DNA from: Tubulanus polymorphus
Taxonomy: Eukaryota > Animalia > Nemertea
Direction of reading: 5' to 3'
Assembly: GCF_964204645.1 (NCBI RefSeq)
Contig: NC_134030.1
Coordinates: 20,544,210 to 20,608,209, forward strand
Length of the DNA: 64,000 nucleotides
Made by a program: the position numbers and the translations under genes. Within the stretch, counting starts at the first letter, position 1. Each line of letters opens with the position of its first letter. The notes below the pieces were generated by a model that saw only the letters and a list, made by a program, of their open reading frames with translations, was not told where the DNA came from and did no database searches. Positions 1 through 64,000 of the stretch are shown here, in pieces.

Positions 1-1689
1 CCTAATCTATAAAAATTGACTCTCAGTACCAAATGTACGTGTTACATAAAGGTCTGATTTCTCAGCTAAGCCTAGGTACACATTTATGCCAAAACATATA
101 TAAGATTTAACTATGAAAAATGGATGTAACTCACCTGAAAATTCAAACGATTGAATTTATGTGTTAATACCAGTTTATTTTACGTCTTAATCAGTTGGAT
201 AGCAGGCACAGAGTGATCAAATCTGTGCTGCCAAAAACCAAGTTGATTAAGACACTCCCATCAAGAAATTATTGACCAAAACTTCTAGCGATTGGTTCAT
301 CCAAAATTTATTAAGACACTAATTATTTAACATGTTAAGACACTAATTACCTGATGAGAGCTAAACTAGTTGCGAGGGCAGGTGAGTTGAGAGTTGTTTA
401 TATTGCTATTACATCACTTATTCAAAAATAGTGCCAGTTCGCTAGGTAGACAAAATACTCAATAAACAAGACAGCCTACTTGAGCTGCCAAAACTGTATC
501 CGGGTAAAAGTGACAAACAAACATAAGTAAACATAAAAACACAATCCGCAGTTCCAGATAAAAATACTCCTTGCTAAAAGTGTATGTGACTATAGCCATG
601 GATGACCGTGACCGACCCAATGGTACTACGAGAAAGTTATTGCCTGATGTTGATGGTCTAAGTCGCCGCGAACCCTCAGCAACCTGACAGCGAAGAAACT
701 GATGCAAACTAATTTTCGTTTGATTCTACCTGATAATAAAAATTAAAATAGTGACGGATTATATCTAACTCTAAAAGCGATGACAAAGATCTTTTTTCGA
801 ATTATCTCTTTCAAAAAATGATGTAATTATTACGAGTCATTATTGTCCAAGTTACGATAAGTGAATGTTAGGCATTATTGTTGAATTCCGTAGAAAATAA
901 AAAGCCATCACCTGCATAACTTTTGAATTTATCTGAAGCGTTTGAACCCCTTACTTTCTCTTTTAATCTTTACAAACGTGAGATTATTATGTTAAATGTA
1001 TATGTGGCATCTCGTAATTCAATATTGAACGAAATCATCCATCACATTTCCGTTGATGCTATCAATACTGAACTGTTGGTCCATGGCTCCAGCCTCAAAC
1101 CATTAGCTTTAAATGTAATCATTTAAACCACGGTCCAAAATTTGTATATTACTCAAAACGGTTAGAATAAGACATATAGATCATATCACACCTTAACAAC
1201 CATGACATCGAGGGAATAATTTATTTGTTTGTTTATTCATTCATGTATTTATCTATTCTTTTACTCTTTAAAATAGGCTTAATTGTAAACTGATTACTCA
1301 CCTCATCATCTCACCATACATCTCCCTTATCGAAAATTACCACCAAAATAAAAATTAATTTTCAATCAGTACATCCTATGAGTTTCATGCTCCTTATATG
1401 TAACTTACCGATGTATCTTTAGGTAATGTTTCAGGAATAGATAAATTTCATCGTTATTGCAAATCATTTGTAGAACGAATCGATTTCTGTGCTCCAAAGT
1501 AAAATGTACTTGGTTGATCCGACTGGACGCGTGGTCCTTCGGTATTTCTTCTGCTCCACTTGTCGAACATACGTTACCCCCGAAATTATCATCCCCTCAA
1601 TCCATACCGTGCCTGTTGTGTGTCAGCGAGCGGGAATAATGTGAGAGAGTGTCTGGATGACCAAGTAACAGGCAATTTGCTTCATTGGC

Positions 1690-1995
1690 CCCCTCAATTG
1701 ATATTATAACATTTCATATTGTTCGTGTACAAACACGTGTAACTGTGTCGAAGATGAGTTGCACTTCATCTTAACGTGTAGTAAATTCAACAAGGAAGAA
1801 ATTTAATTTGGTAAGTGTTGGTGTAAATAATGTAAATATTATTTTTAATGATATAGGTTGTCAAGCGGAATTGGTAAATTCCGGAATTCTTTGTAATTCT
1901 GGTATATTGTATATATGTATATATTGTTTTCCTTTTCTTCTGTTTCGCTGTCCATTGACGATCATGTCATTTAATATGATGAATAAACCAACTAA
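1690..1995 (+). mobile_element. 3' end fragment of a non-LTR retrotransposon
   Basis: Encodes C..CNCVEDELHFILTC, a LINE C-terminal Cys/His motif, followed by AATAAA and a short-repeat tail. Confidence 0.6.
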
Positions 1996-3059
1996 CCAAC
2001 TAAATTCTGAATGTACATCCACTGTATAGTTTTTGAATCGTGTTAAACTTCTTTGTAAATAAAGATCTGAGTTATAAGTGCTTATAAGTGAGTTATTGAG
2101 CTTTTACATTTCGAGCCTCGGGACGTTTGGTCCTCTAGTTTTCATAATTGGAATGATAGTGAATTTGATACAGAGGAGAGAATTGATGAATTATCTATTA
2201 TTGTAACAGGTTAAAGTTCTCCGAGTTAAAATCCCCCCAAATTTGATTTCACGGCTAGATATGATAAAATACATGTACTCAATATTCTTATCTTGAAAAA
2301 CAGAAAATACTTCAAATTTCAGAAATTTCAAATTTTCGGTGCTGTATTTCACAATATACACCTTGGATAATCTGTGACTTTTAACAAGCGACATGCATAC
2401 AAAATGATATCATCGTAGTTTTGAAAATTTCTATGAAGAAATCTAGATTTGAAGTGATAGTAGAATATCCATGTACCCTGAATATTATTGTAAAAAGTTT
2501 TATTTAGGTTTTATACCTGAGTTTGATAGAAAACCGAACGTGGGGGAATTTTTACTAGGGGGATTTTTAGCTGGGGAACTTTTACCGAGTGGGATTTTTA
2601 CCGGGGGATATTTACCTACATTCATTCTACAAGACAGAAACTGCTACCAACTCGAGGATTTGTGTTCAACATACGTCTAATGTCTATTTCAACTTGACTT
2701 GGGAGCATAACAAGTGGCCTAGCTCAGTTAGTTTTGGTGTTACATACCTGATAAAAGTCTTAAAAGTCGAAACCAGTTCACATTGCGTCTAGGGGATACA
2801 TTGTCCTTTTTGAATGCAATAATCAATGAATACTTCGGTTTGAATAGCATCAGTTCTGAGGATTAAACCATTCACAGGGGCCTATATCGTGTTCACACTA
2901 GCTAGATTTCATCATGGACGAAGGGACGTTAAACGTGGCGTGAGGATCCAGAGGATCCAGCCGTCTAAGAGTCCATGATTTCATTAGGGATTTGCGATGT
3001 TGAGAAGTGACGCTACGGCGCAGGTTTGCCGGACTTATATACAATAACTCTACAACTTG

Positions 3060-6000
3060 CTACAGGATTTTCACGCGATTCGAATTTTCGCTCAGGTACC
3101 TAGAAAAAACCTTTATTCCACCATAAGATCGTCCTGTCGACATAATTTCAGTTGTAATATACAACTTCTCCTTTGTTTTTAATGTATTGAATTTGTCATT
3201 TTTTAGGCCATTCCTCAATTACTCACCAGGCCCTGATTGCTGCATAGAGTACTGCAGACCATCCTCACTTGAACCTGAACTTGAACCCAGAACCTGATTT
3301 CCGTCAATGCGCGTGCTGCTGATTAAACTAATCTGGCCCGATAGAACTAAATGCTGCAGCCTGGATTGCACATCTTCATAAGGAGAAGACAACTTATCGA
3401 AATTGTCAAGGAAACTGCACTCATAAATTGGTGAGTAGATATTTTGGCAACCATCTCCGCCATCATCACACTAAACCTTTTGAGCCAGTCAGTCCAAAGA
3501 TTTCCGTTTGAGTTAGTAATTCGAATTTATTGATTTTCTATTGATATTGTTTTAAGATATATCTGCGATAATTGATAATTATCATATTTTCTCATGATCA
3601 TTTATGATTATCATCATTATTACTGATCACATTAAATGTCATCAATCACGGAACACAACTTATTGGTAGTAATCATTCTATGTTGAAATATATCTCGCTT
3701 CTTAATTTACATCAGCATTTTTGAATAGTGATGAACACGCTCGTATTGCTGTGAAAATCTGTTTCTTCATTTTTTGTATAGTCTAAAAATGAAAGATATG
3801 AGTTCCAGTCGAATAATCAGACAGTCAATATACTTGGACTTGCATAAGGGCAGTTTGAATCTTTAAATCATGTATTATCTAAATTACCAATATCTTGTCA
3901 TAAAAGATAACGATCATGAGTACATTTGGAATTTTACAAAATCGTATAATAGATAATATTCTTCAACCTATATCTATGTTTTTGACATTTGAACGAACGG
4001 AAATACCTTTGTTCAGTGCATGAAAAAAAGACGTATGTCTGGTTGAGCAAACCACAATATCAATCGAAGATAACATCCTGACATCCGGAATAAAACAATA
4101 GCTATTTGTTTTTATTGATATGGAGGGTTTTTGCTTAATCATATTATTTACTATATTGAAGACTGAAAATAATCTCAAACCATTTATAACATATGTATGG
4201 GTTCCTAGTGTCCATGCAATTGGCCACATACAACCATACCACCACGTTTCTAGAATTATTTGCGACGTTTATCATCTTTATCCTGTCAAACCTTTGGATT
4301 TTTATGGTTCAAGGGCTTTAAGTTTTCGGATGAATTGGGACCTGTGTTAGTATTTATCACCATTGTTTGAATTTGAGCAACGCAGTCAAATCGAAGCAAT
4401 TGTCAAAGCAATTTACTTTTGAATTAGTCGTTTTCTGTGATATTCAATTGTCACTATCAAGTGCACGTGTCCTTGTGGAGAGAGTACCTTCGGGTATCGT
4501 TATGAGCTAGAAATTGCGCGATTTGTTTCGACAAAACGTCAAATTCCATGACATCATTAAAAAAATAAGCATGTGAGAAAGTACTTCAATATCATCTAAT
4601 ATCATCATTCATTTTATGCTAAAATGATATGATACCGGCCGATTATGAGAAACGGGTTACTTTTGTAAACTGCAATAAGATTTGTAATCAAGTTAATTTC
4701 CATAACTACCGGGTGAACTTTTGAGCTCAGCAAAAATGAGAAACAAGGTATCAATGTTTTGTCTACTGGTAGCATGTCCAAGGAAACGTGATACTTGCAC
4801 ATCATGATATTCATCCAAAGCATCGATAGTTATAAATACAAAAGTTGCAAATATATTTTCTGAAAAAATGTTTGGAATATTCGAATGTCCTTTTTGTTAG
4901 AATACCATGTTGTACCGTTATCAGCTTATGAAAGTCCGCGCATTTTGATTCTGGATCTTCTCAAATTGCATGATTCAATTTATATACATGTAGTACCAAT
5001 ACCAATTCATGTTACGTGTCCATTAGTTTAAGGACCTAATGAATCACCACTCCAATGACGTATACGAAATATACTAAAGCTGATATCAATCAGACTGTGG
5101 TTGTTCGGTGTTAAGAGCGGTCCGCGTCGCTATTAATTCAATCTTTAAACATAACGTATTTGTTGTGCTACAGAAGTCGATACTTGAAAAAAAAACATCT
5201 CTATGATCATGACTTGCTAGTGGGTGCGCTTTTACGGCGACGATTCCTCACCCGAGTCCAGCATGACGTATAGCGCCAGTGTCCGCCGAACTGCCGCGAT
5301 GATTAAACATAGGCTATCAACACGAAAAGAGTTAAAGATTTTTTCTATGGCATTAGAGAGGTGGCTAGCCACCCTATTCAACCAAATGTTCTAGGAATGA
5401 ATTTCAATTTGTTACAATTTTTCAGTGAGTAATAACGACTTGGTTTGAAGACGCGTTCGAAAAGTAGATTATTATTGCATTGATAAATCTATTCGTTTAG
5501 AAGGAATAAATGATGTATGAGGTTTGATTTGTTGCACAAATATGTTTTGCTCGCATGCCATCGAAATGATTATCCGGGTTGCTCCCCCTTCCTAGGGGTG
5601 TCACTCACGCATCAAACCTTAACTATAAATATTGTTTGTTAAAGTCAGAATTTCTTTTTGTGTATTGAATTACTGTTTTCTTTTTCAGATCAGCTATTCC
5701 TCACTTCCCATCATCAGCACCTGATTGCTGCCAATACCACGGGGCTGACTGAACCAACGCTGCTTGAGAACATAAGAACTAATCCTTGTTGCTCCACGCG
5801 GGTATGAATCGGTGGTGAGTAGATTTGTTTTTAACAGAAAATGTCATGTATCAAAATTAAATCATAAGTTTTAATGGTGAGCGTCGCAATTCTATTTTTC
5901 TAGATGAGCCTTTCTACCTCCTCGTTACTACAGCAACTACAGCTCATTGGGCTTTAACCCTTCCCAACATCTCCACTCAAGACCTAATTGCTGCCTAAAC

Positions 6001-8460
6001 CAGCCTGGCCCAAACATACAATCCTCATGACGTAATTGCTGTTGGGATGTGAGAACTGTAGCCTGGATGTTACATCGCCCGAAGAAAAGTTAACTGATCG
6101 AAAAAATCCGTGCAGCTTCGCTGATGAATTGGTGAGTAGACATTTTAACTGTTTGTTGTATCGGAAGTTAGGTCGGGTCGTTACAGCAAACTCAGATACA
6201 GTTAGTTCCTTACACTCCTCTTAACTCGAATTAACTTGTGACCAATTTGTGTTTGAGTTTAGGTGATGATTCAAGTTTTTCGAATGAAGCTGATATTCTA
6301 TTGTTGAAATTATTATGAAGTTAGGTCGGGTTTAATCTTATCAAACAGACTTTCGTCACAAAGATGCAGCGGAATTTCTCTAAACTCGAATCGTTTTGTA
6401 ACCAGTGATGTATAGTGGGAGTTACGGTGATCATTCTAATCACTCCCGTATTCAAGAAGTATTTTTTGTTTCAATGGTTTTAAAGATCTAATATTTGTAA
6501 ACAAGTAGATAACGATGATGAGACTCGAAAGCATTTGCCATAAGTGGAGTGTCAAAATGTTGGGCAATTTGTCAGATAAAGAAACCTTTGATCTATTCGA
6601 TAAACTTAATGACGAAATATTATCAGTAAAACCGACTTTTTATCAACCGGTTCATTTGTCCAGGACATTCATACAGTATTTTTAGAATAGTCGAGTTAGG
6701 GCTTTTGACTGTGGTCACATATCTTAAGTTTAAAAATTTGTTTAGAAAAATCAGTCTCCCTTGTCTCGCGAAAGTGCGCTGATAAGATATATCGGTTTTT
6801 GTAATTACACAATATTATTTCTGATCGATTCGAATTGTATTGCAAAATTTAGACAGTCCCGCGTGCACACTGTCCCGGTTGAATACATATCGTCCCGCTC
6901 AACACCGTCCCGGTTGAATACACACAGTCCTGGTTGAATACACACCGCCCCGGTTGAATACACGCCGTCCCAGTTGAATACACGCCGTCCCGGTTGAATA
7001 CACGCCGCCCCGGTTGAATACACGCCGTCCCGGTTGAATACACGCCGTCCCGGTTGAATACACGCCGTCCCGGTTGAATACACGCCGTCCCGGTTGAATG
7101 CACGCCGTCCCGGTTGAATACACACAGTCCCGGTTGAATACACACCGCCCCGGTTGAATACACGCCGTCCCGGTTGAATACACGCCGTCCCGGTTGAATA
7201 CACGCCGCCCCGGTTGAATACACGCCGTCCCGGTTCAATACACGCCGTCCCGGTTGAATACACGCCGTCCCGGTTCAATACACGCCGTCCCGGTTGAATA
7301 CACACCGTCCCGGTTGAATACACTCCGTCCCGGTTGAATACACACATTCCCGGTTGAATACACACCGTCCCGGTTGAATACACACCGTCCCGGTTGAATA
7401 CACGCCGCCCCGGTTCAATACACGCCGTCCCGGTTGAATACACTCCGTCCCGGTTGAATACACTCCGTCCCGGTTGAATACACACAGTCCCGGTTGAATA
7501 CACGCCGTCCCGGTTGAATACACGCCGTCCCGGTTGAATACACGCCGTCCCGGTTGAATACACACCGCCCCGGTTGAATACACGCCGTCCCGGTTCAATA
7601 CACGCCGTCCCGGTTGAATACACACCGACCCGCCTGAATACACACCGACCCGGTTGAATACACACCGTCCCGCCTGAATACACGCCGTCCCGGTTGAATA
7701 CACACCGTCCCGCCTGAATACACACCGTCCCGCCTGAATAGACGCCGTAATTTCTAATAGACACTGTATAATTTTATTCTTTATTTCAGATAAACGAAGG
7801 GAAGAGGTGGAGATGCTTGATCAGAACGAGGTGGTCAGCTCACCGAACGCAAAGAACAACTGAAATGGAGCACTCCGTATCAGACAAACATTAAAAGAAG
7901 TGTAATTTCATTAGTTAACACCTTCAATATACAATGAATCTTCATTCTTATCTAATCTTATGTTTGTGGATTGTTTCTTTTGGGCCAATGTTGGTCAGCA
8001 AAAGAATGATCAACAAATCCAATTCTGAGACAAGTATTTGGCGTTTTCTTAGGGGAACGTTCTACTAATACCGTTGTTCCCCAAGTAGTGATTCCAACCA
8101 TCATGATTGCATAATCTGGAGATGTGCACGGTTTTGTAAATACGAGCCCGTGAGAAATTCAAGTATTACTTAAATCCAAGACAAATCCTAAAAAATTCTC
8201 TTCCCAAGATTGAAATTATTCCAGGAAATTTGATTTGATATTTGGCCGAGATATTACGCCCAATGATAGCATTCTCAATGGCATTTCACGAATTTGATAA
8301 TGAAATTGTAATGATGTAATGACATCACTAATTGTTCTAAGAAAATGTTGGCGTCAAGTAAGAAGCATTGTGACATTAATAAAGATTGTGCAATGTAGTA
8401 CTTTGTCGATCATATATTGTAGACCGCAGTTTGTACTTGATGTACAATAAACTTTAAGTA
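3060..8460 (+). ncRNA. Candidate spliced long non-coding RNA with internally duplicated exons
   Basis: Exon-like blocks at ~3060-3095, 3207-3431, 5689-5814, 5904-6131 and 7790-~8460, with pyrimidine-rich AG acceptors and three identical gtgagtaga donors. AATAAA occurs at ~8378 and ~8447. No long ORF. Confidence 0.4.
6866..7748. repeat. 20-bp minisatellite (cacgccgtcccggttgaata)n, ~44 units
   Basis: Directly visible perfect 20-nt periodicity with recurrent variant units. Confidence 0.98.
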
Positions 8461-10436
8461 AATTACTATCAATGTTGTCTATATCAATTTCTTGTGGATA
8501 TCATGAATTGATAATACGAGCTGGGCCAATCAGATTCGAACGTTGTCATCTTCAAAGTATGGATTATAAAGCAGGCTTGAATGGGGTTCGAACCTAATTT
8601 TGCGTATCGATGATGATGAGCAAATTAGAGGAACATTTCCCCAACCTGATAAGGATTTAGACAGACCGCTATCATAGCTACAGCGGCCGGTATAATAGTA
8701 GCCACTATATTCAAAACGTTTATGAATTTATGCATGTGTCAGTCTGCAGCGTGGGCTGTGCGAACCCAATCGTCGTAATTCGAATCTGGATCCCGGCCAA
8801 ACTTAAACTCAAGTAGATGACTAAGATCACCAGGCCTCAGGTATTCTATCGGTAGACTTGATAAGAATTGTCAAGTAGATATCACACTTGAAGAGAGATT
8901 CGGACTGATACCTACATTACAATTCATTTTTGAACCTTAATTACCACCAAAAAAACTAATGAGTTTGACTATTTCGCATGCCTGAAAAAAGCTTCACCTA
9001 TTCGAATTCATCTACCTACAAGAAACGACATTTTTCAAACTCGGCATAAGCAGAGATTGAAGTCCTTTAATAGCACCAGCAGCAGATGAGGAGCGTCCTT
9101 ACAATTTCCAAGCTTTACAACTCAATACATGTAATATTTTAGTTATAAATGAAGATGGCACCATCATTTCATTGTACCCTACTGATTTTCTGTTTTTGAC
9201 AATTGTTTAAGAATGGTTCTCGCAGAATTGACAAAATGATATCCTAATAAACAAACGTGACACAAAATAAATTGAACTTAATTCAAAATCTCAATAACTC
9301 TATTCGGAATTTATGAACGATTTCAGCCGTGTACAGAAGCCCACAACAGAATCACGCAGGAACCAACACAAACGAGGTTTATTTCATTTCATAATCGGTT
9401 TATTTTATATAGATTGCACATAAATACGACTTGAGTGTCATAACCCATCTGATAATAACTTGAACGATATGATCGTAATACGCAGCTTGATTGAAAGGTC
9501 AAAAGTGAACGAGGCGGCATATAAAAAACCCAGTCAAAATCTTTCCTTAACATGGAATGGCTCCAGTAAAAGATAATTGCACATAAATACGTCATGACTC
9601 ATCTGATAATGACTGAGGTTTGCCGTAGTTGGCTGAAAGGTCAAGTACAAAAAAAAAAAACATTCAATAAATAGTCAGTCGTTTACATTATGGAATCGCT
9701 GGTAGACCGGAGCGCCATCTTGTGCCCGCGCAACGAGTTACTCGTAGGTTTCCTGAGAAAACTCTACGACAAGTGTATTCAGCGAAGGCGACATCTATGG
9801 CGTCGTTTAGAACCACAATCACAATCCCCCAATCCGGGGCCGTACATTTTATAACATCATTACAACAAGAAACCATTACGTGAAAAATTCAAATCCGACC
9901 TTTTCAAAAATTGTGACAATTCTAGTCGCCATAACGACCGTAGAACATAACTATTTTATAAGCTCTATTGGGCTTTTATTTATCTAAAATTCGCAAGGAG
10001 ACAATTACGAATAATTTTCAAAATATGAACGAATAATTTTAAAGTTGCGTAGTAGGCAGTTTCTTAGGAGGAGATGACTTACATTCACTTAAATTCAAAT
10101 TTCAACTGGAAAATAGGAAAACTAATCATCAAAATATTTCGTAAAGCACAGAATATCAGTCAAATTTGTATCATTTCAAGTATCACCTAAACTCAAACAC
10201 AATCACAGGTTACAGATTAATTTGAGGTAAGAGGAGTGTAAGAAAACAACTGTATCTGAGATTGTTGTAACGAGGGGCCATATGTTTAATAGATAGCGGG
10301 TCTGAATTGGTTTAGTCGGCACGAATTGGCAGTAATCAGATCCTGGGTACAAAGAGCTTACTTGAAAAATATAATTCTATTCGAGTTTCGACCAGTTTAA
10401 ATGTATGTGGAATGAGCCTTTTAAACATAATTTCAG

Positions 10437-11266
10437 GATTTCAGGAATTGAGCTACCGGACAGCCGAGTGTAACCCGATGGTTGTTTGGTCGCCCTTTTG
10501 TCGAACTTTGCGTTAAAATGTATCGAGGTAATGGTAAATGGAACGATGTTATATGCCATAATTTGAAACCAGGAAGAAAGACACTCTAAATATTTGGATG
10601 GATATATGAAAGCTGTGGGTACTGGAGTGTGTAATGGGTAGTGTAGTGTGATCTGTGTGCATTTTGGTGGCCAGCACACAGATCACATTGTTCATTGGGG
10701 TTTAGTCCAGGACTCGCGAGATTTTCAACAACACGGAAGTAACGTGTAATAAAGATGACTTGAATTGCATGACTACCTACCACCCCTCATTATTGTTGGA
10801 AAACTAAACGTTCCGCACTGACTAAAAATTAGTAATAACATTTTAGAAATGGCCGGAATTTTAACTTAGGTTATATCTCTTTTTTATTTTACAATTGCGA
10901 TTGGTATAATTTTTTTTTAAACGGCCGTTAAGGCTTCATGTTTCGTCTGCAATTCACTGCAAATAGTTACGCAACTACGCACATTTCAGTGTTTTTGGCA
11001 GCTGTACACTCAATCGGCACCGTTCGTGACTAGCTTCACTGCGGAATTATCATTAATTAACATCGCCATATCACATCATCAACTTATATTGTGCCTTAAA
11101 ACCCTAACAGCCGAAATAATTGAAATACACACACGATTTCTATCATTGAAAATTGAGAGAATGGCCGTGTTTGTGTTCTGCTGCTTCGCGTAAATCCCGC
11201 GGGGTGGCGCCACCGCGCGGAGTGGGGCCGATACGTCCAGCTATTTGTTCGAAGGATTGTCAATAG
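10437..11266 (+). pseudogene. Orphan inverted copy of lectin exon 4 (A type), with a stop codon and a TE insertion
   Basis: tttcag|GAT TTC AGG AAT TGA..: DFRN*ATGQPSVTRWLFGRPFVELCVKMYRGNGKWNDVICHNLKP[insert 10573-11240]AICSKDCQ*. No exons 1-3 were seen nearby. Confidence 0.85.
10573..11240. mobile_element. Unclassified ~660-bp TIR-less element inserted at CCAG (copy 1)
   Basis: Interrupts the orphan lectin exon and is flanked by CCAG...CCAG. Near-identical to 50499-51163. Confidence 0.85.
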
Positions 11267-14200
11267 AAATAACGGGGACGATATGAACATCTTGCAAGTT
11301 CACAAAAAATATTTTGTAGTGGCAATACAGTCGTCCTCTGACCTACGATAGACTTTTGAAGTTAAATCAATGTTTTTTACACTCTGGCGTAATATTAATC
11401 GTTGTTGCTCGGTCGGATGATTGAACACAGTTAATATTATCCAGCGCACAACAGTCGCCACATTACCGATATTCATCCAGTATTCCTGTTCCGTCGATAT
11501 GGACTGTGCGGCTACGTATAATCCTGGACTCGAGTCCATGGTATGATGAGGGACCTGCGATACAGCCTTTTTTTTCTTGCACATCCGCGTTCACGCCTCA
11601 CCGAGAGCTCCGGTCAAATTGAACAATGCCTAGAGAGTATATTTCCACATTCATATGAATTATTTACCAATATTAAGATAAAATCCCCCTAATTACAAAT
11701 TAAAATAATTCTAAAATCGAGAATTTATTTATTGAAACAATCTAAAATATATGAACACGACGTTTCGATCTCACCCTAGAGATATCTCTCTTCGACCGAT
11801 GTTGCACCATAGAAGATCTGATTCTTTCAACTCAAGGAAAGTGATTCAACACGATCGACATAACACTGGAATAGGTTTGCAGTAACTAACGGTTCAATTC
11901 ATTTAGTCCTATGTACTTTTTAGCCAATTTGGATTTGATTGTAATTGAAACTCTGGAACAAAAGACAAGTTGAAAAAACACAAGTTATGCTTGATTCTCA
12001 TGTTCAAATTTAATTCAAATTCAAATTTATTTTATTACATCATATTTACAAAACATATCATTGGTTCATACAGTAATAAAAATTAGGACAGAACAAATAT
12101 TATTACAGAATTTCCAAAAAGGCAATGAATTTCTATTACTAAATGAACATTATTTTTCTAATAACTCAGATCAAGTGTGACTTTCCCGTTTATTAGGAAA
12201 CACACGCAAATAGTGGAATAGGTTTGATTTACACACATGTTGCAGGTATCAATTGTTTATCGCTATAGAATTTGTAATCCATAAAAGCCAAAATCAACAT
12301 CAGCCGGAAACCCAGACCAGATCAATTCATAATTTATTGATTGAATCTACACTACAATATATGTATTTATTCAAATATTTCAATGAAAATATTAACTTCT
12401 TAAATCTATTCTCAATCATAATACGTTCTTATCTGTGAATTCACTCAATCTATCGACTCAGCAGGTGCTTAAGATGAGTTCTTAATAGGACAGATCCATT
12501 TTTAAGCGTGGTGATAATACAGTATCATGATGTTTGAATGCCAAAATAAATGCCTGGTCAAATAAATTAATATTTGTTGATTATACGTCCGCGTATGTTC
12601 GGTTTCAAAGCTGATCATATTTGACGTTTACACAGTGGTAGCATATTAGGTTCGAATCTGTCTAGCATTTTATTCTATGTATCGATATTTCAATTTAATA
12701 CAATTCCCATCTTTCTGAATGGCTTTGCAGAAAACCCGTCATCGCTGCTTCGCAGCTATATTTGACTGTTTTTTTTGTTCTTTCCCCTCTTTCACGTGAC
12801 CTTTCAACGAGGTACAAAAGTCAACCTCGTTTAAGTCTTTATCAGAGGAGTCATGAAGTATCTATGTGCAATTTTCTGGAGCGATAACATGTTTACGATT
12901 AGATTTTTATTGACTATTGTCAATTCGATTATACATAGGCTACGCGTACTAGCGCGCACACGTCCTTGTGTTGTTTGTCATAGTTAACATCATAAATAGC
13001 GCCACCCGCGGGTTGAATATGAACTATACGCACGGAGTGAAGGATATATAGATAACTATTCCGCTAACTATTACAGCTTATTCATACTCCTTTTTTCAAT
13101 AAGTAACATCTCAGGTCGTTATATGTATACTAAAATTTCTTCTGGTTAAGAAATCACGGAAAGTACAATTTTGATGGCATTTGCCCTTTAAGATTTTAGA
13201 CCACTTTTGGACTTAAGACTCGACTATGGAACTGGCCACTGGAGATTATATGCCATTTTAGACTGCATTTGTTTGAAACTGTGTAGTTTAGATGTTTTGG
13301 CTTTTGCAAATGAGTGATTCTTTATTTAGTCTTGATTCTGCCCACTTAACCTTCTATGAATCGAAACTCTGAAAAAAAACTCACGCCCTCGTCCCGTACA
13401 AGTTATATACGTATAAGTGAATAATCCTTGGATTTAAAAAGAAACAATTCAGCCGCCCTCGTCATGTCTAGAAAAGAGGTTTGGATGAGAAAGGTATTAA
13501 CTTTGATTGGCCTAATATTTATTGTACATTATCGTACTGTTTTTGCGCTCGAAGGTGTCGCTTTGCTAATTTGCACTCTATTTGGTGTTCGATGGGGGCA
13601 AATTACGGGGTGCTCCGGCTTGCAGACGAACATGTCAGTTGTTCTTTGCGGTCGGTCAGCTGACCACCTCGTTCATCAGATTTACCACCACATTACCACC
13701 ACTTTCCTTCGGGTATCTGAAACAAAGAATTATTATCTGAAATAAATCGAACCGAAATTTACGTTGCCATGGAAACGTAAAAATTGGATGGTTGCCATAG
13801 AGATCCAAGCTGGCTCCCCTTCTAAAATTGATTGTTAAGTTTGTATGAACATCTGGGCCAATTTTCGTGATTTTGTCCACCCGGTAACAATATGACTCAA
13901 AATTGTCGATAAGCCACCCTACTAAAATGGACGAGACCGACCCTGGTATGCGATTAACAGATAAATGCGAGATATAGAAGTTCTCTATAGTCTTTCATCG
14001 ATACAATATTTCAGTTAAATTTTCGAACTGATTAGATACAGCGTTTCCCACGTCCATACATTTCAGGTTTTTAAAATACTTAAGTAATAATCCATCAATT
14101 TTATTAGTTTACCGCATATCTAGCCTGTGCATTACTTTTTTTAGAAAACGTGGTCCCTGGGACTTTGTCAACCAGGCCATAACAGACCTGGAGCTGATTA

Positions 14201-15054
14201 CAAATTTCATTGCAATTTACAAAAGTGACCCGTTCACCCGACATAATTAATTCTAGCCAAAATAACAGATAAGTATTTATCTGACCTCCATGCTCATTGA
14301 GTTTTTCCGTATGAGGTAATCCAATTTGACGTGATGCCAAAACAATTTGTGCAATTGCAAATATCCACAATTACATGGATGAAGAAAAATAAAACAATTG
14401 CATTAGACACTAAGGTATTTCCATTCGTTTAAAAACATAGATATTGGTGGGAAAAAATGTTATCCACGAGAAATGATTTTTTTTTAAAGTTCGAAATGAA
14501 CTCTAGTAGTATTTTACCTTTTATACCAGTGGAAGCTTGAATTACAGATTAACCGGTATGAAAATGTTTGGTAATTTAGATTATACATAATTTAAAGATT
14601 CAAACTGCCCTAACGTAAGTCCAAGTTCAATACTGCCTGATTCTTCGATTCAAAACCCTACCTTTTATAAGCGCGTTCACCCCTTATTCATAAATCAGCA
14701 TAAAATTTTTCACTGTCGATAAAAAGTGTTTCGTAATTTTCAGTAATGACAAAAGTAACATATTATATACTAATGTATGATAGTGTAATTAACAGTAGTT
14801 ATAATGATGATACTCAATGATCAAGAGAAGACATGATAATTATCACAAATTGCTGACAAGCGATTGCAATAGGATATCAATTAATTCGATTTTCTAACTC
14901 AAACAGAAATCATAGGCTTCAGTTGATTCCAGTAAGAAGCAGTTTACTGTATTTGTTAGCTGTTACGAGGGTTTGTTTAAACCTGACCTAACTTAAGTTT
15001 CATAAAAAAAGTTAAAATGTACACCAAATGTAGAATGCAGTTAAGTAGTGAGTA

Positions 15055-15470
15055 TCGGTGATGGTGGGGAGTGTAGTGATGTTGTAGAGTAATGATCGAG
15101 AGGATGATAATGGAACTGTTTATAGTCATGAGGATGTAGATGGCGGTGATGGTGGAGAGTGAAGTGCCGGTGGACATTGTAGTGATGTTGTAGAGTAATG
15201 ATCGAGAGGATGATGATGGAATTGTAATGTCATGAGGATGTAGATGGCGGTGATGGTGGATAGTGAAGTGCCGGTGTAGATTGTAGTGATGTTGTAGAGT
15301 AATGATCAAAAGGATGATAATGGAACTGTATAGTCATGAGGATGTAGATAGCGTGATGGTGGATAGTGAAGTGCCGGTGGACATTGCAGTGATGTCGTAG
15401 AGTAATGATGGGGAGGATGATGATGGAATTGTATAGTCATGATGATGTAGATGGCGTGATGGTGATAATG
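15055..15470. repeat. GAT/GGT-rich degenerate tandem repeat (~100-110 bp units)
   Basis: Recurrent gtagtgatgttgtagagtaatgatcgagaggatgat..gaagtgccggtg blocks. Confidence 0.85.
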
Positions 15471-15606
15471 GCGGGTCTTAACACTTACCGTCATTAGTTT
15501 TTATGACTGGGTAATGTAGGTTCCGGTCACGCGATTGGTACTGTCCGTTGTTGTTTCTAAACTAAGCCTCCTCTCACGAATATGCCTATAACGGAACTTT
15601 TGTTAG

Positions 15607-15770
15607 GTGGCATATAGATTTCTTAGGACATCTTGGGACATAGCCCCATCTAATGAGAAATACGTGCTATTAGTAGTTGATAGCTATTCTCGATGGTGGG
15701 AAGGTTTCGCTCTTAAATCTCAAGAGGCCACAGAGGTAGCTAAGGTGCTTTATAACGAAATTTTTTATTT
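15607..15770 (+). mobile_element. Ty3/Gypsy integrase fragment
   Basis: KYVLLVVDSYSRWWEGFALKSQEATEVAKVLYNE matches the rve integrase core. Confidence 0.75.
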
Positions 15771-18089
15771 CCGTGTTGAGCAACATGGATTACGTCTCGA
15801 CTCGCAGCGTTGGTTCAGTCAGCCTCGTGGTATTGGCAGCATCGCGGATTTAGATGAATCCGCACCGATTATTAGTCTTGACGACCTTGATCAAACTACT
15901 GTAGCCAACGCGTCGCCCATACAACACGACATTGGGGAATTTAACTAATTTGCTAAACGATTGTTACAGTAAAACTAAGCCGGTGTTTCGAATGAAACCT
16001 AAGAGGCCACGACAGGATAACAAGATTTGGTTTGGCCCCGAATGTAAGTGTAAAAGGCTCGAATACCAAAAAAATCGTACAAAAGATCCGCGCGGAAATA
16101 TAAGAAACGAAGTTCCATAACGATCTACGATCCCAGTCGAATAACCCGAGAAAATTCTGGTCGATGTTGAACAGAGATCAGATGAATGGAGACGAAAGTA
16201 ACATCGACATCGAAACGCTGACGAAACACTTCGAACAATTAAACTCTACTGATCATACAGACATAGAAGACGAAATCATCATTCCGCCCGAAACAAATGC
16301 CCAAATTAACTGTCCGATAAGTGAGAGTGAAACACTCAATGCAATCAAGAAACTCAAAAACAATAAGGCCGTCGGTATAGACTCAATCCAAAACAAACAA
16401 TTAAAATTTAGTAGCGAAAAAATGTTATCCCTATATACAGAATTTTTCAATTTAGGTCTTGAAACGAGGTTAGTTCCAGAATCATGGGTAACAGGAAGAA
16501 TTAAGCCATTGTATAAAAATAAGGGTAATCGTCGTGGTCCGGACAACTACCGTGGCATCACTTTGCTGAGTTGTGTGGGTAAATTATTTAAATCGATTGA
16601 ATGCACGTTTAAATGAGTATTCCGAAAGCGTGCGGTTGTTAAACGAAAATCAGGCTGGTTTTTGGAGAAAACATTCTACCGCAGACCATATTTTCACACT
16701 AAAAGCACTTGTGGATATCGTAATAGCCTACAAAAAATCGTTCTATTGTTGCTTTGTGGATTATAAAAAGGCGTTGATACTGTGCCCCATTCTGAACTAT
16801 GGTCTACGCTCATGAAAAATAATTTGGACGGAAAAGTATTTACAGTTATCAGAAATATGTATAGTATCGCGAAATCTTGCGTTTTTGATGGTAATGAATA
16901 TTCGGATTTCTTTAGTTGCAACATAGGTGTCAGGCAGGGCAAGAATTTGTCACTTCAGAATCGCTTCAAAAATTTAGAACTTTTCCCGTATGGTTTTAAA
17001 ATGGGTGACGAAATAGATGAGTTGGTTAACATGCTCAAATTGGCAATCCTTTTGTACGCTGATGACACAATAATAATGTCAGACAGTGCTAAAAATCTAC
17101 AACAAGGACTCAATTGTTTAGGCCAATATTGTGCAAAAAATAAGATCGCGGTCAATGTGAGAAAAACATATATATATTATTGTTATATTCAATAAAGGAA
17201 CCAACAAAACAAATGAATTACTACAATTCACGCTTAATAATGAAACTGTTGAAGTCACCGATCAGTATCCGTACCTAGGTATCATATTTAAAAAAATGGT
17301 AATTTCGCTTAGACTAGAAAGAATTTATATGACAAAGCACAGCGCGCCATGTTCGCACTGATAAATAAAACTAGGTATCTCAAATTGCCTCTAGATATGC
17401 AATTTAAGTTGTTTGATGCACTAGTTACACCAATAATTCTATACGGATCCGAATTATGGGGGTTTGAGGACACACATTCAACCGAACTTTTACATTTAAA
17501 ATTTTAAAGTATGCAATGAATTTGAAATCGACAACTCCTTCTGTTATTGTGTATGGTGAAACAGGTAGATTACCATTAAACATTCAGATAAAACTACGTA
17601 TGATTAATTACTGGTGCAAAATGGTAACGTGTAAAAAAATTCGAAAATCAATTAAATAATGTATGGTATTTTGTTCAATCTGTATAGAAATAACCAACTT
17701 AGCTCAAAATGGATTGAATCCATTCATAACATATTAAATGATTGTAACTTAGGTTACGTATGGACGATCCAAGATCCAGTAGATGTCAATGGTTTAAATA
17801 ATTATATGAAAATATAGCTGCAAAGCAGCGATAACGGGTTTTCTGCACAGTCTTAGAATCCTGTTCAACGGTGTATTTCGACAAAGCATTTGATAAGGCA
17901 CAACATCAGCCATTACTAACTAAACAGGCTATTAGGAAACAGTATCAATGATAGGTCGCCCAAATGGCTCAGCAGTTATCTCTGAACGAAAACTTGTAGC
18001 CGAAATCAACGGAACGCCTCATTTTGGAATAAGTCGGTCTAACTAGTGGAGATCCTAAGTCGTCTTCTGTTTAATGTCCTGACAAATGA

Positions 18090-18700
18090 CATACACAGTA
18101 ATCCAAAATATACCAGACCGAGTAAATTTCCAAAACGACCTTAACACGCTGTTCGACCAAAAAACTTAATGTTCCGACAAGGAAATCGTGTTCGAGTGAA
18201 AACAATTCAGTTTGGTTGAACAATACGCTTTTTTTAACCAAAACTTTCTTCATTCTGACAAAAAATGTGTTCGAATAAAAAGCTATGTTATTGTTGAAAT
18301 TAAAAACTTTTTGTCCCGGCAAAAAAATTTGGTTGAGCGAAAACAATTTTTCCGAACGAATGTTGTGAATGAAAACAATTCTGTTCGATTGAACGAAATA
18401 CTTAATACTTTTGGTTCGGAGAAAAAACTTTTTACAATATACTTGTTCGAACGAAAAACTTAATGTTCAGACAAGAAAATTCAGTTCAAATTAAAACGAT
18501 TCTGTTCGATCGAACGATTGTTCGAACGAAAAACCTTTCGTTTAGAAAAAAAAAGTTTGTTCTACTTTGTTCAAACGATTTTTCAAATTGGTTCAATCGA
18601 AAAGAATATTATTGATTTGAACGAAATAAATTTTGTTCCGACGAAAGAATTTTCAAGCGAAAGGTCTTTTGAACGAAAAAAAGATATTTCTGGGGCTCCG
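18090..18700. repeat. Degenerate ttcgaacgaaaa-type repeat tract
   Basis: Many variants of tgttcgaacgaaaaa. Confidence 0.7.
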
Positions 18701-18710
18701 CAGTAACTTA

Positions 18711-19028
18711 AAGCCGGACGTAGGTTGGTCTTGTGACACGATGCGATCCTCGCGTTGCATCGCAAGTTTCGGTGCAAGTCGGTTGCAATACGATTGTGTG
18801 CGACTAGTTTCTGCCAGTCGCAAGAGCGCGTAGGTCGGTTGTGACAGTCGTGTCGCGTCGCAGAAAGTAGAACGCGTGTGACTCCTTGTGACTGGCGTTG
18901 CTGACAGTCGCAACCCGTCGCAAGGGAGCGTAGGTCGATGAGTCGTTGTGACACAATCGTCGCTGGCGGTCGCAGTGAATGGCGTCGCAGTGCGTCACAA
19001 GTCGTTGCAAAGCCGACCTACGCCCGCC
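18711..19028. mobile_element. MITE with imperfect TIRs, flanked by TTAA (Kolobok-like)
   Basis: ttaa|agccggacgtaggttggtcttg ... gcaaagccgacctacgcccgcc|ttaa, with internal gtcgca repeats. Confidence 0.6.
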
Positions 19029-21014
19029 TTAACTTATTAGGAATTAATGAAATACCAGTTTCATATATGATGAAAAAACTCAAATGAAAAGTCTTATAAA
19101 GCTGTCTGCTCAGACGAAATTTTCAAAAAAAAAATCTTCATTTTTGCCAATAAAATAGATAATTGTGATTGATCGTTGCAAGTCAGAACCAGTTAATGAC
19201 TAATTAACATGCATTTTAATAAATCTGGTTCCTCCTATACAGTGAACTTAGCTTTAACCTAGTAGAGGCTACTAGCCTATGTAGGCCTATGTATATGCGT
19301 AGGCCTAACATCCGGACAGATTGGTCGTAGGCCTATTGAATAACAACCCTCCTAAATATCTTAAATTTTGTTTTGAAGTTCAATCCAATGAGTCCGTTAA
19401 TAACCGCAACATTTATACTGTGTTTGTTTGAGACAGTAAATGTCAGTACCGGTAGGCCTAAAGCCTTAAGGTCGCGTAAAACTCGATAAACACTTCAAGC
19501 GACACAGCGAACGATCTCCTTTCCCCCACAGCGAACGCTTACTCCGAATGTCAAGTGTGAGTCCAGCATAAGGATAGGAGTATGTTATATACTTGTATTT
19601 AGTAAATACCTTGTGCATTTGACAATGATCGGTATGTACTGTAGGAAATATAGAGTATTGATGGTATTGAAATAGAGGTTGAAGCCCGCGGCCGAATAAA
19701 GTAATATATTCTTTTATTTTGATACCTCGTCGACATAACAGCTTTTCTCCGCTATATCTCTTCGGCGTGTTTAGTTTAGGCCTACGACTCCCCGGTACAC
19801 TTAAGATTTATCTTAGTAAATACACGGTTAATTTGGTAAAGAAAAATAGGTATTGTTAAACTCGCAGCTGATCCCCGGAACGACGATGTAGTAACACACG
19901 TCGATTCGTCGATGTTTACGGCTCGAAAGTGCTTTTAAAATCTAAAGAAGTAAATTTCCAGTGTATCGGTAATATGATTTGATGGGGAAAATGGGCTATT
20001 GTTAAATTACTGTTTGAAGACCGCGGCTGAATGTGAAGTCTGCGGCAATAAATTAGTTCATTTATACTTGAATTGATAATCGAAGTGACAGTCGGCCTGC
20101 GGGTTGATTTCGGGATGACGACTCGAAAAACATGTCGCCCCATTGGATGGGGCTAAATTTTAGATGTTTACGGCCCGACAGTGCTTTTGTAACGATGATT
20201 CGTAAAAAACACGCGGAGTATTTGTAGATCTCAGTGAGCTGAACGATATCATACGGATTGTATCGACAACAGCGGCAAGGTAACAAAGCCTTAGTTCTTT
20301 TAGTGAAAATAGTGTGACATAAAATAATAATAATAAGAAACACGCGAATCTCAATAGGGTTTTCTGTGATGTAACAGAAAACCCTAATTATTCCTTAAAG
20401 ATCAATTTATTCAACATTGGCGGAACGAAATGTCTACAAAAGATAGATACCCTTTGTAATTATAGACTGATTAAAAAGAATTTTGAATTTGAAAAATTCC
20501 TTATTGAGTTACCGTCGAAATGCTGTAACTATTTGCTACGATACCGTGCCAATAATCATTATTTTCCGATTGAGAAGGACAGATATACGAAAAAGAAAGA
20601 AGAAAGACTATGTACAATATGTAATTCAGACGATATCGGTGATGAATACCACTACTTAATGATTTGTCATTCTCACACCGAGCTGAGAAGAAGACACATA
20701 ACTAGTTATTATAACGATAATCCCTCCGAGCTAAAATATTACGAGTTATTGAATACGAATGATCCGAAATTATTAATGAATATAATTGATATGTTGAAAT
20801 GTTCTGTAAATATTTAGTTTTTTAAATAGTGTGTTGATATAAATGTTTTTCTATATCCTTATACAATTGACATTGTCAGGATGAATAAAGTTATCTTAGT
20901 TACTTAGTTAGTCTTTGAAATGCGTCAAGATGAACATCCAAATCTGTCAACCAACGTATTATATGGAATAATTTTCCTACACCCTTGTACTATTACCCAG
21001 TATTCCAATAAATT

Positions 21015-21660
21015 GTCTACTCACCAATTCATAAGTGTAGCTTTTTGGACTATTTCGATCAGTTATCTTCTACTTATGAATATCATCTGCTGCATTCAGA
21101 TCTATCGGGCCAGGTTGGTTTAATCAGCAGCATGCACATTTGACGGAAATCAGGTTCTGGGGAAGTGAAGATGGTCTGCAGTACACAATATTGCAATCAG
21201 GTCTTGGTCAGAATCTGACCTGAAAAAAATGACGAATTCAAAACATTACAACTGACTTTATATCGACTCGGCGATCTAATATTTGAATAAAGGTTTTTCT
21301 AGATACCTGAGTGAAAATTCGAGTCGCGTGAAAATCCTGTAGCAAGTTTGTAGAGTTATTGTATTTAAGTCCGGTAAACCTGCACCGCAGAGAACCACAG
21401 AGAAGCGTCACTTCTCAACATCGCAAATCACTAATGAAATCATTGGCTCTAAGACAGCTGGATCATTTGATCTCACGCCGATCCCTTCGTTTTAGAGTCC
21501 ATGATGAAATCTAGCTAGTGTGAACGCGATTGGGCCTATGTGCACCTGCTCTGTGAATGGTCTAATCCTCAGAACTGATGCTATTCAAACCGATGCATTC
21601 ATAGATTATCGCATTCAAAAAGGACAATGTATCCCTATGAACACAATGTGAACTGGTTCC
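21015..21660 (-). repeat. Inverted paralog of 2773-3440; further paralogous pieces at ~14180-14930
   Basis: Reverse-complement matches, e.g. aatcctcagaactgatgctattcaaaccga vs tcggtttgaatagcatcagttctgaggatt, and tctactcaccaatt vs aattggtgagtaga. Confidence 0.8.
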
Positions 21661-22659
21661 GTCATAAGGCAATTCAACGGACAGTGAAAATAGTCTAGGA
21701 CACCAGCGCGACTAGCTGGATAATGCCATATCGACCCAATACATATTTTACTGAAAAATTGTTCAAACACGTACAATATATACAGAAGAGGCTACCTGAC
21801 CCTGTTTGAGGCAGAGTCTTTGCAAAATCTTTGCAGCACCATTGCAATCGATTATCATCGGCATTTTAAATTGATTCCACGGTATACCTCAAATCAACTG
21901 GGCATTAGTTGAACACAAATCCTCGAGTTGGTTACAGTTTATGTGTCGGTTTTCAGTTTAAGTTTATTGTTCCACAATTAATACTTAATGCACGGAGCAC
22001 AGAGTAGTTTACAAAATAATAACAACAGCATATTACACTATTGATACCAAAAAAGTTACAAGATGGAATATCGCAACTTTAAACATATGATGATAAACCA
22101 TTTTTAACAAATAATGCGAAATCACTCAAGACTTTACTTGTAGAATTTATAAAGTCGTGAAAATTGGCCTCGTAATCTCCAAAAGCGAGCGTGGATAAAT
22201 TTTAGACGTATATCCGAAAGATGTGCAATTTGATATGTATTGTAGGCTATACAGAATTCCTCGCATTGATAACAACAAAAACGTTGAAGTGATTCTGAAT
22301 TTCACCTTTTCTTTCGCGCGTTCAAAGTCAAATCGACACTTTTCGATGGATTTACGTGACCAATTTCTGGCTGCCGATCAAATCTGCGATAACAATTTGA
22401 AGACTGCCTTGATATGAACTATTATGAATAGTGAATCTTGTTCAGATGCCTTTAAAGTGGTATAAGGATGGTAATTTCGAGGAAAAACTGCAGTAACGTA
22501 TGATATATTCAAGTGAAGCAGAAAAAATCTACCGAAGGATTTCTTGTTGACCAATTTCTGCAATGCACTGCTGTACTTATCTACGCTCAAATGGAGTAAC
22601 GTATGGATAATTTTATTGTGTGTATCTGGGTCCAAAGTTGAGAAATCAAGAGGTCGGTA

Positions 22660-22900
22660 CGATAACCACACTACAACGTGGTGAACAGATGATACGATAA
22701 AAACCCACCATTTAAAAATTAAATGAAATCTATAATAGAAAATATAAGAACACGACGTTTCGATCTCACACTATCTCACACCCGACGATGATCTCTAGTG
22801 TGAGATCGAAACGTCGTGTTCTTATATTTTAGATTGTTTCAATTAATAAATTCTCGATTTTAGATTTCTTTTAATTTTTAAATAGTGGGTTTTTATCTTA
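22660..22900. mobile_element. Penelope-like palindromic element with a mutated hammerhead core
   Basis: Head-to-head arms; the core reads CCGACGA instead of CTGACGA. A truncated relative lies at 11670-11785. Confidence 0.7.
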
Positions 22901-23939
22901 AAATCAAGAGGTTCTTTCTTTCCGACTTTTCTTCCGTTGTGTGGAAGCCTAGCACAATAAGCAATTTAGTTTAACCGCCCACAAGACGCGGGCCCAGCCT
23001 TTTGTCGAGTTTAAAATGAAAATTCCCTCGTTTTAAAAAATCTAAAGGTGATTTCATACTAAGGGATTCTAACCCTTTAGACAAATTCAAAAGATACAGG
23101 GGATGGCTTTTTACTATCTGCGTTATTTAACAACATTGCCTAAAATTCACTTATATCGTGACTAAACCAATAATGATTCGTAATAATTACTATGATTTAT
23201 GAAAAAAAACTAGAATGAACGGTTTGATCGCGAATTCTAGAAATAATTAGCAGCAGCGGAATTGGTCCATAATCAGAAAAAAAGATCTTTGTCATCGATC
23301 CTAGAATCAGATATTTTGATTGCTATTTGGATTAATATTATTATCAAATGATTATTGGTTTGCATAGGTTTGTTTGCAGGCAATTGGATCATTAGATTTA
23401 TCGCCCAATAAGCTGTTAGTATCACCAATGTGTACGCCATGGTCATCCATTTCATACGTAGGCTATAATGAAAAACAATAAACCAAGCATTAAGTTTCGA
23501 TCATCCGTGAGTGAAATATCGAACTAGGTACTAATCCGGATCGGTTTGATACCGATTTTCAATTATTCCAATTACATCCCAATTATAATACTATTGTAAA
23601 GACCACTACAAACAAGTCATAGCCAAATTAATCCTGCCAAAGAAATAAGAAATTGTCAAAGAAATTGTATTTCAGAACAGATCGGAACATGTCATGAGCT
23701 ACAACTTAATTTGCAAATAAATGTGGACCTTACAAAATATGAATATTTACAAAACATGCATAGGTGCCAGTTGTGCGAATCCGATAGTTCGGCAGTCTTC
23801 AACTCCTTCCACGAGTCATTTTGATTGAAACAACAACTGAGATTTCGAGATGCTCCCTGAAGAGGTTTGAGTTACTTTGTCTAGCCCATCCTAAAATTGG
23901 AACTGTGATTGTTCACGCCATATTATATAACTTAATCCA

Positions 23940-24990
23940 CATTTATTCAGGATGCGTTCAACATTGATTATACATTTAGGATGATAATGACCTTAAGAAG
24001 AATTTTGATTTTGTTCACTTTGTTTTAGTCAACACAGCTAACCATTCTTGCCAAGTAACTTTTAATATTCCTCTATTAACATATATTTCAACTGGATGCT
24101 CTATATACTCTATTAGAGGGCGGTATTATTTTCAAGCCTAACATATGTCTTATGGATTTTAGATGTAGCCTTTCAAAACATTTATAATACTCAAAACCCC
24201 AAAACTTACAGCAACTACAGGAACTATACAGCACAATAGGTAGGACTGGCTTTACAAGTTCAAGTTGGAGGTCGATAGGTAAATTCAATGATCTAAATCC
24301 ATGCAAAAGCCCGAACATTTGTGCATGATCACGTATTTGGACTATTGCTTGAGTAAAGTTACCGTTTTTTTTAAATGTAACGCCGATATTTCAATTTGTT
24401 CAAGTTATATTTCGCTTGAATCAAATTGGTGACATGGCTTTTTGTTACAGCCGATGAAAATAAGAAGCTTATTGTTTTGCATAAGTTGAGTGATGATTTG
24501 TTTATCGTACTGTACTCATTTAAACAACTTTAGCACTTCTATATCTGCTCAGCTGATTCGGTATACCTTGGAGTGATCATTTGAAATTAATGGTAGAACG
24601 ATATGATAAGATAAAAATCCACTGTCTACAGATTAAAGAATGTCAAAATCAAGAAGTTTATTTATTCGAACAATCTTAAATATATAAAACACACCTGACG
24701 ATGATCTCTAGGGTGAGATCGAAACGTCGTGTATTTTATTTATTTTAGATTGTTCGAATAAACAAATTTCTTGATTTTGAAATTCTTTTAATTTGTAGAT
24801 AGTGGGTTTTTGTTTTATATTCCAAGGTATGCTGTGTTATCAGCATATGCCAATGTAATAAGTTTTAATTAGCATGACATTAATCAGTATTCTCCCCCAT
24901 TTTAAAACCGCATGGGAATCCTTAAGGTTGGAACAGCCATTATGAATCTAAATAGAATTATTCAAAGTCATTTAAATACACTACAAATAA
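23940..24990 (-). mobile_element. Old LINE fragment, related to the 15915-20912 family
   Basis: LAYADNT..; LNLPIDLQLELVKPVLPIVLY..FWGFE..ERLHLK. Interrupted by a ribozyme-bearing element. Confidence 0.7.
24600..24826 (+). mobile_element. Penelope-like foldback element with a minimal type I hammerhead ribozyme (24691-24732)
   Basis: acac-CTGACGA-tGATCTCtagggtGAGATC-GAAA-c-GTC-gtgt, between ~85-bp inverted AT-rich arms. Confidence 0.8.
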
Positions 24991-25131
24991 AAATGAATAA
25001 ATCATGGATCTGAATCATAAGTCAAATACTGTCCATAATACAAATAATGTCCAAATCGACCGCATTTGATTTCGCAGGATTATTGTTATGTTTTTAGTTT
25101 CAAGGTTAAAAGAACTTACCGGGACCGGAAT

Positions 25132-28100
25132 TTACTGCTGAGCCATTGTATAATGAGGCTTTCTATTCAGCGCTGAAAATTTTAAATAATACAACTTTCT
25201 GCAGTTACTGAAAATCGGTATCAGATCGAAGACAGGTTTTTTAAAAGAACTCACCGCAACAGATACAGTGACATAGCTCATCCTGTGTATCGCCCGATGG
25301 AGCTTGTTTTGTGCAGACGACTGTAAGTGAAAAACAAAAGATTATTTTATTGTGCAGTAACTTCACCTTTTTCCTTTTGATAATGGGCCTTTCATAAGTG
25401 CATTGATTTTCAACTTCCCTATGTTTTTACCGGTACGTGATATTTGAATTTCGCTGATTATCAATACGCAGGGAGAAGCGTCCAATTTCCATGGAACTTA
25501 CATTCGCCAATTCTACATGGTTCTTTAACATTAGGTTTTCTTGGCACCACTGTTATTAGAAACAATACAGCATTTTATATCAGTAGTTTGTCGTTCATAG
25601 TTTTTCAGATTTAATGATGGTTTCATGTAAAACTTACAGTAGCGACAACGCCGCATTATAAACAGTACTATCAGAATCGGTAATATCAGTATTCCGATTA
25701 CAACACCGAAAACCATTCCTCCAGTCCATTCTTCTGGAATTGAAATTTAGACATATCAGCAATTGGATTAAATCATATAGAGCTGGAAATAATTCTGTTG
25801 TAAGTAATGAGCTAAGTAACAGCAATTAATTTCGAAGCCAGTAATGGCAGTATAACAACCCAGCAACAAACTCTATTGCTCAATTCCCTTTAGCAGGAAC
25901 TAATAATAATCGAATCTAAATAAGTCAGTATTTGGATACATTGTATGCGCAAGCAAAAATAGATGTTTCGTAACTTTTGGTATTTGTGACAAACATCCAT
26001 CGCGAGCTCATATTAATTCATCAAAAGGAGGAAAAGTAAAATCCGGTTCATGAATGGTTTGGGTCTTACCCGTTTCATCTGTTCTTGTAGAAATCGGACT
26101 GATTGGAACATTGGAATGATAACCAGCGACATCGATAACGCTTTCATTTTTATTGTCTGCCAGACACCGCCCTCTATAGTCAGTTGTGGTTCTATCTACA
26201 ATTGGTATCGTTATGCTCCACTGATAGTTTGATAGTTTTTGAACGACAGCTGGAGGGTCACATGTAACTTGTTGAGTCAATGGGTTACTATTAACTGTAA
26301 CAATATACACTGCATTTGTTTCATTTTCGCTGCCTCTCTTGAAATCGGGTCTAAAATCTGAAGGAGAGAACAAAAAAAAATTGAAAACATAACATGCAGG
26401 AACTTATGTCATAGTAAACAACGTTCATCCTCACAAGGACAGATTCGAGCTTGATTACATTGCCAGACAATGCACCGTTCTTCCGAGAATGGACACAAAC
26501 TTAGAGGAAATTTTCCTGATACGTTTTCCAATTATCATGATATACGATGAGTTACTATTATCTCGGGCGACGCTCCCGGAGTTTGGTAATGCAGCCCGAA
26601 GACGGTGGTTAACTCAATCTAAAGCTAAATACTGGCATAATTCTGATAGCAAACAATTACCGTGAGGAAAAGTTAAAACCAAATTTGATATCGTCGTTAA
26701 CTACAATGACAATAATCTGATCAAATTGAAAATGTTTCGCATCAGTAGTGTTTTACTAAACGGCGTTTTGAAATATGCTCCGAATTTGAACAAGTTTAAC
26801 TCATCTCGGCGTATAGTGCAGGTTAAACTGATGGCATCGTGAAAATTTCAGGGTTGATAGAAATTCAGAAAGATTTCTAAAATACGACAAATAAATCTGT
26901 TACTTACAATGAACAATGATTGGATTAAATTGTCGAGGTTTCGGATACGTTAGGTTCTCCTTTACAGCACATCGAAATGACGTTCCATTGTGCAGATTGA
27001 AATAGGCTTCAAACTGGTACGTGGTGTTGAAACCCCCCTCGACAGGTTCTCTTTGAGGTTGTGGATCAGGAATTGGCCCCCATTGTTCAGAACCTCTTCT
27101 TTTCTGTTGGTATATAACTGTAGGATCAGGTCTACCACCTTCTGTTCTACAAGTATATTGTACATCTTCTCCTTCGTTTCTTATTTCGGTGAAGTTACCA
27201 CTTGCCTGGATCACGTGAGGAAAGTCTGAATAGAAATAAGCAAACCTCTAGTACGAAACTGCATATCAACCATTGAACAGCAACTCACAATCTGATAAAT
27301 CTCAGGCACGAGCTGTACGAAAATTATGAGATTTTTCAAATAATAATTAGTTACTCCAACACTAGGTTAAAAGAATTTTAGTCGTCAGACCGCTGCAGAA
27401 TTTTCCCGAATGCGTCATCTATTGGTGATGACTAATCAGAAATATTGGAGAAATGAATTTCAAAAGTCCAGGCAGGTTAAATTCAAACATAAAATGAAAT
27501 TTAAAAATATATATGAGCTAGTAGAAAATTAGGTTTGGTAATCATGATTTTTCAGGTTGAGAAATTTGAGGGTATTTGGTCCTAGATGAACACCCCTCTT
27601 AAATGCATCAATACAATTATTCAAGCTAGCCTGTAAAGAGCATTTCAGTTGTTATCGGGTATCAAACAATTTAACTCTCCGATGGAAATTTCAAAACTTA
27701 CACGTTACGTCCATTCTATTTTGATGTTCTATTCTATGTGCTAGTTCTATATTGTTATACGTTACCAAACGACACTGAATAGCATCTGCATAGATCATAC
27801 TCAATGGTTCTATCTCAATTGTGTTGATAACTTCATTATTCACAATAGCTGAGTGAGCTTGCTTTGGACGTTTGACTAGCAAGAATTTATTTCGATTAGT
27901 TTCATCGAATCCGTTAGTGTACCATTTCACTGTCATAGCTACATTACCAATCTTACTAACGACTTTACAAGTGCAAGCTAAAGATTGGAATTGAGCCAGC
28001 TTACACGGGTCTTCAAGTATGTTTATGCCTAGAGATAGATATAGAGATGTTAATAGTCAAAACTTAGAAAATGCGATTGATCTAAAAAATTACTCGAGAA

Positions 28101-29797
28101 ACATAAAAAATAGACTATATCAAGAGCTTACTAATTCTAAAAATAGAAAGGTGACAAAATGAAACATTTATCAAAATCGGGGGATGAATACAAAATAAAC
28201 GACGATGTATATTTGTACCCTACTTGTAACCTACGAAGGTTTATTCCTAGAGATAGATATAGAGATGTTAATAGTCAAAACTTAGAAAATGCGATTGATC
28301 TAGAAAATTACTCGAGAAACTCGAGAAAAAAAAAGCTTACTAATTCTAAAAATTGAAAGGTGACAAAATGAAACATTTATCAAAATCAGGGGGGATTAAT
28401 ACAAAATAAACGACGAATCTCTAAACAGTATAGATATACATTTGCTTCTGCCGGTAATGAAGAGGCAAGATCGATAGATCCTTACATATTGCCTATTTGT
28501 AACCTACTTGTAACCTACGAAGGTTTTAAAGGCAATATGTAGGGATCTGCCTACCTTGCCTCTTCATTGCCGGCAGAAGCAAATTGACATTGGCGCGAAA
28601 AATCTTCCCTAGAGAAATGTTTCTAAATGGTTGTATTTCAAAGGCACTTCGGGGCTATGCGAACATAGTTTTCGCTGGTGTCATGATTCAATATTGAGTC
28701 ACTTTGTTTACGAAATTGGTAGCTTTTTTTGCACGATCGCAAAACACGTTTTCGGTGATGGCTGAGGTTTTTGAATAACTTTCAAGAAAAAATTATCATC
28801 ACAAAATCATTGTCAATAACCCTAGATAATCTTTTCCTACTAACAGCCATATAATTATGAGTCGGGACACTCAGGTGGTTATCCAGGCCGAAATAGAAGT
28901 TAGTTCACCTTATATATTTTAGCAACAGAATCTGGTTTCCTTCATCTGTAACCTGACGCCACATTTTTATCGATGCTGAACTGTAAGCGTTCAAACTGGG
29001 GTTATGGGCAGAATTGTCATCATTTAAGAAAAACTGTTTAACTCCATTCTGCTTGAAATGCATTTCCACGTAGAAGAAGCAGTCTAATACTCACTGATTA
29101 CATCCGATTGGTAGATTTTACTGTCTTTCGTTTCTTCTGAATTTTTGGCCAAACATTTATACTGTTTTCCAACCTCAGGTACAATTTTCCACACTGTCGA
29201 TACACCGGTAAGAGGTAATGGAGTCCAGGTCCCTCCTGCTCCACTGTTCACTTGGAGCTGGAATTCTACACCAGTCGCTGCAATGTTGCCTTGTCTACAA
29301 GTAATACTAACATTTTTACCTTCTTGTGCCAGTAATATATTTGTACCCGGTAATACATTCACACTGTCCAGGACAACCCCATCAGGTGCTGAAATATTAA
29401 AGTTAAAAGGATTTATATACAAGTGACCATAATTTCACATAGTCATAACGGCCTACTCTCTGCATTACGCGGCTATTGGATGATTTAATGTGTACGGTAC
29501 TTCTTTTATAACCATGAATATAGACACGGAACCTGCCATCGTCCAGGTTCGAATCCATGCGAGGGAGGAATGTGGCAGAGTCTTGCGATGTAATCAGCTT
29601 CAAATCTATACGCGGAGGAAATGATAGAGTTTCAAGATGCCATCAGTTGTGAGAGAGGAGGAATGATTGCTATTTCAGTGAATGTGATCTTACTTACGTG
29701 AATTAAAGTTTGTCCAGTTAAGTTGTCCAGCTACAGTGTTATAGCTCACCAACAGTAAAACTGCCCAGGCATATACAATATGACTAAAAATCATCAT
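25132..29797 (-). CDS. Type I transmembrane Ig-superfamily receptor, ~509 aa: signal peptide, 4 Ig-like domains, TM, short Cys-rich cytoplasmic tail
   Basis: Exons 29797-29698 (MMIFSHIVYAWAVLLLVSYNTVAG..), 29388-29095, 28028-27702, 27225-26908, 26357-26070, 25733-25638 (TM GMVFGVVIGILILPILIVLFIMRR), 25320-25255 (FVCTKQAPSGDTQDELCHCICC), 25172-25132 (ALNRKPHYTMAQQ*). All introns are GT-AG and phase 1, and the frame is continuous. The domain-sized exons carry Ig-type Cys/Trp motifs, e.g. VSITC..YKC and YTCRTEGGRPDP..FRC. Confidence 0.88.
28028..28415. repeat. ~218-bp direct duplication including the Ig exon-3 splice acceptor
   Basis: cctagagatagatatagagatgttaatagtcaaaac.. at 28028 and 28246. 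Confidence 0.9.
28440..28585. repeat. Inverted repeat with ~55-bp arms (hairpin/MITE)
   Basis: tttgcttctgccggtaatgaagaggcaag.. and ..cttgcctcttcattgccggcagaagcaaa. Confidence 0.85.
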
Positions 29798-30639
29798 TCC
29801 TTTTCTCTTGTTTATACCTATGGATTATATTGCAAGTACTTCACATTTACACTCAAATGAATATCTTTCAATTAGGCCACACGGACTCAAACCATACTCA
29901 ACCAGCGCGACTTATTTTTAAAGTTTTCAATATCTTTATTCGAATAAAAGTTATAAAAATAAAGCCTATTGATCACAATGTTTCCAAGTGTCTAGAAAAC
30001 AGGCTTATATTGTTTATTTATTTATTCATTATAGTGACATGTGTAATATAAATACATATGATGTGAGTCAATCACCTTAACCTGCAACCAGCCCAAAGGT
30101 GGACTTACAAGTCCCTCTATACACAACACAGTTGGTATAGGTTAGCCAACCACAGTTCTTTTTATAGAATGCAGAAATACAAAGGTACAAAAAAATAAAA
30201 CAAAAAAAAACAAATATTTTCTATTATTACCCTTCTTGCCCTCCCTCCAATTCATTTCGTTAGGCCTATGCATACATCTTTCATACGGATCAGTTATGTG
30301 TGATATTCATGCACATGGCCCGAGCCGAGCGTGACCCATTATCCTTAATATGTATAAGACATCTGAATGCATCAAAAAATGTATTTACTCATATAGATTA
30401 ACTTATGAATATTCAATCATTTCGGAGGAACCATTTTCTTGGACACACTGTATAGTGTTTGATAAGCTTGGTCGTCTGTTATTTCTACGTGAAAATCCCT
30501 TCTCTCTCGGCTATTCCTGACCGTGACACTTATGAACTAACCTGACTGAATAACGCGTTTAATCCGCGCCGATACTGGCGACTTGCGAGGTGATAAACCG
30601 GATATATCCGAAAAATTCGCCATTAGCCGCCTGATGTCA

Positions 30640-30741
30640 CTGGAAATCCAATCATGCAACGCTACATAATTAACATATCCAGCTGACCAATCACGTATCG
30701 TAAATTTTTCAGTCCGCAGAGGCCGTGACGTCACACCATCA
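30640..30741. promoter_or_regulatory. Housekeeping-type, possibly bidirectional promoter
   Basis: Two CCAAT boxes (ccaatca at ~30648 and ~30687), a perfect CRE gTGACGTCAc at ~30725 and a YY1-like ATGGCGGC at 30742. Lies ~0.9 kb upstream of the Ig gene ATG. Confidence 0.6.
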
Positions 30742-30822
30742 ATGGCGGCAAAGCGATACAGTGAAGAAAGGGAGAGATTTATTCCGAGAAATGTACGCAG
30801 TAATCCTAGTATCTCCAAATAC
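30742..30822 (+). CDS. Putative first coding exon of a plus-strand gene (MAAKRYSEERERFIPRNVRSNPSISKY|)
   Basis: ATG GCG GCA immediately follows the promoter motifs, then 27 open codons and the donor gtaagg. No downstream exon was identified in the window. Confidence 0.5.
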
Positions 30823-31038
30823 GTAAGGTTTTTAATTGATCTATTTAAATGAACATCCTACACTAGTACTAGATAGATTCATAGTTAAGCGTGAGTCGGT
30901 TCATTTATTTCTCTATAGATATAATCAATACATACGTAAGAAGACCTATTTCTACTACCCGTGATTGAAGTAATATCAACATTTATCTTTGTATGATTAT
31001 TCGTCACCTTTGTTCTAAATATTGTTTTATAATCTTAA

Positions 31039-31360
31039 CCCCTACCAGCGGAAAAGGATATCCCATATCAATTGAATTTCTTTCATCCACACCGTAGCAT
31101 CAATCACCAAAGACTGAGATAGGCACTTGGGTGAAAAACTGAAAAAAAAAAATTTCTAACCCATCCTGACCCCCCCCAACACGCCCCCCCCCCCTACAGA
31201 AAAGGCTGTTGGTATGATTTTTTACTGATTTTCACTAAATAACATCATAATCTTCGATAAAAACGCGAAAAATCGGGGTTAAAAACAATTTGAAAAAAAT
31301 CGAATTTTTCGGAAAATACCTTACGTAGGGGGCGGTGCAAGCGTGTACGCAGCGAAAGGG
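31039..31360. mobile_element. piggyBac-like non-autonomous element
   Basis: TTAA|CCC..GGG|TTAA termini; the TIR match is only partial. Confidence 0.5.
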
Positions 31361-32308
31361 TTAAATGACCGAAGAGATATTCAAAAAAAAAGATTTTTTT
31401 TGTAATTTTGACCGGATCCCGGTGAAGCTTGTACGCGGGCACGCAATGAGGAAAAACGGCTGTCCCTATAGAGCCGCGAAGTCCATATAAAAGATCCCCT
31501 TTTCGGGCGATTGACCTTGGAATCTTCTCCCCAAGACTTTTGTTTAGAATGTGGTGAAATTGTGACCATATTTCATTCCTAATTTTCAACCAGGAAAGTG
31601 CTCAGAATGCAAATAAAAGCATCTAAAATTTCAAAATTACCTGGAGGAGGGTGCGTTAGTAGTAACCCAATATTCGATGTGCGTCTCCTATTCCAAAAGC
31701 TAGATCCACCGCTGCTGCAGAAAACCCCTTATATAAAGTAGCACAACCTGTAATGATGATTATGACAAGCCAGCAGGTTACACGTATTTAGAAAAAGCTG
31801 AGTTATTTCCAAAAGTTTGAAGTTGTGTGGATGTTATTTTCATACCGCTGCAAGTAAAACGTAATCAGACTTAATTTGAATAGTAATTTTCTTTAATCGC
31901 GCTTTTCCAGTTTTGCACGCTTGCAATTAATGAGTTGAAGTCCCGGTTCGAATGCCATATTTTTCGTTACCAGTTTCAGGTTCAGTGCTCTGGAAAATAC
32001 TAACAGTGTCCAATACGGTAACGTCCTGGGGATAATAAAATGAAAATCAAATTTTGAATAAAAAATCCTATTTTTGATTCAAAAAATTCCCAGGACGCTT
32101 CCGTGCTCCAATCATCCATCCGTGTAACAACAAAATAGGTCGACAAAGTGATTAAAAACATAGATCCAACAAGAAGTCTATCGTAGGTCATAAGACGACC
32201 GTATCGCCGCTACAGAATAGATTTATTTTCTTTTTTTTCAATACCGAACAAAATGTGAATTCGTGATAATATCGTAGTGAAGATGTTCATATCGTCCCCG
32301 TTCGATTT

Positions 32309-33935
32309 CTACTGGCAGTCCTTCGAACAAATAGCTGGTTTCTGATTCCGGCATCCAATATCGTTCCACTCACCACTACCTCCATACATTTCAACGCAAC
32401 GTTCGATACTAGAACCACTCGGCTGTCTGGGGGCCCATCTCGTGTAATTCTGCAAACAGGTAATAAAACAACTTCGTGCGGGCTCTCTAAAGGGTGCATT
32501 AGATTTTGAAGGGGTACACGACGGTCGTACCCCTCCGCCTCTGTGTTCGCCAAGATGTTTTTGTGTGTTAAAGACCGGTCACAAGCACGCGTACAGGCCA
32601 GAACAAGAGGCACCCATACACGCTCTTACTTACGTAAACAGTTCATGTAGATTTCGGGACCACACCTTACAGATGACCTTACTGTTCGCTAGATGGCGAA
32701 CTAGTCGAAGGTTGCTACTCTAACTGCACTATGGCATGTAAGATAAAATCCCACTATTTACAGATTAAAAGAATTTAAAAACCAGAATAGACCTGACGAT
32801 GATCTCTAGGGTGAGATCGAAACGTCGTGTCTTTTAAATATTTTAGATTTAATAAATAAATTCTGGTTTTTAAATTCTTTTAATCTGTAAATAGTGGGAT
32901 TTTATCTTATTATCCGTTCACCACGTTTGAGTGTGGTCATCGTTCTACTAGGGCATGCTTTAGAGCTGTCTTACAGTCGTTGAAATGGCCAAACTGATAG
33001 ATTTTTGTGAAATTTTCTTTGCTTTTGGAAAAATTGCCTAAAATTCCCCACATCCCGCCAACTGAAGGGAGGGTCGATCGAAGCTTCGTTGATGTGTACA
33101 TCGATGTTATTCGAGAGAATATTTCTAGAAACGACGAACTTACCGTTGTTAAGGTAAGCGATGGGCGCTGTTTCCAAATACCGAGCCAAACAGACGGCAC
33201 GTCATCGGGTATAAGACCTAAAATGACGACATTATTGTTTAAGTTAAAAAACCATGATCGCCAATCCCCCGTATAAAACGGCATATTCCATACACACTCC
33301 GGGCTACATTATTTTCCTCCAAGCTATCGATTCTGGCTAGTTTCGAAGTCTCACAATGTTGGCGTTGCGGCAAAATTTCCGGAAAAAACTTGAAGCATTT
33401 CGTGTTTCCAGCCGGGGTCCAACCGTCATCACAAACACACGCTAAAACTATATATACATCCATACGACACAACGATTAGTATCTACAATAGGTTAACCGA
33501 AATTTCCCCTTTGATCAACTATATATTTCCTATTTTATTCTATTTCACGCAACCCTGCTTCTATTGGATTTCAGATTTTCTATTGCATAAGATACGTATC
33601 ATAGTTTGCTTTGCTTCAAATAACTTCAGTTTGTAACTTTTCTGAGCCCGAATCTTGTATCAAATCTTATAATTAGATAAGGCTTATATTGTTCTGGTCA
33701 GTTTATCCATTATCTAATATCTCTCGAGTTTTTTTTTCATTATTTCGAGTGCATTGCTCAAAATAATCGTTTTCTGCGCAAGTTTTCAAAGTTGCGACGT
33801 GACAAATGGCAGATAATATCCCAAAAACGCGGTTAAAGCTGCCTGATAGCTATATTAATAAGTGACAACTATAATGGTATATTCACCTGCCGTTGTAGAA
33901 CAGACCAGTAACAGAGTCGATATTATCAGCTTCAT
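32309..33935 (-). CDS. Secreted C-type lectin, copy 1 (A lineage), 135 aa
   Basis: Exons 33935-33887 (MKLIISTLLLVCSTTA), 33441-33298 (ACVCDDGWTPAGNTKCFKFF..), 33217-33144 (SLIPDDVPSVWLGIW..), 32449-32309 (NYTRWAPRQPSGSSIERCVEMYGGSGEWNDIGCRNQKPAICSKDCQ*). Contains WLG, QPS and WND motifs. The exon-2 donor is the weaker gtgtgt. Confidence 0.85.
32739..32946 (+). mobile_element. Penelope-like element with hammerhead core (32793-32826) and 11-bp TSD
   Basis: Same core as 24695. TSD actatggcatg/actagggcatg at 32728-32738 and 32947-32957. Empty site in lectin copy 4 (~45505). Confidence 0.8.
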
Positions 33936-35170
33936 ATTCGACGGGTCAACGTTTTTCTCTTATCTGAAACTAAAGGCATTGATATTTTTAGTAGCTTGCC
34001 TTAAGAAAAATATGTGAAAATATGGGTCTTTTAAAGTTCGGTTTTGCTCCATAAGTTTCGTTTTGCGTTTTCCTATAATCGAGGTCACTCATGTAAGAAT
34101 TATTGCATATCACCCTTATCAGCCACCATACTTATGTGCGTAGCGTACGAACTATAAATATTGATTGTGTCGAGAATCAATCAGGGAACTACGGAAAATC
34201 ATCATGGCAGCGCAATGATAATTTATACTACGGATTTGTTCATACCTCACAGCAAAATCATCCCTATAATATCAGCGTAATTAGCATTTTTTATAAAGTT
34301 ATCTTTTTCTAATTTGTTTTTGCCAAGAAAGAAATCACGAAATTCAATGAAATTTCGATTCTGTATCTAATCTTTTATTTTTCCTTTTTTCGATCGGTTG
34401 CCAGTTAATTCGAAGCTGAAAAATTCGATACCTAGGTTCTGATCTCTGCTGAGATTTTAAGTTGACCCGGCCGACCGCCCATACGTGTTATATCTTAAAC
34501 CGTGTACATTATTTTAAGAAAATATTGATCAAGTTTATTACCATAATAGACCTGGCAGTTATTGGTATGAACTTCTTGCAAATTTTATTGCAGTTTACAA
34601 AATGACCCGGCCGATTAGGAGAAACAAAGTATCATTTTTGATTGCCAAATATTACATTTCTTATTAAATCTAGATTAAAACGAATCGGATAATTGGAAAA
34701 AATGTGTGAAGCTATAATCAAAACATTTCGTTTGCGAAATCGTTTAATCGCCAGTATAACTTAACTTACCCGCCTTGTCAGTAGTTTCACGATATGATAA
34801 ATGATTATTGTTTGTATCATACGCAGGTATGAACGCGCGGTATTAACGATTTTGCATTAAAACATGTGCGCTGAAAGTATATATCGGTGAGGCTTTTTAA
34901 CGACACTTGACTCGTGGATGTGGCCATTTTCGAGAACAGTTTTGATCAATAATTGGTTGTTTTTATACAATCAGTTAGCACGGTTAAAAATGTCACATTT
35001 TCATTTTGCACATAGATGTGTAACAAACATTGCATATATGTACATATACAACGTTCAATTTTGCTCAATTCCCAATCAAAAGCGAATACCAAAACCTTCC
35101 TTAAGCAGAGCTGAAAATCATAAAAGTACTGGAAATTGAGTGAACCCTTTATTCGGGTTTGTCCAGTAAT

Positions 35171-35330
35171 TTATCGGGTCCACTTGAACTTCACATCTTT
35201 ACAGTTCAAAGCATTCAAGGGAGAAACTATTGATGCATAATTTTGAATGAATTTCCTGTAAAAATTTGTCATGCCTAGAAAACTTCGTAATTGTTTGACA
35301 TTGGATGGAACTGGAAAGCTGTTAGCCTCA
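35171..35330 (-). mobile_element. Ty3/Gypsy pol fragment (RT-RNase H connection)
   Basis: FPVPSNVKQLRSFLGMTNFYRKFIQNYASIVSPLNAL..FKWT. Confidence 0.85.
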
Positions 35331-35850
35331 AACCAGCAGATATAGGACATATTGTGCATGTACGAATATTGTACGAATGTCTTGCGTCAAGTCCAGCGCC
35401 CACCGCCAGTTTCGACTAATAGATCGTGACTTCAGACTTTTTATCTATCGTGTAGATGCGAGTATGCAAAATTGAGTTGAAGTCCCGGTTCGAATCCCAT
35501 ACTAAACGAAACTAGTTTAAGGTCCAGTGCTCTGAAAAATACTAACAGTGTCCAATACGGTTACGTCCTGGGGATAATGAAATGAAAATCAAATTTTGAA
35601 TAAAAAAATCCTATTTTTGATTAAAAAAATTCCCAGGACGCTTCCGTGCTCCAACCATCCATCCGTGTTACAACGAAATAGGTCGACAAAGTGATAGATA
35701 TTCAAAGTGTAAAAACATTGATCCAACAAGAAGTCTATTCTAGGTGATAAGACGACCGTATCGCCGCTACAGAATAGTTTTATTTTCGATACCGAACACA
35801 ATGTGAATACAAGTGCTGTGGAGATGTTCATATCGTCCTCTCGTTCATTT

Positions 35851-38135
35851 CTATTGACAGTCCTTCGAACAAATAGCTCGTTTCGGACTCTGGCATATAA
35901 CATCGTTCCATTTACCATTACCTCGATACATTTCAACACAACGTTCGACAAAAGGACGACCATACAACCATCCGTTTACACTCGGTTGTCCGGAAGCCCA
36001 ATTCCTGAAATCCTGCAAACAGGTAATGAAACTATTTCCTTATGAATCAAACAAGTATAAGTTATATAGATTAATATCTAAGGATAAAACAAGGTCGGAT
36101 CGAGGATTCTATGAAGGGGTGGACCTTGATATTGGAATGGGCATTAACTTTGAAAAGGACAGATTTGGCAGGCTGGGGTGGGTTCTGATGGGTCTCACAC
36201 AGAAGATTTGAGAAATACAATCGTTGTTCTTGGCCTTGATAGGGTCTATTTGGATTTATTTTTAGTCTGCAAAAACCTTTTCCGGGCTTTTTGAAGGGCA
36301 CATTGAACTTTGAAGTGTACCCGGTCGACCCCCTCCGCCTCTGTATACGTCAAGATGTTTTCCTTTGAGTCAAAGAGCAGTTACAAGTACGCGTACCGGC
36401 CAGCCAGAACAAAACGCACCCTTACACACAGTTCAAGTAAAAATTCGATGTAGTCACGTGGGGAGTGACGATGAAATCCTCGAAACAACCTCGAATTTAC
36501 CGTAATGAGGTCAAATGATGAGCCCCGTTTCCAAATACCAAGCCAAACAGACGGCACGTCATCGGGTATTAGACCTAAAATGACGACAGTATTGTTTAAG
36601 TTAAAACATGATCGCCACACCTACATATAAAACAGCATATTCCATCACGTACATACTCTACATTATTTTCCTCCAAGCTATCGATTCTGGCCTGTCCCGA
36701 AGACGCACAATGTTGGCTAGGCGACAAATATCTAGGTGAAAACATGAAGCACTTCGTATTTCCAGCCGGGGTCCAACCGTCATCACAAACACACGCTGTA
36801 ACTATATATACATCCATACGACACAACAATTAGCGATAACTCAAACATCATCAGCAATCCAAAATTTCCCCCTCTTAATTTATAAAACGCACTGATCAAA
36901 ACACCTCTTTCTCTGTTCGAATTCTATACTATAATCACCATCATAAAATATATTTGCTCTTAATTTGTTTAGTTTGTAACGGTTTCCTCACACATATTAC
37001 TAACTATTTCTGGTTGAGTATCAAATCTCATTACTCGTCGTTTTGGTCTCTATATTTATCTCAGAATTCTATTATGAGATTAAGTGTATCAAATCAAGTG
37101 CATCAAATCAAATGTATCAAATCAAGTGTTACAAATCAAATGTATCAAATCAATTTGATTACTATTACGGTAAAGTCGAAACGTCGAATAGAATATTTTA
37201 AATCTTGAAATAGGGATTGGCCCGTTGTTCACTTGATTCGTAGATTTGTTTGGTTTTGTTTTGATTTGGTGAAGCTTACAAACCCACCGGTCGCTCCGCC
37301 AGGAACGAAACAGGGGTTTGATTTTTGAAATCGGAATTCGAAGTACAGATATAGTTGTGTGATCGGCGGTCCAAATTAAAGAATTTTTTGTTTAAATCGA
37401 AGTACATAATTGGGAAATTCGGTCCCAGTTCATTCAAACGATCTTCTAACCAGTCTGAACCGGCAAGCGACTGATTGGGGTCAAATAGGATATCAACGTA
37501 CTCTCTTTGTTTTAAGTGTGGGGTTTTATATCCGGTTCGATAGTAGAATATTAGCGTTATTTGTGTTTCTACTAGTTTACAATCAAAACCAAACCTCAAA
37601 CCGATCAGACAATGTAAGCCTAATTCGCCCGCTTTTTCGGTGGTGAATTCGGGTTCAAACATTGAATTACAACAAAATTGAACTCAAAATGTGTCATTGT
37701 TAGTTCAGTAATCCCCAGACCAGACAACTTGATATCTCAAATTTTAGTTTAGTAGTTATCACCTAAAGTCCAGCGGTCTAAACTGTTTAATATAATTTGA
37801 CATCGAAAATAGTAGTTCAAGCGGCAGTGAAATAGAGTATATATTTCGATGATTTTGGAAAACGTCAGTAATCGAGATGTTAAAAATAGACGAAAATATT
37901 CCCAAATAGTTGTCGTAGATCTGGAACCAATCGCCCATAGTTTCCAAATCAAAAGTAAAAATGCGTAAAATTCCTTACGCTTTTTTTTCACTTTCTCTTT
38001 GCTCCATGGAATACTTTTCAGGAAGTTTTCTAACATAAATGATGGATAGTAATATCAATAAATGACAATTATATTGGTATATTTACCTGCCGTTGTAGAA
38101 CAGACCAGGAACAGAGTCGATATCATCAGCTTCAT
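35851..38135 (-). pseudogene. C-type lectin copy 2 (A lineage), frameshifted
   Basis: Exons 38135-38087, 36795-36657, 36574-36501, 36012-35851. Exon 2 is 139 nt versus 144 nt in all paralogs (5-nt GCTCA deletion before the donor), giving a premature TGA in exon 3. The other exons are intact. Confidence 0.75.
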
Positions 38136-39272
38136 ATTCAAAGAGTCTACCTTTTTCTTATTGAATCTGAAACTGAAGGCATGTACATTTTTAGTAGCCG
38201 TTCTACTTGCTAAAAACAAAACATAGGTCCCTTATGAACTATGAATATTGAAATCATTTATTTCCCAGTATAATTTACTTACTCGTTCTATCAGCGAAAT
38301 TGATATGTAAAATGATTATTATTTAGTATCATATATACGGGCGTGTTGACGATTTTGCACAAAACAGTCGCGCTGAAAACAAACATTGATGAGGATATTC
38401 GGCACTTGATTTGAGTAAATAATATGTGGTAGTTTTCGGGGACAGGTTTAATCAATTATCGGTGGTTGAATGATTATTGTTTAGTGTCCTATATACGGGC
38501 GTGTTGACGATTTTGCATAAAACACGCGCGGTGAAAACACGCATTGGACGTGAGGCTTTTTCGACACTTGACTCGAGGACGCGGCCATTTTCAAGAACAG
38601 TTTTAATCAATAATTGGCTGTTAGCATACAGTCAGTTAGAACGGTTCAAAAGTGCCATTTCCACATAAATATATGGCATTCGTTGCATACGTGTATCTAG
38701 GTAGACGTTCTTCTTTCATGCAATGGGAATTCCATAAAAGAAAACGTTTTCGAAGAAGAAACTCTGTTTTTGTACTGGTAATTTTTACTAAAGAAATCGA
38801 CTTAAGACATTAATGATTCGTACCAAGCGCCGGTTATAATATACCCGCTACTGTGGCAAGTGAGGATCCACCAGGTGACGTCTGTCAGTTACTGTATTTC
38901 TTCTGCAGTTCAATTAAATCCACTTTTAAAACTGAATTGAAAGATTATTTTATTCTACGTAAGATTTCAGAGAACACGTGATGAGATTCGGCACCGATAC
39001 TGTGGCAAGCGAGGATCCACCAGGTGTCGGTAGTGGTTACTCAGTTATTGTACTTCAGTTACTCAGTTACTTCAGTTACTGTACTGTTCTTCTGCATTTC
39101 AGTTCAATTCGAATCGACTTTTCTCATAAGTAAATCATTCGTTTTCAGTAAAATCTATACCATGCACCGATTGAGAAAGGGAATCTTTTATCTATCCGAT
39201 AACTTGTTTGATAATTCTCGGATTTAGAAGCCTAACAACCAAGCCTTAACGTCATGTCATCTTTGTCATTTT

Positions 39273-39438
39273 GTATTGACAGACTATCTATCGAACAATA
39301 GCAGGCTTGTTACCCCGGCAAAACATCGTTTAAAAAACGAACAAAATATTTACCAGTTTTGATACTATTTCAAGGCAAGATTCTTCTGTTGCGGGCATCC
39401 CTGCACTCGTTTCTTGATCGACTCAATTCTGGTAATCC
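39273..39438 (-). pseudogene. Decayed B-type lectin exon 4 downstream of copy 3
   Basis: Homologous to 59231-59386 (DYQN*VDQETS..ESCLEI..). The acceptor AG is lost, and there is a stop codon and indels. Confidence 0.75.
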
Positions 39439-40331
39439 GTGTAACCAATAATGAACGGGCTCACGAGATTCTATCCGTCAGTGCATTATATCATGAAATA
39501 TGGCGGAATGGGGTTTTAGCTTCGCCTTATACTTTCATATTAATTGGTTGATTGGTGTCACGAATTTACAAATGTTCTCATCCGCGCCCCGCACCCACGT
39601 AGGAAAACCCGACAACGAGCTGAGAGCTTTGTAGAAATATCCTGCAATAATCGTCGGTTCAGAAGATTTTATGACTAAAGGCTTTAATTTAATACATATT
39701 CCTTAAGGTTTCATTTTATCATTTCCGTCGATGTGCTTCATGAAATTTGGACTGATTACCATTCACATATAGACGTCTCGTTCAAGGCGATCTCAATATT
39801 CAACACCATCGGGTAAATCTAAAAAGAATCTTGATAGCTTGTCTGATCGTAACCTTAGCGTCGTAAAGATATCCGGCCTGTGATGTATTGCTCGCAAATG
39901 TCACGATTTTCATTTGTAGATAAATAAAGTCGCAGGGAAATCTTTTTGAACGTTGCTTGGGTGGTTTTCTGACGGCTCGCAAAACGTAATAGACATTTTC
40001 TGAAACGTGTTTTTCATCAGCAATCTCTGAGCTCTTGCGACTATCGAGTAAAATTGCCGGTTCGAATCCCGTATAGTTAATGTACCAGTTTCAGGTTAGA
40101 ACGTAAGCGCGCTAGAAAATGCAAATTATGTCTAATCATCCGACTGTGCAAGAACGGAATAAATAACTGAGTGTTCGATTTTCAGAGAATTAATCGTCGA
40201 ACAACTTCAGAAGTCTATCATTGGTCATAAGACGACCTATAACCGCTACAGAATAGTTTTATTTTCGATACCGAACAAAATGTGAATTTGTGATAACATC
40301 GTAGTGAAGATGTTCATCATATCGTTCTCGT

Positions 40332-42984
40332 TCATTGACAGTCCTTCGAACAAATAGCTGGCAGGAAATTGTAGCATAGAACATCGTTCCACTCACCACT
40401 ACCTCCATACATTTCAACGCAATTTTCGTAAACAAAACGACTATTCATCCACCATCGGGTTCTACTCGGCTCTCCGTGAGCCCAATTCCTGAAATTCTAC
40501 AAACAGGTAATAGAATTACTTCCTTATTATTCAAACCGGTATAAGTTATATAGATTGATAAACAAGCACAAACCAAGGTCGGATCGAGGATTCTATGGAG
40601 GGTTGGAACTTGATATTGGAATGGGCACTCAGTTGGAAAAATGGCAGATTTGGCAAGAATGCCGGCACCAAGCCATTAATAGGAGTCATCACTAAATATC
40701 TCGATTTGTTCTATTAAGAAACGCAATCTTATTCTGATAAGTTGACATGCTGAACATGATAACAGAGATAAGAATATATCACTGTTAATTCGATAGAAGA
40801 CATAATGTGAGTTTTATTTAATCTTTGCATGTAGAGCTTAAGCCAAATAAATTTCAAATGTTAAAAAAAATAAAAGACATGAAATGTTTTATTGAAATAT
40901 TTGAAAACATGTATATGTAAGTTGTAGATCGCCGATAAAGTACTATTATCAATTTAATTATAAAATAAATTTATTCTGTTCCTGGGCCGCTGATGATATC
41001 ACATCTTAAGGACTTGAAAATCCATATACTAAACAAAACAAAAATAATGATGGACAACAAACCCAGTGAAAGTTTTTAAGTAGCCGAATAAACTGAGCAG
41101 TCACTTCGTCATTAGAATCAAAGACAATTTGTGTTCTCTCCACTGTATTTGCAGAACCTGGTTTACATTGTATGATCGAGCTTAAATCAAGCTTAATCAG
41201 CTTCTTTATCCGTCACACACAAATCGTCAGTAAATTCCAAGATTTCAAGACCGACTGGCGATAACAATAAGCCTCTGTAAGCGTCCGTTCGTTTTCTAAT
41301 CGTTTGTCTGTTATTAGAGGAAGAATATGTTGTAGAGCTATTCGAATATGCACAAGTCATACGTAAGTTAGTTTTAAGTCAAGTTAGTTTCCCGGATGAT
41401 ATGGTTCCCAGTTCAACATGTTTCATTCTAATAAATATTTCAGAGAATCGACACCGAATCATTAACAACCCGAGGTTTAAAGAGAACGCAGTTCTACAAG
41501 ACTCGAGAACAGATGTCAACATGACTTGAAGGACTGAACTACGGTTTTAGATTTAAAAATCGAGTCGCCTGTCTCGTTACCGGCAGGAGGCTTGTGTGAC
41601 AAAGTTTGTAAGGAAAATACTAATAATTACCATATAACAATGAATCAAATAATCTAGATGGGCAGTCGTTCTTTTTAAGTTGTAATTTTTAAAAGTGGGT
41701 CAAAGCACGCGTACAAACCGTCAGAACGAACGGGCGACAAGACATACCATGAACGTACACGAATGTTTCGTGATTTTGAATACGGATGAAGTCATTATGT
41801 AGAAGTAGATCGGGCTGATCGTGAGAATTATTGCTACAATGAAGAAATTACCGATTGAAAGTTGAACGTCGAATACCCGGGGCTGGCATAATCCCTGAAT
41901 CCCAGGTAGGCGGAATCCGCATAAGCAGGTATCAGACCTGAAAACGATAACAGTATTATATCAGTTCAATATCTCACCCCCCCCCCCCATAAAACACGGT
42001 ACATGACATATTTCGGCATACATACTCTCAGCCACGTTATTCTCTTCAACGCTATCTACCATGGCCAGTCTGGAAGCGATGCAATGTTGATCTGGTCGGA
42101 GATATAACGAAGAAAGCTTGAAGCATTTCGTGTTTCCGGCTTTTGTCCAACCGCCTTCGCAAACACACGCTGAAACTATATCCAACGATTATCAAATTCT
42201 ATCGGATCATTTGCATGCGGTCTACACGGGTTAATAAGCCTAATATGGAGCGATGTGGCCGAGTTGTTTGAGCGTTCGCTCTGGAAAGCCAGTGAAGTCA
42301 TGTGAAGTAGTGTCCATAGGCGATACACTTTTCCTCATTTCCTCTTTCCATCCAGGAGTGAATAGGTACCTGGCCTGATAGATGACTCCTGAGCGCCTAG
42401 TAGCTGATCGGATTTAACTTCTCCCCAGGGAGAGATGATTGATACACGGAATAGAGTTATAGGCTGACGGTAATAATGCTGGAAAGTTAAGCGCTCTGAG
42501 CAGCTCCGTTGGATTAAGTGCTTTACGAGACAAATATTTACTTTGGATAGCAATAATGCTAATACAAACGACAAATTATCTTTCATTCTACCGTTTTATT
42601 TCCCGTTAAGTCACATCCTTTTTCTATCATTCATATCATTTCTTTTTCTTTTTCTAGATTCGATTAATTAGCTTGATATTTGTGAAGTTTTGGTTCGGAA
42701 AAATGGACGATCTTAATAAATTTGAAACAGTCGCACAGCCTGAAACATTTGCTTTTTCTGCAAAGCTTACTGCACACAGTTTTTCATTAACTTTAAACCG
42801 GTGAATATTTTCTACAATGGAACAGGTGCTATACACTTTTCAAAATTAATTTATTTGATTCTAACTCATATTTACTATCCATAGTTTGCTTAGCTTTATT
42901 TATTTGTGGCAATTCATATTGATATATTATTTTACCTGCCGTTGTAGAACAGACCAATAACAGTGTTGATATTATCAGCTTCAT
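40332..42984 (-). CDS. Secreted C-type lectin, copy 3 (B-lineage exons 1-3 plus A-type exon 4)
   Basis: Exons 42984-42936, 42169-42026, 41937-41852 (SLIPAYADSAYLGFRDY..), 40496-40332 (NFRNWAHGEPSRTRWW..CVEMYGGSGEWNDVLC..AICSKDCQ*). Frame is intact. Confidence 0.87.
42246..42545 (+). mobile_element. tRNA-derived SINE in intron 1 of B-lineage lectins (also 50393-51350 split, 60312-60600)
   Basis: A-box-like tggccgagt head, ggcaagacacttatcctcattgcctctttccacccaggagtaaa body, and aagcgctctgagcag..agcgctt tail. Confidence 0.7.
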
Positions 42985-43318
42985 TTTCGACGAGTCAACT
43001 TCTTCTTTTATCTATAACACTGATAAGGTAAACAGATACGCGTTTTAACTGTTTATTGAAAGATTAAGCCTATTATGGGAAGTGCATGGTCCTTGCATAT
43101 TTGCTGAGTTGAAAATCAACCAGGGAATTATACACAAAGTTTCATTGGTCATATGCGCTTAATATATATCTACTTAATATGTTCTTTGTTTTTGTTTTTT
43201 CGTTCTAAATTGTTACGGTTCAGTCTAGAACTAACTTTTAACATCGTTAACGTTCATTTTCCGTTTCGTTCACGTTTACAGCGGAAATCAATTGGCGTTT
43301 AGGAACGAAATTCCAGTC

Positions 43319-43422
43319 GCGTGTACGGCGTGTACGGCGCGTACGGCGTCTACGGCGCGTACGGCGTGTACGGCGTGTACGGCGTGTACGGCGCGTACGG
43401 CGTGTACGGCGTGTACGGCGCG
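43319..43422. repeat. 9-bp repeat (gcgtgtacg)n
   Basis: About 11 units visible; absent from the duplicated segment at ~52272. Confidence 0.95.
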
Positions 43423-44897
43423 TTTCAATTGGAACGATAAACGACAACGCGATGCAATTATCATTTTGAAACGCCATAATTGATGACGTAGTGCACATGA
43501 ACTCACACAAAAACCCTCAACGCATACTATCCAAAAAACTTTATTGTGACGGATTTTACTGCGCCAAAATATAATTGAATTGATACACTTGATTTGATAC
43601 TTGACTTGATATTTGATTTGATGCACTCGATTTGATATTTGATAAACTCGATTTGCTATTTGATTTGATGCACTCAATTTGATATTTGATAAACTCGATT
43701 TGATATTTGACTTGATACACCTGATTCGATATTTGATTTGATACACTTGATTTGATGCCCGATTTGATGAATTTCAAAGTAAAAATACATGAATATATTA
43801 TATCAACACGGTAATCACCAGGATAGATCGTAATTTGATTTCCATTTCACTTATTGTACAAATCGTGTATTCGAATTTTTCCTAGGCCGTTTTGTAATTT
43901 CTGGACATTTCGACTAAGAACTCTATTTATAATCACTCTTCCCCGGCATATGATTTTACTTACCCGCTTCGTCAGCAGTTTCGTGATAAATGTTCAATTA
44001 TAATTCGGCCGGAATAATATTGAAATTGCATCGATTTTTTGCGAAAACACATGTTTTGACTGCAAATATGAATGAAACGTTTTAGCACTTAATTTGAATA
44101 AATATTCCCTAGGTGCGGTTGGGTGGATGACTGTTAAAATAATTGTTACATATGAAAGCCCTGAAGTATGGAAGCCCTAAACGACCGATTGCGAAATCAC
44201 CAGTTATGTTTTTTTACGAAATTCTGTTTGACGATATTACGAGTTACGATTTGGACGATTATCGATTGGCCACTACAACAGTTCGGTTGTTCAGAACTTC
44301 AACAGAGACATTTTAAAAAAACAAACTTATCATCCACGTTCTCATGTGTTCGGAACCTCACCTGAGACATTTCTAATCGAAAATGAACTACAACCACCAG
44401 ACATTAGACATTTTATCAGCACACTTCCAAAAACTGATCATCCACACTTCACATGTGTTCAGTGCATCACCTGAGACATTTCTAATTGAAAATGAACTAC
44501 AAACACCAGACATTAGACATTTTATCAGCACACTTTCAAAAACTGATCGTCCACACTTCACATGTGTTCAGAACTTCACCTGAGACATTTTTAAAATGAA
44601 AATTAACTGCAAGCACAGGAACAAAAATATGAAAGCCTCATATATTTTGCATGGAACATCTGTCCAGAATACAAACAATATTTCGAGTTTAATCAACTAT
44701 TGGCGGTTCATGAGTGGTCTATGGTCATGAATATACAGATATCGAAACCACATATCTTTTGCGAGAAATCAATAAACTATATATATATATATATATATCA
44801 AAGTTTATTGATTGGTTTTATTTTTCATACCGCACAAAATACATATAAGATAAGAGATATCGCAGTGAAGATGTTCATATCGTCCTCTCGTTCATTT

Positions 44898-46502
44898 CTA
44901 TTGACAGTCCTTCGAACAAATAGCTCGTTTCGGACTCTGGCATATAACATCGTTCCATTTACCACTACCTCGATACATTTCAACGCAACGTTCGAAAAAA
45001 CGAAGACCATACAACCATCCGACTCCACTCGGCTGTCCGGTAGCCCAATTCCTGAAATCCTGCAAACAGATACAAAAAACTTCCTTATGAATCAAACCAG
45101 TATAAGTTATATTAATATCTATGGATAAAACAAGGTCGGATCGAGGATTCTATGAGGGGATGGAATTTGATATTGGAATGGACATTAACTTCGAAAAGGA
45201 CCGATTTGGCAATGCGGGCTGCGAGCGAAGCATTGGGGTGGGTAATGCATCTCCCACGGATGATTAAAAATGGTCCATTTGGATTTATTGTTAGTCTTTT
45301 CTTAAATTTCCCAATGCAAAAAAATCTAATAACACATAAAAACCATCTTGTATACGTCAGGATGTTTCCTTTGTTTCAAAGAGCGGTCTAGCGCACGCGT
45401 GAAGGCCAGAACTAAAGGCAACATACACGCGCTTACGAGCAAAGCTGAGCTACTTAATTTTCCGCTAGATGGCGAACTAGTCGAAGGTTGCTGCTCTAAT
45501 GCATTATGGAATGCTTTAGAGCTGTCTTACAGTCGCTGAAATGCCCAAACACGGATAGTTGGCGAAAAAGATGTTTGAAAAATTTTCTTTTCTTTTGGAA
45601 AATCCCCCACATCTCGAGAAAATCAACTCTTTCGTTGGTGAATAAAAAATCATTTTTATTCACCAACGAAAGAGTTGATTGAAGCTACTTTGATATATAG
45701 AATCACGGTACATATAGGACAATGTTATTCGAGAGAATATTCCTAGAAACGACGAACTTACCGTAGTGAGGTCAAATGATGAGCCCCGTTTCCAAATACC
45801 AAGCCAAACAGACGAAACGTCATCGGGTATTAGACCTAAAATGACGACAGTATCGTTTAAGCTAAAACATGATCGCCACTCCTCTGCATAAAACAGCATA
45901 GTCCATCACGTACATACTCTGAGCTACGTTATTTTCCTCCAAGCTATCGATTCTGGCTAGTTTCGAAGACGAACAATGTTGGCTTTGCGGCGAAATTTCC
46001 GGAAAAAACTTTAAGCATTTCGTGTTTCCAGCCGGGGTCCAACCGTCATCACAAACACACGCTGTAACTATATATACATCCATACGACACAACGATTAGC
46101 GATGACTCAAACATCATCAGCAATCCAAAATTTCCCCCTCTTAATTTATAAAACGCACTGATCAAAACACCTCTTTCTCTGTTCGAATTCTATACAATAA
46201 TCACCATCATAAAAGACAATTGCTTTTAATTTGTTTAGTTTGTAACGGTTCCTTGCCGCCTAGTACTAACTATTCATAGCAGTCGTAGATCTGGATCCAA
46301 TCGACTTTCGTTTCTCAATCAGACAAAATCCATTAAATTCCACACACTTTTTTCGTTTAAGAGCTTTGCCCAATGAAATAGATTTCAGGAAGTTTTCTAA
46401 CATAAATGATGGATAGTAATATCAATAAGTGACAATTATATTGGTATACTTACCTGCCGTTGTAGAACAGACCAGGAACAGAGTCGATATCATCAGCTTC
46501 AT
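44898..46502 (-). CDS. Secreted C-type lectin, copy 4 (A lineage)
   Basis: Exons 46502-46454, 46061-45918, 45835-45762, 45059-44898 (DFRNWATGQPSGVGWLYG..CVEMYRGSGKWNDVICQSPKRAICSKDCQ*). Frame is intact. Confidence 0.88.
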
Positions 46503-47639
46503 ATTCGAAGAGTCTACCTCTTTCTTATTTGATCTGAAACTGAAGGCATGGACATTTTTAGTAGCCGTTCTACTTGCTAACAACAAAACATAGGTCCCTT
46601 ATGAACTATGAATATTGAAATCATTTATTTCCAGGTATAATTTACTTACTCGTTCTATCAGCGAAATTGATATGTAAAATGATTATTGTTTAGTATCATA
46701 TATACGGGCGTGTTGACGCTTTTGCACAAAACAGTCGCGCTGAAAACAAACATTGATGAGGATATTCAGCACTTGATTTGAGTAAATAATATGTGGTAGT
46801 TTTCGGGGACAGGTTTAATCAATTATCGGTGGTTGAATGATTATTGTTTAGTGTCCTATATAAGAGCGTGTTGACGATTTCGCATAAAATATGCGCAGTG
46901 AAAACACACATTGGCCGTCAGGCTTTTTCGACACTTGACTCGAGGACGCGGCCATTTTCAAGAACAGTTTAAATCAATAATTGGTTGTTTGCATACAGTC
47001 AGTTAGAACTGTTAAAAAGTGCCATTTCCACATAAATATATGGCATTCATTGCATACGTGTATCTAGGTAGACATTCTTCTTTCATGCAATGGGAATTCC
47101 ATAAAAGAAAACGTTTTCGAAGAAGAAACTCTGTTTTTGTACTGGTAATTTTTACTAAAGAAATCGACTTAAGACATTAATGATTCGTACCAAGCGCCGG
47201 TTATAATATACCCGCTACTGTGGCAAGTGAGGATCCACCAGGTGACGTCTGTCAGTTACTGTATTTCTTCTGCAGTTCAATTAAATCCACTTTTAAAACT
47301 GAATTGAAAGATTATTTTATTCTACGTAAGATTTCAGAGAACACGTGATGAGATTCGGCACCGATACTGTGGCAAGCGAGGATCCACCAGGTGTCGGTAG
47401 TAGTTACTCAGTTATTGTACTTCAGTTACTCAGTTACTTCAGTTACTGTACTGTTCTTCTGCATTTCAATTCAATTCGAATCGACTTTTCTCATAAGTAA
47501 ATCATTCGTTTTCAGTAAAATCTATACCATGCACCGATTGAGAAAGGGAATCTTTTATCTATCCGATAACTTGTTTGATAATTCTCGGATTTAGAAGCCT
47601 AAAAACCAAGCCTTAACGTCATGTCATCTTTGTCATTTT

Positions 47640-47806
47640 GTATTGACAGACTATCTATCGAACAATAGCCGGCTTGTTACCCCGGCAAAACATCGTTTAA
47701 AAAACGAACAGAATATTTACCAGTTTTGATACTATTTCAAGGCAAGATTCTTCTGTTGCGGGCATCCCTGCACTCGTTTCTTGATCGACTCAATTCTGGT
47801 AATCCG
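47640..47806 (-). pseudogene. Decayed B-type lectin exon 4 downstream of copy 5
   Basis: Near-identical to 39273-39438. Confidence 0.75.
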
Positions 47807-48663
47807 TGTAACCAATAATGAACGGGCTCACGAGATTCTATCCGTCAGTTCATTATATCATGAAATATGGCGGAACGGGGTATTAGCTTCGCCTTATACT
47901 TTCATATTAATTGGTTGATCGGTGTCACGAATTTTCAATGCTCTCATCCGCAACGAGCTGAGAGCTTTGTAGAAATATCCAGCATCGGTTCAGACGATTT
48001 TATGTCTAAAGGCTTTGATTTAATACATATTCCTTAAGGTTTCATTTTATCATTTCCGTCGATGTGCTTCATGAAATTTGGACTGATTACCATTCACATA
48101 TAGACGTCTCGTTCAAGGCGATCTCAATATTCAACACCATCGGGTAAATCTAAAAAGAATCTTCATAACTTGTCTGATCGTAACCTTAGCGTCGTAAAGA
48201 TATCCGGCCTGTGATGTATTGCTCGCAAATGTCACGATTTTCATTTGTAGATAAATAAAGTCGCAGGGAAATCTTTTTGAACGTTGCTTGGGTGGTTTTC
48301 TGACGGCTCGCAAAACGTAATAGACATTTTCTGAAACGTGTTTTTCATCAGCAATCTCTGAGCTCTTGCGACTATCGAGTAAAATTGCCGGTTCGAATCC
48401 CTTATAGTTAATGTACCAGTTTCAGGTTAGAACGTAAGCGCGCTAGAAAATGCAAATTATGTCTTATCATCCGACTGTGCAAGAACGGAATAAATAACTG
48501 AGTGTTCGATTTTCAGAGAATTAATCGTCGAACAACTTCAGAAGTCTATCATTGGTCATAAGACGACCTATAACCGCTACAGAATAGTTTTATTTTCGAT
48601 ACCGAACAAAAATGTGAATTTGTGATAATATCGTAGTGAAGATGTTCATCATATCGTTCTCGT

Positions 48664-51600
48664 TCATTGACAGTCCTTCGAACAAATAGCTGGCCGGAAA
48701 TTGTAGCACAGAACATCGTTCCACTTACCACTACCTCCATACATTTCAACGCATTTTTCGTAAACAAAAAGACTATTTATCGACCATTTGGTTCTACTCG
48801 GCTGTCCGGTAGCCCAATTCCTGAAATTCTGCAGACAGGCAATAGAATAACTTCCTTATTAATCAAACCGGTATAAGTTATATAGATTGATATACAAGCT
48901 ACAACCAAGGTCGGATCGAGGATTCTTTTGAGGGTTGGAACTAGAACTTGATATTGGAATGGGCACTAATTTGGAAAAATGGCAGATTTGGCAAGAATGC
49001 CGGCACCAAGCCATTAATAGGAGTCATCACTAAATATCTCGATTTGTTCTATTAAGAAACTCAATCTCATTCTGAGACGTGCTGAACATGATAACAGAGA
49101 TAAGAATATATCACTGTTAATTCGATAGAAGACATAATGTGAGTTTTATTTAATCTTTGCATGTAGAGCTTAAGCCAAATAAATTTCAAATGTTAGAAAA
49201 AAAAATAAAAGACATAAAACGTTTTATTGAAATATTTGAAAACATGTATATGTAAGTTGTAGATCGCCGATGAAGTACTATTATCAATAAATTAATAATT
49301 TGATTTATTCCGCTCCTGGGCCGCTGTTGATATAAGTTAAGTTAGTTTCCGACTCAGTTCCACAGTTGCGAGTTAGAGTTAACTCTGAGTTAAAGTTAGT
49401 TCATTTTCAATGAGTTAACTCAGAGTTAAATCTTAACTGGGAACTGTGGAACTGGACCCCGGATGATGGGGTTTTGAAATAACTGTTCGAAACTAAACGT
49501 TTCTACAAATCTACTGTGGGTTTTTTTATTTCTAACACTGAGATTCATATCAGTTCACTATAGTCAACATGTTTCATTCTAATCAATATTTCAGAGAATC
49601 GGCATCGAATCATTAAAAACCCGAGGGTTAAAGAGAACGCAGTTCTACAAGACTCGAGAACAGATGTCAACATGACTTGAAGGACTGAACTACGGTTTTA
49701 GATTTAAAAATCGAGTCGCCTGTCTCGTTACCGGCAGGAGGTTTGTGTGGCGAGTTTGTAAGGAAAATACTAATAATTACCATATAACAATGAATCAAAT
49801 AATCTAGATGGGCATAGTCGTTCTTTTTAAGTTGTAAATTTTCAAAGTGGGTCAAAGCACGCGTACAAATCGTCAGAACGAACGGGCGACAAGACATACC
49901 ATGAACGTACACGAATGTTTCGTGATTTTGAATACGGATGAAGTCATTATGTAGAAGTAGATCTGGCTGATCGTGAGAATTATTGCTACAATGAAGAAAT
50001 TACCGATTGAAAGTTGAACGTCGAATACCCGGGGCTGGCATAATCCCTGAATCCGAGGTAGGCGGAATCCGCATGAACCATCAGACCTGAAAACGATAAC
50101 AGTATTATATCAGTTCAATAACTCTCCCGATAAAACACGCACGGCACATGGCATATTTCAGCATACATACTCTGAGCCACATTATTCTCTTCAACGCTAT
50201 CTACCATGGCCAGTCTGGAAAACATGCAATGTTGATCTTGCCGGCCATATTCCATAAAAAGCTTGAAGCATTTTGAGTTTCCGGCTTTCGTCCAACCGGC
50301 TTCACAAACACACGCTGAAACTATATCCAACTATTATCAAATTCTATCAGATCATTTGCATGCGGTTCTACACGGTCTATAAGCCTATACTATGGAGCGA
50401 TGTGGCCGAGTTGTTTGAGCGTTCGCTCTGGAAGCCGGGTCATGTGAAGTAGTGTCCCATAGGCGATACACTTATCCTCATTTCCTCTCTCCACCCAGGA
50501 AGAAAGACACTAAATATTTGGATGGATATATGAAAGCTGTGGGTACTGGAGTGTGTAATGGGTAGTGTAGTGTGATCTGTGTGCATTTGTGACCAGCACA
50601 CAGATCACATTGTTCATTGGGGTTTGGTCCAGGACTCACGAGATTTTCAACAACACGGAAGTAACGTGTAATAAATGATGACTTGAATTGCATGACTACC
50701 TACCACCCGTCATTATTGTTGGAAAACTAAACGTTCCGCACTGACTAAAAATTAGTAATAACATTGTAGAAATGGCCAGAATTTTAACTTAGGTTCTATC
50801 TCATTTTTATTTTACAATTGCGATTGGTATAATTTTTTTTTAAACGTCCGTTAAGGCTTCATGTTTCGTCTGTTCTTCACTGCAAATAGTTACGCAACTA
50901 CGCACATTTCAGTGTTTTTGGCAGCTGTACACTCAATCGGCACCGTTCGTGACTACCTTCACTGCGGAATTATCATTAATTAACATCGCCATATCACATC
51001 ATCAACTTATATTGTGCCTTAAAACCCTAACAGCCGAAATAATTGAAATGCACACACGATTTCTATCATTGAAAATTGAGAGAGTGGCCGTGTTTGTGTT
51101 CTGCTGCTTCGCGTAAATCCCGCGCGGTTGCGCAACCGCGCGGAGTGGGGCCGATACGTCCAGGAGTAAATAGGTACCTGGTCTGATAGATGTCTCCCGA
51201 GCGTCTAGCAGCTGCTCGGATGTTACCTCTCCCCAGGGAGAGATGACTGATACATGGAATGGAGTTATAGGCTGGGAATAACAATGCTGGAAAGTTAGGC
51301 GCTCTGAGCAGCTTCGCTGGATTTAGCGCTTTATAAGTCAAAATGTTTACTTAGGCTAACAATAATGCTAACACATATTAAACGACAATCTTTGTCTTTC
51401 AATCTACTGTTTTATTTCCCGTTAATTCATGTCCTTTCTTCTACAATTCATACTATTTATTTTTCTTTTTACAGATTCGATAAATTAGCTTAATATTTGT
51501 GAACATGGGTCGGAAAAATTTACGATAAATTCAAAAACAGTCGCACAGCCTGAAACATTTGCTTTTTCTGCAAAGCTTACTGCACACAGTTTTTCATTAA

Positions 51601-51797
51601 CTTTGAGGGACTGGTGAACCTTTTCTACAATGGAACAGGCGCTTTACACTTTTCAAAATTGATTTATTCGATTCTAACTCATATTTACTATCCATAGTTT
51701 GCTTAGCTTTATTCATTTGTGGCAATTCATATTGATATATTATTTTACCTGCCGTTGTAGAACAGACCAATAACAGAGTTGATATTATCAGCATCAT
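48664..51797 (-). CDS. Secreted C-type lectin, copy 5 (B-lineage exons 1-3 plus A-type exon 4)
   Basis: Exons 51797-51749, 50314-50171, 50086-50004, 48828-48664 (NFRNWATGQPSRTKWS..GKWNDVLC..). Frame is intact. Confidence 0.87.
49353..49460. mobile_element. Short palindromic MITE (relatives at ~56535-56672 and ~13190-13238)
   Basis: cagttccacagtt..aactgtggaactg inverted termini; absent from the duplicated segment at ~41390. Confidence 0.6.
50499..51163. mobile_element. Unclassified ~660-bp TIR-less element inserted at CCAG (copy 2)
   Basis: Interrupts the SINE in intron 1 of lectin copy 5. Empty sites are visible at ~42352 and ~60409. Confidence 0.85.
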
Positions 51798-51934
51798 TTT
51801 CGACGAGTCAACTTCTTCTTTTATCTATAACACTGATAACGTATACAGATATTGAAAGATTTATTAAGCCTATTATGGGAAGTGCATGGTCCTTGCATAT
51901 TTGCTGAGTTGAGAATCAACCAGGGAATTACACA

Positions 51935-52090
51935 AATTAAAAGAATTTAAAAACAAGAATTTATTTATTAAATCTAAAATATTTAAAAGACACGACGTTT
52001 CGATCTCACCCTAGAGATCATCGTCAGGTGTGTTATAGTGGGATTTTATCTTATTATCCGTTCACCACGTTTGAGTGTGGTTATCGTTCA
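51935..52090 (-). mobile_element. Penelope-like element with intact hammerhead (51989-52032)
   Basis: Reverse complement reads acacCTGACGAtgatctctagggtgagatcGAAAcGTCgtgt. Absent from the duplicated segment at ~43130. Confidence 0.8.
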
Positions 52091-53344
52091 ATTACATGAA
52101 GTTTCATTGGTCATATGCGCTTAATATATATCTACTTAATATGTTCTTTGTTTTTGTTTTTTCGTTCTAAATTGTTATGGTTCAGTCTAGAACTAACTTT
52201 TAACATCGTTAACGTTCATTTTCCGTTTCGTCCACGTTTACAGCGGAAATCAATTGGCGTTTAGGAACGAAATTGACTTGATGCACTCGATTTGATATCT
52301 AATTTGATACACTTGATTTGATATTTGATTCGACAAAATACAAATACATGAACATATTACAATAACACGGTAATTACCAGGATAGATCATAATTTGATTT
52401 CCATTTCACATTGTACAAATCGTGTATTCGAATTTTTCCTAGGCTGTTTTGTTATTTCTGGACATTTCGACTAAAAACTCTATTTATAATCGCTCTTCCC
52501 CGGCATATAATTTTACTTACCCGCTCCGTCAGCAGTTTCGTGATGAATGTTCAATTATAATTCGGCCGGAACAATATTGAAATTGCATCGATTTCTCGCG
52601 AAAACACATGTTTTGACTGCAAATATGAATGAAACGTTTTAGCACTTAATTTGAATAAATATTCCCTAGGCGCGGTTGGGTGGATGACTGTTAAAATAAT
52701 TGTTACGTATGAAAGCCCTGAAGTATGGAAGCCCTAAACGACCGATTACGAAATCACCAGTTATGTTCTACGAATTCTATGTTTGACGATATTAAGATTT
52801 ACGATTTGGACGTTTAACGATTGGACACTACACAACAGTTCGGTTAAGTTTATCACGAGAGGTCAAGGTTGTTGTCCAATGACGTCAATGCATAGTGTGA
52901 ATGAACGTTGCTTTCAAACGCCATGCTGGGCCAAATTCGGCTATCTGAGTTAGTCGACTATAGTCGAACTAGTAAGTGAAAGCGAAAAGCCATCAAATCT
53001 CTTTGTCTTTTTAAATGTTCAGTGCTTCATCTGGGATATTTCGGATTGAAAATGAACCGCGAACTCCAGACATTAGACATTTCATCATCAGACTTGTGTG
53101 TTCAGAATTTCACCCGGGACATTTTCAAATGAAAATTAACTGCAAACGCAGGAATAAAAAAACAATATATAAAAGTGTCACATATTTTGCATGGAACATC
53201 TGTCCTGAATACAAACAGGTTGTCGAGTTTCAATCAACTATTGCTGGTTTATGAGTGGTCAATATGTTTATGAGTATAGATATGTCGAAACCAAATATCT
53301 TTTGCAAGAAATCAATAAACCTCGTTAATGATAGTGATGCCTAC

Positions 53345-53550
53345 GGAAGAACACTCCTATTGTAAAACTGATAATCGTGGATTCATTCTTTATCTATCTT
53401 AGTAAGAAGAGACAACACAAAACTGCGTGCCGTATCGTACCCGCTGCCGGAACCGGTAATAGCATCCTCCCTCGGCAGGGATTCGAACCTGATGGCATCG
53501 AGAATGCCACGGTACGAAACCCTGCCACACCAGATCGAGTGCGCGACTCA
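53345..53550 (-). mobile_element. tRNA-derived SINE (partial copy at 63390-63510)
   Basis: B-box aggttcgaatccc on the minus strand at ~53479-53491. The body is shared with 63393-63510. Confidence 0.55.
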
Positions 53551-54562
53551 GATGAAGTCATTATCAGCCGATCAGAAATCCCGTTTTATTTTAGCCCGGG
53601 TTTTCCCATAATATGGTTCTGCCGTGTAATTTATCTCAGCGATTATACAACAAGCAATCTGATTGGTGCTGCAGGTTTTCGTGCGGCAAAGCTGCGCATG
53701 TACCTGCGCACCGGTCTAGTGTGGCAGGGGTTCGTGCCTCGGCACGTACTTCGGCAATCATCGGCAGTGTTCGGCTGTCCCGATCATTGGTCGATTTTCA
53801 AAGGGGCTTCATGTGGACGCCCACTGCCTAGATAGGTTTCGCAAATTCGGAAAATCTCAAATTATCAATTTGTCAAGATTGTGTTGTGTGTGTAAAAAGA
53901 TACCATATTTTCAAGGGTCTGAGGTCCAAAATGGACCCAGTCAAGCGATATCTTTTGTCTATCTTAACACAAAAAAGGAAATTGTTGGTAGTTTGAAATT
54001 GACTCGCCTAAGGTGGACCGTGGTTGTTTTTTTTTTACTTAAGAAATGAATGCCATTACCAGAAAATGATGCAGATATGAGACCTGTTGTTTTTCCAGGA
54101 TTCTTCGGCCATTTATTTTTCTCTTTTAGAAAAACATGGGAAATTGGTGCTAGTATGAAATTAACAAGCCGAGTACACAGATGAGCAGCAGCCTGTCCGC
54201 CCAAAAAATATAGCCTTATTCTATTTGATTACATTTCCTAAAAGGTGTTCCTCATCAGCTAGCTCCGAGCTCTCGCAATTGTTGAGTTTTAAAGTGCCGG
54301 TTGAATCCCATATAGTTATCGTATCAGTTTCAGGTTAGAATACAGTCCGCTGGAAATACTAACTTTGTCCAATCATCCGACAGTGCAAGAACGAAATAAG
54401 CCACTGAGTGATCGAGTGATTTTTTAGAGAATTAAACTTTAAACAACTTCAGAGGTCTATCATAGGTCATAAGACGACCGTATCGCCGCAACAGAATATA
54501 TTTATTTTCGATACCGAACAAAATGTGATCTTGCAAGATGTTCATATCGCCCACGTTTAATT

Positions 54563-56920
54563 TTATTGACAATCCTTCGAACAAATAGCTGGTTTCATAT
54601 TGAGGCATATAACATCGTTCCATTTACCACTACCTCGATACATTTCAACGCAACGTTCGATCATACGATAACGGCCCTTCCATCCGGTTACACTCGGCTC
54701 TCCGGAAGCCCAATTCCTGAAATCCTGCAAACAGGTAATGAAACAACTTCCTTATGATTGAAATCTGAAGGGGTGGACCTTGATATTGGAATGGACACTC
54801 AATTTGAAAAAGGCTAGACTTAGCAGCGTGGGGTGCGAGCGAAACATTGGTAGGAGTTCTGGTGGCCGGTCTCCAACTGAAAATCTATCAAGACAAACAG
54901 TCGTTGTTCTTGGCATTAATAGGGACTATTTGGATTAATTTTTAGTCTTTTTTAAATTCCCTTTGCAAAAAGTCTTTTCCTGTCTTATTCAAGGGTGCAT
55001 TCAAATTTTGAAGGAATGGAGCCGGCCCTCGAATACGTCTAGATGTTTTCCCTCGTGTCAACGAGCGGTCGCAAGCACGCCAGCCAGAACAAAAGGCACC
55101 CATTGACAGTTGATGTGACTGACTTACTGCCTTCATTGTCCGCTAGATGGCGAGCTAGTCGAAGGTGGCTGCACTAACTGTACTATGGCATGATTTGAAG
55201 CCGTCTTACAGTCGTTGAAATAAAGCAATAACTGCCCTAACACGATAGATCGAGGAACTTTTTGAAACATTTTCTTTCGCCAAAAATCCCCCATATCTCG
55301 AGCAAATTAGGTTCTCTATTCGTCGACGAAAGGGTTGATCGAAGCTTCTTTGATGTGTATTTTAACGGTACATGGTCATATAGGGCAATGTTATTCCTAC
55401 AAACGACGAATTTACCGTAGTGAAGTCAAATGATGTGGCCCGTTTCCTAAATCCAAGCCAAACAGACGGCACGTCATCGGGTATTAGACCTAAAATGACG
55501 ACAGTATTGTGTAAGTTAAACCATGGTCGCCTCTCCCCGTACGAAACAGCATATCAGGCGCGGATCCAGGATTTTTTCCAGGATGGGGTTCATAAAAATG
55601 TTAATCTTAAACTGCCGACCAAAATTTCTAATGATAGGGGGCCTATACGGCATAATATTGTTTGGCCGAACATATAAGATGATATGGTACCGATTATGTG
55701 GTACTGTTCGCCCGCTTTGTCTTGGGTACATTCCTTAAAACGATTAAAAATTTCGATTAAAACGATTAAAAATGTTTTTGGTAGCCTGCATATTTCGACG
55801 TGTACATACTCTGAGCTACATCATTTTCCTCCAAGCTATCGATTTTGGCCAGTGCCGAAGACGAACAATGGAGGCGGCTCAGCGAATTTCCCGGAGAAAA
55901 CATTAAGCATTTCGTGTTTCCAGCCGGGCTCCAACCGTCATCACAAACACACGCTGAAACTAGATGAGTCGAAAAAGTATACACTATCATCCGCGTAAGA
56001 TGGACGACGACATAAAAGTCGCGCACTGATTCAGTCAACACTATCAGCCACCATCAGTACGCCTGATGATGGCTAATAGTATTTAGCCGAAACGTTGCTA
56101 AAAAAAAGTCTCATCTATTCAAGAATTTTTCATTTTCATCTTTGACTGAATCATTGTGAGATTTCTCTCGTCAAGCTCACACTGCATTCATAACGACGCA
56201 ACGATTACCAATGACTCAAAAATCATCAGCAATCCAAAATGTCCCGCTCTCATCCACTATTCCCTCCTCTTTGTTTCAAATGCACTCATCTAAAAGACCC
56301 CTTTTTCCGTTTAAATGTTAATCAATAAGGCCACGCAAAGAGTTACCCTTGTATCACATCAGCCCCTGTGACGAGAACGGCACGTAATCATTTTTATTTC
56401 CCTTTTTGTAAAAAAAAAGATAGAGGAAGTTTTATTCCAAGTTCCAAAAGTTATGAGGGCGACTTTTTAAATTTTTTAAATGGCGAAATTTTGGCGATAG
56501 TGACCGCGAAGAAAACATTAAAAAGTGTAACCAGTTGGCCAGTTGCACGGTCGTGACTTAAGTCCCAAAGTGGTCTTATCTGAAAACTGGTTTTAAGTTG
56601 TTAGATTGGCTTTAGAACTAAGATGGCCTTAGACTTGTCTTGAATCTAAGCCATGACTATGCAACCGGTCCCAGGTGATTAAGACCAAAACCCCAATCAA
56701 AAGACAAAATTCATTAAATTCCTAATGCCTTTTTTTTTCATTTGAGAGCTTTGCTCAATGAAATGTTTTTCAGGAAGTTTTCAAACATAAATGACGGATT
56801 GTATCCCTAAAACGCCGTTATCTCTGCCTGACGGTTTTATCAATAAGTGCCAATTATATTGGTAAATTTACCTGCCGTTGTAGAACAGACCAGAAACAAA
56901 GTCGATAGTATCAGCTTCAT
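54563..56920 (-). CDS. Secreted C-type lectin, copy 6 (A lineage)
   Basis: Exons 56920-56872, 55953-55810, 55489-55416, 54724-54563 (DFRNWASGEPSVTGWKGRYRMIERCVEMYRGSGKWNDVIC..). Frame is intact. Introns 1 and 2 carry insertions. Confidence 0.85.
55962..56192 (+). mobile_element. Second Penelope-like family with hammerhead core (56063-56096)
   Basis: CTGATGA-tGGCTAAtagtatTTAGCC-GAAA-c-GTT, preceded by a partial inverted copy (ctatcagccaccatcag). Absent from the paralogous introns. Confidence 0.65.
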
Positions 56921-58517
56921 ATTCGACGAGATTTTATCTTATGTATTCTGAAACTGAAGGCATGGACATTTTTAGTAGACTTAAAAACATTGTTAACAAA
57001 AATATATATGAAAAATATAGGTATTATGGCTGTATTATGTGCGAACAATGAATATTGAGACGATAATCAATCCGGGAGCTACCGAAAATCATCGTGATAA
57101 TTACAAATTTTGTCCATATCTCACAAAGCTCCCACATATAGTTAATTAGCATTTTTTGAGAGACAGTCGCGCGCATGGATTTGGAATTAATCTAACGATA
57201 TATGATTCATTGCAAGTGCTAGCTTTTAAATAAGGTATCCTCGGGACGAAGTTATCTTTCTTTCTAATTTGCTGAAATAAATCACAAAATCAAATTTCGA
57301 TTCTCTATCTAATCTTTTGTTGTTGTTTTTTTTTCGACCGGCGGCCAGTTATATCCGACTATCTATCGCGAAATTAAAAGCTAAAATAGCTAGCACCTAG
57401 TTTCTAATTTCTGCCTAGTGTTTTAAGTTGACCCGGCCTATACATGTGTCAGAACCGTAGCTAACCATAACAGTTATCGATATGAACTACTTGCAAATTT
57501 TATTGCGGCTTAGAAAATGACCCGGCCGATCGGGAGAAACAAGGTATCATTTTTAGCCAAATACATTTTTCATTAAATTTTGATTATAACGAATCAGATT
57601 CAAATTATATTCAAAAACTTTTTGTTTGTAAAATCCTTTAATCCCCAGTATAACTTAACTTACCCTTTCGGTCAGCAGTTTCACCATATGTTAAATGATT
57701 ATTGTTTTCGTATCATATATACAGGCTTGGTAACGATTTCGCATAAAAAAAACATGTGCACTGAAAGCAAATATCGGTGAGGAGGCTTTTTCGGTACTTG
57801 ATTCGAGCAAATACGCGCTAATTTCCAAGAACAGTTCAGTTAGTTAGAATAGTTCAAAAATGCCATTTCCGCGTACCGTGGCAGATTCGATTTTACACTT
57901 AACGTTCGATAAACTATTTTCCAACCAAAAACGAATATCAAAGCCTTCCATAAAAAGAGCTGAAAAATAAGGCAAGTACTGGAAATTGAGCGAATGAATT
58001 CTTCAAATGGGGTCTGGTAACAGGAAGCACCCCTATTCTTCTTTATTCAGGTTTGTCCAGTAATTTCTCGCTATATAATCTGGCCCCAAAACAGGCAAAT
58101 GTAGCACATATTCTACAAATTCGGATTTCATACGAATTTACCGCGTCTAGTTCAGCGGCGGTCTTTTTCGACTAACAGATCATGACCACGACATAAAAAT
58201 GGAGTTAAATGGGTCGAATTAAACTATAGTGATAAGGTACATATTGTGTAAACCAATGTCCCGATCACAGAGTTAAGCAATTTATTTTGAATAATCAAAT
58301 TAATAGGCTTTTTTTTATCAGTACATCTTTCGTTGAAAATGCACCCCTTGCGGCTCCCTTTTTTCGTAATTTTTTCTTTAATACGCTTTATATTCTTCTG
58401 TTATGCAATAAGGATTTCATTTAAAAGAAAACGTTTCTGGTGAAGAAACTCTGATTTTGTATTTTACCGCTACTTTTTACTGAAGAAATTGACTTAAGCG
58501 CCGGTTATAATATATCC

Positions 58518-59070
58518 GCTACTGTGACAAGCGAGGATCCACCAGGTGTCGGTAGTGGTTTACTCAGTTACCGTACTTCAATTTCTTCTGCAGTTCAACT
58601 AAATCCACTTTAAAAACTAAATTCAAAAATTGTTTCATTCTACGCAAGATTTCAGAGAACACGTGGTGAGATTTGGCACCGTTACTGTGGCATGCGAGGA
58701 TCCACCAGGTGTCGGTAGTGGTTACTCGGTTACTGTGCTTCAATTTCTTCTGAAGTTCAACTAAATCCACTTTCTAAACTGAATTCAAAAATTGTTTCAT
58801 TTTACGTTATATTTCGGAGAACACGTGGTGAGATTCGGCACCGTTACTGTGGCAAGCGAAGATCCACCAGGTGTCGGTAGCGGTTACTCAGTTACTGTAC
58901 TTCAATTTCTTCTGAAGTTCAAATAAATCCACTTTCAAAACTGAATTGAAATATTGTTTCATTCTAAGTAAGATTTCAGAGAACACGTGGTGAGATTCGG
59001 CACCGTTACTCTGGCAAGCGAGGATCCACCAGGTGTCGGTAGTGGTAATTCTGTTACTGTATATCAATTT
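58518..59070. repeat. ~162-bp tandem repeat, ~3.4 units (shorter versions at 38848-39060 and 47216-47430)
   Basis: g(a)ggatccaccaggtgtcggtag at 58533, 58696, 58858 and 59020. Confidence 0.92.
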
Positions 59071-59230
59071 CTTCTACGTTTCAATTGATATCGAATCAAC
59101 TTTTATTCTAAGTAAATCAATTTTCAATGAGAAGGCGAATCTTTTATCTATTCGATGAGTTGATCGATAGTTTTCAGATTTAGAAGCCTAAAAACCAAGT
59201 CTAAACGTCATGTCATTCTTGTATAATTCT

Positions 59231-61030
59231 TTATTGACAGTTCTTCGAACAAATAGCCGGCTTATAATCCCAGCAATTTACATCGTTCCATTTACCAGAC
59301 GTCTGATAGATTTCAAGGCAAGGTTCTTTGTCTGGAGGGTCTCCGCCGACATCGCTTGGTTCGTTATTGGCCCAATTGTGGTATCCCTGAAACCAGTAAT
59401 GAACGGGACTTGAATGAAAGAATCAAATCATAATACATTACAAACTACACAGTTGTTTAATGGAGGTCGCTTTTACGGACTGGTATTAATTCAAGCACTG
59501 TGGTTAGGCCGGCCTAGCTCGGGTCATTAACAACCCGAGGGTAAAAGATAACACAACTCAGCCCCAAGAACATGTCAAGATATCACCCATTGTGTTATTG
59601 GCTTCGAGGACTGCATAACTACAATTTTAGATTTTGAAAATCGAGTCCCCCGTTTCGTTTGGCAGGTGCTTGTAAGAAAAAAACACCGACAATAGGCATA
59701 TAACAATGAATCAAATAATCTAGATGGGCAAGGCTTCATTTTTAGTTGTAAATTTTCAAAGTGGGTCAAAGCACGCGTAAAAACCGTCAGAAAGAACTGG
59801 CAAAAAGACACACCATGAACGTACAAAAATATTTTGTGACTTTTTATACGCATGAAGTCATTATCTAAGACTACGTAGGTCTGGCTGAGAACTATCGCTA
59901 CAATTACGAAATTACCGATGGAAATGTGAACTTCGAAAATCCCATCTGATCAGGATCCGTAAACCCGAGATAAGCGGAATGCACAGAAGACGGTATTAGA
60001 CCTGAAAATGATAACAGAATTGTATCAGTTCAACTAATATCACCCCCCCCCCCTCTCCCCGATAAAACACGGCATATTTCAGCATACATACTCTGAGCCA
60101 CATTATTCTCTTCAACGCTCTCTACCATGGCCAGTCTGGATGAGCTGCAATGTTGGTGTTGTGAGAGAGATCCCGAAGAAAATATGAAGCATTTCGTGTT
60201 TCCGGCTTTTGTCCAACCGGCTTCGCAAACACACGCTGAAACTATATCCAACGAATCATCAAATTCTATCAGATCATTTGCATGCGGTCTATACGGGTTG
60301 ATAAGCCTACTATGGAGCGATGTGGCCGAGTCGCTTGAGCAGAAGTCGGGTCGACATGTGAAGTTGTAGTGTTTAGGCAAGACACTTATCCTCATTGCCT
60401 CTTTCCACCCAGGAGTAAACAGGTACCTGGCCTGATAGATGACTCATGAGCGCTTAGTAGCTGGTCGGATTTTACTTCTCTACAGGGAGAGATGACTGAT
60501 ATACGGAATGAGTTTTTAGGCTGGGGACGATAATGCTAGAAAGTTAAGCGCTCTGAGCAGCTACGCTGGATTTAGCGCTTCATTAGACAAATGTTTATAA
60601 TGGCTAACAATAATGCTAACACATATCAAACGTTTTCAATCTACCGTTTTATTTCCCGTTAATTCCTCTCTCTATCATTTCTATTATTTCTTTTTCTTTT
60701 TTTAGATATTTGTGAAACTGTTTCGATTCGGAAATATTCATGATCTGAATAAATTCGACCACAGTTGGAAACATTTTGCTTTTCTGCAAAGCTTACTGGA
60801 CTGTGGATACAGTTTTTCATTTTAGTATAAAGTACTCTGGTGAACATTTTCTACAATGGAACAGGCGCTATACAAATTTCGAGATTGAATTATTGATTTA
60901 TTAGATTCTAACTCATATTTATTCCCCTTAGTTTGCTTAGCTTTATTCATTTGTGACAATTTATATTGGTATATTATTTACCTGCCGTTGTAGAACAGAT
61001 CAGAAACAAAGTCGATATCATCAGCTTCAT
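59231..61030 (-). CDS. Secreted C-type lectin, copy 7 (pure B lineage)
   Basis: Exons 61030-60982, 60235-60092, 60001-59916, 59386-59231 (GYHNWANNEPSDVGGDPPDKEPCLEIYQTSGKWNDVNCWDYKPAICSKNCQ*). Frame is intact. Confidence 0.87.
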
Positions 61031-61244
61031 TTTCGACGAGTCAATTATCTAAAACTGATAATGAAAAAATATAAGCGTTTTAACTGTTTATTGATAGATT
61101 TTAAGCCTATTGAAGTCACGTAGTGTGAATATTTAGAGAGCGTTTGTCAAATGAACGTTAACGTAAATATTAATCAATGCAATCAATGTAATTTCTCTTC
61201 CCGATATCGTTGAAAGGCAAAGGTTTACATCGCATTTGATCTTG

Positions 61245-61463
61245 ACTTGATACAGTTGATTTGATAGAGTTGATTTGATACACTTGATTTGATACAGTTG
61301 ATTTGATACAGTTGATTTGACACACTTGATTTGATACACTTGATTTGATACATTTGATTTGGTACACTTGATTTGATACACTTGATTTGACACACTTGAT
61401 TTAATACATTTGATTTGATACACCTGATTTGACACACTTGATTTGATACACTTGATTTGATAC
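61245..61463. repeat. 14-bp satellite (ttgatttgatacac)n; related tracts at 43578-43770, 52275-52330 and 37080-37155 (inverted)
   Basis: Directly visible. Confidence 0.95.
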
Positions 61464-62496
61464 AAACTCGGCGATTATCAGGATAGATCATAATTTGATT
61501 CTCATTTCAGATTTTTTTGTGATTCAAATGAATTTCAATTATCAAAATTAGAATTTACGAACGTTACGGATTCACACTTAGCTGAATATCTTTGAAGTCG
61601 AAACTACATTGCTCAGTTTACTCAAAGCGACGAAAGCAATTAATAATCATTTTCTTTAAGCATCGTCGCACAGAAAATGTCATCAAACCCATCGATGACA
61701 GCTACTATTTGTGCTCGCTGACAGAATCATAAAAAAACAGTTTCTATATCAGCACATCGTGTTTATTCAAGATCCCGAAAAGAAAATTAACGTGGTTTTG
61801 AAATTGAAATCAGATTCTTTTTTCGAAAAACGTATTGTAAAAATCGTGTATTCGAATTTTTCCTGGGTCGGATTTTATTATTTCCCGCCGTTTCTGGAAA
61901 ATCCGACTTTTAGGAATGGTTTACAACGAGTTAACTCATATCTAATGTGGAAACGGAGTCAAGCGTAACTGTAGAACTAGGTCCACAGAAACCAGTATAA
62001 ATTAGAATGATAACGCGGAAAACTGTGAGTCACAGTCAGTTAAACTATTTAAAAAAACTCTATTTATAATCGCTCTTCCCCGGCATATGATTTTACTTAC
62101 CCACTCTGTCAGCAGTTTCGTGATAAATGTTCAATTATAATTCGGCCGGAACAATATTGAAATTGCATCGATTTCTCGCGAAAACACATGTTTTGACTGC
62201 AAATATGAATGAAGCGTTTTAGCACTTAATTTGAATAAATATTCCCTAGGTGCGGTTGGGTGGATGACTGTTAAAATAATTGTTACATATGAAAGCCCTG
62301 AAGTATGGAAGCCCTAAACGACCGATTGCGAAATCACCACGTCTTATGTTTTACGAATTACGAGCTTTAGGTGTTTAACGATTGACCACTAAAAGCTGGG
62401 TTCATTTAATCGCGAGGGGTCAAGGTTGTTGTCAAAATGGCGTGTGTAATTCGTCATTCGTAAAACGTAACCCGTAATTCCCGACGTGGCTTCAGC

Positions 62497-62680
62497 ATGG
62501 AAGCCCTGAAACAATACGTGTTCGGAATTTCATATGATACATTATTGATTGTAGTTGTAGCAAAAGATTACCCGATTTTACGGTTTTACTCATCGTCACC
62601 CGTCAAGGGATTCGAACCCACTACGCTAAAGCTGTTCGCCGAACCCCTTGACCTCACGAGTCGTTGGAGTCGTTACTAGC
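62497..62680 (-). mobile_element. tRNA-derived SINE-like fragment
   Basis: Minus-strand gggttcgaatcccttgacggg B-box at ~62600-62620; no complete cloverleaf. Confidence 0.45.
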
Positions 62681-64000
62681 CGACCAGAATCCGGTCGTAC
62701 CAATCACAGCGCTTGTAACAAATGACATGAGGCTTCTGTTGGTTATCCCGTTAAATGGACCAATCAGCGAACGTTTTACCGAACAAGGAAGTATTTCGCA
62801 AATCGATATATGTCGTCATGCGCAACTGCGCCAGTAATGAAATCACGCTTCGTGGGGCCAGGGAGCTGGTGGAAGCGAGTTCGGGAGTGATACCGGACCC
62901 CTGGCAAGGGAGGATGGGTTTTACTACTGATCGTCCACACTTCACATGTGTTCAGTGCTTCACGAGAGACATTTCTAATTGAAAATGAACTACAAAAACC
63001 AATTCTATCAGCAAAATTACAAAACTGATCGTCTAAGCTTCACACTTAATGACAACATAACTTCACCTACAGATATGTTTAAATGAAAATGAACAGCAAA
63101 CACCAAACATTCGACATTTCATCAGCAAAATTTCAAACAACACATGATATGTGTTCAATACTTTGCCTACTGACATTTTCAATTGAAAACGAACTGCAAA
63201 CACCAGACCAATAACAATATGAAAGCCTCATATAATTGCATGGAACATCTGTCCAGAATACAAACAATATTTCGAGTTTAATTAACTATATTTGCGGTTC
63301 ATGAGTGTTCTATGGACACGAATATACACATATCTAAACCACATATATTTTGCGAGAAATCAATAAACCGCAATAATAATTGGAATTACGGATGAACACT
63401 CCTATTGTAAAACTGATAATCGTGGATTTATTCTTTATCTATTTTATTTAGAAGGGACCTCACAAAACTACGGGCCGTTTCGCATAAGCAATCCGTAGGG
63501 AACAGGGAATAGCTGTATACATTCTCCTTTTTATTACCATGAGTTCACAGAAATGGATAGATTAAGATTATCATCGGGTAAGATGACAACCGACTTCAAT
63601 GACATTGATATCAACAAATACAAGCAAATGAGAAAAATGTTACGAAGAGCGAAACATATCCCGGAATCTAACCACACGCCCGACCGCTAGATCCGTTGTG
63701 TAACGTCGCCTTAGTAATTTCGATCCTATATAGAAGACACGTGTCGGCGCATTTTCGTGAAACGACATGTAACATTGCCGAAAGTCTTACCAGTTTTTTT
63801 TTTTGTTTCCAGAAACGTGTTTCCGTAGTGGTCGAATTTGAGTTGTGACGATGTCTACCATGACGAGAATTACCCGCTTACAATAAAAATCCTGGCTGTA
63901 AGAACATACATATTTAATATGACCGTACGACCGACACTATTGAAAACTATGACGAAAAATGTCCGTAAGCCTTTAGAAATAAAACAGAAACCCGTTAGAA

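Follow-up and report, generated by a model that had tools for sequence, protein, structure and literature searches.

A 64,000-nucleotide stretch of the genome of the ribbon worm Tubulanus polymorphus (hereafter, the window) contains, on its minus strand between positions 32309 and 61030, a tandem array of seven co-oriented four-exon genes that encode predicted products of 135-147 aa, each consisting of a signal peptide and a single C-type lectin domain (CTLD). The array accounts for seven members of a larger family, which numbers about 20 genes and is confined almost entirely to one chromosome. On balance, we are inclined to regard these genes as a family of small secreted long-form CTLD proteins that is restricted to the species or its lineage, expanded in tandem, and has a putative role in glycan recognition. 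As an expansion of invertebrate lectins, the array is of a normal kind, with the variety raised by the swapping of pieces between copies, and leaves the knowledge of invertebrate lectin families unchanged. Ribbon worms are poorly studied, and toxin research currently takes an interest in their mucus and proboscis secretions, for which lectin-like transcripts are listed without genomic analysis; the locus described here provides a clean, compact example of the apparent construction of a secreted lectin repertoire by duplication, selection on a few segments, conversion and terminal-exon replacement.

The genes were delineated by tblastn search of exon peptides against the window and by DNA alignment of the exon regions (Table 1). 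The ends originally proposed for the array coincide exactly with the stop codon of gene 1 (32309) and the ATG of gene 7 (61030). In the explicit models, the four exons are 49, 144-147, 74-86, and 141-165 nt long; all 21 introns are bounded by GT..AG, the intron phases are identical across the seven genes, and the reading frames are open. Intron 2 of gene 6 is enlarged, to 320 nt. Gene 7 corresponds to the NCBI protein P0001, identical to our model save for two extra residues that come from an acceptor located 6 nt upstream; this in-frame alternative acceptor of exon 2 is present in all seven genes. For genes 1-6, no annotated protein was found in the public collection queried with ORFs spanning exon 2 and with the whole P0001 sequence, where longer or fused annotations could still exist. 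Because only one of the seven genes was found in the public protein collection, models of the other six are supplied here; these joined models were built from the window coordinates and used for alignment and counting, and the database searches were run with exon references or database proteins. In gene 2, 5 nt are deleted at the conserved donor of exon 2, and the frame is kept only via a weaker donor 8 nt downstream; with the conserved GTATGT donor, a frameshift leads to a stop five codons into exon 3. Thus, gene 2 may be a broken copy. The stretch is contained in three sequencing runs, all of them DNA, with contigs that span introns and intergenic DNA and show no joint at which an intron is skipped.

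Table 1. Genes and relic exons in the window (all on the minus strand except for the last row)
Feature	Span (strand)	Exons 1 to 4	Subtype	Product (aa)	Tripeptide	Remarks
Gene 1	32309..33935 (-)	33887-33935, 33298-33441, 33144-33217, 32309-32449	A	135	QPS	post-QPS loop of 4 aa only
Gene 2	35851..38135 (-)	38087-38135, 36649-36795, 36501-36574, 35851-36012	A	143		with cryptic donor
Gene 3	40332..42984 (-)	42936-42984, 42026-42169, 41852-41937, 40332-40496		147	EPS	
Gene 4	44898..46502 (-)	46454-46502, 45918-46061, 45762-45835, 44898-45059	A	142	QPS	
Gene 5	48664..51797 (-)	51749-51797, 50171-50314, 50004-50086, 48664-48828		146	QPS	
Gene 6	54563..56920 (-)	56872-56920, 55810-55953, 55416-55489, 54563-54724	A	142	EPS	
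Gene 7	59231..61030 (-)	60982-61030, 60092-60235, 59916-60001, 59231-59386	B	144-146	EPS	acidic, proline-rich loop
Decayed original exon 4 of gene 3	39366..39459 (-)		B			stop codons, WND lost
Decayed original exon 4 of gene 5	47733..47801 (-)		B			like the relic downstream of gene 3
Lone exon-4 relic	10431..11266 (+)		A			opposite strand; tblastn matches 10431-10574, 11231-11266; also in genome search

The original prediction posited seven paralogs that share a fixed scaffold, and the motifs GW..AGN.KC, EEN, WND and AICSK.CQ, the E/Q-P-S tripeptide and eight Cys in the mature part were all located, as were the quoted strings, namely, the seven ‘loop 1’ sequences and the post-EPS loops. Conservation is indeed highest in the signal exon, with a mean pairwise nucleotide identity of 92%, compared to 64-76% in exons 2-4. 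In a comparison with the Pfam Lectin_C profile (PF00059; cut-off of 22.6 bits), P0001 scored 42.1 bits (E=1.6e-10), P0029 scored 47.9 bits, and the exon-4 peptides of genes 2, 3, and 7 alone produced 25-28.7 bits. An AlphaFold2 model of P0001 built with an alignment reached a pLDDT of 85.2 and a pTM of 0.78 (pLDDT of 34 when folded without an alignment), and the top Foldseek matches to this model were the CRDs of MGL, CD23, SP-D, SRCL, ASGR, and lithostathine (probability 1.00, TM 0.6-0.75); the predicted fold of gene 7, the gene on which the fold was tested, is that of a CTLD. In all seven genes, Cys residues occupy the KC, HC, E-x-C, WND..C, and AIC positions along with one N-terminal position. 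The four core cysteines (C1-C4) and the long-form pair (C0-C0') are present, with WLGI or YLGF at the WIGL position, and presumably pair into disulfides. Exon 1 encodes M-K-L followed by a hydrophobic run and small residues (S-T-T-A), and inspection by eye reveals no later hydrophobic stretch in the 135-147 aa, suggestive of secretion. The gene models, the Lectin_C match, and the fold, then, support the original assignment of the array to single-domain C-type lectins, predicted to be secreted.

Searching the genome for exon 4 yielded 23 matches. Chromosome C6 carries 22 of them and C12 the remaining one; additional matches, on C8 and C12, are partial. Intact four-exon models could be constructed for at least 18 copies, including two pairs of identical, recent duplicates. 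The copies near 18.04 and 18.24 Mb (L010 and L011) gave no automatic model and may be frameshifted. In a search of 1.84 billion representatives, the combination of the signal peptide and the AICSK-C tail that characterizes the family recurred in only two proteins, both from T. polymorphus (40-44% identity); the rest of the output consisted of one short match at 40% identity and of multi-domain lectins or similarly distant sequences.

Within the window, the genes fall into two subtypes, A (genes 1, 2, 4, and 6) and B (genes 3, 5, and 7), with mosaics between them. By the three-way site pattern, gene 4 is a mosaic of gene 1-like and gene 2-like tracts, and the exon-wise identities show that genes 3 and 5 combine B-type exons 1-3 with an A-like exon 4, their own last exons lying decayed downstream (Table 1). 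The relic region of gene 3 can be aligned with exon 4 and the 3' flank of gene 7 (38845-39459 vs 58841-59407, 71% identity). The lone A-type relic contains a stop codon, and an insertion of about 660 bp interrupts it. Genes 3 and 5 are 98-100% identical in the distal flanks, 87% in exon 2, and 93% in exon 4. A faster divergence of exons than of introns holds, however, in comparison with the distal flanks only: the exons are roughly matched in divergence by introns 1 and 2 and by the 3' end of intron 3, so that mosaic ancestry is a better reading than pure acceleration. The introns were compared through local HSPs and sliding windows, given that insertions make global alignments of whole introns unreliable.

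The variable positions are non-randomly distributed along the protein: they are clustered (lag-1 autocorrelation of 0.38, p=2e-4), and the entropy is higher outside the modeled secondary structure (p=0.003). There are three variable regions: the beta1-alpha1 segment, the long-loop region on either side of E/QPS, and the beta4-beta5 loop, which adjoins WND. The latter two make up the canonical ligand-binding face, onto which most of the variation maps. The most variable segment, beta1-alpha1, is the one originally described as loop 1. Judging from the structure model, it is not a plain loop but rather the end of strand beta1 with a shortened helix alpha1. The alpha1 position is not known to contribute to the classic sugar site; the strongest variation would then lie away from that site, which counts against the glycan-recognition reading. 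Much of the hypervariability originally proposed stems from two old subtypes and from gene conversion or exon replacement among the copies rather than from hypermutation.

Across seven independent sister pairs, dN/dS was 1.89 in the beta1-alpha1 segment, a partition taken from the original prediction, 1.33 in the long loop and the beta4-beta5 loop, and 0.57 in the rest of the protein (p=0.011). For the pooled variable segments, the ratio was 1.55 (p=0.03; p=0.002 for heterogeneity against the rest), with the caveat that pairwise dN/dS rests on assumptions that gene conversion violates and that the p-values for a ratio >1 are marginal; the four sister pairs located beyond the window gave a beta1-alpha1 ratio of only about 1.25. 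By these estimates, the scaffold is under purifying selection; for the variable segments, they are suggestive, although not proof, of positive selection. The ratio for the entire mature protein, 0.99, also fits relaxed constraint. Under this alternative, which we consider rather unlikely, the array evolves by neutral birth and death: young tandem duplicates drift, several of them are silent or are becoming pseudogenes, and the loops are simply the parts that tolerate change. Apart from the overall ratio and the marginal tests, such drift is compatible with the donor-site deletion in gene 2, with the relic exons, which attest to decay in the array, with the six genes for which no annotated protein was found, possibly indicating weak or no expression, and with the return of DNA runs only by the run search. 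It is at odds with the low ratio in the scaffold, the nonsynonymous enrichment in the variable segments, the retention of the four-exon open frame in at least 18 members of the family, and the preservation in the array of seven open frames, the eight Cys, and the Ca2+-site residues despite 20-50% amino-acid divergence.

The preferred scenario, a tandem-expanded lectin family, would involve growth by tandem duplication on one T. polymorphus chromosome. A recent duplication appears to have affected a B-A unit of two genes and about 8.4 kb (genes 3-2 and genes 5-4); genes 7 and 6 follow the same B-A order, and gene 1 would be one extra A gene. Purifying selection holds the scaffold (8 Cys, GW..AG..KC, EEN, (W/Y)LG, E-x-C, WND..C.....AICS), and differences between copies arise in three ways: through substitutions and indels focused in the three variable regions named above; through the shuttling of such segments among copies by short gene-conversion tracts; and through replacement of the whole terminal exon. 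A bolder interpretation, which can be entertained only tentatively, is that of a germline ‘cassette’ system, in which binding segments moved by conversion tracts and exon replacement onto a fixed signal exon and scaffold would generate a combinatorial lectin repertoire for defense or predation, with beta1-alpha1, the surface that diversifies most, as a second, non-canonical face for binding or oligomerization. Given the shared intron phases and orientation, read-through splicing between neighbors could then add further combinations.

For the family seen as putative glycan-recognition proteins, the residues of the binding site are of particular relevance. The WND motif is invariant, as is the Glu that precedes the second core Cys, and with EPS or QPS in all seven genes, the only change among the ligands of Ca2+ site 2 is the replacement of the Asn of EPN by Ser; the paralogs elsewhere in the genome mostly contain EPN. 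In the alignment with SP-D, EPS, Glu, and WND fall on the Ca2+/sugar ligands. The Ser replacement could abolish sugar binding; nevertheless, EPS/WND and QPS/WND lectins have been reported to bind sugars, and site 2 with this replacement occurs in functional invertebrate lectins whose sugar binding is weak or broad (PMC4223726, PMC12842671). Aalb_CTL1 of Aedes albopictus, MmCTL5 of Meretrix, and MeML of Mytilus resemble the array proteins in size (about 150 aa), in the combination of a signal peptide with one lectin domain, and in the presence of Ser in place of the EPN Asn along with a retained WND; among these, Aalb_CTL1 is a Ca2+-dependent hemagglutinin, and MmCTL5 is a weak binder of several sugars (PMC4223726, PMC12842671). 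No close sequence relationship between these proteins and the array was seen, and the array differs by one additional pair of cysteines, located at the extreme N and C termini, and by a shortened alpha1 region. We suggest that the array products are soluble, recognize glycans in a Ca2+-dependent manner, and differ from one another in fine specificity; they would most probably be released into mucus or body fluid and be involved in defense or in the binding of particles or microbes.

It appears improbable that these proteins are instead toxin or mucus effectors of the proboscis or epidermis that act on prey or predators, perhaps through protein or membrane binding as in the case of snake-venom C-type lectin-like proteins. 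In the array, the signal exon is conserved while the mature part changes quickly, a pattern typical of gene families for venoms and antimicrobials; furthermore, EPN is degraded to E/QPS, and the post-E/QPS loops of genes 2-6 are aromatic and basic (2-4 aromatic residues, net charge of +1 to +3). Putative nemertean toxins also repeatedly include C-type lectin-like transcripts (PMC7460313, PMC11768458, PMC10674772). This reading is countered by the full conservation of the WND and Glu ligands, by the even number of Cys, with no sign of an interchain disulfide, and by sequence comparison, in which no characterized toxin was matched beyond the generic lectin domain. Snaclecs of snake venoms resemble the array in employing the lectin fold as a fast-evolving secreted scaffold, but they have lost the Ca2+/sugar site and form loop-swapped, disulfide-linked heterodimers. 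A snaclec identity was rejected: the array largely retains the site (apart from Asn to Ser), has eight Cys, and displays nothing that would point to loop swapping. Gamete-recognition or other reproductive proteins that evolve rapidly under sexual conflict are a highly improbable identity, favored by the general rapid change in a secreted lectin and nothing else, without specific support; some 20 paralogs in at least two subtypes would be unusual among such genes.

Among known proteins, the best-matching solved structure in the fold search is the collectin CRD of lung surfactant protein D (SP-D; 32-33% identity over about 130 aligned residues), and the NCBI name of the gene 7 protein is ‘surfactant protein D-like’. 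The array protein is not a collectin, because it lacks the collagen region and the trimerizing neck, the 146 aa of the gene 7 protein comprising the signal peptide and the CTLD only; conversely, the array has the long-form N-terminal hairpin that is missing in collectins. At the level of family organization, close parallels are the expanded, hypervariable lectin families of other invertebrates, such as the prawn Rlec C-type lectins (PMC7536079) and the bivalve C-type lectin expansions (PMC12842671), which, like the array, are tandem multigene families with a fixed scaffold, variable binding loops, and exchange of loop segments between copies. The array products are predicted to be free secreted domains rather than receptors. 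Rlecs vary by coding tandem repeats, whereas the array varies by substitutions, loop indels, short conversion tracts, and terminal-exon replacement.

The array of seven C-type lectin genes that the original prediction placed in this window is real. Searches of ORF peptides against the window produced seven matches for each exon peptide, all on the minus strand, with the signal exon invariably followed by exon 2, (exon 3) and exon 4, and DNA alignments of the exon regions revealed splice sites conserved among the copies. Each of the seven explicit models (g1–g7, in window order) consists of four exons (49, 144–147, 74–86 and 141–165 nt) with common intron phases 1, 1 and 0; GT..AG borders are found in 21 of the 21 introns, the open frames encode products of 135–147 aa, and the stop codons are followed by conserved AATAAA signals. 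The alignment recovered every claimed motif, the eight mature cysteines, all seven “loop 1” strings and each of the long loops quoted; the signal exon is 92% identical at the nucleotide level among the seven genes, compared with 64–76% for the other exons. This is a well-defined tandem lectin array of a kind already familiar from invertebrates. When only the exon part of the g7 exon-2 ORF was scored, one protein was retrieved, P0001 (146 aa; [quoted passage not shown] at NCBI), which equals the g7 model plus two residues, owing to the use of an in-frame acceptor 6 nt upstream; a second AG is found upstream at exon 2 in all seven genes, which leaves two residues of doubt as to where the mature protein begins. 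No proteins of fitting length were found for g1–g6, which are unannotated as far as the searched protein collection shows. Gene 2 has lost 5 nt immediately 5' of the conserved exon-2 GTATGT donor, and splicing from this donor would break the frame and lead to a stop after five codons of exon 3; the frame could be regained, with one added codon, from a weaker donor 8 nt downstream. A run search returned three runs, all of them DNA, and their contigs match the assembly in this region.

The lectin identity of the array withstood the Pfam check: P0001 scored 42 bits against Lectin_C (cut-off 22.6), and the exon-4 peptides alone also exceeded the cut-off. A structural model of P0001, built with an alignment (A2) of P0001, paralog exon pieces and database lectins (pLDDT 85, pTM 0.78), resembles the solved lectin domains of MGL, CD23, SP-D, SRCL and ASGR (TM 0.6–0.75); it contains the long-form hairpin, strands beta1–beta5 and helix alpha2, with a single helical turn at the usual place of alpha1. 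In the sequence alignment with SP-D, E-P-S falls on E321-P-N323, the pre-Cys Glu on E329 and WND on N341/D342. P0001 was rejected as a collectin, being devoid of a collagen region or neck, and its NCBI name reflects similarity and does not assign it to a family.

The mature protein was partitioned by the secondary structure of this model. Instead of being scattered uniformly, the variable columns form clusters (lag-1 autocorrelation 0.38, p = 2e-4) and enriched outside the modelled helices and strands (column entropy 0.97 vs 0.58 within; p = 0.003), and the entropy hot spots are the segments originally singled out, loop 1 and exon 3 with the long loop, together with the beta4-beta5 loop. The further claim that these are ligand-binding loops held in part: by the SP-D alignment, the two long-loop segments and the beta4-beta5 segment surround the Ca2+/sugar site, whereas loop 1 presumably lies outside these surroundings. 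Judging from the aligned sequences, the ligand-binding face appears to hold most of the variation.

Selection was gauged with Nei-Gojobori counts pooled from three sister pairs of the window and four from elsewhere, all seven being phylogenetically independent. The dN/dS ratio is 0.99 for the whole mature protein, 1.89 for the beta1-alpha1 segment (p = 0.046) and 1.33 for the long loop plus beta4-beta5 (not significant); the variable segments together reach 1.55 (p = 0.03), compared with 0.57 for the rest of the protein (p = 0.011), and nonsynonymous changes exceed synonymous ones significantly more in the variable segments than in the remainder (p = 0.002). These ratios show a scaffold under constraint and variable segments that change at the neutral rate or faster. 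The main evolutionary rival is neutral drift with partial decay of the copies. Positive selection on the variable segments is only suggested by these counts, because the beta1-alpha1 partition was taken over from the very hypothesis being tested, the four outside pairs give it a ratio of about 1.25, and gene conversion disturbs pairwise estimates.

The array comprises A-type (g1, g2, g4, g6) and B-type (g3, g5, g7) genes. The g3-g2 unit recurs about 8.4 kb away as g5-g4, a duplicate with 94% identity over 3.1 kb; g7-g6 has the same B-A order, its B gene being about 77% identical to g3. Along the g3/g5 pair, identity reaches 98–100% in most of intron 3 and in the roughly 1.6 kb that follow exon 4; exon 4 itself stands at 93%, exon 2 at 87%, and introns 1 and 2 at about 85%; hence, the claim that exons diverge faster than non-coding sequence stands against the flank and most of intron 3 but not against introns 1 and 2. 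In g4, exon 2 matches g1 at 94% identity and g2 at 82%, whereas exons 1, 3 and 4 match g2 at 94–100% and g1 at 80–96%. The three-way site pattern is g2-like in intron 1, g1-like through the loop-1-coding part of exon 2, then g2-like once more across intron 2 and exon 3, and finally g1-like in intron 3; these mosaic segments are short conversion or recombination tracts. In g3 and g5, exons 1–3 are B-type (exon 2 is 83–87% identical to g7), and exon 4 matches the A genes at 75–79% identity but g7 at only 56–58%; the original B-type exon 4 persists as a relic about 870 nt downstream of the exon in current use, which bears out the proposed replacement of the terminal exon. The g4 tracts and the g3/g5 replacement make exchange of segments and exons between paralogs a demonstrated source of diversity, and such exchange contributes to the variation of the array. 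A lone A-type exon 4 with an in-frame stop, interrupted by some 660 bp of inserted DNA and without other lectin exons nearby, lies on the opposite strand.

Of the 23 exon-4 matches from six-frame genome searches, chromosome C6 carries 22; P0031, a longer relative (357 aa), was matched only in the whole-protein search and joins the lectin domain type of the array with EGF-like modules, so that this domain also serves in a larger mosaic protein. Eleven copies outside the window could be modelled on the four-exon plan and keep their frames open. They include two identical gene pairs of recent origin, L004/L006 and L005/L007, with about 34.3 kb between the members of a pair; this identity indicates that the second cluster underwent segmental duplication very recently. 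Canonical EPN is found in most outside-window models, including L013 (P0029), and EPS or QPS in the window genes and a few others; in L013, the N-terminal hairpin has been duplicated internally, as a second, partial exon-2 module. Among 1.84 billion representative proteins, the family signal peptide and AICSK-C tail occur in only two others, both from T. polymorphus (40–44% identity); one further match is short (40%), and the rest are multi-domain lectins or similarly distant relatives.

By sequence, the Ca2+-site-2 ligands are intact in the array except for Asn replaced by Ser. In this replacement, with WND kept, the array proteins are like a mosquito EPS/WND lectin, a Ca2+-dependent haemagglutinin (PMC4223726), and bivalve QPS/WND lectins, which bind several sugars weakly (PMC12842671); another QPS/WND lectin is listed for Mytilus edulis (PMC12842671). 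The loops following E/QPS comprise 11–12 residues in g2–g6 (2–4 aromatic, net charge +1 to +3), are acidic and proline-rich in g7, and are nearly deleted in g1, where an in-frame deletion left four residues; with such differences, differing ligand preferences among the seven proteins are plausible. The chief rival on the functional side is that the proteins act as toxins or effectors, given that lists of putative nemertean toxins routinely include lectin-like transcripts (PMC7460313, PMC11768458, PMC10674772); most likely, the array provides a repertoire of soluble, secreted recognition proteins that serve in defence or in mucus.

Locations of the array, its variable segments, family copies and neighbouring features
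Feature	Location	Remarks
Window	C6:20,544,210-20,608,209	assembly of 268 Mb
Seven-gene array	32309-61030 (-)	exactly from g1 stop to g7 ATG
Variable segment, loop 1	P0001 35-51	beta1 end and alpha1 remnant
Variable segments, long-loop region	P0001 80-97, 106-116	before and after E/QPS; exon 3 and exon 4 start
Variable segment, beta4-beta5 loop	P0001 133-137	after WND..C
Decayed B-type exon-4 relics	39366-39459 (g3), 47733-47801 (g5)	align with g7 exon 4 and flank; stop codons, WND lost
Lone A-type exon 4	10431-11266 (+)	insertion from 10574 to 11231
Family copies	window	seven genes and one relic
P0029 gene (L013), “E-selectin-like” at NCBI	C6 20.624-20.633 Mb	about 20 kb past window end; exon 2 partly duplicated
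Lone exon 4	C6 20.45 Mb	
Two copies	C6 18.04 and 18.24 Mb	
Seven copies	C6 19.55-19.64 Mb	
L004/L005 vs L006/L007	C6 19.595-19.611 vs 19.6295-19.6455 Mb	
Three copies	C6 22.47 Mb	
One copy	C12	
P0031 gene (L015)	C8 10.82 Mb	
14-nt satellite, unit CTTGATTTGATACA	61241-61464, 43571-43756, 37082-37153	few hundred bases upstream of B-type g7 and g3; also g2 intron 1
Repeat ORFs similar to the satellite	about 52250-52390	upstream of g5
162-nt tandem repeat	58516-59075 and 38845-39063	3.5 copies, 90% matches, directly downstream of g7; also downstream of g3 relic exon
Very high-copy repeats	32698-33095, 37275-37473, 34489-34687	g1 intron 3, g2 intron 1, between genes; word depth, summed over contigs, as high as 100,000 in DNA runs
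ORFs resembling retroelement fragments	15607-17195 (+)	integrase-like and reverse-transcriptase-like
Long ORF	6805-7764 (-)	GC up to 46%
ORFs resembling immunoglobulin-like domain exons	26008-29422 (-)	

Repeats and further open frames accompany the lectin genes in the window. The long minus-strand ORF consists of a degenerate coding-like tandem repeat (..GVYSTGTACIQPGRRVFNRD..), and the ORFs resembling immunoglobulin-like domain exons, upstream of the array, may be part of a neighbouring gene.

Follow-up and report, generated by a model that had tools for sequence, protein, structure and literature searches.

Mosaic divergence between two tandem predicted C-type lectin genes of Tubulanus polymorphus

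Lectins 3 and 5 (L3 and L5) of the ribbon worm Tubulanus polymorphus are true tandem paralogs that differ from one another as a mosaic: segments of a single gene have discordant genealogies, the lectin scaffold is constrained, and in the companion pair L2/L4 a peak of divergence is centered on a variable loop. The scaffold is under purifying selection, and two short loops take nearly all the replacements. We consider it probable that L3 and L5 are a gene-conversion mosaic in which divergence of the loops has been kept by selection for different loops. The first-pass annotation of the window (the whole stretch analyzed here, 64,000 nucleotides of NC_134030.1) had proposed that the exons of the two genes diverge faster than their introns, a claim that did not survive comparison of all exons with all alignable introns.

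The lectin array and its duplicated units

Seven lectin genes (L1 to L7) lie on the minus strand of the window, among about 20 paralogs on the same chromosome. Array members are predicted to be small secreted four-exon C-type lectin genes; all four sequencing runs that contain the stretch consist of DNA-like contigs, and the splice models are predictions from sequence. Exon 4 of L3 and of L5 matches positions 57-107 of the Pfam Lectin_C profile PF00059 (E=3.3e-5 and 2.1e-5; 25.0 and 25.6 bits, with a curated cut-off of 22.6) and was aligned by phmmer to the solved lectin domains of MRC2, conglutinin, CD23, and collectin-11, while exons 2 and 3, searched singly for the domain, gave no match. 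The cysteines of exons 2 and 4 are conserved across the ~20 paralogs, and WND and Glu-x-Cys are conserved in all of them. The sugar motif reads EPS in L3, L6, and L7 and QPS in L1, L2, L4, and L5, with Ser in place of the calcium-binding Asn/Asp of EPN/QPD; the canonical EPN occurs in more distant clusters of lectin paralogs.

L3 and L5 each lie in a duplicated unit of ~6.4 kb (A and B), and L6 and L7 make up a third, older unit with the same two-gene design. Units A and B differ at 315 of 5,485 aligned nucleotides, with strong heterogeneity along the alignment.

Table 1. Features of the lectin array, in window positions
Feature	Position	Strand	Basis, counterpart, and differences
Duplicated unit A: lectin 2 exon 1, intergenic DNA, entire lectin 3 gene	37906-44288	-	Self-BLAST and MAFFT pair alignment vs 46276-52845
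Duplicated unit B: lectin 4 exon 1, intergenic DNA, entire lectin 5 gene	46276-52845	-	Self-BLAST and MAFFT pair alignment
L3 predicted exons 1-4	42936-42984, 42026-42169, 41852-41937, 40332-40496	-	Intact frame, GT/AG at every junction
L5 predicted exons 1-4	51749-51797, 50171-50314, 50004-50086, 48664-48828	-	Intact frame, GT/AG at every junction
L3 exon 1 (predicted signal peptide, phase 1 end)	42936-42984	-	ATG, hydrophobic leader, GT donor; 2/49 differences vs L5 exon 1, 51749-51797
L3 exon 2 (predicted N-terminal part of lectin domain)	42026-42169	-	AG acceptor, GT donor, frame; L5 50171-50314; 19/144 differences
L3 exon 3	41852-41937	-	L5 50004-50086; single in-frame 3-nt indel
L3 exon 4, including the stop codon (encodes the C-terminal half of the lectin domain, EPS...WND)	40332-40496	-	L5 48664-48828 (QPS...WND); 12/165 differences
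HVR-a core in L3 (13 codons)	42073-42111	-	L5 50218-50256; 12 differences/39 nt
HVR-b in L3, 14-codon loop between EPS motif and conserved Glu-x-Cys	40422-40463	-	L5 48754-48795
Largest high-divergence block (~880 nt, ~14-16%): most of intron 1, exon 2, intron 2	41967-42849	-	HMM segments, per-feature counts
Second high patch (11%): final 102 nt of intron 3 and the 68 nt of exon 4 that follow	40429-40598	-	HMM segment
Intron 3 5' part, least diverged intron block	41413-41851	-	12/437 mismatches, 2.7%
Mid intron 3, non-homologous between L3 and L5	41000-41412	-	L5 49334-49565; ~50% identity, many gaps
Mobile element, ~660 bp, in intron 1 of L5 only	50500-51159	.	Insertion gap in pair alignment; second copy 10569-11240, 96.6% identity
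Dispersed repeat within intron 1 of L3, L5, and L7	42246-42538	.	Dozens of genomic copies, 75-89% identity
Lectin 2 exon 2 tract (codons 12-34)	36692-36760	-	L4 45958-46026; sharp divergence peak
Lectin 7 (L7), third L3/L5-type member, outgroup here	59234-61030	-	

A trivial explanation for two such units could be that the assembly set two haplotypes of one locus in tandem, which we regard as very unlikely. In run X1 (sample S1), A-specific contigs had a word depth of ~40 compared with 64 to 72 in stretches identical between A and B, as an artefact might give, although these figures stand without a single-copy baseline. Against it, the sequence contains no N, either between the units or elsewhere in the window; the units differ by the 660-bp element, a non-homologous chunk of 230 to 410 nt, and blocks of 16% divergence; and the array includes the third, older unit. 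Moreover, exon 4 occurs in sample S1 as at least three sequence types, namely the reference L3 sequence (depth 27) and an L3 variant (depth 16), together with L5 types. The variant is L3-like apart from 40377C, 40399G, and 40422T (plus strand), and its letters at 40377 and 40422 are the derived letters of L5, which may reflect polymorphism shared between the paralogs; the variant is seen in assembled contigs only, and these letters do not make up one continuous tract. In sample S2, the variant is the sole L3 type, and L3-type contigs had a depth of 14.6 compared with 42 for shared contigs; the resulting A:B dose near 1:2 is impossible for two alleles of a single locus, contig depth being a weak measure of dose. 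The haplotype concern raised by the first-pass annotation is not supported by these data, which test it weakly.

Exon and intron divergence in lectins 3 and 5

The individual counts on which the earlier claim rested were reproduced. The intron piece 41701-41850 differs from its counterpart 49853-50002 at exactly two positions, 41812 and 41718; in exon 2, the 13 codons that had been counted differ by 12 substitutions, with seven replacements and one synonymous change; and exon 4 differs at 12 nucleotides, with nine replacements, among them GAG/CAG at the EPS/QPS codon (40470-40472). By the NG86 method, exon 4 has 10.5 nonsynonymous and 1.5 synonymous differences (pN/pS 1.6), and exon 2 has 14 and 5, respectively.

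However, the intron piece that had been counted sits inside the least diverged intron block and is thus atypical of introns. When all exons (37/441, 8.4%) were compared with all alignable introns (138/1,771, 7.8%), their divergence did not differ (Fisher p=0.69). Exon 2 (13.2%) matches its flanks (mid intron 1, 13.1%; 3' part of intron 1, 10.4%; intron 2, 16.7%; p=0.89), and exon 4 (7.3%) is close to the final 200 nt of intron 3 (6.5%). For the L3/L5 pair, dN was 0.088 and dS 0.101, giving a dN/dS of 0.88 (p=0.83), and synonymous divergence in exon 2 was high as well (0.17). The exons have a single indel, which is in frame, whereas the rate seen in introns would predict 4.7 (p=0.05). The two results that the first-pass annotation itself had named as refuting its claim, a dN/dS that does not exceed 1 and exons and introns of equal divergence, are those obtained, and selection of the venom-toxin type across exons is therefore unsupported for L3/L5.

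Divergence patches, genealogies, and donor searches

Divergence along the units is uneven (200-nt bins, chi-square p=1e-26). A two-state HMM assigned ~2.2% divergence to most of the unit and ~15.7% to eleven patches, so that the description of the genes as recently duplicated applies to only a part of the unit. High patches also lie in non-coding DNA (43823-43714, 43066-43024, and 38555-38494). The diverged block shows no excess of CpG differences (26/115, compared with 48/200 elsewhere).

Three-way comparison with L7 revealed discordant genealogies within one gene (site-pattern Fisher p=1e-11): in intron 1, the L3/L5 distance was 0.112 and the L3/L7 distance 0.152, compared with 0.024 and 0.210 in the 5' part of intron 3. 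This discordance suggests gene conversion or exchange between loci. Inside the largest block, L3, L5, and L7 are almost equidistant, and a tree of exon 2 only pairs L3 with L7, not with L5. In the second high patch, changes polarized with seven other paralogs fall on the L3 and on the L5 lineage, each with private changes of its own, and in exon 4 L5 equals its neighbor L4 over 32 identical nucleotides that span the T and Q codons.

Genome-wide searches for a donor, with the exon 2 and exon 4 blocks of both copies as queries, found no match closer than the other copy (86% and 94%, respectively); the next best matches were L7 (81-85%) and other paralogs (at most 79%). Of the alternative offered by the first-pass annotation, localized gene conversion from an outside donor, the conversion is thus borne out by the patchiness and the discordant introns, and the outside donor is not, none being present in the assembly. 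Localized gene conversion is the better frame for L3/L5 than exon-wide selection. It counts against this reading that no conversion tract could be matched to an identified donor; ancient sequence that was retained and sequence brought in from a donor since lost would look alike.

The companion pair L2/L4 diverges by 8.0% in exons and 9.4% in introns, with ~15% in its most diverged intron blocks, so that its maximum level matches that of L3/L5. Its 69-nt peak lies on HVR-a, with 20/69 differences (29%) compared with 19/346 (5.5%) in the flanks (Fisher p=1e-7), and 15 of 45 nonsynonymous sites in the loop have changed. No extant donor for this peak was found, every other paralog having at most 72% identity. 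Exon 2 of lectin 2 has lost 5 nt at its end, and the gene may be broken; the deletion weakens a reading of the L2/L4 peak as the result of selection.

Variable loops, rival readings, and known systems

HVR-a lies in exon 2, between the predicted first strand and first helix (tested here as exon 2 codons 16-34) and is variable in all ~20 paralogs. Each paralog has its own HVR-a, and members of one subfamily share 94-100% identity in the remainder of exon 2. HVR-b is a loop of 12 to 14 residues in exon 4 that runs from the E/QPS motif to the next predicted calcium-binding Glu; it varies in length and sequence across the family and holds five of the nine L3/L5 replacements in exon 4. Nonsynonymous divergence of the HVR-a codons between L3 and L5 (pN 0.244, 11/45) exceeds that of local intron sequence (0.129, 93/719; p=0.04). 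In the scaffold codons of exon 2, pN is 0.023 and pS 0.226 (p=0.0005), compared with 0.289 and 0.167 in its loop codons. In family-wide GY94 fits, omega was 2.10 for HVR-b (LRT p=0.016) and 1.44 for HVR-a (p=0.12), with 0.42 and 0.68 for the scaffolds; in these fits the loop partitions were picked post hoc from variability and the exon trees were fixed despite recombination. In two close pairs, loop omega was 1.7, not significantly above 1 (p=0.30). In 8.5% of circular shifts, both L3/L5 loops landed in high patches (p=0.085), and 49.5% of coding bases lay in such patches compared with 30% expected (p=0.26), a weak association. A narrower idea of selection, limited to the two short loops, thus survives with partial support.

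That a recent duplication was followed by positive selection pushing whole exons past introns is hard to credit. Such selection could explain the nonsynonymous excess in exon 4 and the E/Q change at the sugar-specificity position, and EPS and QPS lectins duplicated in crayfish are reported to bind sugars with a preference for mannose and galactose, respectively (PMC9638144). It does not explain why exons equal introns at a dN/dS of 0.88, why introns 1 and 2 have diverged as much as exon 2, or why segments of one gene differ in genealogy, and the synonymous divergence of exon 2 could not be produced by selection on the protein. A recent duplication (~2%) into one copy of which diverged tracts were later imported, the source being a third paralog that lies beyond the window, is also improbable. 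The block-like divergence with sharp edges and the L5/L4 identity in exon 4 would suit an import; yet genome-wide searches turned up nothing closer than the other copy, the exon 4 patch differences are private on both lineages rather than the states of one donor, and L2/L4, in the same duplication, reach an equal maximum of divergence, as one old duplication predicts.

We instead favor a history in which most of the 6.4-kb unit was recently made alike, likely by interlocus gene conversion or unequal exchange, and a handful of patches would retain much older sequence (~12-16%). Such patches ignore exon boundaries, some spanning intron plus exon and others lying wholly between genes, and exons taken together therefore do not outpace introns. 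Selection for differing loops, and hence for binding specificity, the E/Q switch included, may then protect the peaks from overwriting. Patchy conversion could also act with no selection for difference, the loops being unconstrained surface segments that lie in unconverted patches by chance. This neutral account is possible, if rather unlikely: it accommodates the L3/L5 dN/dS, a loop omega that is not significant in either close pair, the co-location of loops and high patches at p=0.085, and the high patches in non-coding DNA, and a modeling preprint (10.1101/2025.10.29.685298) reports conversion rates that vary within genes and yield mosaic divergence of tandem paralogs. Chance placement fits less well with loop nonsynonymous divergence that is roughly double the highest neutral divergence nearby in both L3/L5 and L2/L4, with an L2/L4 tract at 29% where the most diverged intron blocks of that pair reach ~15%, with the position of that peak exactly on the loop between flanks of 5.5%, with the omega of HVR-b, or with an HVR-a particular to each paralog in an otherwise nearly identical exon 2.

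Snake venom phospholipases A2 (PLA2), C-type lectin-like proteins, and conotoxins combine accelerated protein evolution with conserved introns. The ribbon-worm lectins resemble such venom and immune families in being tandem arrays of small, secreted, cysteine-framed proteins (as predicted here) with hypervariable surface segments and a family-wide loop omega of 1.4-2.1, but the L3/L5 exons are not faster than the introns and the mature-protein dN/dS is 0.88. The crayfish genes PcLec-EPS and PcLec-QPS (PMC9638144) are likewise duplicated single-domain C-type lectins whose sugar motifs differ in their first residue, EPS in one and QPS in the other; they belong to another phylum, have another gene structure, and are reported to differ mainly in one exon. 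In HMA4 of Arabidopsis halleri (bioRxiv 10.1101/2025.10.29.685298), young tandem copies are also a patchwork of homogenized and diverged segments within single genes, but HMA4 is a dosage-selected metal pump and the present family consists of lectins with hypervariable loops. Peaks of divergence under interlocus gene conversion have been described in the model of Teshima and Innan and in exon 5 of the primate red/green opsins, whose introns are more alike than the exon with functionally different residues (PMC3924837). As in that system, the lectin paralogs are mostly kept alike and bear narrow islands of high divergence, and the L2/L4 peak in exon 2 takes such a form; unlike in the opsins, the main L3/L5 island spans ~880 nt, largely of intron, and further islands are non-coding. 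The type of pattern is thus already known, as peaks of divergence under gene conversion.

The lectin array and its gene models

The window carries a minus-strand tandem array of seven small four-exon C-type lectin genes, lectins 1 to 7 (L1 to L7), whose products are predicted to be secreted. Two lectin types alternate along the array, L2/L4/L6 (with L1) versus L3/L5/L7, and further paralogs lie outside the window, about a dozen elsewhere on this chromosome and one on a different chromosome. The predicted models of L3 and L5, the pair under study, are based on conserved reading frames, GT/AG at all junctions in both copies, and purifying selection on scaffold codons. Exon 4 of both genes matched Pfam Lectin_C above the curated cut-off and could be aligned to C-type lectin domains of known structure; PDB and Pfam gave no match to exon 2 or exon 3 by itself. 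Four public runs contain this stretch, from two samples of one study, none of them an RNA run and all as assembled DNA-like contigs, and no intron-skipping joints were seen in them.

Coordinates of the array and associated features (window positions unless prefixed C6)
Feature	Position	Strand	Remarks
L1	~32.3-33.9 kb	minus	
L2	~35.9-38.1 kb	minus	
L3	~40.3-43.0 kb	minus	
L4	~44.9-46.5 kb	minus	
L5	~48.7-51.8 kb	minus	
L6	~54.6-56.9 kb	minus	
L7	~59.2-61.0 kb	minus	
L3 exons 1-4	42936-42984, 42026-42169, 41852-41937, 40332-40496	minus	
L5 exons 1-4	51749-51797, 50171-50314, 50004-50086, 48664-48828	minus	
L7 exon 3	59916-59999		
Exon 1, array lectins			signal peptide
Exon 2, array lectins			N-terminal piece, start CVC..GW
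Exon 3, array lectins			short, middle
Exon 4, array lectins			C-terminal; E/QPS...WND...CSKDCQ
HVR-a	exon 2, codons 16-34		variable loop
HVR-b	exon 4		12-14-residue variable loop, E/QPS motif to conserved Glu-x-Cys
Unit A; unit B	37906-44288; 46276-52845		L2 exon 1 + L3; L4 exon 1 + L5
First-pass intron piece, L3; L5	41701-41850; 49853-50002		
High-divergence segments	42849-41967; 40598-40429		
High-divergence non-coding patches	43823-43714, 43066-43024, 38555-38494		
Non-homologous intron-3 chunk	41412-41000		
5-nt loss, L2	36654-36665		
L7-like DNA	38708-39459, 47074-47826		
Decayed exon remnant	near 39333-39422		
109-bp minisatellite	44323-44616, 53016-53320, 62926-63368		
~300-bp dispersed repeat	42246-42538		
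Exon-4 remnant	10437-11263	plus	in-frame stop
660-bp mobile element	10569-11240		
Similar exon-4 remnant	C6:20507461-20510589		locus L040
Short-period tandem repeats	6866-7748		
Segmental duplication	C6:19596279-19609188, C6:19630557-19643466		
Inverted lectin pair	C6:18040375-18044912, C6:18236994-18241530		L068/L082/L038, L036/L067/L081

L2 lacks 5 nt, present in all other paralogs, directly before the exon-2 donor; the loss puts exon 3 out of frame, and L2 may therefore be a pseudogene or use another splice site. The DNA 3' of exon 4 in L3 and L5 has 71-78% homology to the exon-4 region of L7 and, downstream of L3, includes a decayed exon remnant. Given this L7-like DNA, L3 and L5 look, to judge from sequence, like L7-type exons 1-3 fused to an L2/L4/L6-type exon 4. 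A 109-bp minisatellite, found at every two-gene unit boundary, is a candidate location for the unequal exchanges from which the array arose. Intron 1 of L3, L5, and L7 contains an ~300-bp dispersed repeat, of which dozens of copies at 75-89% identity are spread over many chromosomes. The plus-strand exon-4 remnant is interrupted by the same 660-bp mobile element that occurs in L5 intron 1, and a similar remnant lies beyond the window. A long, short-period tandem repeat array (self-matches at 20-nt offsets and their multiples) is set in locally GC-rich sequence. A segmental duplication with copies ~34 kb apart holds two lectin paralogs whose exon 2 and exon 4 proteins are identical between copies.

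Exon and intron divergence between L3 and L5

The first-pass annotation had proposed that L3 and L5 exons diverge faster than introns under positive selection. Its individual counts were reproduced: the intron piece differs at 2 positions, the 13-codon stretch of exon 2 has 12 substitutions with 7 replacements, and exon 4 shows 9 replacements, one of them E to Q in the sugar motif. The general claim did not hold. Divergence was equal over all exons and all alignable intron (Fisher p = 0.69), and Nei-Gojobori estimates from codon counts summed exon by exon, with two split codons identical in both copies excluded, gave dN 0.088 and dS 0.101 (ratio 0.88, p = 0.83). Equal exon and intron divergence and a dN/dS not above 1 were the very results that the annotation had named as refuting its claim. 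Its intron piece belongs to the gene's least diverged intron block, and the apparent excess in exons is an effect of matching the most similar intron piece against the most diverged exon pieces. If true, the claim would have provided a clean invertebrate case of toxin-like accelerated exon evolution; L3/L5 is not one, and cautions that hand-picked intron and exon comparisons in tandem paralogs can mimic positive selection.

Divergence between L3 and L5 by segment, with distances to L7 where a third sequence was used
Segment	Differences/sites	L3-L5	L3-L7	L5-L7
All exons	37/441	8.4%		
All alignable intron	138/1771	7.8%		
Exon 2	19/144	13.2%		
Intron 1 middle	62/472	13.1%		
Intron 1 3' part	17/163	10.4%		
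Intron 2	14/84	16.7%		
Exon 4	12/165	7.3%		
Intron 3 last 200 nt	13/200	6.5%		
Intron 3 5' part (includes first-pass piece)	12/437	2.7%		
Intron 1, with L7		11.2%	15.2%	16.5%
Intron 3 5' part, with L7		2.4%	21.0%	21.3%

Units A and B, the 6.4-kb duplicate copies that contain L3 and L5, could in principle be two haplotypes assembled in tandem. The whole window is free of N, the units are set apart by a replaced chunk of intron, blocks of 16% divergence, and the 660-bp mobile element, and the array continues with L6 and L7, which form an older unit built on the same plan. Word depth in run X1 was 39-40 for A-specific contigs and 64-72 for stretches identical between A and B, a comparison without a single-copy baseline in which alleles and paralogs are not separable. 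The same run holds a third exon-4 sequence type, otherwise L3-like, at depth 16 (27 for reference L3). This type is the sole L3 type in the second sample, S2, where L3-type contigs reach about one-third of the depth seen for shared contigs, corresponding to a dose of roughly 1:2. The third type and the 1:2 dose argue against a two-haplotype artefact, contig depths being weak evidence. Two of the three letters of the variant L3 type are L5's derived states, which hints that exchange is still ongoing. A contig of run X2, which resembles L5 where exon 3 begins and L3 within exon 2, was taken as an assembly chimera and not as a recombinant; it spans a 36-nt stretch identical in L3 and L5.

Mosaic genealogy of the duplicated unit

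Identity between units A and B is patchy along their length. Divergence is heterogeneous across 200-nt bins (chi-square p = 1e-26), and a two-state hidden Markov model separated states of 2.2% and 15.7%. The high state was near-continuous over most of intron 1, exon 2, and intron 2, and it also covered the end of intron 3 with the first 68 nt of exon 4 as well as patches of purely non-coding DNA; one chunk of intron 3 is non-homologous between L3 and L5. With L7 as a third sequence, intron 1 is near a three-way split, and its site patterns differ from those of the 5' part of intron 3 (p = 1e-11). When exon 2 alone is grouped, L3 joins L7.

If mutation rate or constraint had changed locally, the L3-L5 distance and the distances to L7 would both have shifted the same way. 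The observed distances behave otherwise, and the genealogies of the segments therefore differ. Hypermutability of CpG sites or transitions in the diverged block was rejected, the CpG and transition shares being equal inside and outside the block, as was accelerated evolution of the intron-1 dispersed repeat, divergence being similar inside and outside the repeat. The L3/L5 mosaic was likely left by interlocus gene conversion or unequal exchange within the tandem array. The first-pass annotation had offered conversion from a donor outside the window as its alternative. Five whole-genome DNA searches with the exon-2 and exon-4 blocks of both copies gave no match in the assembly nearer than the partner copy; on this basis, import from an extant donor was rejected. 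Because the exon-4 differences are private changes on both lineages, one-sided conversion of that exon from L2, L4, or L6 was rejected too.

The companion pair L2/L4 shows comparable levels (exons 8.0%, alignable introns 9.4%, most diverged intron blocks near 15%). These levels are consistent with a single old duplication of a two-gene unit, with most of the length of both copies homogenised later. Exon 3 of L3 and L7 differs at 32.5% (pS 0.52), above the 21% of the adjoining intron (p = 0.03), which suggests that homogenisation of introns also acted at the family's deeper level. We conclude that what is present here is a mosaic, likely made by gene conversion, across tandem C-type lectin genes that carry two hypervariable loops.

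Variable loops, the sugar motif, and known systems

Replacements between L3 and L5 are concentrated in two stretches that are variable in all paralogs, HVR-a and HVR-b. We place HVR-a after the first strand and before the first helix, following the usual lectin-domain layout, and HVR-b presumably adjoins the calcium and sugar site, as in the standard description of mannose-binding protein. Summed over L3/L5 and L2/L4, exon 2 outside HVR-a is constrained (pN 0.023 versus pS 0.226, p = 0.0005), and HVR-a has pN 0.289 versus pS 0.167, a nonsignificant ratio of 1.7. Nonsynonymous divergence of HVR-a in L3/L5 is about twice the divergence of the most diverged local intron (11/45 versus 93/719, p = 0.04). 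In L2/L4, a 69-nt HVR-a tract is 29% diverged against 5.5% in its flanks (p = 1e-7). Each paralog has a unique HVR-a without close relative, the remainder of exon 2 being 94-100% identical within type. GY94 fits on fixed exon trees of 15-18 paralogs, in which the loop partitions were picked post hoc after their variability had been seen and recombination violates the single-tree assumption, gave omega (p versus omega = 1) of 2.10 for HVR-b (p = 0.016), 1.44 for HVR-a (p = 0.12), 0.42 for the exon 2 scaffold (p = 0.0003), and 0.68 for the exon 4 scaffold (p = 0.03).

When L3/L5 was considered by itself, the overlap of the two loops with high-divergence patches did not reach significance (p = 0.085). 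Synonymous divergence in the peaks is also high, which fits old sequence left unhomogenised as opposed to a burst of replacement alone, and mosaic divergence is possible without selection (bioRxiv 10.1101/2025.10.29.685298). Compensated frameshifts were rejected as a source of the loop differences; there were none in L3/L5, and L2/L4 was marginal (p = 0.07). Both members of an inverted, near-identical lectin pair carry a 4-nt deletion in the exon-2 variable stretch, and in one an upstream 1-nt insertion restores the frame, yielding a new peptide that lacks the conserved Cys. We tentatively propose, at somewhat less than even odds, that the array is a diversified recognition repertoire in which conversion homogenises scaffold, introns, and regulatory DNA and selection diversifies the two loops and the E/Q position of each copy. 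On this repertoire reading, the donorless, unique exon-2 cassettes reflect sustained diversifying selection; a focal mutational process at the cassette might also make them unique, which we consider less likely.

The sugar motif has E in L3, L6, and L7 and Q in L1, L2, L4, and L5, and a 32-nt stretch around this codon is the same in L5 and the adjacent L4. With E and Q scattered in this way and L4 and L5 identical there, recurrent mutation and short conversion are indistinguishable as the origin of the switch. According to a crayfish study, the EPS and QPS members of a duplicated lectin pair prefer mannose and galactose, respectively (PMC9638144). By analogy, a difference in specificity between L3 and L5 is plausible. 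The two loops and the single E/Q switch are candidates for specificity differences between neighbouring lectins. To our knowledge, functional lectin data for nemerteans are almost absent.

Duplicates under gene conversion can show a peak of divergence, the primate opsins being the classic case (PMC3924837). The pattern in the lectin array matches such a peak, and the ribbon-worm array presents a compact, well-resolved instance of concerted evolution with islands of divergence.
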